NCBI GenBank assembly: GCA_964016885.1 | Contig: OZ024754.1 | Location: 22,134,001-22,198,000 of the forward strand | DNA length: 64,000 bases | Direction of reading: 5' to 3' | Source of the DNA: Eledone cirrhosa | Lineage: Eukaryota | In this document: in pieces, positions 1 through 64,000 of the stretch | Layout of the letters: the number at the start of each line of letters is the position of its first letter | Numbering within the stretch: position 1 is the first letter of the stretch | Made by a program: the position numbers and the translations under genes | Notes under the pieces: model-generated | Database searches by the model: none | What the model was told of the DNA's origin: nothing | What the model saw: the letters and a program-made list of their open reading frames with translations, nothing else

Positions 1-107
1 TGTTGACTTTTGAAAATTAAAAGAAGTGAACTTTAAAGGTCTTTAAATAAGCTATAAAATATACATAATCAACAGCCACGAAATTTAGTAGATAAATTAT
101 GTAATAT

Positions 108-185
108 TCATTCGGGGTCGATAAAATAAAGTACCAGTAATGTACTGGGTATTTGCTGGCCTTGTGCGAAAAGTAGAAACAATTA
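108..185 (+). mobile_element. 3' fragment of tRNA-derived SINE
   Basis: cattcggggtcgataaaataaagtaccagt...gctggccttgtgcgaaaagtagaaac matches the reverse complement of the 3' half of the SINE at 6164-6351. Confidence 0.7.
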
Positions 186-360
186 TTTATTCAAAGTAAT
201 CCAACTTATTTTACAAAAGGGGTAAAAAAAATATATTCTGGACGCAATCCCGCACTCCTTACTTTATAACATAGTTAAGATATATATATCAAATGAAACA
301 ACGGAGTTAAAGACTCGCGTTTCAGGTCAAGGGAAACATTTCCGGGCTCTTCAAAATACA

Positions 361-510
361 ATATAGAGAGGAGAATACACGAAGGAATGTGTTTATCTTT
401 TTAATTATAATGTATTTCCCATACCTTTCGTAGTTTTTGTTTTTCACTCTAATAGCTTTATACCCCCTGTAATTGAAAACACATTCCTTCGTCTATTCTC
501 CTCTGTATAT
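361..510. repeat. Inverted repeat (fold-back) next to (TA)n
   Basis: gaggagaatacacgaaggaatgtgttt (~368-394) is the near-perfect reverse complement of aaacacattccttcgtctattctcctc (~477-503). Confidence 0.8.
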
Positions 511-691
511 ATATATATACCGTGCTCTGATGTTGGGTTTGAATAGTTTTTAGGATTCCACACTTCAGCAGCCAGTATATTAAAGAAAATTGATAATTAC
601 AACAATAAAGGCTGAACAGATAACAAATTTTTTAACAAACAATAATTTGTACAACCATAATGGAAATTCCAAGTAACAGAAAATATTTAAA

Positions 692-1215
692 TTACATTGT
701 TAGAACCTCAGAGTATAGAATATTTTTTGTTCGGCCCTCCAGAGCAAAGATGAAAAGATTGTTTGGCGAACCCACCCTAGAGCATCCTACATACAATTGA
801 CCATGGGAGAATCACTGATCCCGTAGCTCATCACGCGGAGAAGCTCTGTAGACGTTGACCTCTGGACACTCCTATCAGGAGCAGGTAAGCTGTAGTGACT
901 TAGAGGCCTACCACCAATCTCCAGGACACTGTTTTCAAGTCAAATGAGTGCCCCATTGAAAACGACATCTTATGTTACGTTCGGATTGTGTCTGCACTTG
1001 CGGTGGAGGATGTCTTCAGCTAGACTTTCGCGGTGGTTGTTCCACAGTGCGAGATCGCAGTTGTGCAGCATAATAGCAAAAAGTTTTCGCAGCTGAGAAG
1101 GGACTTTAGCAGTTGCTGCTTCATGCAGGGTGAGGTCCCAATGACTGTCATCGTGTAACATACCACGTATCTGGCAAGCCAAACGGTAAGTGGAATATTG
1201 ATGGCCATATGCAGG
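692..1215 (-). pseudogene. Helitron Rep/PIF1 helicase remnant with internal deletion
   Basis: Translation gives TYRLACQIRGMLHDDSHWDLTLHEAA...QLRKLFAIML...LWNNHRESLAEDILH and the C-terminal FSHGQLYVGCSRV...GRTKNILYSEVL*, both typical of Helitron helicases; in-frame stops present and helicase core absent. Confidence 0.8.
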
Positions 1216-1264
1216 GGGGAATCCATCTTGTAGACTGTGTATTGAAGAAAGGATCAATATTTTA

Positions 1265-1600
1265 AGGAGATTACGCAATAGCGATTGCCTAAATTCAAGG
1301 AATGAACATTTTTCACGTTGTCCACATGTCTGGAAACACCTCTTGTTAACTACAAAGCCCCGGATTGAATAACAACAACATTCTAATATTCTAATCAACT
1401 CAAACAATTTATTCCGGACATTCGCAGTTATCTCCCTTACACCTATCGACCGTGGATTTCCATTGCTTGGGAGAAGTGACCGTTTCTACATGTGTGCGTT
1501 CATACGGTTGTTTCTCCTTTTCCTGTTCCGTATGATCATTATCAGTCCGAGCTGAAGATCCGCATCAGGGGAAACAACTGTTGTGTTACTACTTCTATAT
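1265..1600 (+). mobile_element. Non-coding HHR-bearing mini-element (same family as 52778-53200), ribozyme truncated
   Basis: Colinear with 52778-53150 (gagattacgcaatag...cgcagttatctcccttacacc...ccgagctgaagatccgc). Confidence 0.7.
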
Positions 1601-1726
1601 ATACGCGTTAATAAGCATACAATTTTATAGATCTATATAAATATAGATAGCTTGAGAGATGGTACGTATATAATATATATATATATATAATATAAGATCA
1701 AAAGATGGTTAAAGGAGTTCCATGTA

Positions 1727-1793
1727 TTTTATTATGCGTATTTCAAAAACAAACATCATCATGCAATAATATTTGTGTTTTCATCAGATAAAA
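1727..1793 (-). ncRNA. Type I hammerhead ribozyme in P1 3' pLTR
   Basis: ttttat CTGATGA [aaacacaaatattatt...gatgatgtttgttttt] GAAA tacgca TA / ataaaa; stems I and II pair. Confidence 0.75.
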
Positions 1794-2817
1794 CAGGAGA
1801 ACATGATATGAAGGCTAAAAAACACTTGTGGATAGTGCAGTTTTAAATCAACATATGAAAAGTGGTTTTAGATTGATGTGTGATATTGGGAAAAATATTT
1901 TATTTAGAGAGGGGGTGGTGGAAAGGATGAAAAAGGGAAGGAGATGAGAGGGAGAGATGGGTGATAGAGAGAAAGAGATAGTTTTTATAACTGAGAGGAG
2001 ATATATTGTTTTACATAGAGAGGTTGAAAACCGTTGGAAGATAATGTATAAATTAAAAAATTTGAAAATTAACGAAGGGAGGATATGTGCGAGGAAAAAA
2101 TATTTTATTTAGGGAGGGGGGGGGATGAAAAAAGGGGGAGGAGATGAGAGTGAAGGTGGAGAGGGAGAGATGGGTGATAGAGAGAAAGAGATAGTTTTTA
2201 TAACTGAGAAAAAGATATATTGTTTTACATAGAGAGGTTGAGAACCGTTGGAAGATAATGTATAAATTAAAGGAATTTGAAAATTAACGAAGGGAATTTA
2301 TGTATGAAGATAGAGAGAAAAAATAATAATTGTGGATGAATATTCTAACGTCAAAAAAAGTGTATGTTGATAAGTATTGTGGCAATTTCAAAATTAACGA
2401 AGAGAAAAATTATTAAGGTTTGTGTGTAGAAGGATTTGAGAAAAATAATGTGAAGTTAAAGTTTGTATATTGAAGGAATTGATAATATATGCGAATAAAG
2501 AGTTAATATGTATTAAGAATGAGTTCGTTGATGGGGAGAAAAAAATAATAAATTAAGGATGAAATTGAGATTAAAAAGATTTATGATAGAGAGAACAAAT
2601 AATAATGATTGCGGATGAATATTCTAACGTCAAAAAAACAAATGTATATGTTATGAAGGATTTTACAAGGTGAAGATAGAATGAGGGTAATGAGTAAACA
2701 AGTATTATAGAGTGTATAATGCCCTTTAAAGTAGGGTAGGAAGATGGGTATATTTTAAAGAGGTGTATGTATATGTGCCTTTGAGAAAAGATTCTAAATT
2801 GATAAAGAATTGAATAT

Positions 2818-4800
2818 TAACTGTATACTTTGTGAAAAGTCCTATGGAATTTATGCAGGCAGATAGAAAACAAATCTGTACGTCTATTTATTATAGAATC
2901 TAGGTTAGAGATAATGGTAAATTTTTCATTTAGGCAGAGATTACAGATTTTAGATAGAGAGCTGTTCAAGTATGAGGATGCAGAAGAAACCTTCTTCCAA
3001 AAGATGGTATATTTAATGTTTTTGTCTTTTAAGGACCATATGAGTTCTGAGAGAGCAGTGTTGGTTCTTTTAAGTTTGTATTTGAAAGATGAATGATGAT
3101 TATAGAGACGAGCTTTAAAAGAGGTGGAAGTGGAGCCAAAATAGGTGAAGGAATTGGTGCTAGTTATAATTTTACATTCATAAATTAAGTTTTTATCGAG
3201 ACAATGGTTGTTGAGAGGACATTTATTTTTAATGCGGCAGTTGCAATTAGAGAGATTATTAATGAGTGACCTAGTGTTATCTATAGAAGGAATTGGATTG
3301 GAGAAGTTGTTTGCGATAGGAATAATAGGAATAATAGTTTCTTGATTTAGAGTTGGATTATGAACATTTAGCGAAGTTGTGTTTGACGTTGTATTTGGGT
3401 TTACAGAAGTTAGCCTAGGGTTTACAATGACGTCGGGAGTACTATTACTGTTATTATGAAATTCAATGTTGGAAGGAAGAGATTTAGTATTTAGTATTTT
3501 ATTGTTGTGTTTAGAGATGATGTTGGAAATATTGGAGGATGTAGAATAAGAAAATTTGATGGTGTGTTTGTTAAATATTTTACTATAGATATGTGAGGGA
3601 GGGAAGCATTTTATTTAAGGCACTAAAAAATAATTTAGGAATATTGTTATTAATAGAGATGGAGAAAGGAGCATTATACCAGATTATGTTTTTGTATCTA
3701 GGTCTTTTATTAAAATTATTGGAATGATCATGATTAATTATTCTACTGTAAGTTTTTCTAGAATTTGTTTCTTTACTATATTTGATTTTATCTGGATAGC
3801 CGGCTTTAGAAAGTGCGTTATTATAGTAATTGGCGTTAGCATCAAAGATGTTTTTATTAGAGGATATGTTAGATATTCTTTTTCCAATATTACTAACTAT
3901 AGCATTCTTGATATTGGTAGGATGGTTAGATTTAAAGTTAACATAATTTAGGTTCTCATTGTTTTTATGGTAAGGGTAATATAGGCCAGTGTCAAGATTA
4001 AGAGATACATCCAAGAAATTAGCTAGTTTGATACTATTATCAAATTCAATTTTTAGGTTATGTTGGTTAAAGAGATTACGTATATTGTTCTTAATAATAT
4101 TAAGGTTAACTATATTGCAATTTAGGATAGTAAAGAGTCCATCGTCACGATAAATTCCACCGCGAAGTTGAGGAATTTTCCGACTCAAAGAGTTCAAAAT
4201 GAAGATACCAATTAAATCAGTCAATTGGGATGAATCGGATGCTCCCATTGTGATGTCGAAGTTGTTAGAGGTATCGGCTCTGGTCCAATATTCGTTGTTG
4301 AACTCTAGGATGGTTTTACGTGCGGTGAGGATGATGTGAAGTTCATCTGTGGTGATGTCAGAATATTTAAGTGCGAAAGATAGAGTATTATTGAGAAGTG
4401 AAGGCGAAATGGAGGAATAGTAGCTGGCAATATCAAATTGAATAAATTTTAGTTTGTTTTTATTATCCAATTTGTTGAACCAGCCAATCACCTCAGAAGT
4501 ACCAAACCATAAATTTAGGTTCAAAGAAGAGCAATTAGAACTAACCTGTGGGATAATTCTATCCAAGATGGCTTTACTAACAACCCCAGATCAGATTTAG
4601 AGGGGGCGATTAATCTAACAGGTAGTTCAGTGCGAAAATTGTTTTTGTGATCCTTGAGATTTATCCTCGGAGTTCTTGGGAGGAATGGTTCGGTCTTTTT
4701 TTCAATGCCAAGTTTTGACATAATCTCAGAGGCTTCAAGGTTTATGTATTCTAAATTTTCATGGTTGGTTTTACGATACTTTTTCCTAAGTTCCTTTAGG
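2818..4800 (-). pseudogene. PLE reverse transcriptase + GIY-YIG endonuclease (frameshifted)
   Basis: FIQFDIASYY, FDITMGASDS, IYRDDGL, SNHP, WYNAPFS; downstream NCNCRIKNKCPLNNHCL...LIYEC...TYFGST...FKARLYNH...CNLCLNE. Confidence 0.9.
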
Positions 4801-4928
4801 AATATATGATATATATATATATATATATATCATATATTCAGATTCAGTCTTGTCATCGTAGTAGTCCACCAAAGAGAGGAAGAACTCAATATATTTATGA
4901 TTGAATATATATATATATGTATATATTT

Positions 4929-5700
<772 letters not shown>

Positions 5701-5782
5701 TGTATATATATATATATAAGGAAAAAAGATGAAATCGAAAATGCAACGAGTCTTTTAAAAAAAAATATATATTTATTTGGTT

Positions 5783-5820
5783 CCTTTACCGGTTTCGCAG
5801 TTCTTGTGCTTTTCAAAAGT
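5783..5820 (-). ncRNA. Minimal hammerhead with U3-A8 core variant
   Basis: actt TTGAAAA gca-caagaac-tgc GAAA ccgg TA / aagg, followed by aataaa; adjacent 26-bp perfect hairpin at ~5815-5872. Confidence 0.5.
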
Positions 5821-5976
5821 AGAATTGAGATGGAGGGTTTAACCACAAACCCTCCATCTCAATTCTACTTTTATATATATATATATATATCAAGTAAGTA
5901 TGTTTTGAAAACATACTTACTTGCCATTTAAACTCGATAAGACTGTAGCTTCTAATTTGAATGGAAAGAGATGGGT

Positions 5977-6047
5977 GATGTGTTGGTGTAATGGTAGCAC
6001 AGTGGTCGCGATAACCAAAGATGTGGGTTCGACTCCCATGTACATCA
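5977..6047 (+). other. tRNA-like cloverleaf (SINE head or tRNA pseudogene)
   Basis: Acceptor gatgtgt/gtacatc, D arm gtgt/gcac with A box TGGTGTAATGG, T arm gtggg-TTCGACT-cccat; anticodon loop cgcgata is non-canonical (no U33). Confidence 0.65.
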
Positions 6048-6163
6048 ATACTCATCTTTTTCCATTTATCTGAGGGTTCTAAACCCTATTATCAGGCTAA
6101 AATTCCTTTAGTCAAAAATACGGTGAACGCTATTCTATTTTCTTATATATATATATATATATA

Positions 6164-6351
6164 TTTGTTTCTAGTTTTTGGCACAAGGCCAGCAAATACC
6201 CAGTGCATTACTGGTACTTTTATTTTATCGACCTCGTAAGGATGAAAGGCAAAGTTAACCTCGGCGGGATTTGAACTCAGTCCATAAAGGGGCGTAACTC
6301 TGCTGCAAAGCATGGCGTCCGACCATCTACCGATACTGCCAATCCACCGCC
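6164..6351 (-). mobile_element. tRNA-derived SINE, apparently full length
   Basis: Reverse complement starts ggcggtggattggcagtatcgg (A box) and contains gagttcaaatcc (B box); flanked by (TA)n; resembles octopus SINEs from memory. Confidence 0.75.
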
Positions 6352-6424
6352 ATATATATATATATATATTATGTATGTATATATATATATATATTTTATA
6401 TATATATATATATATTATATATAT

Positions 6425-6603
6425 GCTAGTTGAAGGAAGACCTAGTAGAGGTAGACCACGAAAAACATGGGCGGAGGTGATGAGAACAGACCTCAGATCG
6501 CTGAAGCTCACGCTGGAGATGACGAAGGACCGTGACAAGTGCAGAGATGCTGTGCTGAATAAGACCCGTCCCACCCTTGCAAGCAGGGAAAAGCGGACCT
6601 AAA

Positions 6604-6634
<31 letters not shown>
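6425..6634 (+). mobile_element. 3' end of RTE-clade LINE with (ATG)n tail
   Basis: LVEGRPSRGRPRKTWAEVMRTDL...DRDKCR is the typical RTE C-terminus; short 3' UTR then (GAT)n. Confidence 0.75.
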
Positions 6635-6635
<1 letters not shown>

Positions 6636-6649
6636 ATATATATATATAT

Positions 6650-8509
6650 TGAAAAGTACAAATGAGCTATTCGACTGGTTTTGTGGCATTGAAACTAAGT
6701 CGAATGTTCGATTAGTCCAATTGAACATTTACGAACTACTACGCCACTATATCCCCAATCATCCTTAACAAGGCACTGATCTCAGCCATGAACAGATCTA
6801 GCCTCACTAGAAAGGAAGTTGACATCATACTAGTAGCTAGGAAAACCTTACTAGAATTTGACGGTAAATTATGGGAGCGACAGAATAGACCAGATAGCTT
6901 CGACATTACTATGGGATCGACTGACTCCGCGCAGGTTAGAGATATAGTAGGCATATACCTTCTGAATATATTAACAGACGAGATCCCATCTTTGGGCGGT
7001 GGCTTGTAGCGCGACGATGCCCTACTTATGACCCGTGGACTCAATAATAGCCAATTAAATAGACTACACAAACGACTTAGGTAAATCTTTAAGACCCAAG
7101 GATTAGCGGTAGAAATTGAACCTAACAGTAGGACAGTAAACTTTTTAGATGTCACTCTGGAATTGGACACAGGTCTCTACTGTCCATACCACAAACCTAA
7201 TGAAAATCTTAAATACGTCAACAGACACTCCAACCACCCTAGGAGCATAATTAACTCAATAGTTAAAAGCGTCTCCAAAGTGTCCACCTTGTCGGCTAAT
7301 AGAAATATCTTTAACCAGCACGCGGAATACTACAACTCCTCACTTGAAAAGGCTGGGTACATTGAGAAGATTTCTTACAATGACCCAACTAGAACCGCAA
7401 CGCCGCTAAACATAATCAGACCCTTAGAAACGAACATAGACGAGGACACCACGCCTAGAACAAATAATAGCCTAAGACCCTCCTTAGCCGGCAGGGCAGG
7501 CAGCGTCACACACAACTGCCAAGGAGAGAAAGCTATACTCTCCAACCACAATAAGGACTCTGACTATTGCACACGTTTACGTAGTAATAGAGACAAAAGA
7601 CATAACACCAATAGATTACTCGGTACCCCTATGACATATACGCATGACCAAAACGCACCCACACTACCATCTAGCCACAAAAACCTCACCAAACACCGTA
7701 AAGCCCAAAGTAGACCGGCCACATGGTACAACGCCCCGTATTCTATACACGTTGCCACCAACATAGCGGGGACCTTCTTCAGGGCTCTCGAACAATCTTT
7801 TCCACACACACATAAATACCACAAGCTCTTCAATAGCCACACTGTAAAATTCTCTTTTTCCACAGCACCAAATCTAGACAACACAATAGCACACACTAAT
7901 AGGACAAAAATACACAAACACATGGTTGCCCCACCACAATCCACTACCACAACCCACAACGAAACCACATACACAACACAACACAACAACCCACATGCCA
8001 GCTCCACACAGCGTCCCACCAACCGACAACGTGCCACCACACCGGTAACACCCAATTGCAACTGCAAAAAACGGGCAGAATGCCCTCTAAACGGGGAGTG
8101 CCTCGCTAAAGACATGGTTTACCGGTGTGACGTCACAGCTGGCAATAAGGAGTACTCATACATAGCTGCGACCTCCACTACGTTTAAGGAGCACTGGTAT
8201 AACCATAGAAGCTCCTTTAAACATAGGCTGAAACGATCCCAAACTAGACTGGCCGACTTGATCTGGGACCTCAAAGACAAGAACATTGAATTCCAGATCA
8301 TATGGTCAGTTAAAAGACGCGTGGCCGAACTCCCCAGCGACAGAAACCACTGCAGGTTATGCCTGGCCGAGGCGGCTGAGATCATTAAATTGAAATCTGC
8401 TATAAACTCTAGGTCTGACATAATTATAAATTGTAGACACACCAGGTTGAACACCTTCTCTGCACAAACATTCGGCCGAGGGCCACAAACTAACCCTGAC
8501 GCAACATAG
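6650..8509 (+). pseudogene. PLE RT + GIY-YIG endonuclease (nonsense mutations)
   Basis: FDITMGSTDSAQ, GGL*RDD, SNHP, WYNAPYS, CNCKKRAECPLNGECL, MVYRC...SYIAAT...CRLCLAE. Confidence 0.9.
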
Positions 8510-9948
8510 TGATAACCACCTTTGCCCTGTCACACCGTCCCTCATCTCAGTGTATTTGTCTTATATAACATGTAACCTTTGTAAGTTCAGATTTTGTAAA
8601 TATCATGTCGCATCCATCACCCCCACCAACAGACACATCGCCACACACCCCTCATATTAGTACCATTGTGTTCTATCTGTCCTCTCTGTCAGGTTTTACC
8701 TTGTAATCCATTGTAGCATCCGATCCTCTAAATATAATGTCGATCACATCACCCCATCACCATCACCACCGCCACCACACACATCGCTCGCTATATGTCT
8801 ACCATCCCACAACCTTGTCTCCCATGTTCCATCTGTCTGTTTTAACCTACAATCCTTCGTTAAAGTCAATCCTGTAAATATATTGTCGCACACACCACCA
8901 CCGCCACCACCAGATACAACTCCATACTTCAACAATCATTAACACCATTAACATCACCAACACATATCACCCCTTCCCTCCTGGAACCACTGTGTTATGT
9001 CTGCCCTCTCTGTCAGCTTTACCTTGTAAACCACCGTAACATCTGATCATGTAAATATATTGTCGAACATATAACCACCACCACCACCTCCACACACATC
9101 GCTATACGTTCACAACCTTGTTTTCCCCGCCCGTGTTCCCTATGTCACCTTTTAACCTGTAACCCATCGTATAATTCGATCCTGTATATTTATTGTCGCA
9201 CACAACACCTCCACCGCCACCACTAGGCACATCTCCATACCTCAACAATCATTAACATCACTAACATCGCCAACACATACTTTCCCTCCCTAAACAACGC
9301 AAGTCTGTGTGTCTGTGTGTAGGTATATATATATATATATATGTGTGTCTGTGTGTATATGTTTATATGTACAACACTTTCTCCATTGCCCCCCCCCCCC
9401 CCCCCCCCCCCTTCCCCTATCTATGTACTACGCCCTCCCCTGTCACTCCTCCCCCTCTCTGTATACACACACACACACATGTGTATATATGTATGTGTGT
9501 ATATATATATGTATGTGTGTATATATTTATATGTGTGTATGTGTATATATGTCAGTGTGTATATACGCATGTGTATGTATACAACGTTTTTGTCAGACTA
9601 AGTGTGTCTAGGTATGTATCTCCCCCATGGATTTGACACCACCAACACATCCACCACACCACCATAAACACAATTACCATAAACAACAACACCACACCCA
9701 CATCACACACAATAACCAGCCACAAATATGCGCCAAACTGTCTACCGACAATCCACCACCCCCACACCACGCCCCAACCCAGCCAGCGACCGTCACCACC
9801 ATCTTATCATCACATCCACCCCCACATACACAACAGGCGAAAGCATCCCTATGATCTATTCCACCTATCAAAACAATTCATATTGACCAACATATGAACT
9901 TCTGACTTTACCATATAGTATGTATTCATTTTCTACTAGTATTTTAAA

Positions 9949-10035
9949 GGGTCCGTCGAGCTGCGGATTATAGAGTCGGGTAAGATCGATACAGATCGAA
10001 CCTTGAGCTGATCAGTGGCGAAACGCGCGTCACCT
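9949..10035 (+). ncRNA. Hammerhead-like motif with extended stem II (P2 pLTR)
   Basis: gggt CCGTCGA gctgc...gtggc GAAA cgcgcg TC / acct; palindromic stem III acgcgcgt; core has U at position 6. Confidence 0.6.
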
Positions 10036-10182
10036 ACCAATAAATGTAATGAAGGAGTAACCAAACGTCCTTGTTATCTTTTCAATATAATACACTCTAT
10101 ATAGCTCAACACCTCAACACAGAAGTGAACCTAAACATCGAGTGCTCACCCGGGTGAACCTACAGTAACTCCAAGTTACACT

Positions 10183-10235
<53 letters not shown>

Positions 10236-10453
10236 TAAGTTAACAATGTACATCCACATATGTATACTGAAATACTAGTATGCATATGAATACACACACG
10301 TATACATATGTAGATGTACCGAGTTTTTCACTGGTCACTTTACTGTGAGTGTCCAGCTATTCTGTATGTAAACACACAGACAAACCGGTTTTTAGAGTCA
10401 TACTGGTTTTTGAGGAAACACCTTTCCTCTATTCTCCAGAAAGCCAGACAAGG

Positions 10454-10498
10454 AATATTGAACTAGTTTCGATGTTGTTACATCTCCTCAGCAATATT
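10454..10498 (-). ncRNA. Type I hammerhead ribozyme (inverted unit)
   Basis: aatattg CTGAGGA gatgt-aaca-acatc GAAA ctag TT / caatatt. Confidence 0.85.
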
Positions 10499-11008
10499 TC
10501 CCTATCTTCCGGCCTTTCTAGAGAATCGTAAAAGCACATATCGTTATATGCTTTTTCTATGAAAATTAGTAGTGGGCAGACTAATTTGCATAGAGCGTGA
10601 GTACGTACCGGTTCAACGGAGACGATAAAAACAAATAACGAAACGAAATTAAATTTCGTTTCGTTTGTAACTCACTTTTGTATGACTGACGCTTAAACAA
10701 TTAAGTTAACAATGTACATCCACATATGTATACTGAAATACTAGTATGCATATGAATACACACACGTATACATATGTAGATGTACCGAGTTTTTCACTGG
10801 TCACTTTACTGTGAGTGTCCAGCTATTCTGTATGTAAACACACAGACAAACCGGTTTTTAGAGTCATACTGGTTTTTGAGGAAAAATTTTGAGGAAAAAT
10901 TGTTTAAGCGTCAGTCATACAAAAGTGAGTTACAAACGAAACGAAATTTAATTTCGTTTCGTTATTTGTTTTTATCGTCTCCGTTGAACCGGTACGTACT
11001 CACGCTCT

Positions 11009-11041
11009 ATGCAAATTAGTCTGCCCACTACTAATTTTCAT
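11009..11041 (+). promoter_or_regulatory. Octamer ATGCAAAT with inverted imperfect partner (repeated every 466 bp)
   Basis: ATGCAAATtag-tctgcccacta-ctaATTTTCAT, ~90 nt upstream of the HHR; conserved in the 452-bp family. Confidence 0.45.
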
Positions 11042-11101
11042 AGAAAAAGTATATAACGATATGTGCTTTTACGATTCTCTAGAAAGGCCGGAAGATAGGT
11101 A

Positions 11102-11146
11102 AATATTGCTGATGAGATGTAACAACATCGAAACTAGTTCAATATT
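11102..11146 (+). ncRNA. Type I hammerhead ribozyme
   Basis: aatattg CTGATGA gatgt-aaca-acatc GAAA ctag TT / caatatt; predicted cleavage after 11139; palindromic stem III aactagtt. Confidence 0.9.
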
Positions 11147-11567
11147 CCTTGTCTGGCTTTCTGGAGAATAGAGGAAAGGTGTTTCCTCAAAAACCAGTAT
11201 GACTCTAAAAACCGGTTTGTCTGTGTGTTTACATACAGAATAGCTGGACACTCACAGTAAAGTGACCAGTGAAAAACTCGGTACATCTACATATGTATAC
11301 GTGTGTGTATTCATATGCATACTAGTATTTCAGTATACATATGTGGATGTACATTGTTAAGTTAATTGTTTAAGCGTCAGTCATACAAAAGTGAGTTACA
11401 AACGAAACGAAATTTAATTTCGTTTCGTTATTTGTTTTTATCGTCTCCGTTGAACCGGTACGTACTCACGCTCTATGCAAATTAGTCTGCCCACTACTAA
11501 TTTTCATAGAAAAAGCATATAACGATATGTGCTTTTACGATTCTCTAGAAAGGCCGGAAGATAGGTA

Positions 11568-11612
11568 AATATTGCTGATGAGATGTAACAACATCGAAAC
11601 TAGTTCAATATT
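11568..11612 (+). ncRNA. Type I hammerhead ribozyme
   Basis: Identical to 11102-11146. Confidence 0.9.
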
Positions 11613-12033
11613 CCTTGTCTGGCTTTCTGGAGAATAGAGGAAAGGTGTTTCCTCAAAAACCAGTATGACTCTAAAAACCGGTTTGTCTGTGTGTTTACAT
11701 ACAGAATAGCTGGACACTCACAGTAAAGTGACCAGTGAAAAACTCGGTACATCTACATATGTATACGTGTGTGTATTCATATGCATACTAGTATTTCAGT
11801 ATACATATGTGGATGTACATTGTTAACTTAATTGTTTAAGCGTCAGTCATACAAAAGTGAGTTACAAACGAAACGAAATTTAATTTCGTTTCGTTATTTG
11901 TTTTTATCGTCTCCGTTGAACCGGTACGTACTCACGCTCTATGCAAATTAGTCTGTCCACTACTAATTTTCATAGAAAAAGCATATAACGATATGTGCTT
12001 TTACGATTCTCTAGAAAGGCCGGAAGATAGGTA

Positions 12034-12078
12034 AATATTGCTGATGAGATGTAACAACATCGAAACTAGTTCAATATT
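12034..12078 (+). ncRNA. Type I hammerhead ribozyme
   Basis: Identical to 11102-11146. Confidence 0.9.
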
Positions 12079-12499
12079 CCTTGTCTGGCTTTCTGGAGAA
12101 TAGAGGAAAGGTGTTTCCTCAAAAACCAGTATGACTCTAAAAACCGGTTTGTCTGTGTGTTTACATACAGAATAGCTGGACACTCACAGTAAAGTGACCA
12201 GTGAAAAACTCGGTACATCTACATATGTATACGTGTGTGTATTCATATGCATACTAGTATTTCAGTATACATATGTGGATGTACATTGTTAAGTTAATTG
12301 TTTAAGCGTCAGTCATACAAAAGTGAGTTACAAACGAAACGAAATTTAATTTCGTTTCGTTATTTGTTTTTATCGTCTCCGTTGAACCGGTACGTACTCA
12401 CGCTCTATGCAAATTAGTCTGTCCACTACTAATTTTCATAGAAAAAGCATATAACGATATGTGCTTTTACGATTCTCTAGAAAGGCCGGAAGATAGGTA

Positions 12500-12544
12500 A
12501 ATATTGCTGATGAGATGTAACAACATCGAAACTAGTTCAATATT
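12500..12544 (+). ncRNA. Type I hammerhead ribozyme
   Basis: Identical to 11102-11146. Confidence 0.9.
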
Positions 12545-12965
12545 CCTTGTCTGGCTTTCTGGAGAATAGAGGAAAGGTGTTTCCTCAAAAACCAGTATGA
12601 CTCTAAAAACCGGTTTGTCTGTGTGTTTACATACAGAATAGCTGGACACTCACAGTAAAGTGACCAGTGAAAAACTCGGTACATCTACATATGTATACGT
12701 GTGTGTATTCATATGCATACTAGTATTTCAGTATACATATGTGGATGTACATTGTTAAGTTAATTGTTTAAGCGTCAGTCATACAAAAGTGAGTTACAAA
12801 CGAAACGAAATTTAATTTCGTTTCGTTATTTGTTTTTATCGTCTCCGTTGAACCGGTACGTACTCACGCTCTATGCAAATTAGTCTGTCCACTACTAATT
12901 TTCATAGAAAAAGCATATAACGATATGTGCTTTTACGATTCTCTAGAAAGGCCGGAAGATAGGTA

Positions 12966-13010
12966 AATATTGCTGATGAGATGTAACAACATCGAAACTA
13001 GTTCAATATT
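12966..13010 (+). ncRNA. Type I hammerhead ribozyme
   Basis: Identical to 11102-11146. Confidence 0.9.
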
Positions 13011-13302
13011 CCTTGTCTGGCTTTCTGGAGAATAGAGGAAAGGTGTTTCCTCAAAAACCAGTATGACTCTAAAAACCGGTTTGTCTGTGTGTTTACATAC
13101 AGAATAGCTGGACACTCACAGTAAAGTGACCAGTGAAAAACTCGGTACATCTACATATGTATACGTGTGTGTATTCATATGCATACTAGTATTTCAGTAT
13201 ACATATGTGGATGTACATTGTTAACTTAATTGTTTAAGCGTCAGTCATACAAAAGTGAGTTACAAACGAAACGAAATTTAATTTCGTTTCGTTATTTGTT
13301 TT

Positions 13303-13380
<78 letters not shown>

Positions 13381-13381
13381 C

Positions 13382-13830
<449 letters not shown>

Positions 13831-13863
13831 TAGGTATATATATATATATATACATACATTGAA

Positions 13864-14608
13864 AGGTGAAAAGAATACTAACTATAGACAATTGGGTTTG
13901 CTTGTCTCAATTTAAGAAAAAATCAAGAAAATAAATACAAACCAGAATTGTGGTAACTACCAATCACCCAGACAACTTGGTGTTGTTTCGCAATGTTAAT
14001 TGTGAAAAGAATTACCAATTCAAACTCATCAGTGGGTGAAGAATTAGTATCCTAGAGACTTCTAAGTATATTAAGAAACTGAATAGTGTGCTATATATAA
14101 TAGTGCACATGGTATCTTAGCGTGTCTCACAAACTTACACCACTAAAAATAGCAGCCAGGTTTATTCGACATTTGAAATAGCTCAACAAATTAACGGAGC
14201 CGAATATATCAAAGGTATATATTGAGGTCGGAACTCAAAATAGTCTCTTACAATAAAATAGCTCTAAGAAAGAGATATTTCCGAGCCGTATATTATAATA
14301 GAATATAAAAGAAAAACGAACACAGACATATACATATGTGATTGGTAGTTACCACAATTACGGTTTGTATTTTTTTTCTTGATTTTTTCTTAAATTGAGA
14401 CAGGCAAACCCTATTGTCTATAGTTAGTATTCTTTTCACCTTAGCGAATCTGGTCCCTTACGATTTGAACACTTATATGTATATGTCTGTGTTCGTTTTT
14501 TCTTTTATATTCTATTATAATATACAGCTCGGAAATATCTCTTTCTTTGAGCTATTTTATTGTAAGAGACTATTTTGAGTTCCTAACTCAATATATACCT
14601 TTGATATA
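13864..14608 (-). mobile_element. Non-coding HHR mini-element with interleaved inverted repeats
   Basis: 13864-13967 is the reverse complement of 14338-14442; 14205-14337 is the reverse complement of 14475-14608. Confidence 0.8.
13964..14039 (-). ncRNA. Type I hammerhead ribozyme with full stem III
   Basis: tcaccca CTGATGA g...c GAAA caac-accaa-gttg TC / tgggtga. Confidence 0.85.
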
Positions 14609-14846
14609 TATATATTTTATAAATTACACAATAATCAAAGTTATGTTCAAATCATTTTATTGCTGAAAATCGTTTCTTACTGGTAATAAGGCAGTAATAA
14701 ATTACTGACCTTCCCTGTTTATGGTTTTATATAGTGTATACATAACTATAAATAGTATCATTATTATTATATATATATTTTATATGTTTTATAAATATAT
14801 ATATATATATTTTATATATATATATTTTATATATATATATATATTT

Positions 14847-14877
<31 letters not shown>

Positions 14878-14890
14878 ATATATATATATA

Positions 14891-15053
14891 GTTTTGCGAG
14901 GTTTTTGATATGAAATCGTGTGTCGAAACAAATATTGTTATACTTGGTGAGGGTCATATTTGTGTAATATTGCCAGAATTAATAACAGAAAGTGTGAGTG
15001 TGTTCTGTTATTAATTCTGGCAATATTACACAAATATGACCCTCCCCAAGTAT

Positions 15054-15061
<8 letters not shown>
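14891..15061. repeat. Fold-back element (family H)
   Basis: 14932-14990 and 15003-15061 form a near-perfect hairpin; terminus gaccctc.ccaagtataacaatat shared with 45933-46420 and 50664-51271. Confidence 0.8.
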
Positions 15062-15125
<64 letters not shown>

Positions 15126-15141
15126 TAAAATAACAGATTAA

Positions 15142-15192
15142 AGTTTAAGCAAAGAATCGCTGCTTTCACCCTTAACGGGATCTTCTGAAACT
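15142..15192 (-). ncRNA. Type I hammerhead ribozyme (P3 pLTR)
   Basis: agttt CAGAAGA tccc-gttaa-gggt GAAA gca-gcgattctt-tgc TT / aaact. Confidence 0.7.
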
Positions 15193-16111
15193 AACAAAGT
15201 CAATCTGTAAACGCAGAACTGGATATTTCAAAAAACGTTGCAACCGGAGGAAGACAGGAAGACGATACTTTGGTTCGTGGTAACGTTCGCTGGCAAAGAA
15301 CGGGAAAAAACGAATAATACGTCATTAATAGGAGCGGTGAAAAACAATTACGCGCAAAGACAGAACCACGTTTATGGTATAAAAGAGGTCGTAGACTAAT
15401 GTTCTCTTAGGTGGTGCATAGAGACGTTCTCTGGCAATGAACGAAAAACGAAGATAATAAGTCATATGTGGAGCGTGGAGAACAATAGCACGCAAAGACA
15501 AAACCACGTAAATGGTAAAGCAGAAATTCTAACTAGGAGACCAAATGAATCTCCGCTACAGAGTTAAGAACAAAGTAAATAAATACAATACAGAAGTAAT
15601 AGAAACAAATAAATACATACACGCAAACAGATACGTACATACACAAGCATACGCAAAACCTTACCATAGGTATACAAAACCACGCAATATAAATATGTGT
15701 GTGTGTGTGTATGCTTGTGTACAAATAAATAAATAAATAATTATATAAACGTATATAAGTAAATAAATACGTATATAACAAGCGCACACACATACCTACA
15801 AATAAATACACGAATGTTCGGAGACGTAAGTCAACTAAAACAAGAAGTACACATAAACACACACCCACCATACGTACGAACCTGCATACTCACGCAGACG
15901 CAAAACTCCCGTATACACATAGCCAAACCCTAAATACCAGAATATGTAAAAATTATACGCCATAACAGTCAAATATACGTACGAGAAGGTATACATACCT
16001 TCACAAAACATACGGGTAATATATACTTACCTATGCAAATAATTAAAGGAATAAACAAAACATATACTTAGCTCCCACATCAAGACTTAAAATATCCACG
16101 TATAGATCGTG

Positions 16112-17330
16112 CTATCCGTTAGGGTATAACGTGGGGCTGTAATACAGGAAAGTTTTGTGCAATTTATGTTGACAAGCCGAAATTGCCTCAGATTTTTTGT
16201 TTAAGAATTGGTCTTTGGCGTAGCGTATTTCCAGGGCCTCAGCGGTGCAGAGGTCACATGGTCTTTTATTTCCGTTATACGATCTAGCCCTAGCTAGGAT
16301 CTCCCAGTGTAACTTATATTGGGTGTGGTTGTCTTTTAGACTCCAGATATAAGCTGAAAGTGACGTCATATTCCTTCTTAGAGGGTAACGAAAAGAATGG
16401 GTATGCATGTAAAGACGCTGCTTGAAACTATTGGCGGTTAACCCTATGTAGGCCCTACGGGACGTGGGTGTTACAACCTTACATTTGTAGACAATGTTAC
16501 TAGAGAGGCATTACCCGGATAGGGGGCAATCAGCCCGATTCCTACAATTACAGTTAGTACTAACTACAGGGTTGCACGTGTTCCTACGGCTAGGTAGTTT
16601 AGCTAAATTTGAAGCTGTGATGTTATGTGCTAGGTTAGGAGTCGTAGAGTAAGAAATTTTAATAGTATTTCTATTAAAAATTTTACTATATTTATGTGTA
16701 GGGGGAAAATGCTTCGTAATAAGGGAAAGAACGATCTTAGCTAATGGTGTGGCCACCTCCATATTATATGGTGGGTTAAACCAACAAATGCGACGGGATC
16801 TATTTCTTCTAGGTCTATTTTCGTACTCTGTATATGCTACCTTATCAACAAATCCACTTCGAGCTTCATTGTAGTAAGTGGAATGGTCGTTGAAAATGCG
16901 CTCGTTGGTGGAAAGACGGGAAAGCCTCAACGAAACGTTTTTTACTAGGTTCTTGGTTATGCTGGCAGGATGGTTGGAATGCTTACTCATGTAATTAAGC
17001 GTATCATTCGGCTTTCTATACGGGTAATACAACCCATTCAATAAATTAAGGGTAACGTCGAGGTAATTAACGACCGAGAGATTGGCCTCAACCTGTATAG
17101 AGAGGTTGAAGCCTTTAAAGAAGGCTGTGAGTTCTTTTTTGAACCTGTCGCAAGCACGAGGTCCGCACTTAGTCATGGTCAAAAGACCATCGTCACGGTA
17201 CAAACCACCGCCCGCGTTGGGGAATTCGTCCTTGATAGAGAAAAGAAGGAAAAGGCCAATAAGATCAGTAACCTCCGCAGAGTCACTGGCGCCCATACTC
17301 ACGTCGAATGGGGTACTATTGGGATTTTAG
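16112..17330 (-). pseudogene. PLE RT + GIY-YIG (one in-frame TAA at 16511-16513)
   Basis: SMGASDSAEVTDL, LYRDDGL, SNHP, WFNPPYN, CNCRNRADCPLSG*CL, CDLCTAE. Confidence 0.9.
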
Positions 17331-17349
17331 TCTTCAATTTTATTATTAT

Positions 17350-17389
<40 letters not shown>

Positions 17390-17392
<3 letters not shown>

Positions 17393-18030
17393 AGAGTATT
17401 GAAGTTTGCTTGAAGCATTGTGGAATAATAAGATTTCTTTTCTTTTGGTCGTTTTGGAAGCCTCAACAATGCAGATGGGTAAATCTCCGGGTAACAGGAT
17501 CCGGTGGTGAAGAGAGAGATGTAAGGGAATGTAGAATGAGATGTATAGTGTGTAGAGGAACGTAGGAAAGAGCGCAAAAAATAAAAATAATAACACGAGA
17601 TAGAGTTACCTTGGGAGAGATTTAATTGTCCCTATATTTCGGATTCGCATCCATCAACTGGGGGGGGGGGGGTTCCGGGGGGGGAAGGTTACCTGTCGGA
17701 GAGGAACGGTACGTGTCCTCTGCTGTTCGCTGTCGTGACTAACAGCGAACAGCGAGCAGCAGAGGACACGTACCGTTCCTCTCCGACAGATAAACTCCAC
17801 CCCCCGGAAAACCCCACAGTTGATGGATGCGAATCCGAAATATAGGGACAATTAAATCTCTCCCAAGGTAACTCTATCTCGTGTTATTATTTTTATTTTT
17901 TACGCTCTTTCCTACGTTCCTCGACTCACTACACATCTCATTCTACATTCTCTTACATCTCTCTCTTCACCACCGGATCCTGTTACCCGGAGAATTACCC
18001 ATCTGCATTGTTGAGGCTTCCAAAACGACC
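17390..18030. repeat. ~580-bp palindromic non-coding element
   Basis: 17448-~17732 pairs with ~17742-18030; ultra-minimal HHR-like motif in each arm (17630-17663 -, 17812-17847 +). Confidence 0.85.
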
Positions 18031-18069
18031 CCCCCCCCCATAATGATATTAAATAAATGGAAACTATAT

Positions 18070-18330
18070 TTATAAAACCATATTTATTCTATTATATATA
18101 TTTCAAGGCTACCAAAATTTTGGTACGCTATCATCAGATAAAATACGAAGTGTGTTTTATAAATTTTGACATAACCAAGGAGAATATACCTTAACGGTTC
18201 AAGTTTTCCTTGGATAATGAAGGGATAGAGAAGGGATATATTATACTCCAGAAAACTTGTCGAGTGCTCTGAATCAGTTATAAATATTTATATTTGTTGA
18301 ATTACCAACAGATTGAATATCCCTTCTGCT
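18070..18330 (-). mobile_element. pLTR-like fragment with HHR (18088-18142); same family as 54110-54306
   Basis: tttat CTGATGA ..gtacc-aaaatttt-ggta.. GAAA tatata TA / ataga. Confidence 0.6.
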
Positions 18331-18334
18331 TATT

Positions 18335-19098
<764 letters not shown>

Positions 19099-19190
19099 TG
19101 GTTGTCTATCGTAAACGATGATGACATCTTTTTTATTGTTGCTCCAGTCTGCCGTGGGTACGAAGGTGGCTGTGGAGGCCGATCCTTGAC

Positions 19191-19750
19191 TTAATTTTTA
19201 TAATTTTCTTATTTTACGTCTTTCATATTATTGTTCTGCATCCCCATGCATTGAACCACAAAGTTACTAAGACAAAACCTATATATTTGCTGGCATAGGT
19301 ATGCATCTGTATATATATGTTAGTAGATATACTAATTCTTTATAATTATCTTCAAATTATTTTGTCGAGCCAAAATTGGCCAAAACTGCTACTATAGTTC
19401 ATAGTAACGGTTCGGCTGCTGTCTTCTTAACAAAACACTCCTCACTGATTAACCTCGCTGTCACGTGATTGATTCTTTTGAATTTGCCACCGACGCAGTA
19501 GGCAGTGATTTTTTCAATGGCTTGGAACTTAGTCCACGCTTTGCTTTTTTCCATCCACTGAATTATTTTTGTATAAGTTACCTGTGTCCACGTATTGCCT
19601 GGAAACTTAGCTGAGAATAGACTTCCCTGATGACGAAAGGCTTCTCCGTACGTTTCTTCGGAAACTATGTTTATTCCCTTTCAGAAACTAATTAGTTGGA
19701 GTGAAATTTTAGTAAGTAAGTTAATTTTTATAATTTCCTTATTTTACGTC

Positions 19751-19757
<7 letters not shown>
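19191..19757 (+). mobile_element. ~530-nt terminally redundant non-coding element with HHR-like motif (19615-19676)
   Basis: ttaatttttataattt.cttattttacgtctttcatat at 19191 and 19721; CTGATGA cgaa...ttcg GAAA ctatg TT. Confidence 0.55.
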
Positions 19758-19845
<88 letters not shown>

Positions 19846-19849
19846 TATA

Positions 19850-20358
19850 TATATATACATATGTATTTATACACATATTATTCAAAATATTAATAAATGA
19901 AGACATTCACATAATGAAAATATATGTTTTATTATATATATTTCGAAGGTACTGTGCTGTTTTTTCAGTACGGCCTATCAGATAAAATACATGAATTGAT
20001 ATATGACATACCTCAACTGTCTTGATGGTTCAATTCCAGTATTGGCAGTGATTTATTACAACAAATCTCAATATTTATATACCACAAATAATAACATGAT
20101 AAACTTAAATATGATGAAGAATAGGATGTGGAGCGAGATATAAGTATAAAGAGGGAGTGAGTATGAGAAAATGCAAGAAGAAATAAATAAACAGATACAT
20201 ACATAAATATTTAAATTCGTAAATATCCGTGTTAGGGAAGAAAAAGAAAGAGAGAGAGATAGATAGAAAAGAAGAGAAAACAGAGAAGAAAGAAGAGAAG
20301 AGAGAAGAAGGAGAGAGAGATAGAAGAGAGAAGATGAAAGACGTAACTGCAAAAAGGA

Positions 20359-20406
<48 letters not shown>

Positions 20407-21190
20407 AGGAAGGAAGAACGTGACCGTTGTTTTCAAATATTAAGTCAAATAGAAGTGACCAATTAAATACCATGAAATGTTTTTAATATCTTTTGTATTT
20501 GGTTATGTTTAAGCTAATTATTCTAATATATTATATCAAAATTAAACAATATAAAAATATTTTCTATAATAATCAGAAGCATAGTTTAATTAATATATTT
20601 CTTAAATATTTTGTTACAAAATTCAAAAACATTTTTATTTATAAAGCAAGTTTAAATACCTATTAAATATGTATAAGGATATTTACCACAACTTATGCGT
20701 ATATCACCATCAGTATATACATTTTATATAATGTTTAGAATTATTATCTGAATTATTCTTTTTTCATTATAAAAACAGTTCAATTCATTAGTTGTCATTT
20801 ACTTACAGGATTAATAAGTAGTTATATTTACTCTTAAAAGTATTATTATTTCGATTTTACTTCTGTAACTACATCTTAATACATGTAGTTTCCCTTTAAG
20901 GATTTTTCGTATATTATTAAACTGTATAAATCATGTTAAATATACATTATTAATCCATTTTGATAGAACGAAAATTATTTACGAAGGATGTAAACAAAGG
21001 AAGATAATCCGTACAACTTATGTGATCATTTATATTATCTAAGTGCTTTGAAAGCCAAAAGATATTTCAAACCACAAATTCAGAAATTTCTAGTTATACA
21101 ATGACCATTCTAAATCCTACTGAGTCACATCATGAGATTAATTTACTGTGTAAAAACGATATACAATTTTTAAGTTAAGGCAAAACATTA
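19850..21190 (-). mobile_element. Inverted copy of the P4 3' UTR/pLTR with decayed HHR (19927-19987)
   Basis: Reverse complement aligns with 44886-45890; HHR core mutated to CTGATAG. Confidence 0.8.
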
Positions 21191-21192
21191 TA

Positions 21193-21252
<60 letters not shown>

Positions 21253-21254
<2 letters not shown>

Positions 21255-22193
21255 TTTCTTTATTAACCACAAGGGTTTACATAAAGTAGACATTAAGGAC
21301 AGTGCAGGACAATGCAGGACGGTACAAATGGGCATTTCTGCGTGTAAAAAAAACAAAAACAGAGGATGTAACAAAAATAACAATGAAAATAACAATGAAA
21401 AATTCCCCAATAGGGGGGAGACTTCGGAGGGACATTTGTGGAGAAAGCCCAGTAAAAAGCCACAATGACCCTGACCACCAAGGCAAGTGCCCTCTCCCAG
21501 TTTTCCACCTTTAGTTTACAGATATATACTCAGAGTCGGCCCATTCACTCGGGCCATTCTTGCTTCTCTCACCCATCTTTCAACAAAATGCTGGGAAGAG
21601 AGCACTTCCCTCTCTACTCTGATTTTCCTTTTCAAATGAAATTTGAAAAAGTCAATCAGAGCATCACCGAAGAGGTAAGTGCTCGTCTTCAGCCCTTTCA
21701 AACGTGTCCACCATACTATCTCTTTCGCCATGGCCACCAGACAGATAAAAACTGCCTGCCCTTCCCGGCTAAAGGAGGAGGGCGGGGCAATCCTCACGAT
21801 AGACTCAGATGATAGCTGGATCCGTCCTAAACGCGACAGCATGTGTTCGACATAAACCCACAAGTCAGCAATTTTCGGACACTGGACGAGTGCGTGCAGG
21901 ACGGTTTCGTCGCCCTGCGCGCATCTCGGACATGCCCGGCTGACGGCACCTCCATGCCTGTAGAGTTTATCCCGAACTGGCAAGGCTCCTCGGTAGCACT
22001 GCCAGGCCAGAGATTTCTGGAAGCGCTCACAGCCCTCGACCAATCGGGCAATGTGATCGGTGGAAACTCCACCTCGGCGTTCTATAGAGGATTAGTGGAG
22101 GGGAAGAGCGACGACGTACTTGGGGAAACTCTAGGCGTCGACGAAAATCAACTAGCCAATCTCTTCGGAAGAACTTTCGGGCCAGGGCCTATG
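21253..22193 (-). mobile_element. Tx1/L1-like element A, 5'-truncated and 5'-inverted copy
   Basis: 21253-22023 is nearly identical to 24707-25475; 22023-22193 is the reverse complement of ~25482-25651; (TAA)n on both sides. Confidence 0.9.
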
Positions 22194-22211
22194 AATAATA
22201 ATAATAATAAT

Positions 22212-24657
22212 AACCAGAAGATGCTGTTTGGACAGCTTGAGGGGAAAGAAAGAGGCAACGACTTGATCCCTGGGGCGGAACAAACTAAAACATTCTGGAG
22301 AGGAATATGGGAGCAGGATGTTAGACATAATGACCAGGCAGGGTGGATTGAGACAGTACAGAGGGAGATCGGTGAGCAGGCACACCAACAAACTGATTTG
22401 AGTATCACAGTTGAAACTCTTAAGGGGCAGGCCAAAAAACTAACCAACTGGAAATCACCAGGCCCAGATGGTGTGCAGGGGTATTGGATTAAAAATATAA
22501 CATCCCTCCACCCGAAACTGACAGCCATGTTCAATGACTACTTGGTGTCGGGTGAGGTGCCAGAGTGGTTGTCAAAAGATACCACAGTTCTGATAATAAA
22601 AGACCGAATCAAGGGTAATGATGTTACCAACTATAGCCCTATCACATGTCTGTCCGTAATGTGGAAACTGTTGACGAGCATTGTGTCTGAGGAAATCTAC
22701 CATCACCTCCACACAAACAACTTGTTACCGGACGAACAGAAAGGATGCCGAAAGAAGTCACGTGGTACAAAGGACTAGTTACTTATTGATAAGATGGTAA
22801 TGGGGAATTGCAGGAGGAGACACACTGGTCTTGCCATGGGATGGATAGACTACAGAAAAGCATTTGACATGGTGCCTCATTCTTGGATCACCAAAAGCCT
22901 GGAGATCTTCAAGGTGGCAGATAACATCAGACAGTTGCTGGGCAGGAGTATGGGGTCCTGGGAGACAGAGTTGACATCAACTGGAGAATCCTTGGGAAGC
23001 GTGAAGATCAAGATAGGTATCTTCCAGGGAGATAGCCTGTCCCCTCTGTTGTTTGTCCTTGCCCTGATGCCCTTGACCATTATGCTGCGAAAAGTGAGAG
23101 CAGGATACAAGTTGGGAAAGGGAGAGCTTACTATCAGTCACCTCCTCTTCATGGACGATCTTAAGCTCTTCGGGAAGAGTGAGAAGGAGTTGGATGTGCT
23201 TGTTGACACTGTCCGTATTTTCAGCAGTGATATATGTATGCAGTTTGGTATTAGTAAGTGTGGAGTCATTGTGATGAGGAGGGGTAGGTTGAGCAGAAGT
23301 AACGGAATCCAGATACCAACAGGTGAGATGATAAAGGGAATTGACTCTGAGGAAGGATACAAGTATTTGGGCGTTCTGGAGGCTGATGGCATAAAGAACA
23401 AAAAAATGAAGGAATTGTTAAGAACTGAATACATTCGGAGAGTAAGGAGCGTATTGAAGTCACATCTGAACAGCAGAAATGCCATAAGCGCAGTAAATTC
23501 TCGAGCTGTGTCTATTATTAGGTACAGTGCGGGAATTCTGAGATGGAATGTTGCTGAACAAAAAGAAATGGATAGGAAGACTAGGAAGCTATTGACTATC
23601 TACAACATGTTCCACAAGAGGAGTGATGTCGATAGAGATCTAAGGAGATCTGAGGGTGGAAGAGGTCTTATCAGCATAGAGGACTGTGTTCAGATGGAGA
23701 AAAACAACCTATACAAATACGTGACTGATAGTAAGGAGCCAATGCTCAGAACTGTACTGAAGGAGGGGACAATAGGCCAGGGGATGTCCAAGGAGGAAAT
23801 AACATCAAGGAGAAAGAGCAGCCTTCAGGGAAAATCCCTTCATAGTACCTTCTTTGAGAAAACTGAATTTAGAGATCCACAGACATGGAACTGGTTGAGA
23901 AGAGGAGACCTCAAAAAGGCTACAGAAGGAATGTTAATGGCTGCGCAGGAGCAGGCCCTCAAAACGAAGTGGTTGAAACACCATATTTACAAGGAGGAGG
24001 CTAGCCCACTGTGCAGGATCTGTGGAGAGAGAGAGGAGACTGTGGCTCACATTGTATCCGAGTGTAAACACCTAGCCCAGACCCACTATAAGGGCTGGAG
24101 ACATGATGTGATGGGCAGGGTGATCCACTGGCACCTGTGCAAAGTAAACAATTTACCACATTCTGAGAAATGGTATGAGCATAGGCCAGAGGCGGTGATG
24201 GAGAACGATCAGGTGAAGGTGCTGTGGGATTTTAGGATACAGACGGACAAGAAACTGGAACACAATAGACCTGACCTGGTGGTTGTGGACAAAGAAAAAA
24301 GATCGTGTCTGATTGTGGATGTGGCCTGCCCATTCGACACGAGAGTGCAAGAGAAGGAGAGGGAGAAAATTAACCGATACCAGAACTTAAAGTGGGAGGT
24401 AAAAAGGATTTGGAAATGCCATGAAGTCAAAGTGATCCTGGTTGTCATAGGCGCACTGGGGACTATCTCCAAAGGTTTCCAGGGATGGTTAAAGAAAATC
24501 GGCCCCCTCACGCTTTTTGGAACGCTTCAAAAGGCATGCTTGCTGGGAACAGCAAGAACCCTCCGATACGTCCTGAATATCTGAGGCTGCAGGTAGTGGC
24601 TTGATATTCATTCCAACAGACTTTCCAGTTAACCAACATCAATGACTGAGATTCAAG

Positions 24658-24660
<3 letters not shown>
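22212..24660 (+). mobile_element. R4/Dong-like RLE non-LTR retrotransposon, family B, 5'-truncated
   Basis: KSPGPDG, GIFQGDSLSP, FMDD, CRICGEREETVAHIVSEC, RHD, RPDLVVVD...LIVD...EK..RY (PD-D/ExK); TAG at 22776; (TAA)n tail. Confidence 0.9.
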
Positions 24661-24708
<48 letters not shown>

Positions 24709-24968
24709 TTTCTTTATTAACCACAAGGGTTTACATAAAGTAGACATTAAGGACAGTGCAGGACAATGCAGGACGGTACAAATGGGCATTTCTGCGTGTA
24801 AAAAAACAAAAACAGAGGATGTAACAAAAATAACAATGAAAATAACAATGAAAAATTCCCCAATAGGGGGGAGACTTCGGAGGGACATTTGTGGAGAAAG
24901 CCCAGTAAAAAGCCACAATGACCCTGACCACCAAGGCAAGTGCCCTCTCCCAGTTTTCCACCTTTAGT

Positions 24969-27900
24969 TTACAGATATATACTCAGAGTCGGCCCATTCA
25001 CTCGGGCCATTCTTGCTTCTCTCACCCATCTTTCAACAAAATGCTGGGAAGAGAGCACTTCCTTCTCTACTCTGATTTTCCTTTTCAAATGAAATTTGAA
25101 AAAGTCAATCAGAGCATCACCGAAGAGGTAAGTGCTCGTCTTCAGCCCTTTCAAACGTGTCCACCATACTATCTCTTTCGCCATGGCCACCAGACAGATA
25201 AAAACTGCCTGCCCTTCCCGGCTAAAGGAGGAGGGCGGGGCAATCCTCACGATAGACTCAGATGATAGCTGGATCCGTCCTAAACGCGACAGCAGGTGTT
25301 CGACATAAACCCACAAGTCAGCAATTTTCGGACACTGGACGAGTGCGTGCAGGACGGTTTCGTCGCCCTGCGCGCATCTCGGACATGCCCGGCTGACGGC
25401 ACCTCCATGCCTGTAGAGTTTATCCCGAACTGGCAAGGCTCCTCGGTAGCACTGCCAGGCCAGAGATTTCTGGAAGTTGTCCATAGGCCCTGGCCCGAAA
25501 GTTCTTCCGAAGAGATTGGCTAGTTGATTTTCGTCGACGCCTAGAGTTTCCCCAAGTACGTCGTCGCTCTTCCCCTCCACTAATCCTCTATAGAACGCCG
25601 AGGTGGAGTTTCCACCGATCACATTGCCCGATTGGTCGAGGGCTGTGAGCGCCTGAAGACATTCCAGTCTCCAGGCGCTCCCTCTCGGTCTTCGCTTGAC
25701 CCAGGACTGCAGCTCCGTCAAGGAAACGAGCTGGGGAAAAACGCGTCTAGCAAACGGCGACCACACCTGATCACCGTCGAGGAAGAGGTGGAGATGTCGT
25801 AGCCTGAGCGCGTGCCTGCGCATCATCAGCCACGGCATGCCCAGCCCTCCACGTAGCGGGTGTTGACAACAGATGGACCGCCTGACCATCGGAGCACGTC
25901 CCTTCCACAAAAAGCGAAAGAGCAAACGCTCCAGCGCAGTCAGGCGAGGCTTAGGACAAGTTACGACGGTTAGGCGGTAGCAGATGACAGACGCGATGTA
26001 CGCGTTAGCCACCTCCGCTCGACCTTTCAGGGATAGCTTCCTCTCCGCCCATTTCTGGGTGAGAGAAGCCACCCTGCTCGTCACCTCGTCCCAGTTTTTG
26101 TCCGTCTGGAGGTCCGGACCGAACCAGACCCCTAGCAATTTAACCGGTCCGTCCGTCCAGCGCCCGACGACGCTGTTGGACGGCATGGACCTGCCTCTCC
26201 AGGTGCCGAGCTGCAGGCCCACTGACTTTTCCTGGTTGATCATTGCTCCTGTCACCGCTTCGTATTCTCTTAGTGTAGTGCCGATCGCCTCGATGTGTTT
26301 GGCGTTCGACACCACTACGGTGACATCGTCCGCATATGCTGACACGGATCTTCCGCATCCTAGTTCGCGCGGGACTCCCCTCAACGTCTCCAGTTTGTGC
26401 AGTAATGGCTCGAGAGTCAATACGTACAAGAGGGACGAGAGGGGACATCCTTGGCGGACCGAGCGCATGATGTTGAACGGTTCCGACAGGTGACCGTTCA
26501 CTCTCACCACAGAGCAGATGTCGCTGTGCATGGCAGCGATCCAGCCTCTGAAGACGGGCCCAAAGCCAGCCGCCCTCAGGACTGCCGCTAGGTAACGATG
26601 GTCGACCCTATCGAAAGCTTTCGACTGATCTAAATTGATCAAGGACCCACCCGTGCCAGGTTCCCTAGCCACCCTCTCTACGATGTATCGCATGAGGTGG
26701 AGGTTGTCGTGGATGGATCTGTCGGGAATGGCGCATGTCTGCGCCTCTCCCACCAGACCACCAACGACAAGCGCCAACCTCTTTGCTAGCACCTTGGCCA
26801 AAATCTTAAACTCTGTGTTTAGCAGAGTTATGGGCCGGAAATTGTCTATGTTATCCCCCTTGTTCGGATCCTTTCTCAGCAGTGCCACCGCACCTCGGCT
26901 CACAGAACTGGGAATTCTCCCGTTCTGTTGCCAGTTGCAGTAGACGTCCGCCAAGAGGCCTCCGAACAAGTCTGGCATCTGTACGTAAAGTTCATAGGGC
27001 AGACCATCCAAACCAGGCGATTTACCCCTTGTGCAGCCAGTCATTGCCTCCCGTACTTCAGCGGCTGTTATCGGCTTTTCGCAACACCTCGCCTCAGTGG
27101 CCGAGAGCCGCGGCAGTCCGTCGAGGTAGACACTAAAGTCCATCCCTCTAGCCGGCCCCCCGCTGCCCCCGAACAGCTGAGCGAAGTGTCGCTGAAAAGC
27201 TTCACACATTTGCCCGGGATCGAGTAGCATGCGCCCGTCGTGGTCCACCAAAGACCGGATCGTGGCTTTGTTGCCACGACGCGCCTCCGCCACTCGGGCC
27301 CATTGAACGGCTTTCGTCCCCTCGTGTCTGAGAGCACGCACTCTAGCTCTGACAACGCAGCCTTCGTGCTTTGCATTGAAGAATTGGTCAAGGGCCAATT
27401 TCGCCGCAAGCACGTCGGTCGCAATGCCTTTGCTAAGCGCCTCGTCTAATTTTCTAACTAGTTCTCCCTCTGCTCTATTTTTCTCTATTGCTAAAGCCTT
27501 ACTAAACCTAATCGATTCTATTCTAATCGCTCTTTTCAGAGCAAACCACCACTTGTTGTTGACGATGGCCCCCGTCAACGCCCGCTTAACTAGTTCGCTA
27601 ATCCGGTCTCTGTAGGCCTTGCGCGCTGGTAAGGACGCGTTTAGCTTCCAGTAGCCGGGTCCTCGTCTATGAAGCCTATCTAAGTCAAGCACACAGATCA
27701 CGAATTTGTGGTCCGTGTAGCTGACTATCTTGAATTGTGGACAGCCTATGCTAGACCTATCTATTTCCCTACAAAATACTCTATCTAGATATGATCTGGA
27801 TGACCCTATGCGGTTTGTCCAAGTCCACATTGGCACATTCGGGAAATCCAATCGGTACCTGTCAGACAGTTCAAAACGCCTGAGCAGGTTGGTGAGGCTC

Positions 27901-28388
27901 TTGCACCCTCCACCCCTATCCGCTAATCCCACACAGTCCCAGCGTGCATCTAAGATCCCGTTCCAGTCGCCCACTAACACTAAAGAGCGGGACGTTCCAA
28001 GAAAGGTCTCCAGACGCCGGAAGAAATCAGGCCGCCCTGCTCCTGTCGGGGCATAGACGGCCACTAGCCTGAAAGCTTGCCCGTCTCCGCTGGTCACGTC
28101 CAGCACCACCAGCTTACCCTCTGGGTCCAGGAAGATGGCCCGTATGGCGAGATCCAAACCTCTCCGAAAAAGCACAGCAACTCCTCCACCCGATCCAGGA
28201 CGGCTGGGAGATGCGTACACATCGTAGCCGCCGAAGATCGGTACGAAGGCCCGTGCTTCGGAGATTCTGGTCTCGCTGATGGCCACTACATCTATGTTTA
28301 GTGACCTGAGGTCGTTGAGCAGGTGACCCTGCTTCCATGACGACCCCAAGCCACGCGCATTTATGCTGCCTATTCTGAGTGAGGTCAT
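24969..28388 (-). CDS. ORF2: APE endonuclease - reverse transcriptase - C-terminal zinc finger (Tx1-like)
   Basis: GSINARGL, SETR, GDWN, YTDHK (APE); KSPGLDG, QGCPLS, YADD (RT); CPRC...ETVLHALVQC; 1139 aa uninterrupted. Confidence 0.95.
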   Translation of the reverse strand: MTSLRIGSINARGLGSSWKQGHLLNDLRSLNIDVVAISETRISEARAFVPIFGGYDVYASPSRPGSGGGVAVLFRRGLDLAIRAIFLDPEGKLVVLDVTSGDGQAFRLVAVYAPTGAGRPDFFRRLETFLGTSRSLVLVGDWNGILDARWDCVGLADRGGGCKSLTNLLRRFELSDRYRLDFPNVPMWTWTNRIGSSRSYLDRVFCREIDRSSIGCPQFKIVSYTDHKFVICVLDLDRLHRRGPGYWKLNASLPARKAYRDRISELVKRALTGAIVNNKWWFALKRAIRIESIRFSKALAIEKNRAEGELVRKLDEALSKGIATDVLAAKLALDQFFNAKHEGCVVRARVRALRHEGTKAVQWARVAEARRGNKATIRSLVDHDGRMLLDPGQMCEAFQRHFAQLFGGSGGPARGMDFSVYLDGLPRLSATEARCCEKPITAAEVREAMTGCTRGKSPGLDGLPYELYVQMPDLFGGLLADVYCNWQQNGRIPSSVSRGAVALLRKDPNKGDNIDNFRPITLLNTEFKILAKVLAKRLALVVGGLVGEAQTCAIPDRSIHDNLHLMRYIVERVAREPGTGGSLINLDQSKAFDRVDHRYLAAVLRAAGFGPVFRGWIAAMHSDICSVVRVNGHLSEPFNIMRSVRQGCPLSSLLYVLTLEPLLHKLETLRGVPRELGCGRSVSAYADDVTVVVSNAKHIEAIGTTLREYEAVTGAMINQEKSVGLQLGTWRGRSMPSNSVVGRWTDGPVKLLGVWFGPDLQTDKNWDEVTSRVASLTQKWAERKLSLKGRAEVANAYIASVICYRLTVVTCPKPRLTALERLLFRFLWKGRAPMVRRSICCQHPLRGGLGMPWLMMRRHALRLRHLHLFLDGDQVWSPFARRVFPQLVSLTELQSWVKRRPRGSAWRLECLQALTALDQSGNVIGGNSTSAFYRGLVEGKSDDVLGETLGVDENQLANLFGRTFGPGPMDNFQKSLAWQCYRGALPVRDKLYRHGGAVSRACPRCAQGDETVLHALVQCPKIADLWVYVEHLLSRLGRIQLSSESIVRIAPPSSFSREGQAVFICLVAMAKEIVWWTRLKGLKTSTYLFGDALIDFFKFHLKRKIRVEKEVLSSQHFVERWVREARMARVNGPTLSIYL

Positions 28389-28423
28389 GTTTAAAATAGA
28401 GTGGAAAAGATGGGAAAGACCAC

Positions 28424-30553
28424 TTACCGTACTTTTGGTAGAGGAGGGATGGTTTTTACATCCCTTTTCACTTGATCGTCTGGTGAAGGGACCGTTGAAT
28501 CGTCCCTTCGGCTGGTCGTCGGCTCTTCTAAGAGAATGTCTGAGTATACTCTTCGATTGATGGTTCCTCCTAGGTCCCTGAAATCACCAACTGCGTTGGG
28601 GAATTTCGTTTTAATGTTTGTGTATTGTTTCTGTGCTATTTTTAGCAGTCTTATGTTAGTTGGCGTTTTGATTGGTGCTGGTATTATGTAGTCCTGTTGT
28701 GAAATGTCTGTGTGTTCAATTATGTAAGTCATTAGTTTCTTGTTGTGTGTATTTATTGCCGTGCATTTGTTTTTCTGGGGGTGGGTTGTGGTTCTGCTAT
28801 TTTCTTGTCGTTGTTGCTGGGTGTGTGTGTTTTGTTGTTGTGTTTGCGATGTTGGTGCTTGTGGTGGTGGTGTTGAAGGTGTTGTTGGCGGTGGGGTTGT
28901 CGCCGGTGGTGATGGTGGTGCTAGTGTGGGTGGTGATGGTGTTGGTGTTGTTGCTGCTGTGGGTCTCTTTGCAGTAGACTTTACCCTTTTCTCATTTCTT
29001 TCCTCCCCTTTCAAAGGTGACGATGCGCTGCTTCTGCGTTTGTGCCTTCTTGCGACCTTTTGCCATCCCTCTCCCACCTCACACTCCATGTCTGATTCTG
29101 TGAGGTCGGGGAGGGGTACCAGCTCCACTCTTTCACTTGTTGTTGTTGGTGATGTTTGCACTGGAGTCTCTGTTGCAGCTGCATTTGGTATTGCTGTTGT
29201 TGTTGTTAATATTTTCACTGCTGCTGCTGTCTTTGATTTCCGTGGAGTGGGTATGGGTGCCACGGACCTATCGTTCCTGGTTGCCGCTTGTCCTGTTGCT
29301 GGTAGCCGTGAAGCCGGATTCGGAAGGAGGGGGGTTTTCTCCTTTCTCAGGGTCTTCTCGTTGCAGAAGGCCCTGAGGTGAGTCTTCGATCCACAGCGAA
29401 AGCATTTCGGGCGTTTGCCCTCAACACTTATGGGCAGTTGAGTGCCGTTATCGAAGTCTATCACATCCGGGATAGCTTCGATGCACTCCTGGTTGGTTTG
29501 GATTAGCATCTCAATGGAGGAGCCGACCCAATCTTCTCTTACTTTTTTCTGTACTTGCAGTACAGTTGTTTTGTCCTCGATTCCGACGAGGACAGACGCG
29601 GCCAGCCAAGAAGGGGTCATTCCGGGGGGGACGTGGGTCAGTTTGACCCTCACAATTTTTTGCCCGCAGTAGGAGGGCACCAACACCATTTCCTCGCTCC
29701 TTAGGGTCACTACTGATTGGGCCTTTGCCTCCTGGGGTGTGGCAAAAAGTACGTCTACGGTGGCGTATTTTTTGCCTCGGGTGATGTGCGTTTTCCTCTG
29801 CCACACAGACCCCAAGGCTTTTTGTATTTGGGCCTCTGTGGCTCTTTCCACCCTACGGGATTTTGTACTTACTGTACGGTACGTGACCGTACAGTGCTCT
29901 TGGGTCTCGAAAAACTTTTCCGCTGCCTTGCAGATTGCTCGGTGTCCGTTCTTTGTCACCATCTTCTTCGCTTCCTCTAATTCCTCATTTGTTATGAGGA
30001 TTGTTTCCAAGTTTTTCGCAATACCTGCAAATGAGATTGGTTTTTCTCTGCTGTTGTTGTTGTCGTCAGAGCTGCTGGTACTTTTGTTGTTGCTGCAGGT
30101 ACTACGACTACTGCCTCCGCCGCTGTTGCTGTGGTTGTTGTTGGTGTTGCTGCTGCTAATGCTGTTGTTGTTTATGTTGCTGGTGATGCTGTTGCGGCTG
30201 CTACTGTTGTTTTCATTGTCACTGTTGCTGTTGTTATTACGGCTGCTACTGCTATTATTCCTGACGTCAGACGAATGAACTGGGTTTTCGTATTTCCCGC
30301 ACACCTGTTTCGTCGCTGTCGTCGTCGTCGTGGAGAAACCTTGCACGCTTTGCACGAGACTTTTCTTTTCTTTCGTTGCTTGCGAAAGAGAAGGGAGGGA
30401 GAGAGACACATTTAAAGAAGGGAGGGAGAGAGACAATCTTCTCTCTGCTGTAGTGATGATTGAGGAAGAAGACGGAATGAGTGGGAGTGACGTATGAAAT
30501 TTCTTTTTCGTAGCCATGTTGTTTTTTTGTTTAAAATGAAATTTTGGGTACAA
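28424..30553 (-). CDS. ORF1: nucleic-acid-binding protein with CCHC knuckle (true start may be MATKK near 30518)
   Basis: RPKCFRCGSKTHLRAFC; Asn/Ser- and Pro/Thr-rich regions; lies 35 bp upstream of ORF2. Confidence 0.85.
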   Translation of the reverse strand: MYPKFHFKQKNNMATKKKFHTSLPLIPSSSSIITTAERRLSLSLPSLNVSLSLPSLSQATKEKKSLVQSVQGFSTTTTTATKQVCGKYENPVHSSDVRNNSSSSRNNNSNSDNENNSSSRNSITSNINNNSISSSNTNNNHSNSGGGSSRSTCSNNKSTSSSDDNNNSREKPISFAGIAKNLETILITNEELEEAKKMVTKNGHRAICKAAEKFFETQEHCTVTYRTVSTKSRRVERATEAQIQKALGSVWQRKTHITRGKKYATVDVLFATPQEAKAQSVVTLRSEEMVLVPSYCGQKIVRVKLTHVPPGMTPSWLAASVLVGIEDKTTVLQVQKKVREDWVGSSIEMLIQTNQECIEAIPDVIDFDNGTQLPISVEGKRPKCFRCGSKTHLRAFCNEKTLRKEKTPLLPNPASRLPATGQAATRNDRSVAPIPTPRKSKTAAAVKILTTTTAIPNAAATETPVQTSPTTTSERVELVPLPDLTESDMECEVGEGWQKVARRHKRRSSASSPLKGEERNEKRVKSTAKRPTAATTPTPSPPTLAPPSPPATTPPPTTPSTPPPQAPTSQTQQQNTHTQQQRQENSRTTTHPQKNKCTAINTHNKKLMTYIIEHTDISQQDYIIPAPIKTPTNIRLLKIAQKQYTNIKTKFPNAVGDFRDLGGTINRRVYSDILLEEPTTSRRDDSTVPSPDDQVKRDVKTIPPLPKVR

Positions 30554-30733
30554 AACCCCAATAACTGGTTATTTAACCCCGAAGGGCCAAATAACGGGCA
30601 GAAAGACCCCTCTCACGAGGAGGAGGGTGTCTTTATCAACAATTATGTTCAAGTTTTAAACAATTTACAATTGTTTTAACGGTTAAAAATTACTATACCT
30701 TACAGAGCCGAGCCTCCGTCAACCATGGCATTC

Positions 30734-30787
<54 letters not shown>

Positions 30788-33500
30788 CAAGCAAAAAGTG
30801 TCGGCCAAAGCTGCTCGTATAAGGCGCTTTGAAAAACGATCTAGATTCTATAAGGACAATAATATGTTCAAAAACAACCAAAGAAACTTCTACAGAAAAA
30901 TTGGTAAGTCAACAATAACTGCTAAATCATTACTACCCAAGGAGGAAGTGCAAGAATTCTGGGAAAAGATCTGGGCCGAAGAAAAAGTTCATAACATACA
31001 TGCCCCATGGATAGACAGACAAATGAAAGATACAGCTCACCTTGAGGAACAAACATGGGAAAATATAACAGTTGAACAGTTGCGCTTGGCTCTAAGAAAA
31101 ACCAGCAAATGGAAATCCCCAGGAAAAGACAAAATACAAAACTTTTGGATAAATGCCTTCACAGAGTCTCATGAGCTGTTAGCCCAACTTTACAATGAAA
31201 TAGTTAAGGAGCCAGAAAAGATACCTTCATGGCTAGTTAATGGCATTACATTCCTGCTTCCGAAGAATGATGAGACAAACAATCCCAAAAATTACAGACC
31301 GATAACTTGCTTGACCACAATGTATAAAATTTTAACATCAGTCCTAACTGAATACACATATGACCACCTGATAACAAATGACCTATTTCCCATTGAGAAG
31401 AAAGGGTGTAAACGAGGCTCATATGGCTGTAAGGATCAGCTTCTGGTTAACAAAATGATACTGGAAGATTGTCATAATAGACACAAAAATCTATCGATTG
31501 CTTGGATAGATTATAAAAAAGCATTTGATAGTTTGCCACACAGTTGGATTGAAAAATGTTTAGAGATTTTCAAAGTATCCCCCGTTGTCAGGAGGTTTTT
31601 GTCATTCAGTATGAAGACATGGAAAACGACACTCCTTTTGAATAGTGAAACAAAATCACTGGAAGCTGGAGAAGTTAATATTAATTGTGGAATTTTTCAG
31701 GGTGACTCTTTATCACCGCTTTTATTCTGCATCGCACTTATACCATTAAGTAAAATGCTCAATGAAACAAAACATGGATATAAAGTCTATGACAAAACCA
31801 TTAATCACCTGTTCTACATGGATGACCTGAAACTATTTGCAAAAAATGATGAACAATTGCAAGGGCTATTATTCACTGTGAAGCAGTTCAGTGATGACAT
31901 TAAAATGGAGTTTGGACTAGATAAATGCGCCAAAGCAACGTTCACCAGAGGAAAGCTGCTGAAGAGTTCAGACATTAATCTTGATCGGGGGAACGTGATA
32001 AGAGAACTTGATCAAGAAAAAACTTACAAATATCTAGGTGTTTGTGAAGGAGACGGAATCAAGCACTCGACAATGAGGGAAAGGATAAGGAAGGAATGTT
32101 ACCGCAGAGTAAGAGCAATCTTAAGAACGGAATTGAATGCAAGGAATAGGATCGATGCCATAAACACGCTTGCCATACCAGTAGTAACCTACAGTTACAA
32201 TGTCATCAACTGGTCAAGCACAGAGATCCGTAGGCTCGATACAAAAATTCGAAAATTCTTAACCATGCACAGAATGCATCACCCTAAGGCAGATATAGAT
32301 AGAATATATCTCCCTAGGAAAGAAGGAGGACGTGGGTTAATCCAGTTAGACATTGCGTTGAAAACTGCAACAATTGGATTATCTAAGGGAATCACATGAT
32401 TGGATGATCAAACTCGTTTTGAAACACGAAAGCATCAAAAGATCATATTCCATTACAAAAGATGCACAAAGATACAGTAATGGACTACAAATTTCAGAAG
32501 TCCCATTTACTGCTGAAATAGAAAACACAGAAAAAGCAAAGCAGGTAAAAGTAACTGCAAAGAAAGAACTGCTACATAAACTGGCTAAGAAATGGCAAGA
32601 AAAGCCTCTGTATGGAAAATACCCAGAGCGAGCTAACAATCCTGATGTTGACAAAACTTTAACCCATCAGTGGTTGGCATCCTCTGGACTGAAATCGGAG
32701 ACTGAAGGACTGATTATATCGGCACAAGATCAGTGTCTGCCAACAAAAAATTACCAAGCCAACATAATAAAAAATGGGTGCAGCCCATTATGCCGTGTAT
32801 GCAAAAAACAACCAGAGACCATTGACCATATAATTTCAATGTGCAGTCCTATAGCTCCAACCGAATACCTAAACAGGCATGACAGAGCTGCACAATACAT
32901 ACATTGGATAATGTGTAAGCATTTTGACCTGCCCCATCAAAAGAATTGGTGGGAGCATCAACCACCTCCCATACTTGAAAAAGATCACATCTCAATCTTG
33001 TGGAACTTTAGCATCCAAACAGACCGAAAAATAGATGCAAACAGACCTGATATAATATTGAAAGACTTTCAAAAGAGGGTATGCCTGCTAATTGATATGT
33101 CTGTTCCAATAGACAAGAATGTATCTATAAAAACATTTGAAAAATTGAGCAAGTATAAGGACCTGGAAATAGAAATTGGAAAAATGTGGAAATTGAGAAC
33201 TAAAACAATACCAGTGGTTGTAGGCTCTCTGGGAATGATACCTAAGGGGTCTAATGATTACATATCGCAAATCCCAGGAAACCCGCGTATAGGAGAAATC
33301 CAAAAGATAGTATTAATGGGAACTGCCCATATACTAAGGAAGATTCTGTCAATATAAGTACATCACAAGTCTAAACACTAAAGATGCATGTGTGAATATG
33401 TATGTTCTTTCTTAAACATGGCGGACCTTGTTGTCTCTTGAGGTCACTGGTTGTGACTTGGTGATAACTCGTATGAACATAAAGCAAGATAAATGCAACT

Positions 33501-33501
<1 letters not shown>
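30788..33501 (+). mobile_element. R4/Dong-like RLE element, family C, 5'-truncated, one frameshift (~32385)
   Basis: KSPGKD, GIFQGDSLSP, YMDD, CRVCKKQPETIDHIISMC, RHD, RPDIILKD...LLID...EKLSKY; (TAA)n tail. Confidence 0.9.
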
Positions 33502-33576
<75 letters not shown>

Positions 33577-33853
33577 GGACCTAAAGTGGGAGGTGAAAAG
33601 GATTTGGAACTGCCATGAAGTCAAAGTGATCCCGATTGTCATAGGCGCACTGGGGACTAACTCCAAAAGTTTCCAGGGATGGTTAAAGAAAATCGGCCCC
33701 TTCACGCTTTTTGGAACGCTTCAAAAGGCATGCTTGCTTGGAACAGCAAGAACCCTCCGATACGTCCTGAATATCTGAGGCTGCAGGTAGTGGCTTGATA
33801 TTCATTCCAACGGACTTTCCAGTTAACCAACATCAATGACTGAGATTCAAGGA
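33577..33853 (+). mobile_element. Family B 3'-terminal fragment
   Basis: Matches ~24383-24660; (TAA)n both sides. Confidence 0.9.
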
Positions 33854-33861
33854 ATAACAAC

Positions 33862-33914
<53 letters not shown>

Positions 33915-33916
<2 letters not shown>

Positions 33917-35029
33917 GCTAACAGCTCATGAGACTCTGTGAAGGCATTTTTCCAAAAGTTTTGTATTTTGTCTTTTCCTGGGGATTTCCATTTGCTGGTT
34001 TTTCTTAGAGTCAAGCGCAACTGTTCAACTGTTATATTTTCCCATATTTGTTCCTCAAGGTGAGCTGTATCTTTCATTTATCTGTCTATCCATGGGGCAT
34101 GTATGTTATGAACTTTTTCTTCGGCAAGAAAAGCCTCTGTATGGAAAATACCCAGAGCGAACTAACAATCCTGATGTTGACAAAACTTTAACCCATCAGT
34201 GGTTGGCATCCTCTGGACTGAAATCGGAGACTGAAGGACTGATTATATCAGCACAAGATCAGTGTCTGCCAACAAAAAATTACCAAGCCAACATAATAAA
34301 AAATGGATGCAGCCCATTATGACGTGTATGCAAAAAACAACCAGAGACCATTGACCATATAATTTCAATGTGCAGTCCTATAGCTCCAACCGAATACCTA
34401 AACAGGCATGACAGAGCTGCACAATACATACATTGGATAATGTGTAAGCATTTTGACCTGCCCCATCAAAAGAATTGGTGGGAGCATCAACCACCTCCCA
34501 TACTTGAAAAAGATCACATCTCAATCTTGTGGAACTTTAGCATCCAAACAGACCGAAAAATAGATGCAAATAGACCTGATATAATATTGAAGGACTTTAA
34601 AAAGAGGGTATGCCTGCTAATTGATATGTATGTTCCAATAGACAAGAATGTATCTATAAAAACATTTGAAAAATTGAGCAAGTATAATGACCTGGAGATA
34701 GAAATTGGAAAAATGTGGAAATTGAGAACTAAAACAATACCAGTGGTTGTAGGCGCTCTGGGAATGATACCTAAGGGGTCTAATGATTACTTATCGCAAA
34801 TCCCAGGAAACCCGCGTATAGGAGAAATACAAAAGATAGTACTAATGGGAACTGCCCATATACTAAGGAAGATTCTGTCAATATAAGTACATCACAAGTC
34901 TAAACACTAAAGATGCATGTGTGAGTATGTATGTTCTTTCTTGAACATGGCGGACCTTGTTGTCTCTTGAGGTCACTGGTTGTGACTTGGTGATAACTGG
35001 TATGAACATAAAGCAAGATAAATGCAACT

Positions 35030-35030
<1 letters not shown>
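33915..35030 (+). mobile_element. Family C copy with 5' inversion and deletion
   Basis: 33915-34125 is the reverse complement of ~30974-31183; 34123-35030 matches 32594-33501. Confidence 0.9.
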
Positions 35031-35096
<66 letters not shown>

Positions 35097-35097
<1 letters not shown>

Positions 35098-38000
35098 CAG
35101 ACGGACAGAGAAGGGAAGGGAAAAACTAAGTCAGACATTCAAACACTACATTACAATGAAACTTATGCTTATTCATTTTTGGGGTTTTTTCTGCCTGTTT
35201 GTTTGTTTATTTGTGTTCGTCTACAGCGTGATAATGCCACACAAAAGTCACGTGGAGTGACGAAACCACCGGAGACGATGAATTCACCGGTGGTTATGTA
35301 ACCATACATTCGCCAATCCTCGATAAGAGTGCTTAAATGTCGAACCTAAACAGTTCGAATAACGGTGAAATGGAGACTAGAATGTCATGTGACGGACTCT
35401 CACCCAACAGGCTGTCAACCAAATACTGCTGGTGTCGGAGGAAGAAGAAGAAGGAAAAGGACCAGAACCAACTGGACGAAAAAATTGAATAGAACTGTTA
35501 TGCAATGTTACCTGAAGAGTAACCCCAAGGAGAAAGGCTATAGGAAACGGATGCATAACATCTGGAACGAGATTGGTCTATTTAAATTAGATGAACAAAA
35601 ATTGGCCGGGCAGGCTCGGGTAATAAGAACTAATGGGTGGATAAGCGAGCTGGAACTGGAGGAACTGAGCAGAGAGATTAGCTTGGAGATGGAGAGTGGA
35701 GTATGCCAGGCAAACGAGCCAGTGGGAAATGAAGGTGAAGAGGTCGAGAGAACGGAGGAACCACCCGAAGCAGACAATGATCTGAATTCTAAGATAAATA
35801 GTACCTGGAACAGAGATACGGCCACTGAGGAGATGAATGCTGACGGGCTAGGACAAGATTTGGTTGATATCCTAAACTTAGTGGTAGATGAATTGAACAA
35901 TGATAGTGGGAGACCTATGAACCTAAGATTTGTAGACAGGAAAAAGTTAAAAGAAACAACAGCTAAGGTAAACAAAGTCATCCCATACCTTGAGGCGAAG
36001 AGCCTTCACCAGTGCAACAATATCCTCAAAGCAACAGCAAATACGGTGAGGAAACTACTTGGTATAAAAGCGAGAGGAAACAACAGACAAGAAAGAGCAG
36101 AGCCTTGGTGGAAGAAACGACTGAGTGGTCAAATCAGGGAAATGAGAAATGACATTGGAAAGCTTGAGTCCCTACTGAATGGGACACTAAAAAACATAGA
36201 CACTAAAAATAGACTGGAAATAAAGTACAAAACTAGGAGGAAAAAGCTAAATATTATCATAGAGGAACTGAAGCAACGCATTGTAGCAAAGAGTGCAAAA
36301 ATCAGGCGATACGAGAACGGAGTCAGTCAGTATATACAGAACCGCATGTTCGACAACAACCAGAAGATGTTGTTTGGACAGCTTGAAGGGAAAGAAAGAG
36401 GCAACGACTTGATCCCTGAGGCGGAACAAACTAAAACATTCTGGATAGGAATATGGGAGCAGGATGTTAAACATAATGACCAGGCAGTGTGGATTGAGAC
36501 AGTACAGAAGGAGATCAGTGAACAGGCACACCAACAAACTGATTTGAGTATCACAGTTGAAACTCTTAAGGGGCAGGCCAAAAAACTAACCAACTGGAAA
36601 TCACCAGGCCCAGATGGTGTGCAGGGGTATTGGATAAAAAATATAACATCCCTCCACCCGAAACTGACAACCATGTTCAATGACTGCTTGATGTCAGGTG
36701 AGGTACCAGAGTGGTTGACAAAAGGTACCACAGTTTTGATAATGAAAGACCGAATCAAGGGTAATGATGTTACCAACTATAGACCTATCACATGTCTGTC
36801 CGTAATGTGGAAACTGTTGACAAGCATTATGTCTGAGGAAATCTACCATCACCTCCACACAAACAACTTGTTACCGGACGAACAGAAAGGATGCCGAAAG
36901 AAGTCACGTGGTACAAAGGACCAGTTACTTATTGATAAGATGGTAATGAGGAATTGCAAGAGGAGACACAGTGGTCTTGCCATGGGATGGATAGACTACA
37001 AAAAGGCATTTGACAGGGTGCCTCATTCTTGGATCACCAAAAACCTGGAGATCTTCAAGGTGGCAGATAACATCAGACAGTTGTTGGGCAAAAGTATGAA
37101 GTCCTGGGAAACAGAGTTAAACATCAACTGGAGAATCCTTGGGAAGCGTGAAGATCAAGAGAGGTATATTCCAGGGAGATAGTCTGTCCCCTCTGTTGTT
37201 TGTCCTTGCCCTGATGCCCCTGACCAGTGTACTGCGAAAAGTGAGAGCAGGATACGGGTTGGGAAAGGGAGGGCTTACCATCAATCACCTCCTCTTCATG
37301 GACGATCTTAAGCTCTTCGGGAAGAGTGAGAAGGAGTTGGATGTGCTTGTTGACACTGTCCGTATTTTCAGCAATGATATATGTATGCAATTTGGTATTA
37401 GTAAGTGTGGAGTCATTGTGATGAGGAAGGGCAAGTTGAGCAGAAGTAACGGAATCCAGATACCAACAGGTGAGATGATAAAGGAAATTGACTCTGAGGA
37501 AGGATACAAGTATTTGGGCGTTCTGGAGGCTGATGACATCAAGAACAAAAAAAAATGAAGGAATTGATAAGAACTGAATACCTTCGGAGAGTAAGGAGCG
37601 TATTAAAGTCACATCTGAACAGTAGGAATGCCATAAGTGCAGTAAATTCCCGAGCTGTGTCAATTATTAGGTACAGTGCAGGAATTCTGAGATGGAATGT
37701 TGCTGAACAAAAAGAAGTGGATAGGAAGACTAGGAAGCTATTGACTATCTACAACATGTTCCACAAGAGGAGTGATGTCGATAGACTCTACTTAAGGAGA
37801 TCTGAGGGTGGAAGAGGTCTTATCAGCATAGAGGACTGTGTTCAGATGGAGAAAAACAACCTACACAAATACGTGACTGATAGTAAGGAGCCAATGCTCA
37901 GAACTGTACTGAAGGAGGGGACAATAGGCCAGGGGATGTCCAAGGAGGAAATAACATCAAGGAGAAAGAGCAGCCTTCAGGAAAAATCCCTTCATAGTAC

Positions 38001-38590
38001 CTTCTTTGAGAGAACTGAGTTTAGAGATCCACAGACATGGAACTGGTTGAAAAGAGGAGACCTTAAAAAGGCTACAGAAGGAATGTTAATGGCTGCGCAG
38101 GAGCAGGCCCTCAAAACGAAGTGGTTGAAACACCACATTTACAAGGAGGAGGCTAGCCCACTGTGCAGGATCTGTGGAGAGAGAGGAGACTGTGGCTCAC
38201 ATTGTATCCGAGTGTAAACACCTAGCCCAGACCCACTATAAGGGCTGGAGACATGATGTGATGGGCAGGGTGATCCACTGGCAACTGTGCAAAGTAAACA
38301 ATTTACCACATTCTGAGAAATGGTATGAGCGTAAGCCAGAGGCGGTGATGGAGAACAATCAGGTGAAGGTGCTGTGGGATTTTAGGATACAGACGGACAA
38401 GAAACTGGAACACAATAGACCTGACCTGGTGGTTGTGGACAAAGAAAAAAGATCGTGCCTGATTGTGGATGTGGCCTGCCCATTCGACACGAGAGTGCAA
38501 GAGAAGGAGAGGGAGAAAATTAACCGATACCAGGACTTAAAGTGGGAGGTAAAAAGGATATGGAACTGCCATGAAGTCAAAGTGATCCCG
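35097..38590 (+). mobile_element. Family B near-full-length copy (frameshifted, 3' end deleted)
   Basis: N-terminal R4/Dong-type NWTKKLNRTVMQCY...GYRKRM...EQKLAGQAR; RT and RLE split across 35365-37182, 37139-37558, 37555-38217, 38174-38599. Confidence 0.9.
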
Positions 38591-41500
38591 TGCCTGTAGA
38601 GCTTATCTCGAACCGGCAGCGCTTCCCGGTAGCACTGCCAGGCCATGGATTTTTGGAAGTTATCCATAGGCCCCGGGCTGAAAGTTCTCCGAAAGAGAGC
38701 AAACAGCTGATCTTCTTCGACGCCCAGGATCTCTCCGAGAATGTCGTCGCTCCCCCCCCCTAGTCCTCTATAGAACGCCGAGGTGGATGTTCCACCGATA
38801 CTGGTGCCCAGCTAGGAGAGGGCAGTGAGCGCCTGGAGACATTCCAGTTTCCAAGCGCTATCCCTCGGTCTTTTTCTGACCCAGGACTGCAGCTCTGGAC
38901 GTGTCTGGTGCTCGACACCACCACGGTGACGTCGTCAGCGTAAGCCGACTCGGATTTCCCGCATCCTAATTCGCGTGGGACGCCCCTCATCGCCCCCAGT
39001 TTGTGCAGTAACGGCTCGTGAGCCAATACGTACAAGAGGGACGAGAGGGGACAGCCCTGGCGGACTGAGCGCATGATGCTGAACGGCTGCGACAGGTAAC
39101 CGTTCACTCTCACAACTGAGTAGATGTCGCTGTAGATTGCTGCGATCCAACCCCTGAAAACGGGCCCGAAACCGGCTGCCTCGAGGACCGCTGCCAGGTA
39201 CCGATGGTCGACCTTATCGAATGCTTTGGATTGATCCAAGTTGATCAGGGCCCCACTCTTGCCAGGTTCCTTAACCACCCTCTCTATGATGTATCGCATG
39301 AGGTGGAGGTTGTCGTGTATGGATCTGTCCGGAATGGCGCATGTATGCGCCTCTCCCACCAGACCCTTGACGACAAGCGCCAACCTCGTTGCTAACACCT
39401 TGGCCAAAATGTTGAACTCTGCGTTTAGCAGGGTTATGGGCCTGAAATTATCGATAACATCCCCCTTGTTCGGGTCTTTTCTCAGCAGCACCACTGCTCC
39501 CCGGCTCACAAAACTGGGAATGCTCCCGTTCTGCTGCCAGTTGCAGTAGACGTCTGCCAAAAGGTCACCGAACAAGTCTGGCATAAATGCATAAAGCTCG
39601 TAGGGCAGACCATCTAAACCTGGCGATTTACCCCTCGTGCAGTTAGCCATCGCTTCTCGTATTTCACCGGCTGTTATTGGCTTTTCGCAACACTGTGCTG
39701 CGGTCGTCGAGAGCCGAGGCAGTCCGTCGAGGTATGCACTGAAGTCCATGCCCCGATCCGGGCCGCCACCGCTCCCGAACAGTTCAGCAAAGTGCTGCTG
39801 AAAAGCTTCACACATCCGCTCGGGTTCGAGCATCACGCACCCGTTTTGGTCAGACAAAGACCGAATTGTGGCTTTGTTGCCACGTCGCGCCTCTGCCCAT
39901 TGGACGGATATTGTCCCCTCGTGTTTCAGAGCACGCGCTCTAGCTCTGACAACGCAGCCTTCGTGTTTTGCGTTGAAGAATTGGTCGAGTGCCAATCTCG
40001 CCACAAGCACGTCGGTTGCGATGCCTGTCCTAAACGCCTCTTCTAGCTTTCTGACTAGCTCTCCCTCTACTCTATTTCCTCTATCACTACTCCTTTGCTA
40101 AACCTAATCGACTCTACTTTAATTGCCCTTTTCAGGGCGAACCACCACCTGTTGTTGACGACCGCTCCCGTCAACGCCCGCTTAACTAATACGCTAATCC
40201 GGTCTCTGTAGGCTTTGCGCGCCGGGAAAGACGCGTTCAGCTTCCAGTAACCAGGCCCTTGTCTATGAAGTCTGTCTATGTCGATCTCACAGATCACAGA
40301 TGTGTGGTCTGTGTAGTCGACTATTTTAAATTGTGGACAACTTATACTAGCCTTATCTAGTTCTCTGCAGAATACCCTATCGAGATACGATCTGGATGAC
40401 CCGATGCGGTTTGTCCATGTCCACATTGGGACATTCGGGTGATCCAGTCGATACCTGTCAGACAGTTCAAAACGTCTAAGCAGGTTGGTGAGGCTCTTGC
40501 ACCCTCCTCTCCTATCCACTAGCCCCACACGATCCCAGCGTGCATCCAAGATACCGTTCCAGTCGCCCACTAACACTAAAGAGCGGGACGTTCCAAGAAA
40601 GGTCTCTAGACGTCTGAAGAAATCTGGCCGTCCTGCCCCTGTTGGGGCGTAGACGGCTACTAGCCTGAAAGCATTGCCTTCGCTGCCGGTCACGTCCAGC
40701 ACCACCGACTTACCTTCTGGGTCCAGGAAGATGGCCCGTATCGCGAGATCCAAGCCTCTCCAAAAAAATGACGGCAACCCCTCCCCCCGATCCTGGACGG
40801 CTGGGAGATGCGTATACATCGTAGCCGCCGAAGATCGGTGCGAAGGCTTGTGCTTCGGAGATTCTGGTTTCACTGATGGCCACCACATCTATGTTTAGTG
40901 ACCTGAGGTCATTGAGCAGGTAACCCTGCTTCCAAGATGATCCCAGGCCACGTGCATTTATACTGCCTATTCTGAGTACAGCCATGTTGGATGAGAAACG
41001 GGGCAAGTGAGAAAGGGTCACTTACCTTGTTCGTGTGGTGAAGGGACAATAGAACCGTCCCTTTCGCTGGTCATGGGTGTTTCCAAGAGGATGTTAGTGT
41101 ATATCCTCTTGGTAACCGACCCTCTGAAGTCTCCAACTGCGTTGGGGAATTTTTGTTTTAAAGGTTTGTACTGTTCTATTGAGAGTTCGATGATGCTTAT
41201 GTTTGTCGGGAGAGTTCTTGGTGTTGGTGGGTGTAGTAGTTTTTTTCTGTGATGTCTGTGTGCTGCTTTATATATTGTATGAGTTCTTTTTTTGCCATGT
41301 TTATGGCTGTGTACTTTTTGGCGGGAGGGGTGATTTTGTTGCTGTTTTCTTCTTGTTGCTGTTTGGTGTGTGTGTCTTGTTGTGTTTGCGTTGTTGGTGT
41401 TTGTGGTGGTGATGGTGGTGGTGTTGCTGCAAGTTTCCTTGCTGCCTTTACCCCTCTTTGTATGCCTTCGCTTTTGGAGGGTGAATCTAAGGGTTTTTTT

Positions 41501-43306
41501 GTTTTTTGTTTTTTATGGCAGACCGTTTGCCACTTCACTCCCGCCTCAAACTCCATGTCGGATTCTGTGGCGTCTGGGAGGGGTATGTGCTCCACGGCTA
41601 TTGGTGGTGGTAGTGGAGCCCTCTTCGACAATTTTGTTGCTGGTGTAGCTACTTCAAATGGAGCTATTGGTGTTGCCGCTACTGATGCTGCTGCTTTAGT
41701 TGTCCGTGGCCTTGGTACGGGTGCTACGGACGTTGCTCTCCTACTCACCGTGGAAGGGGCTTCTTCGTTTGTTGCCTGCCCTGCTCTTGGTAGCAGCGGA
41801 CCAGGTATTGGAAGGAGATGGGCCTTCTTCGCTGTCTTCTGCGGGCAAAAGGCCCTGGGGTGACCCTTCGACCCACAGAGATAACATTTTGGTCGTCTTC
41901 CTTCTACACTTATAGGGAGTTGGAGTCCTTCTTCGATGTCTATGATATCGGGGATAGCGTCGATACATTCCTGGTCAGTTTGTATAAGCATTTGCATGCC
42001 TATACCTGACCAGTTCTCTCTCCCTATTTTTTCTACTTGCAGCATGGTCGCCCTGTTCTCGATTCCAGCAAGGACAGACGCGACCAGCCAAGGTATGGGC
42101 ACGTCGGGTAGGACCTGTGTCACTTTGACCCTCACAATTTTCTGCCCGCAGTAGGAAGGCACCAAGACTATCTCCTCACTCTTTAGGGTTTCCAAAGAGT
42201 GAGACTTTGCTTCCTGGGGGGGGGGGGAAGTACATCTACTGTGGCGTACTTTCTGCCTCGGGTGATGTGGGTTTTGCGTGCCCAGACGCACCCTAAGGCC
42301 TTTTGGATATGAGCCTCCGTGGCTCTCTCCACTCGATGTGAGATTTTGCTTACGGTGCGGTAAGTCACCGTCCGTAGCTGCTGGTCCTTGAAAAAATCGG
42401 GTGGAGGTTTCAGGGAAACTCTACTTGCGCTTCTTGCCACCATGGCCCTTGCGACTGCCATCTCCTCCTCTGTGACTAACACTGTCTCGATATTTCGGGC
42501 GACACCTGCAAAAGAAGTGGTCCCTTTTTCAGCAGCACCACTACTGCTGCCGCTACTGGTCTTGCTGGTGGTGCTGAGATCGCTATTACAGGTATCGGTG
42601 TCATTGTTGTTGTTTTCGTTGGTACAGTTGTTGGTGTTGTTGTTTTCGTTGATACTGTTGCTGTTGTTACTGTTATTGTGGCTATTGTTATTATTGTTGT
42701 TTTTGTTGATACTGTTCCTACTATTATTGTTGTTGTGGTTGTTGTTATTATCATTGTTATTGTCGTTCTCGACTTTACCGCTGTTATTTTTGTTATTGTC
42801 GTTCTCGACCTTACCGCTGTTATTTTTGTTTTTGTCGTTCTCGACTTTACCGCTGTTATTTTTGTTGTTGCTGTTGTTATTGATGGTGTTGTTGTTGGTG
42901 TTGTTGTTGGTTTGTTTGTGTTAGAAATATTTGTTAATTTTAAATCTGTAACAATCTTTTTTTCCTTTGTAATATTTTCGTTTATATTTACCTACGCTGG
43001 AACGCTGTCTTGTTGACATGCTGATAAAGTCTCCCTCTCTCTGTGTGTTGTCTGACAGCGCTCTCTCTCTTTCTTGTGTTATCCATGTTGAAATTTAAAA
43101 AAAATAAATATTTTTACACAAATACGAATACGAATACGACACCCCGTAAAGGGGTGCCGTATTATTTACTAGTGAACCCCTGTATTAGATGGGTCACTTC
43201 TTCTAAACTTTTATCAAATTTAAAACTTGAATAAAAGGTTTAGAACGGTTGAAAACGAGGTAAAACGTTGAAAAAAACTGGAGGCGATAAGAAGCGTGGC
43301 TCCACC
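38590..43306 (-). mobile_element. Tx1/L1-like element A2 (diverged subfamily), decayed, 3' end deleted
   Basis: Broken ORF2 (MAVLRIGSINARGL at ~40985; YADD) and ORF1 (RPKCYLCGSKGHPRAFC); 5' end abuts (CAA)/(TAA)n. Confidence 0.9.
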
Positions 43307-43315
43307 AACAACAAC

Positions 43316-43372
<57 letters not shown>

Positions 43373-43375
<3 letters not shown>

Positions 43376-44218
43376 TTTAACCCATCAGTGGTTGGCATCC
43401 TCTGGACTGAAATCGGAAACTGAAGGACTGATTATATCGGCACAAGATCAGTGTCTGCCAACAAAAAATTACCAAGCCAACATAATAAAAAATGGGTGCA
43501 GCCAATTATGCCGTGTATGCAAAAAACAACCAGAGACCATTGACCATATAATTTCAATGTGCAGTCCTATAGCTCCAACCGAATACCTAAACAGGCATGA
43601 CAGCGCTGCACAATACATACATTGGATAATGTGTAAGCATTTTGACCTGCCCCATCAAAAGAATTGGTGGGAGCATCAACCACCTCCCATACTTGAAAAA
43701 GATCATATCTCAATCTTGTGGAACTTTAGCATCCAAACAGACCGAAAAATAGATGCAAACAGACCTGATATAATATTGAAAGACTTTCAAAAGAGGGTAT
43801 GCCTGCTAATTGATATGTATGTTCCAATAGACAAGAATGTATCTATAAAAACATTTGAAAAATTGAGCAAGTATAAGGACCTGGAGATAGAAATTGGAAA
43901 AATGTGGAAATTGAGAACTAAAACAATACCAGTGGTTGTAGGCGCTCTGGGAATGATACCTAAGGGGTCTAATGATTACATATCGCAAATCCCAGGAAAC
44001 CCGCGTATAGGAGAAATACAAAAGATAGTACTAATGGGAACTGCCCATATACTAAGGAAGATTCTGTCAATATAAGTACATCACAAGTCTAAACACTAAA
44101 GATGCATGTGTGAATATGTATGTTCTTTCTTGAACATGGCGGACCTTGTTGTCTCTTGAGGTCACTGGTTGTGACTTGGTGATAACTCGTATGAACATAA
44201 AGCAAGATAAATGCAACT

Positions 44219-44219
<1 letters not shown>
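43373..44219 (+). mobile_element. Family C 3' fragment
   Basis: Matches ~32655-33501; (TAA)n both sides. Confidence 0.9.
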
Positions 44220-44259
<40 letters not shown>

Positions 44260-44261
<2 letters not shown>

Positions 44262-45890
44262 AGTAGTTAATGCGAATAACAATAACAATAATTTAAACGC
44301 ATATAGTAGAACACCTAGAAATATTAACAATGATTATACGAACAGTTTAGTTTATGGAAATAGCATAGAATTGAACTGTAACTGTAGAAGGAAATCTGAA
44401 TGCCCTTTACAAATTAATTGCCTTGATAACAAATTTAGTGTGTAAATCTACCATTAAAACAAATAATAATATTACTTATAACTCCGTAGGTGCAACTTCA
44501 TCGAACTTTAAACTTCGCTTTTCCAATCATAAACATTCTTTCTCTAATCCAGATAAAAAAATTTCTACTTCATTATCACAATTAATATGGTCTTTAAAAG
44601 AGAAAAATATAAAATACTCAATTTCTTGGGTTAAACCTAGAAACTCTGAATCCTATCGGAACGCTTCCATCTCACCAATCTGCAATCTTTTTAATTTGGA
44701 AACTCTATTAATAATTACTAATTATGGTAATTTAATTAAGAAAAACGAGTTATTTGCAACCTGCCTCCATAAATCTTGAAAAATATTTCAAGCATCATAT
44801 AAATTTAGAAAAAAACACAGATTGGGTGAAAGAAAAAATATTGACTTTTATTAATAATTCTTGAAATGCTACTGTTGTTATTATGTATAATGTTTTACCT
44901 TACCTTATAAAATTGCATATTGGTTCTTTTATATAGTAAGTTAATCTCATGATTGACTAAATACCTTTAGTTCGGTTTTAGAATCGTCTTTGTATAACTT
45001 GAATTTTCTAAATTTGCGATTTGAAATACCTCCTGGCTTTAAAAGCATTTAGCTAATTTAAATGATCTGATATGCTGAACGGAGTTCATTTGTTTACATT
45101 CATCGTATATAATTAATAATTCAATATTTTGTTACAAAATTCAAAAATCAGAGACAAAATATTGAATTATTAATTTAACTATGCTTCTGATTATCATTGA
45201 AAATATTTTATATTGTTTAATTTTGATATAATATATTAGTATAATTTGCTCAAACATAACCAAATACAATAGATAGTAAAAATTTCACGGTATTTAATTG
45301 ATCGCTTCTACATGACTTAATATTTGAAAACAACGGTCACGCTTCATGTCCCTTTCTTCTTTCTTTCTTTCTTTCCTGTTGCAGTTATGTATTCCATCCT
45401 CTCTTTTATCTCACTCTCCCTCCTTTTTATCTTCATCTTTTTATCTTTTTTCCCTCTTCCCTTCTATTTAGCACTCGCTCTCTCTCTCTTCTGTTTCTTC
45501 TCTAACACGGATATTTACGCATTTAAATATTTTAACATTTATGTACTTATGTGTTTATTTATTTCTTCTATATTTTCTCATACTCACCCCCTCTTGGTAC
45601 TTATATCTCGCTCCACATCCCTCACTTCATCATATTTAGTTTGTCATGTTATTTCTTGTGGTATATAAATGTTGAGATTTGTTGTAATAAATCACTGCTA
45701 ATACTGGAATTGAACCATCAAGACAGTTGAGGTATATCATACATCAATTCGTGTATTTTATCTGACGAGGAGGTACTGAAAAAACAGCACAGTACCTTCG
45801 AAATATATATAATAAAACATATATTTTCATTATGTGAATGTCTTCATTTATTAATATTTGGAATAATATGGGTATATATACATATGTATA
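44260..45890 (+). mobile_element. Penelope-like element P4 (Asn-rich linker, GIY-YIG remnant, 3' UTR)
   Basis: NCNCRRKSECPLQINCL, SVGATSSNFKLRFSNHKHSF, ICNLFNLE; HHR at 45756. Confidence 0.8.
45756..45817 (+). ncRNA. Type I hammerhead ribozyme (P4 pLTR)
   Basis: ttttat CTGACGA ggaggtactg...cagtaccttc GAAA tatata TA / ataaaa. Confidence 0.85.
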
Positions 45891-45906
45891 TATATATATG
45901 TATATA

Positions 45907-46530
<624 letters not shown>

Positions 46531-46561
46531 AAGAATCAAAGAACTGTTCAAAACATTATTG

Positions 46562-46608
46562 TGCTTACAGCTGTTTCCTCCAAACCGAGGTTTGGATTCT
46601 TCGGAGCA
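46562..46608 (-). ncRNA. Type I hammerhead ribozyme (P5 3' pLTR)
   Basis: tgct CCGAAGA atccaaacc-tc-ggtttggag GAAA cagctg TA / agca. Confidence 0.8.
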
Positions 46609-48030
46609 ATTTATTAATGCATGGACAGTTATATGACCTCCTTTTCAGCCGAGAGACATACCAATACATATTCAAACATTGATACATATTCAAACATTGT
46701 GGGTCAACATTCATTACAGAATTTAGAGTGGCAGTACACACTTCGAGATTACATTTATATTAATAGGTACAATCAAAAATCAAAGATATAGGTTAAAGTA
46801 CAACATGAAGATAAGTGGTTATATAGTGCAAATGTTATATGTGTGGCACGCATGTGCGTCTTGTTTATATAGTGTGGCAGAGAGATATGTGTGGTAGAGG
46901 CACTTAGGTAGGTAAATAAGAGTGTTAGGTTGGTAGATCTGGTGGCAAAGTCTTTATATGATTGATATAGTCTGTGTGTGGAGAAATATTATAAGCATTA
47001 AAGATAGTGCAAGCATTAAAAGTGTTATAAGTATTGGAGATGCACAGCGCAGGGATGTCAAGTAATTCATGTACTTCGGCATTTTCATGGTCAAGGGAGT
47101 GTATATTTCGATTATATGCCTTTCACATAATCCACGACAATCCAGTTAGAGATCGTAGTCTGGTGTTCTTTAGTTCGATACAGGAGGTTGTTACGTTTCG
47201 AGAAACGCCATTGAATACCGGAAGTGTGTGTGTGGCTAAGGGGAGTTAATGCATGCGGGGAGGTAACTCTGGGGTTTCTATATCTAGCCATTAAAATGTG
47301 TCCCAATATAGACCCTAAATTCTATGGTGAAGTGCACCTTCCAGGAGAGACTTTTAAAGCATAAAGTGTACTAACTATAGAGTAGTTTAACTAGATTATG
47401 CTGAAGGTGATCATATTATTATTAAGGTGGATTAACCCATCTTAAGGTGCTACAAATGGAAATTATAGATGATGAGCGAGGATTCTAAATTAATGATCTC
47501 TGTGGTTGTAGTCTGCTCATATGACCAGGCGCGGTGATTGCAGGATTGCTTCAGGACCCAATGATCTCTGGTAAGATCTGGGTCATCGCTTGCTACATTG
47601 GATGTCGAAAGATAATCGTCCCCAGGCAGGCCAAAGGTCAATCCGCAGTCCTCGCGACCCCTCTCTGACCGTCAGATCATCCATATACGTACAACCCGCA
47701 CGGCAGTTGCATTGCATTCACTCACTGCGCTCAGCAGCCCGGTCCTACTGGTCAACAGCGCTACTCGATTAAATCATTTTACATCTGTCTAAGGAAGGTG
47801 TTTCCTCTGCCCAACACCATCCAACCGATCAATTCATGCTCAAATTACCCTTAGAGCGGTGTAGTGCCGTCCAAGTGGGTGGATGTTGTCACACCTGCCG
47901 TAGAGGTATAAATGGGTATTTTCCCTGCGAAGGGTTCCAGAGGGATGTCGTTGTTTGTGTTATAATGGATCAGCTAGTGTTGGGTATGTAGTATAGGGTG
48001 TGTCTCTGGTGTTTGATGCTAGATGTGGTG

Positions 48031-49865
48031 TTAGGTTCCAGTCCGACATTGCCATATATAGGGCTTAAAGTTTTGGAAGGAATGTCTGAGGCGGTGCTGG
48101 CAAGTTGCAAACACCTCAGATTTTTTGTTAAGTAGGTTACGGTTGGAGAAGATAATATTGTGTGTCTCTAGTATACAGAGGTTACAGAATTTATTAGGTG
48201 GTTTGTACGAGGTCGCGCTGCCTATCACTTCCCATTTGAGTGTGTATGGTTTATTTTTAGATTTTAGATAGTGTATGTAGCTAGAAAGTGAGGTGGAGTT
48301 GGCTAGGCTGTGCTTTTTGAACGAGTGGATGTGCGAGTTATATCTGATTTTGAAGCAGTTAGAAGTGGAGCCTACATAGGTTTCTGAAGAGTTATTAGTC
48401 GTGACTGTGCATGAGTATATGACATCCTTGGTTAGGCATTTTTTATCTAAAGGGCAGGTTCTATTAGCTCTACAGTTACAATTATTCTGTGCGTTAGTCC
48501 GCTGGTTATAATGCAATGCGGAAGTCTGTGTGGTGGATATAGGATTTTGGGTGTTCGGGTTGACAACCCTGGTGTTATTACTTATACTAGTGTTATTTCT
48601 ATTGTTACTGCCGTTGCTATTGTTGCTTGCTACAGTGGTATTTAGAGGGTTTGCATCCCGTTGTGATTTTGTTTGTTGGAAGTAAGAACTAATTTTACTA
48701 TTATTGCTGCTAGCTATGTGGTATGCTAAGTTAGGCGTCGTAGAGTATGAGATTTTAATGGTGTTTTTGTTTAAGAGGTTGTGGTACTTGTGTCCTAGAG
48801 GGAAGTTTTTATCTAGTAGTGAGAAGAAAGCCCTAGGTATGTTGGTGGAGGCATTTAGGTTGAAAGGAGGGTTGAAAAATGTATTATTTCTTCTTCTATT
48901 TTTGCTTTTAGTGTTTGGTGTGTTGCTTCCTCCTAAGGCCTCACAGTAGTTTCCATGGTAATGGTTACTTCCGGTGGCACCCTCCGCTTTGGTGTACTTG
49001 TGGTTGCTATTCCTATTATTAGATTTCCTCATGGACATGTTGTGCGAGATGATGTTGTAGCTATGTGTTTTCTTAGGTAGGAACTCAATTTCTATATTAT
49101 GGCCGGAGCTAGCTAATGCTTGATTGTAATATTGTGAGTTTTTGCTAAATATGTTTGCGTCATAGGACAGACTAGAGATTCTATTGGACACCCCCTTAGA
49201 GATAGAGTTTAATATTGATCTAGGGTGATTAGACTTGGTATCTACGTAAATAAGTTTCTCATTAGGCTTATGGAAAGGTGTATATATTTTTGAGTCTAGG
49301 TATAGTGTGGCGTCTAGGAAGTTAACATTTTTAGTGTTTTTGTCCATGGTGATACTAAGGTTAAAGTTTTTGAATGTCTTATGCAGTTGTTTTCTAGTTC
49401 TTTCTATATTAAATTTTTTATATTCTATGAGTAGAAGTGCATCATCGCGGTACAAACCACCGTTGAGGTAAGGGAGGTCTTTATGGATTTCATTGAGGAG
49501 GTATAGGCCGACCAAATCAGTGACCTGCGCCGAGTCACTAGATCCCATGGTTATGTCGAAGTTGTTGTGCGTATCCTTGCGTGTCCATAGTTGGTCCTCG
49601 AAGGTGATTATGGTTTTACGGGCCGCAAGGATGACATCAACCTGGGCTCTAGTCAGGTCGCTATTGGTCATGGCCATGATAAGTGCCTTATTTAATAGGA
49701 TAGGGGAAATAGAGGTGTAGTATGAATTGATATCAAATTGAATAAATTTTTTGTTCTTATTATTCTTGATATCCTTAAACCATTCAATTACTTCACCCGT
49801 ATTTCCCCATTGTTTAAGGTGTAACTTGTGTTTAATTTGTGGGATGATTTTATCCAAAATCTTGA
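48031..49865 (-). CDS. PLE RT + GIY-YIG endonuclease, open but 5'-truncated
   Basis: FIQFDINSYY, FDITMGSSDSAQ, LYRDD, FFNPPFN, CNCRANRTCPLDKKCL, VIYSC...TYVGST...FKIRYNSH...CNLCILE; the first ~34 codons of the listed ORF come from the inverted arm. Confidence 0.85.
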
Positions 49866-50314
49866 CATCCCTGCGCTGTGCATCTCCAATACTTATAACA
49901 CTTTTAATGCTTGCACTATCTTTAATGCTTATAATATTTCTCCACACACAGACTATATCAATCATATAAAGACTTTGCCACCAGATCTACCAACCTAACA
50001 CTCTTATTTACCTACCTAAGTGCCTCTACCACACATATCTCTCTGCCACACTATATAAACAAGACGCACATGCGTGCCACACATATAACATTTGCACTAT
50101 ATAACCACTTATCTTCATGTTGTACTTTAACCTATATCTTTGATTTTTGATTGTACCTATTAATATAAATGTAATCTCGAAGTGTGTACTGCCACTCTAA
50201 ATTCTGTAATGAATGTTGACCCACAATGTTTGAATATGTATCAATGTTTGAATATGTATTGGTATGTCTCTCGGCTGAAAAGGAGGTCATATAACTGTCC
50301 ATGCATTAATAAAT

Positions 50315-50361
50315 TGCTCCGAAGAATCCAAACCTCGGTTTGGAGGAAACAGCTGTAAGCA
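50315..50361 (+). ncRNA. Type I hammerhead ribozyme (P5 inverted arm)
   Basis: Reverse complement of 46562-46608. Confidence 0.8.
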
Positions 50362-50562
50362 CAATAATGTTTTGAACAGTTCTTTGATTCTTATATTTCA
50401 TATAACTGTTCTGTAAATCATCTGATGTTTTTACATTGAGCTACTTAACTTACTGGTAATAAGGTAGTAATACATTACTGCCTACCACTATTTAGGGTGT
50501 GTGTAAAATACTTACAACTGCTTAAGGTTTTGTGTTTACATAACCATAAATAGTATAACTAA

Positions 50563-51271
<709 letters not shown>

Positions 51272-51425
51272 ATATATAAGGAGTTGACGGACTCAGTATA
51301 TTTATCAATGCCAAGACCGCTTCTATCTCAGCGTACTCAATAGGCAATGTAAGATACATTCCCAGAGTATAAACATAGTTATTCGCTTCAATACAACACA
51401 CGTAAAACGGGTGCCTATAATAGTT

Positions 51426-51536
51426 CCTGGACTCGAGTTTCGGCCACACTTAATGCAGCAGTAAGGTACACTGCACCCTCCATCTGCATATATTATGCAA
51501 CAAAGCATAATCGGCGTATGCGGCTTCATCAGCGGG
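51426..51536 (-). ncRNA. Hammerhead with branched, enlarged stem II
   Basis: cccg CTGATGA agccgcat...[hairpins]...gtgtggcc GAAA ctcgag TC / cagg. Confidence 0.65.
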
Positions 51537-51834
51537 TTTCGCCTAATCAATAACCAATCGATCGACAGAATTCAAACCCCAGCCCATGTCGGCCATGACT
51601 CGTTTGTGACAACCGACACAGTAAAGCGATTAGCAACTGGAATCCGATACAACTCTGCCCCTCGACTAGCCTCAGATTTACAAAAATTACGTGGTGGCGG
51701 GAGAATAGAAAACAAATCGTTTCGTTCCCGTCAAAAGCACTTAGCCAACGTGTCACACACACAAATTAATAAGAGGTGAAAAGATGGTTATTAGAAATAG
51801 CAGTCCCCCCTCCACATATATATATATATATATG

Positions 51835-52574
<740 letters not shown>

Positions 52575-52640
52575 ATTATATATATATATATTATATATAT
52601 AAATATATACATATATATATACACATACATACATATATAT

Positions 52641-52724
<84 letters not shown>

Positions 52725-52777
52725 TATATATGTATATATATATATATTTATATATAAATATGTATATTATATATATA

Positions 52778-53210
52778 AAGAGATTACGCAATAGTGATTG
52801 CCTAAACACGCAGACTGAATTTTTCACACGTTGTCCACACGTCACCAAACATCTATTACATAACTACAAGGCTCCGGACTGATTCTTTGTAATTTTATTT
52901 TTAAATTCTTTTTTTTTTTTATTTTATTTTCAACCAAATAACTTTCCGGACTTTCGCAGTTATCTCCCTTACACCCCCCGCACGCAGTCTACTATTGGCT
53001 GTGTGAAGTGACCGAGTTTCTGCGCATGCGCGTTCGTACGGTTGTCCTTCCTGTTCCTATAACCATATACATCCCGAGCTGAAGATCCGCGAAGGTGAAA
53101 CAATTGTTCTCGGTATGGTGAACTAACTGTTGTGTAACCACTTCTATCTAACTCGTCCCTTGGACTGAGTGCTCTACCTCTACGGATATTACCTTCCAGT
53201 GTTCCACCAC
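52778..53210 (+). mobile_element. Non-coding mini-element with intact HHR (53074-53113)
   Basis: ccgag CTGAAGA tcc-gcgaa-ggt GAAA caattg TT / ctcgg, stem I extended by accata/tatggt; (TA)n flanks. Confidence 0.8.
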
Positions 53211-53663
53211 TATATATATATTATATATATATATAGTATATGTATATATATAATATATATATCAATTATATATATATATATATAAATTCAGCAAGAATCG
53301 TATTTCGGCCGGTAGAAAAAGCGAAACGAAACACAAAATCGTAGAAATGCTGGCAACCGCTCCAATAGTTAAGAAAACTAGAGCTAAATAATATGTTAAA
53401 ACGCCAAACAAACTGAAAAGTGGTCAAGAAGGCATTAACGACCTAAGCCAAAAACAAATCAAGCTAAACAGGTCAAACAAAATAAATGATAAAAACAGAC
53501 CTGGACCCAAGTGGAATTGATGGTAAAATCCAAATGCAGGGTTTCTATGACACCTAAATCAATAATACTGTCTGCTTAAAACTATAAACTCTCAGCATAA
53601 CGATCGAACAAGGAATATCACGTTATCAATATATATATTTTATATATATATATATATATAAAA

Positions 53664-53762
<99 letters not shown>

Positions 53763-53869
53763 TATATATATATAAAATATATTTTATATATATAGATATT
53801 TTATATATATATATATATATATATAAAAAATATTTATATATATAAAATTTATATATATAAAATATTTAG

Positions 53870-53902
<33 letters not shown>

Positions 53903-54052
53903 AAAATATATTTTGTATATATTATATATATTTTATACATATTATATATATATATTATATATATTATATATATTTGTATATATATTATATTTTATATATA
54001 TTATATATCATTTTATATATATATATATTTTATATATATTATATATATCAAA

Positions 54053-54103
<51 letters not shown>

Positions 54104-54109
54104 TTATGT

Positions 54110-54641
54110 AACCATATTTATTTTATCATATATATTTCAAGGGTACCAAAATTTCGGTACACCCTCATCAGATAAAATACAACATTTGGTTTATAAATGT
54201 TGACATAGCCAAACTGAACCTCAACCGATAAGGTCTCGTTTCCTGGGTATGTCAACATTTATAAAACAAATTTTGTATTTTATCTGATGAGTGCGTACCA
54301 AAATTTATTTGCTGACAATTGTTTCTTCCAGAGGGGAGTCTGAAATCATCGGACTGTATTGACTCCTGAATTGTACACCACTTTTCCTTGCTTGTAACTT
54401 TTTTGCCTGTACCTTTTGATTATACCTCTTACACTTTCAACCAGTGCTGCCTGTAATTGTGTTCTCTCAAGCATAACATCTTTTTAACTCCTGACTCTCC
54501 ACAGGATGCCTTTGACACTAAAAACAATTATGTACCCTAAATGTTCTGAATGACTAGGATTTGAGTCACATGTTTCGACATTCCCTATGCTCCGATGATT
54601 CCAGACTTCCCCCCAGGAAGAAACAATTGTGAGCAAATAAA
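54110..54641. repeat. Two adjacent HHR-bearing fold-backs (HHRs 54121-54177 -, 54588-54635 +)
   Basis: ~54148-54206 pairs with ~54248-54306; 54303-54353 pairs with 54591-54641. Confidence 0.7.
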
Positions 54642-54807
54642 TATTCTAAACTAAAATTTGATCATTTTAACACTTTGTATCTCGGCTATGTAAAACACTT
54701 GAAAATTTGCATTGAGCCTTTTTGTTATACCGATAACCGGCTAGTACTTAGTACTACCCTCCATATTTATAGTTGTATCAAACATATATAAATATAAATA
54801 TCCTTAT

Positions 54808-54880
<73 letters not shown>

Positions 54881-54971
54881 AATATAAATTTAGCGAGAAT
54901 CGCATTTCGGCGAGTAGAAATTAGCGAAACGCAACTTCCGATTTGTGTTGGCGAGCACTCGACATGTGTAT

Positions 54972-55729
54972 TAGGCTGCTCAGCCGTTAATATGCATAAG
55001 GAAAGTATATTCTTTCAAACGTTCAATCATCTGACAGAAAGGTATACGATGCTGACGATAGCTAATAAGCTTGAAACTAATACATCGTTCCTGTATCAGT
55101 GTTGAACAAAATGGCAACGATGGTTGCCGAGCACTGTACGGCGTAATTCGGGCTGTTTGTTTACAAAAAAAACGAACATTATAATAAATGTTCGGTAAAC
55201 CAATACGTACACATATATATATATATATATATGTGCATGTATGTATATATATACATACTGCTGTACGTCTGTACACATATATGTATGTACGTATACATAC
55301 TTATATTTAGATATCAGCCGTACTAAGAGTGAGAAAGGAAATTTCGTTTCATTATTTTCCATTTATCGTTTTCGGTACGCCCGGCCGACTAACTCACTCG
55401 ATATGCAAATTAGGCTGATGAGCCGTTAATATGCATAAGGAAAGTATATACTTTCAAACGTTCAATCATCTGATAGAAAGGTATACGATGCTGACGATAG
55501 CTAATAAGCTTGAAACTAGTACATCGTTCCTGTGTCAGTGTTGAACAAAAGGGCGACGATGGTTGCCGTGCAGTGTACGGCGTAATTCGGGCTGTTTGTT
55601 TACAAACAAAGCGAACATTATAATAAATGTTCGGTAAACCCATACGTACATATATATATGTGTGCATGTATGTATATATATACATACTACTGTACGTCTG
55701 TACACATATATGTATGTACGTATACATGG

Positions 55730-55730
<1 letters not shown>
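54972..55730 (+). repeat. ~1.7 units (439-bp period) of the 452-bp retrozyme-like family; HHRs 55047-55087 and 55486-55526
   Basis: cgatg CTGACGA tagct-aata-agctt GAAA ctag TA / catcg; ATGCAAAT at ~55403. Confidence 0.85.
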
Positions 55731-55789
<59 letters not shown>

Positions 55790-55930
55790 GGTTTACATAT
55801 ACATAAAGTTATAGATATATATGTTGCAACCGGTCACTTTTTGGCTCTATGAAGAATTAATAAATTAATTATGCTAATTGGGAGACGAAATGGTATATAT
55901 TTTATCTAATAATTCTAAGGACATGATTTA

Positions 55931-55980
<50 letters not shown>

Positions 55981-56021
55981 GGCCTCAGCCGGATGGCTGG
56001 AATAGGTAAAAGAGTAAAAGA

Positions 56022-56062
<41 letters not shown>

Positions 56063-56084
56063 GTATGTCTATATATATTATATA

Positions 56085-56758
<674 letters not shown>

Positions 56759-56992
56759 TAGAAATAGAACTGTTGCGGTTAAGAGCCAAGTCCAACGAAG
56801 AAACATTCAAGTCACTCGACCAACAGATGGAAACAGAAATCTCAAGGCACTCTGAAGGCCCACTTTATGAAAAAAACCGTAAAACTTTGCAAAGAAAATT
56901 GTGAGGGTGAAGAACTAACATCCCTCCAGCGATGGGAAATAAAACGCCACCTGGTTCAACAACTATGAAATGGATTTCAAAAATGAACACCA

Positions 56993-57266
56993 TGTGGGTA
57001 TGGTGTGGCGTGCGTGCGATGGCCAGAAACTGGGGAGTGCTCGACCGGAAGAGTGCTTGACCGGAAGGGTGCTTGGCCGGAAGGGTGCTCGACCGGAAGG
57101 GCCAGCAGATCGGCCTCTCTCTAGTGGTGACCAGGAACGGTGTGGACGCGAGTTTTGGCAGCTCCCGGTGTTAATGAGTTGGACGCACGTGGAAGAGGAG
57201 AAACCAGCAATGGGATTTAGCGGCGCCTATGAAAAGCGGTAAGTGAGATAGCTTTTTCTAACCACA
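56993..57266 (+). repeat. 5' LTR
   Basis: About 7 substitutions and one 4-bp indel versus the 3' LTR; four 16-bp internal repeats g.gtgct.g.ccggaa. Confidence 0.95.
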
Positions 57267-57375
57267 AGGTATTTCGGCACTGATTGAAAAAAAAAAAAAA
57301 AAAAAAACTTTCTGGAAAAACAGAGAGGAGTCTGTTGGGTTTTTTTTTATCACGTACTGCAAGACAAATTAGGAT

Positions 57376-60300
57376 ATGGCGACGAGACTACGAACGAGCG
57401 AAGCGATTAGGACATTTACCGGTGAAGGCGATGTTGTCGCTTGGCTGCGAAAAGTCCGGCTGCTCGCAAGCTTACAGAAGATGTGGCTGGCCTCATGGCA
57501 CTGTACCTCGAGGGGGACTCTTCCTTCAGTTGGATGAACACAGCCAAAGACATGCGCAAAAGATTGAGAGGCGCATGATGGAAGCGTTCGCAGAGGGACC
57601 GTTAGCCGCTTTTGCTAAGCTGGCAAGAATTAGATGGAACAGTGAACGCGTTGACATTTTCGCAGCGGAAATACGGCGATTGGCCATGTTGGCTGGATAT
57701 CAGGTGGAATGCGAACGCACGGTGCGGTTGGCGTTCATAAATGGATTTCCAGACGACATAGCGGTGAAACTGCAGCAAGTCCCGGGTTACAAAGAAATGG
57801 AAATGTGTTCACTGGTAGAACAAGCCCGGATCATAGCAGAAGATGCCAAGAAGAGTGTCGCGGCGATAGCAACTACAGAAGATCAAGACAGCTGGTAGCG
57901 AAATGGTGAAAGGGAGGCAACCACGGCACGCGGTGGCTCGCGAACGTTTAGAGGTCGCTGTTTTAGGTGCCACGGCCCGCACATGGCTAGAGACTGTAGA
58001 GAGTCAAGGCCGGAAATAATATGCTACCGGTGTAAGCGACCAGGCCACATCGCTAACTGCGACCAGGGAAACGATCCAAGGGGAACTACTGCGCCGGTAG
58101 TTGCCCCTTACGAGTAGAGATGCTGCCCGTAGTGGAAGTCTTCGTGAGGGGAAATCCACAGCGAGTCCTCGTGGACACGGGCTGTACAACGACACTGGTG
58201 ACCGCGAGGGTGGCGCAGAGGTGGAGAGGGTAGAGCAGCGTAAGGGCAGGCGACGGCAGGAAAATTGAATGCCGAGGTCGCAGCGAGGTGGAGATAGCGG
58301 TACGGGGAAGGAAAATAAGGCTTTCTGCCATCATAATTGACAACGTGGTGGATGGGATCAGCGTGGTTATGGGCATGGACGCAATTGGCCGTCTAGGAGG
58401 CGTTACAGTGAACAACGTCGGTGTGTCGTTTGGCGGCGCTGCATCGGTATGCGCTGTGAGTACGCGACAAGAGAACCAGAAGGCCCACGAGGAGAAATAC
58501 CCCGCTTACACTGTACAGGACAAAGACTCCAAGGCCGTGTTCGATGGGCAGCGATGGGTTGTTGAGTGGTACTGGAAGGGAGAACCACCAACACTGAAGA
58601 CCAAAGTGGGCTGCTATCAACACACATTGAAGGGAAACATTAGGAGCGAGTTCGAGCAAGAGGTAAAGAGATGGGTTGAGGAGGGCATACTGCTTCCCTG
58701 GAAAGAGGAGGTGAAGTGCGGAGTATTGCCGTTAATGGCGGTGGCGCAATCCACGAAGAACAAGGTGAGGCCGGTGCTGGACTTTAGGGAGCTGAACGAG
58801 CACGTGTCATGCAACACGGGTGGCGAGGTCACGGATGTCTGTGGGGAAACCCTGCGTGAGTGGAGACGCATAACGGGGGGGGTTCAGCAATCGTAGATCT
58901 AAAGTCGGCATACTTGCAATTGCATATAGATTAGAAGCTCTGGCAGTATCAGCTGGTCAGGTATAAGGGCCGGACATATTGCCTGACCAGGCTCGGTTTC
59001 GGGCTGAGCTCCGCACCGAAGATCATGGCGGCGGTCCTCAAGACCATTCTGGGAAAGGCCGACAAGATGAAAAGGGCCACTAACTCCTACGTTGACGACA
59101 TCCTAGTGGACGAGTCTGTGGTGTCGGCGGCGGAGGTCACGAGCCATTTACAGGGGTATGGACTGGCTGCGAAGCCGTCAGAAGCGTTGGAGGGAGGAGC
59201 CGCGCTGGGACTTAGGCTACGGCAAGACAGGACGGGCATCTTGGTATTCCAGAGGGGAAATGAAGTTCCAGAACTGGGCCCTAGTATGAGTAGGCGGGAG
59301 CTTTTCTCGGTGTGTGGAAAGTTGGTGGGTCACTACCCGATTGCTGGGTGGCTCCGGACGGCATGCAGCTATGTCAAGAGACGAGCGGGAGGGGTGACTT
59401 GGAGTGACAAACTGGGAGAGAGGACGGTGGCCATGATGCAGGAGATTGTGGGGAGGGTGAAGGCCGACGACCCAGTGCGGGGACGCTGGTATGTTCCCAA
59501 ATCGCAGAGCGGGACCGTATGGTGCGATGCCAGCAGCATAGCGCTGGGTGTCACGTTGGATATAGGAGGTGTTGAGGTCGAGGATGCAGCCTGGCTTAGG
59601 AAGAAGGACGACTGCAACCACATCAATGTGGCCGAACTGGACGCAGTGTTGAGAGGGGTGAACCTCGCCCTGAGGTGGGGACTGCGCACCATCGAGATAC
59701 GCACTGACTCGGCTACTGTACTCGGATGGGTGAGATCAGTGCTCACCAGTGAGAAGAGAGTGCGAACGAGAGGGGCGGCGGAGATGCTGATAAAGCGCCT
59801 CCTGGGAACTTTAGGAGAGCTGGCCACCGAGTTCGACCTGAGGTTGAGCGTAGTTTTCGTGCCCTCAGAGAAAAATAGGGCGGACGTCTTAACTAGGGTG
59901 AAGAAAGCCTGGATGGAAGCGCCGGAAGAGGTAGAAGATGAGATAGCTGCCGTATGTCGGCTGACCGAGTCGGATCTGAAAGGGTTGCATGACATGCACC
60001 ACATGGGAGTGGATAGGAGCCTGTTCCTAGCCAGGAGAATCGACTCGGACGTTAACAGACACAGTGTTCAAAGGGTGGTTAGAGGCTGCATCCAATGTCA
60101 GTCCATTGATCCCGCCCCGGGTGTGCACGAAACGGGAAGCCTCCCGGTGGATCGCAACTGGAAGCGATTGGCGGTGGATGTAACGCACTACCGACAGGAA
60201 ACGTACCTCTCGATGGTCGACTGTGAACCAGGACGGATGGCGATATGGAGGGAGATGAAGACTGGAACGGCCGAGGAAATCATGCGGACGTTGAGAAAGG

Positions 60301-60925
60301 TGTTCTTGGAGCGGGGCCCTGTGGACGAACTGCTGATGGACAACAGCGCAGCGTTCCGCTCGGAGGCGCTGAGGGAGATGCTCGATGGATGGAAGGTGGA
60401 CCGTTTCTTCAGAGCAGTGCACAGGCCGAGCGGGAATGGAATTGTGGAGCGACACCACCGGACGATCAAGGCAATAGCGGAGCGGGGCCATATCTCACCA
60501 ATGGAGGCAGTGTTAAGTACAACATGTCCCCTCGGGTGGGACAGGTCGAGGAATCGGTGCCACACAGAGCAGTATTCAGATACGAGTGGCGGCATCCGTT
60601 TACGCCACCACAACGGCCAGTGGGGAGAGAGAGTGCATTCGTGCAGGTGGGCGAAGAAGTCTGGGTTAAGCCCCCAGATGCACGTTGCACATCTCAATGG
60701 GGAAGGGGAACGGTGACGGCCGTAAATTCCCAGAACAATGTGTCCGTGGACGGAGTACCACGTCATGTCCTGGATGTCCGTAGAATCACTGTGTCAACGG
60801 ACTCCGAGGAAGAGGAAACCCAAAGTGCTGCCCCAACACTGCGGAGATCGCAAAGAAGTCGCAAACCACCAACCTGGACAGCAGCCTTTCATATGCAGAA
60901 GGACGAGAGGGAAATTGATCCTTGA
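57376..60925 (+). pseudogene. Gypsy gag-pol (frameshifts and stops)
   Basis: Knuckles CFRCHGPHMARDC and CYRCKRPGHIANC; protease LVDTG; RT RPVLDFRELN...YVDD; RNase H WCDAS...AEL...TDS; integrase H-H-C-C, VD...MDN...GIVER. Confidence 0.9.
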
Positions 60926-60938
60926 GATCAGGGGGGCG

Positions 60939-61208
60939 TGTGGGTATGGTGCGGCGTGCGGTGGCCGGAAGCTGGGGAGTGCTCGACCGGAAGAGTGCTT
61001 GACCGGAAGGGTGCTTGGCCGGAAGGGTGCTCGACCGGAAGGGCCAGCAGATCGGCCTCTCTCTAGTGGTGACCAGGAACGGTGTGGACGCGAGTTTTGG
61101 CAGCTCCTGGTGTTAATGAGTTGGACGCACGTGGAAGAGGAGAAACCAGCAATGGGATTTAGCGGTGCCTATGAAAAGCGGTAAGTGAGATAGTTTTTTC
61201 TAACCACA
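60939..61208 (+). repeat. 3' LTR
   Basis: See 5' LTR. Confidence 0.95.
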
Positions 61209-62220
61209 CACCACACAGGTAACCCATTTTTAAAACAAACTAAAACTCACACACCACACTCACAACAAATAACAAAAATAGTAACAAAACGTCCAACATA
61301 CCCCCTGCAAAACTATGACGATAATCCCAGAATCCACAGAGAAAACTATAGCCCTACTAAAAAAAACGAATGTCCCCCAACACAAGACAGGACTCGATCC
61401 GCAGATCACAACCCACACAAAACCTGTTCCAAAACCGTAGACCTCAACCCTCACAGAACCTGTTCCAAAATCGTCGATCTCAACCCACACAAAGGAACAA
61501 AATTTACAGCCCGGACCATCAACAAACTGAATCTCAATACGCCCGAAACTTCTATACAAGACCACACGACAACAACAGGGGAAATGCCATTAGATATAAT
61601 AATACCCAGGAAAAAACAATTCAGAAAAATCATTTTTTAGACCAAGGCTACCGGACCCACGACACCCGGTGGCACAAACCGATTTTGAAAATCCGAAAAT
61701 AATCAACCTTTCAAATACAAACTTCTCAGCCCAACAAATTAAAATTCTCTCCAAAGGACTGAAATTCACACCAACACCACAATACTCTAACCCCAATGAG
61801 ATAAATGACGATATCTCACACTTCTGTAGAAAATTACGTCTCACAGAGGAATTCTTTGACAAGGAGAATAACGACGTATCAATTGTACGGAATAAAAGCA
61901 GCTACAACCCAACAAAAGGTAGAAACAGACTTCTGGACAAATTTTGTGACTACATAGCAACTTTCCCATACCATGAACTACCGCAACCTAAACCCAAACC
62001 CAACACGAGTCGAAGGGAATGGGAGATTATCCATGAACTAAAAAACAATACTGACATTATAATTAAGGAAGCGGACAAGGGAAGTACTGTCGTTATTATG
62101 GATGCTGAACAGTATAAGAATTCTATGTTCTCTCTCTTACAATACACTAACTACTATGAAAGACTAAAAAACTACCAGCATTCAAAAACGATGACCAGAT
62201 TAAACACACACATACACACT
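61209..62220 (+). pseudogene. N-terminal part of a PLE RT of a different clade (P6), interrupted by the Gypsy element and cut at (CA)n
   Basis: IINLS...ILSKGLKFTPTP...FCRKLRL...IIIKEADKGSTVVIMD; probably continues at 56755-56992. Confidence 0.75.
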
Positions 62221-62239
62221 CACATACAGAATCATTTTC

Positions 62240-62338
<99 letters not shown>

Positions 62339-62664
62339 AGCACACAAATAAAAATACATATCTCTGCTTTCTTTATTTCAATAGAAAGTCTGAATTTTGA
62401 CACCTCAGCACATCAGCCATACTCACTGAACCAGAACAATTCTCCCCATCCCTTTTTTCTTGACCATTATCTTTTGTTTGGCACCAAATTCTCTAAATGA
62501 CTACAAAAAAAATTCCCAAATACGGGCGCGAAATTTAATATACTTACTTGAGCCACTTTTTTAAGTGAAAAGAAACCTCAAACACGAACTGGTGCGAATG
62601 TTGATGTGCTTATTCACGTGACTGCGTCAACCAACCAAATTTCACTCATATATGAAAAAAACAA

Positions 62665-63487
62665 TCGCTTTGTTCGTTTGTAAACAAACGGACAGCCTGA
62701 TTTACGCCGTACAGTGTTCAGGCAACCACGTCACCTTTTTGTTTAACACTGACACAGGAACGATGTACTAGTTTCAAGCTTGTTAGCTATCGTCAGCACC
62801 GTATACCTTTCTGCCAGATGGTTGAACGTTCGAAAGTATATACTTTCCTTATGAAAATTAACGGCTGAGCAGCCTAATTTGCATATCGAGTGAGTTCAGT
62901 CGGCCAGGCGCACCGAAAACGATAAATGGAATAGAATGAAACGAAATTTCATTTCTCACTCTTAGTACGGCACTTACATAAATGTAAGTATGTATGTATA
63001 CGTACATACATATATGTATACAGACGTACAGTAGCATGTATATATATATATATATATATATACAGGCACACATATATATATGCACGTATCAGTTTACCGA
63101 ACATTTATTATAATGTTCGCTTTGTTCGTTTGTAAACAAACGGACAGCCTGATTTACGCCGTACAGTGTTCAGGCAACCACGTCACCTTTTTGTTCAACA
63201 CTGACACAGGAACGATGTACTAGTTTCAAGCTTGTTAGCTATCGTCAGCACCGTATACCTTTCTGCCAGATGGTTGAACGTTCGAAAGTATATACTTTCC
63301 TTATGAAAATTAACGGCTGAGCAGCCTAATTTGCATATCGAGTGAGTTCAGTCGGCCAGGCGCACCGAAAACGATAAATGGAATAGAATGAAACGAAATT
63401 TCATTTCTCACTCTTAGTACGGCACTTACATAAATGTAAGTATGTATGTATACGTACATACATATATGTATACAGACATACAGTAGC

Positions 63488-63546
<59 letters not shown>

Positions 63547-64000
63547 CAGGCACATATATATATATGCACGTATCAGTTTACCGAACATTTATTATAATGT
63601 TCGCTTTGTTCGTTTGTAAACAAACGGACAGCCTGATTTACGCCGTACAGTGTTCAGGCAACCACGTCACCTTTTTGTTCAACACTGACACAGGAACGAT
63701 GTACTAGTTTCAAGCTTGTTAGCTATCGTCAGCACCGTATACCTTTCTGCCAGATGGTTGAACGTTCGAAAGTATATACTTTCCTTATGAAAATTAACGG
63801 CTGAGCAGCCTAATTTGCATATCGAGTGAGTTCAGTCGGCCAGGCACACCGAAAACGATAAATGGAATAGAATGAAACGAAATTTCATTTCTCACTCTTA
63901 GTCCGGCACTTACATAAATGTAAGTATGTATGTATACGTACATACATATATGTATACAAACGTACAGTAGCATGTATATATATATATATATATATATATA
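62665..64000 (-). repeat. 452/484-bp tandem array, one HHR per unit (62761-62801, 63213-63253, 63697-63737)
   Basis: Units start at 62665, 63117, 63601; minus strand cggtg CTGACGA tagct-aaca-agctt GAAA ctag TA / catcg; ATTTGCAT in each unit. Confidence 0.92.

Follow-up and report, generated by a model that had tools for sequence, protein, structure and literature searches.

In the passages of the papers cited here, elements of the R4/Dong group target (TAA)n repeats with a fixed polarity, TAA lying upstream of the element (PMC7998251, PMC3774820). Dong of Bombyx mori and DongBg of Biomphalaria have a single ORF with a reverse transcriptase (RT), a CCHC motif and a PD..D..K endonuclease, and Dong is bordered on either side by (TAA)n; upstream of its 5' end the sense strand reads TAA (PMC7998251, PMC3774820, PMC3812793). 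Families B and C described below share these features, agree in insertion context with the Dong primer design of PMC3774820, and differ from Dong in nothing essential. PMC3812793 places Dong among the APE elements, in conflict with PMC7998251 and with the present sequence; PMC7998251 is followed.

Microsatellite-specific Tx1 LINEs include Kibi in (TC)n, Koshi in (TTC)n, crocodilian families in (TTCC)n or (TTTC)n, and the telomeric Tx1-1_ACar, all resembling family A in their two ORFs, APE-RT organization, membership of the L1 group and insertion into simple repeats (PMC4494074, PMC10088271). Unlike them, A carries (ATT)n on its sense strand, a repeat not listed for APE elements in the passages of PMC4494074 and PMC10088271; Figure 3 or the supplements of PMC4494074, or Repbase Reports, may list one. 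A LINE is regarded as sequence-specific when the same repeat flanks more than 20% of its copies genome-wide (PMC4494074), and the sample of A considered here is three copies at one locus.

Shared targets, opposite polarity and target regrowth have already been published for other elements. SART and TRAS, two LINE families of the Bombyx telomeric repeats, share a single simple repeat, in which they face opposite ways and build mixed arrays (PMC10088271). The two belong to the APE elements of the R1 clade and their repeat is telomeric, in contrast to the RLE and APE elements in an interstitial microsatellite described here. R1 tandem arrays in Drosophila rDNA and tandem SINEU-3 lengthen when a new copy inserts into the target duplication made by an earlier one (PMC2718515, PMC4494074), but they involve one family in one orientation and a complex target, whereas three to four families and a pure repeat are found here. 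Convergence of unrelated endonucleases on one multicopy target is exemplified by Keno (APE) and Utopia (RLE) in U2 snRNA genes and by R1 (APE) and R2 (RLE) in 28S rDNA (PMC4494074, PMC4640811, PMC2718515). The members of each pair cut at different sites within the gene, unlike A and B/C. In both pairs the elements share the orientation of the target gene.

Organization of the array

The window, a 64,000-nt stretch of Eledone cirrhosa DNA, contains nine LINE copies of two unrelated kinds in the order A(-) B(+) A(-) C(+) B(+) C(+) B(+) A2(-) C(+) (Table 1), as reported in the initial annotation, whose strands and coordinates also hold. All six RLE copies lie on the + strand and all three APE copies on the - strand, again as annotated (the chance of such a split with random orientation is 2/512). 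(TAA)n is present at nine of the ten junctions, both outer ones counted, always with TAA on the + strand; the single exception is B3/A2, the initial annotation likewise having counted one junction without a tract. The description of the locus as a nest was, in the strict sense, rejected: none of the nine copies is interrupted by another element, every copy sits between tracts, and the structure is a side-by-side array.

Table 1. Features of the LINE array and its flanks
Feature	Coordinates	Strand	Description
Left flank	19807..21199	-	diverged copy, in inverse orientation, of the 3' part of the putative Penelope-like element in the right flank
(TAA)n tract 1	21200..21252	+	17.7 units, at A1 3' end
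A1	21253..22193	-	5'-truncated family A copy; 171-nt 5' inversion, 5-nt deletion at the turn
(TAA)n tract 2	22194..22213	+	6.7 units, head-to-head A1/B1
B1	22214..24658	+	5'-truncated R4/Dong-like LINE: RT, CCHC, PD..D..K endonuclease; in-frame TAG at 22776
(TAA)n tract 3	24659..24706	+	16 units, tail-to-tail B1/A-full
A-full	24707..30733	-	intact 6,027-nt LINE
(TAA)n tract 4	30734..30787	+	18 units, head-to-head A-full/C1
C1	30788..33501	+	5'-truncated, second R4/Dong-like family; frame change near 32380
(TAA)n tract 5	33502..33576	+	25 units
B2	33577..33852	+	276-nt 3' fragment of family B, 96% to B1
(TAA)n tract 6	33853..33914	+	20.7 units, two AAC variants
C2	33915..35030	+	5'-truncated C copy; 209-nt 5' inversion (33917-34125), 1.4-kb gap at the turn
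(TAA)n tract 7	35031..35096	+	22 units
B3	35097..38590	+	5' end nearly complete; frameshifted; 3'-terminal ~220 nt absent
A2	38591..43315	-	older A subfamily; frameshifted, with ~570 nt deleted internally (at 38895) and the 3'-terminal ~700 nt absent
(TAA)n tract 8	43316..43374	+	19.7 units, head-to-head A2/C3
C3	43375..44219	+	~847-nt 3' fragment of family C, 98-99% to C1 and C2
(TAA)n tract 9	44220..44260	+	13.7 units
Right flank	44261..45937	+	3' end of a putative Penelope-like element, decayed; ends in (TA)n

The nine tracts range from 6.7 to 25 units (20-75 nt), sum to 159.5 units and account for 478 of the 23,062 nt of the array (2.1%); their length shows no clear difference among junction classes. 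Elsewhere in the window there is no TAA(+) tract of at least four units, only one 4-unit ATT tract, and tblastn with the A, B and C proteins revealed no further copy of these families. At the B3/A2 junction (~38590) the missing 3' ends of both neighbours fit a later deletion that removed the tract.

The copies diverge in sequence and each has its own 5' breakpoint, while the 3' junctions are identical within each family: ..TCAAGG|AAT in the two B copies with an intact 3' end, ..CAACTG|TAA in all three C copies and ..AATAAAGAAATC|ATT in the two A copies with an intact 3' end. Microhomology of 1-2 nt is seen at the B1, B2 and C3 junctions. No duplicated block of two or more elements was detected within the array by blastn; segmental duplication was rejected as its origin. 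Also rejected was the view of the tracts as mere tails, as the head-to-head tracts at A1/B1, A-full/C1 and A2/C3 are not attributable to the 3' tail of either neighbour.

Families B and C

Judged by their domains, families B and C belong with the R4/Dong-like LINEs that encode a restriction-like endonuclease: the RT (RVT_1) is followed by a CCHC finger and this endonuclease (motifs CRICGEREETVAHIVSEC and CRVCKKQPETIDHIISMC; RPD..D..K), with no APE, and B aligns to the R2 endonuclease region. C1 is 41-57% identical to B in amino-acid sequence, and at least 120 relatives were found at 47-69% identity, none being named to clade among the matches listed. With TAA on the sense strand, (TAA)n borders all six 5' ends and all five intact 3' ends, in keeping with the targeting of TAA repeats by Dong/R4 elements that had been invoked for this locus and is published with the same polarity (PMC7998251, PMC3774820).

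B1 and B3 differ at 94 positions over ~2.2 kb, and the C copies at 10-16 sites per 847 nt. B3 extends to residue 54 of the full-length relative P0035; its N-terminal 333 aa gave no Myb match in Pfam, the published Myb/SANT-like domain having needed HHpred. No Rfam ribozyme match was obtained in the array, and a simple descriptor of an HDV-like ribozyme, used without a positive control, had no match in the first 300 nt of B3, whose extreme 5' end may be missing. C2 is composed of C1 nt 396-188, inverted, followed by nt 1807-2714, with AACAGCT repeated at the start; in the passages of the literature checked, such twin-priming-like inversions are reported for L1 only.

Family A

Family A is, from its domain order, an L1-group LINE with ORF1 and an ORF2 comprising an N-terminal APE, RT and a C-terminal zinc finger. 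A-full has a 216-nt 5' UTR, ORF1 of 697 aa (30517-28424) and ORF2 of 1139 aa (28388-24969), both intact, as are the APE motifs; Pfam places Exo_endo_phos (APE), RVT_1 and a C-terminal zf-RVT in ORF2, and among solved structures L1 ORF2p is closest (E 8e-52; R2, 1e-21). Its 3' UTR terminates in AATAAAGAAATC without poly(A), ATT repeats following directly, and AATAAA lies 6 nt upstream of the 3' end. ORF1 contains the CCHC knuckle CFRCGSKTHLRAFC and matches CCHC/ZCCHC3-type clusters of the Atlas at 0.90-0.93. Tx1 elements are marked by an ORF1 that, in contrast to L1 ORF1p of mammals, combines RNA-binding domains with a CCHC knuckle, and family A appears to be Tx1-like. In an RT tree of 128 rows A, A2 and P0001 are grouped (support 100) and then joined to tandem-array relatives (100); the neighbours of the A group are a medaka protein and a U1-associated element, in a tree that contains no named Tx1 references.

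A1 combines A-full nt 5252-5082, inverted, with nt 5258-6027, the latter differing at 3 positions in 770 nt. The inversion has the L1 twin-priming pattern and starts at the repeat; four of the five bases deleted at the turn (GACAA) could pair with an ATT primer, one as a wobble. A2 is 81% identical to A in nucleotide sequence over ORF2. The endonuclease loop is unchanged between A-full and A2 and equal in length to that of human L1, whereas in the tandem-array relatives it is 1-5 residues longer.

Within the window the repeat abuts all three A 5' ends and both intact A 3' ends, A1 and A-full having it on both sides. Family A very likely targets (TAA)n at this locus, because all three 5' ends meet a tract at head-to-head junctions, which tails do not explain; since the tracts make up only 2.1% of the array, three random 5' landings in them would have a chance of ~1e-5.

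The target is not conserved along the A lineage: the nearest relatives with DNA context (41% protein identity) form pure tandem arrays, and neither TAA nor ATT tracts occur in 39 loci of such relatives. A sense-strand ATT tract of at least five units was found at none of 127 loci retrieved. A metagenome scan gave 80 loci, all at identities of at most 34%, and viral contigs contained no match for A, B or the A 3' junction.

Parts of A-full are present in 20 of the 24 sequencing runs listed; no RNA run is listed among these, an absence uninformative on expression. Four runs were compared with A-full extended by 18 nt of repeat on each side. Of the 12.8 million reads in each of two raw Hi-C runs, 6 and 8 were recovered, all poor. 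In run X1, 98 of 50,064 contigs extended over the element ends (left and right pooled); run X4 gave 27. The loose contig ends shown, those at the repeats being left out, look like diverged relatives. One X1 contig joins 28606 to 30731 via 33 other letters, too little to use.

Flanks and candidate seed

Penelope-like elements are characterized by a GIY-YIG endonuclease behind an RT and a hammerhead ribozyme motif in the terminal repeat. The right flank includes a GIY-YIG-like frame (44375-44779) assigned to an Atlas GIY-YIG cluster at 0.92, with no Pfam match on the flank itself. The frame had 1,877 phmmer matches (best 1e-16), two of the 12 scanned showing a weak GIY-YIG Pfam match. Some homologues carry RT-like YRDD or thumb motifs, while RT is absent from the copy here; a separate homologue search found none among longer proteins, but phmmer did find some. 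The left flank matches 44882-45937 at 84% and 77% (blastn) and has (TA)n at its end, adjoining tract 1. A hammerhead-like motif of the consensus form CTGAnGA-stem-GAAA occurs at 45757(+) and as a variant at 19986(-), with no Rfam match.

Tract 9 reads as poly-Asn in frame with the following N-rich linker and a CNC..CPL motif. The seed tract was probably located in the putative decayed Penelope-like element, as an Asn-coding (AAT)n linker; the upstream half of that element is not what the left flank contains, which leaves this reading incomplete.

Mechanism and alternative explanations

The array is best explained by independent target-primed insertions into one microsatellite, B and C being predicted to prime from the (TTA)n strand and A from the (TAA)n strand (probability about 0.7). 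The nick in the TAA strand would be made by the intact APE domain of A, possibly at a T/A step. Its transcript would be cleaved 10-30 nt beyond AATAAA and, this signal lying so close to the 3' end, would thus carry a few target-derived AUU units; their pairing with the nicked strand is proposed to account for the missing poly(A). Each insertion would split and partly duplicate the tract, so that after n insertions there are n+1 targets and growth of the array continues, with duplication, tail or slippage as possible sources of regrowth; at B3/A2 the tract would have been lost later. Target duplications are not measurable within a pure repeat, but the nine tracts and their total length fit the target regeneration that had been proposed. 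The opposite polarity of A and B/C most likely reflects priming from different repeat strands. The strict polarity stressed in the initial annotation is real, but it is no additional finding to be explained: whenever two families that are each strand-specific share a tract, their polarity must come out this way, with SART/TRAS as precedent for opposite orientation, and no further cause is needed.

The initial annotation also had two endonucleases converging on the repeat and nicking opposite strands. The repeat is indeed a target of A here, given the head-to-head tracts of 6.7, 18 and 19.7 units, and under target-primed reverse transcription the two orientations entail priming from opposite strands, but sequence alone does not separate endonuclease choice from RNA-DNA pairing. 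The A endonuclease could be loosely AT-specific, its loop having the length of that of human L1, and site and polarity could be set by a 3' (AUU)n RNA tail pairing with any nicked (AAT)n end, as suggested by the passage from the A 3' end straight into ATT repeats and by the importance of downstream target sequence on the RNA for R1Bm (PMC6895275). Such pairing still requires a nick inside the tract, and the loop, unchanged between A and the 81%-alike A2 and longer in the tandem-array relatives, varies in the way that a role in choosing the site would predict; pairing as the sole determinant is unlikely, although both can contribute. A further scenario, very unlikely as a whole, is that A lacks (TAA)n specificity genome-wide and here primed at top-strand nicks made by Dong-like endonucleases, or re-inserted locally, which would force the opposite orientation too. 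A Dong-like neighbour does stand beside every A copy and TAA is not used by the relatives of A; moreover, of the 11 variant sites listed for the overlap of A1 and A-full, positions at which some or most of the run depth carries a different base, the two copies agree at 10, and this, together with their near-identity, fits local or very recent copying. Yet A has its own intact APE, the different, older subfamily A2 shows the same arrangement, and the runs may derive from a different species or population, in which case the bases in common may be no more than the mark of a young subfamily.

Each joint being a perfect repeat able to recombine in register, and the locus having been rearranged by the B3/A2 deletion, alleles with different single insertions of site-specific families might have been assembled by unequal exchange within the tract; the lack of any duplicated multi-element block, and serial insertion into regenerated targets as the published route for R1 arrays (PMC2718515), make this most improbable. 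An assembly artefact, with dispersed copies joined through TAA tracts, is hardly credible: although no run record spans the region and B3 and A2 contain single-base homopolymer frameshifts, the tracts measure just 20-75 nt, the junctions carry insertion signatures (the microhomologies and two inversions starting at the repeat), a 99%-identical 466-nt tandem array was resolved in the same window, and a misjoin would still need TAA on the 5' side of A.

Significance

The pairing of APE and RLE LINEs in one TAA repeat was not found in the literature searched. If the specificity of A holds genome-wide, (ATT)n would be added to the targets of APE-type LINEs, and A with B/C would form a natural pair of APE and RLE enzymes reading one three-base repeat from opposite strands. 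Comparison of A with its sister lineage, which has another target and a longer endonuclease loop, makes a target change of an APE LINE testable by loop swap, with the intact copy as a reagent. For genome annotation, TAA microsatellites can become LINE arrays of tens of kilobases.

In a wider reading, which we consider doubtful, A would be a Tx1-type lineage, active and present in many copies, that gave up self-targeted head-to-tail arrays for nicking of the TAA strand, via a shortened endonuclease loop, and that now occupies the opposite strand of the Dong niche throughout the genome. TAA tracts would then act as self-growing traps for LINEs in both directions, and their convergent transcripts would supply small-RNA silencing of the two lineages. 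Silencing by read-through of tail-to-tail pairs, raised in the initial annotation, is an unsupported speculation. One intact tail-to-tail pair is left in the array, B1/A-full, with B1 devoid of its 5' end.

Structure of the array

The nine LINE copies follow one another in the order A1(-), B1(+), A-full(-), C1(+), B2(+), C2(+), B3(+), A2(-), C3(+), where A, with its older subfamily A2, carries an apurinic-type endonuclease (APE), and B and C are two families with a restriction-like endonuclease (RLE). (TAA)n is found at nine of the ten junctions (17.7, 6.7, 16, 18, 25, 20.7, 22, 19.7, and 13.7 units from left to right), every tract reading TAA on the plus strand; the junction lacking it is B3/A2, where both neighbours have lost their 3' ends (ca. 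220 nt of B3 and ca. 700 nt of A2). The order, strands, and all-but-one (TAA)n junctions given in the initial annotation are borne out by self-comparison, ORF lists, and the sequence itself, and the nine-LINE array with fixed polarity is real. Its nine LINEs do lie in (TAA)n, but no copy is interrupted by another, so "array" is a better term than the "nest" originally proposed. The tracts make up 478 of its 23,062 nt; beyond it, the window contains no TAA(+) tract of at least four units, a single ATT tract of four units, and no additional A, B, or C copy. Were orientation random, the observed polarity would have a probability of 2/512. The 5' breakpoint differs in each copy, while the 3' junction is constant inside each family.

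Features of the window and of locus L118 (strand in parentheses)
Locus	Position	Feature	Reading
Window	5977-6047	tRNA-like Rfam match, 44 bits	may be the head of a SINE derived from tRNA
Window	10228-13305	466-nt unit, 5.2 repeats at 99% identity; inverted block 10228-10884	
Window	54956-55774; 62665-64000	diverged relatives of the 466-nt repeat	
Window	18142(-); 19986(-); 45757(+); 54176(-)	four Penelope-type motifs resembling hammerheads, each near a (TA)n run	element family may prefer (TA)n or give rise to it
Window	21253-44219	nine LINE copies	
Window	30520-30640 (A-full); 43085-43200 (A2)	5' UTRs unlike in sequence, each folding as a pair of GC-rich hairpins directly ahead of the ORF1 start	
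Window	33915-34125	RLE (R4/Dong-like) copy inverted at its 5' end, AACAGCT start re-primed	twin-priming-like
Window	46100-51271	inverted repeats: 46519-47062 with 49861-50404 (100%), 46100-46516 with 50566-50979 (94%)	looks like a young DNA transposon
Window	48031-49986(-)	651-aa frame between these repeats, no Pfam match	
Window	56993-61208	274-nt direct repeats (96%) flanking frames with RNase H-like and integrase matches (58935-60716)	LTR retrotransposon remnant
L118	9961-10137; 3036-3300	APE LINE, 28% identity, 3' end (AATAAA..A-run) joined to U1 snRNA position 35; intact U1 gene upstream	possibly a U1-targeting Tx1-type element

The LINE families

The B and C proteins (41-57% identical to each other) combine a reverse transcriptase (RT) with a CCHC finger and with an endonuclease of PD..D..K type, and both families match R4/Dong in build and target. 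The TAA targeting of the Dong/R4 clade, invoked in the initial annotation, is indeed published: (TAA)n is the insertion site of Dong in the majority of insects, molluscs, and cnidarians (PMC7998251), and Dong has TAA upstream on its sense strand (PMC3774820), as do B and C.

A-full is 6,027 nt long, with an open ORF1 of 697 aa containing a CCHC knuckle and an open ORF2 of 1,139 aa coding for APE, RT, and a zinc finger, catalytic motifs present; among solved proteins it is closest to L1 ORF2p. A2 is 81% identical to it over ORF2 and has a broken reading frame, and its endonuclease loop is exactly identical to that of A. The 3' end of A is AATAAAGAAATC, followed by ATT repeats without poly(A). 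The family is L1-group and Tx1-like, Tx1 membership being provisional because the RT tree holds no named Tx1 reference. Parts of A-full occur in 20 sequencing runs from 16 studies, and run X1, among four compared with A-full, yielded 50,064 A-like contigs. The window resembles cephalopod DNA, and for Octopus vulgaris recent activity of Dong-R4, L1-Tx1, and Penelope elements alike is reported (PMC13282606, PMC8967140).

Origin of the polarity

Target-primed reverse transcription starts from the DNA strand that is antisense to the element, so priming would be on the TTA strand for B and C and on the TAA strand for A. With a single starting tract, such strand-specific priming would fix the polarity of each family, a further cause being unneeded. 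Cleavage of the A transcript 10-30 nt beyond AATAAA would lie within the tract, and the AUU units thereby left on the RNA could base-pair with the primer. RNA-tail effects on priming have been proposed for RTE elements (PMC6007223). Every insertion would leave a tract at either side, and the summed tract length (159.5 units vs 25 in the longest single tract) fits regrowth, with duplication, tail, and slippage indistinguishable as its source. The mechanism proposed initially, opposite-strand convergence of two endonucleases on targets that regrow, is largely correct, but its striking part, the polarity, is the expected result of known chemistry. The read-through silencing of tail-to-tail pairs, also suggested there, is speculative.

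Were the tracts mere 3' tails, they would be missing from head-to-head junctions; all three of these (A1/B1, A-full/C1, A2/C3) carry one, whose source can be neither neighbour's tail, which rules this explanation out. Random insertion of A followed by entry of Dong into its tail predicts TAA solely 3' of A and is contradicted by the 5' tracts, and three landings in tracts by chance have a probability of ca. 1e-5 (from 478 of 23,062 nt). A1 consists of nt 5252-5082 of A-full, inverted, followed by nt 5258-6027, the inversion pattern that twin priming produces in L1. Of the five bases lost, GACAA, four could pair with an ATT primer, one as a wobble; together with the inversion, this makes it likely that the upstream repeat was in place when A1 inserted. 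In C2, which is similarly inverted at its 5' end, the gap measures 1.4 kb and AACAGCT is repeated at the start. In the literature checked, twin priming (named in PMC6895275) is mentioned for L1 only.

Translated, the last tract reads as poly-Asn and shares its frame with a linker rich in N and with a CNC..CPL motif, downstream of which lie a GIY-YIG-like frame and a hammerhead-like motif, while the left flank is, by self-comparison, an inverted copy of the 3' region of the right-flank Penelope-like element. These features suggest that the seed tract was probably once inside a decayed Penelope-like element, a reading kept tentative because only 2 of 37 homologues had an N-rich linker and because the element lacks its upstream half here.

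Comparison with known systems

Microsatellite-specific Tx1 families, also invoked initially, are on record for (TC)n, (TTC)n, (TTCC)n, and telomeric repeats (PMC4494074, PMC3812793, PMC10088271). SART and TRAS take opposite orientations within one repeat (PMC10088271), R1 arrays enlarge via insertion into target duplications (PMC2718515), and U2 genes and 28S rDNA are each shared by APE and RLE elements (PMC4494074, PMC4640811, PMC2718515). Nothing decisive came from PMC5753468, PMC3747384, or PMC11371274. Literature searches with little cover of subscription papers and Repbase Reports turned up neither an APE element with (ATT)n/(TAA)n as its specific target nor a mixed Dong/Tx1 array; such a family may be recorded in those sources or in PMC4494074 (its Figure 3 and supplements). 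The possible novelty is that a Tx1-like family exploits the microsatellite of Dong on the opposite strand and has a sister lineage of different target; this rests on three A copies at one locus.

Tandem-array relatives of A

A scan of genome contigs found relatives of A (ca. 41% identity) in a record titled uncultured Arenicella sp., on contigs of eukaryotic appearance. They form head-to-tail arrays with a period of 6.4-6.8 kb (61 copies, 16 contigs), with 116 of 116 matches, from overlapping loci, on one strand; truncated copies join ca. 20 nt past the AATAAA of the preceding copy. In an RT tree of 128 rows they belong to the group that is sister to A, A2, and relative P0001 (support 100). 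The endonuclease loop, which sets target specificity, is longer in them than in A. Their 39 loci contain no TAA or ATT tract of at least four units, which argues against a conserved ATT target and counts for a recent switch; among all 127 fetched loci, a TAA tract of at least five units occurs in two and an ATT tract in none.

A hairpin like those of the A-full and A2 5' UTRs is also present in these relatives. Loci L081-L123 (contigs CAXXMW0100000xx, GTDB record) include at least 16 contigs with pure head-to-tail arrays of A-related APE LINEs, of several subfamilies in one orientation and free of a spacer repeat. The contigs have the look of host DNA, eukaryotic and misplaced in a bacterial bin, and the arrays that of self-targeting or telomere-type ones. 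L118 likewise appears to be eukaryotic DNA within a bacterial bin, and the fragments opening the 5' side of its element are presumably histone H4 and H3 starts.
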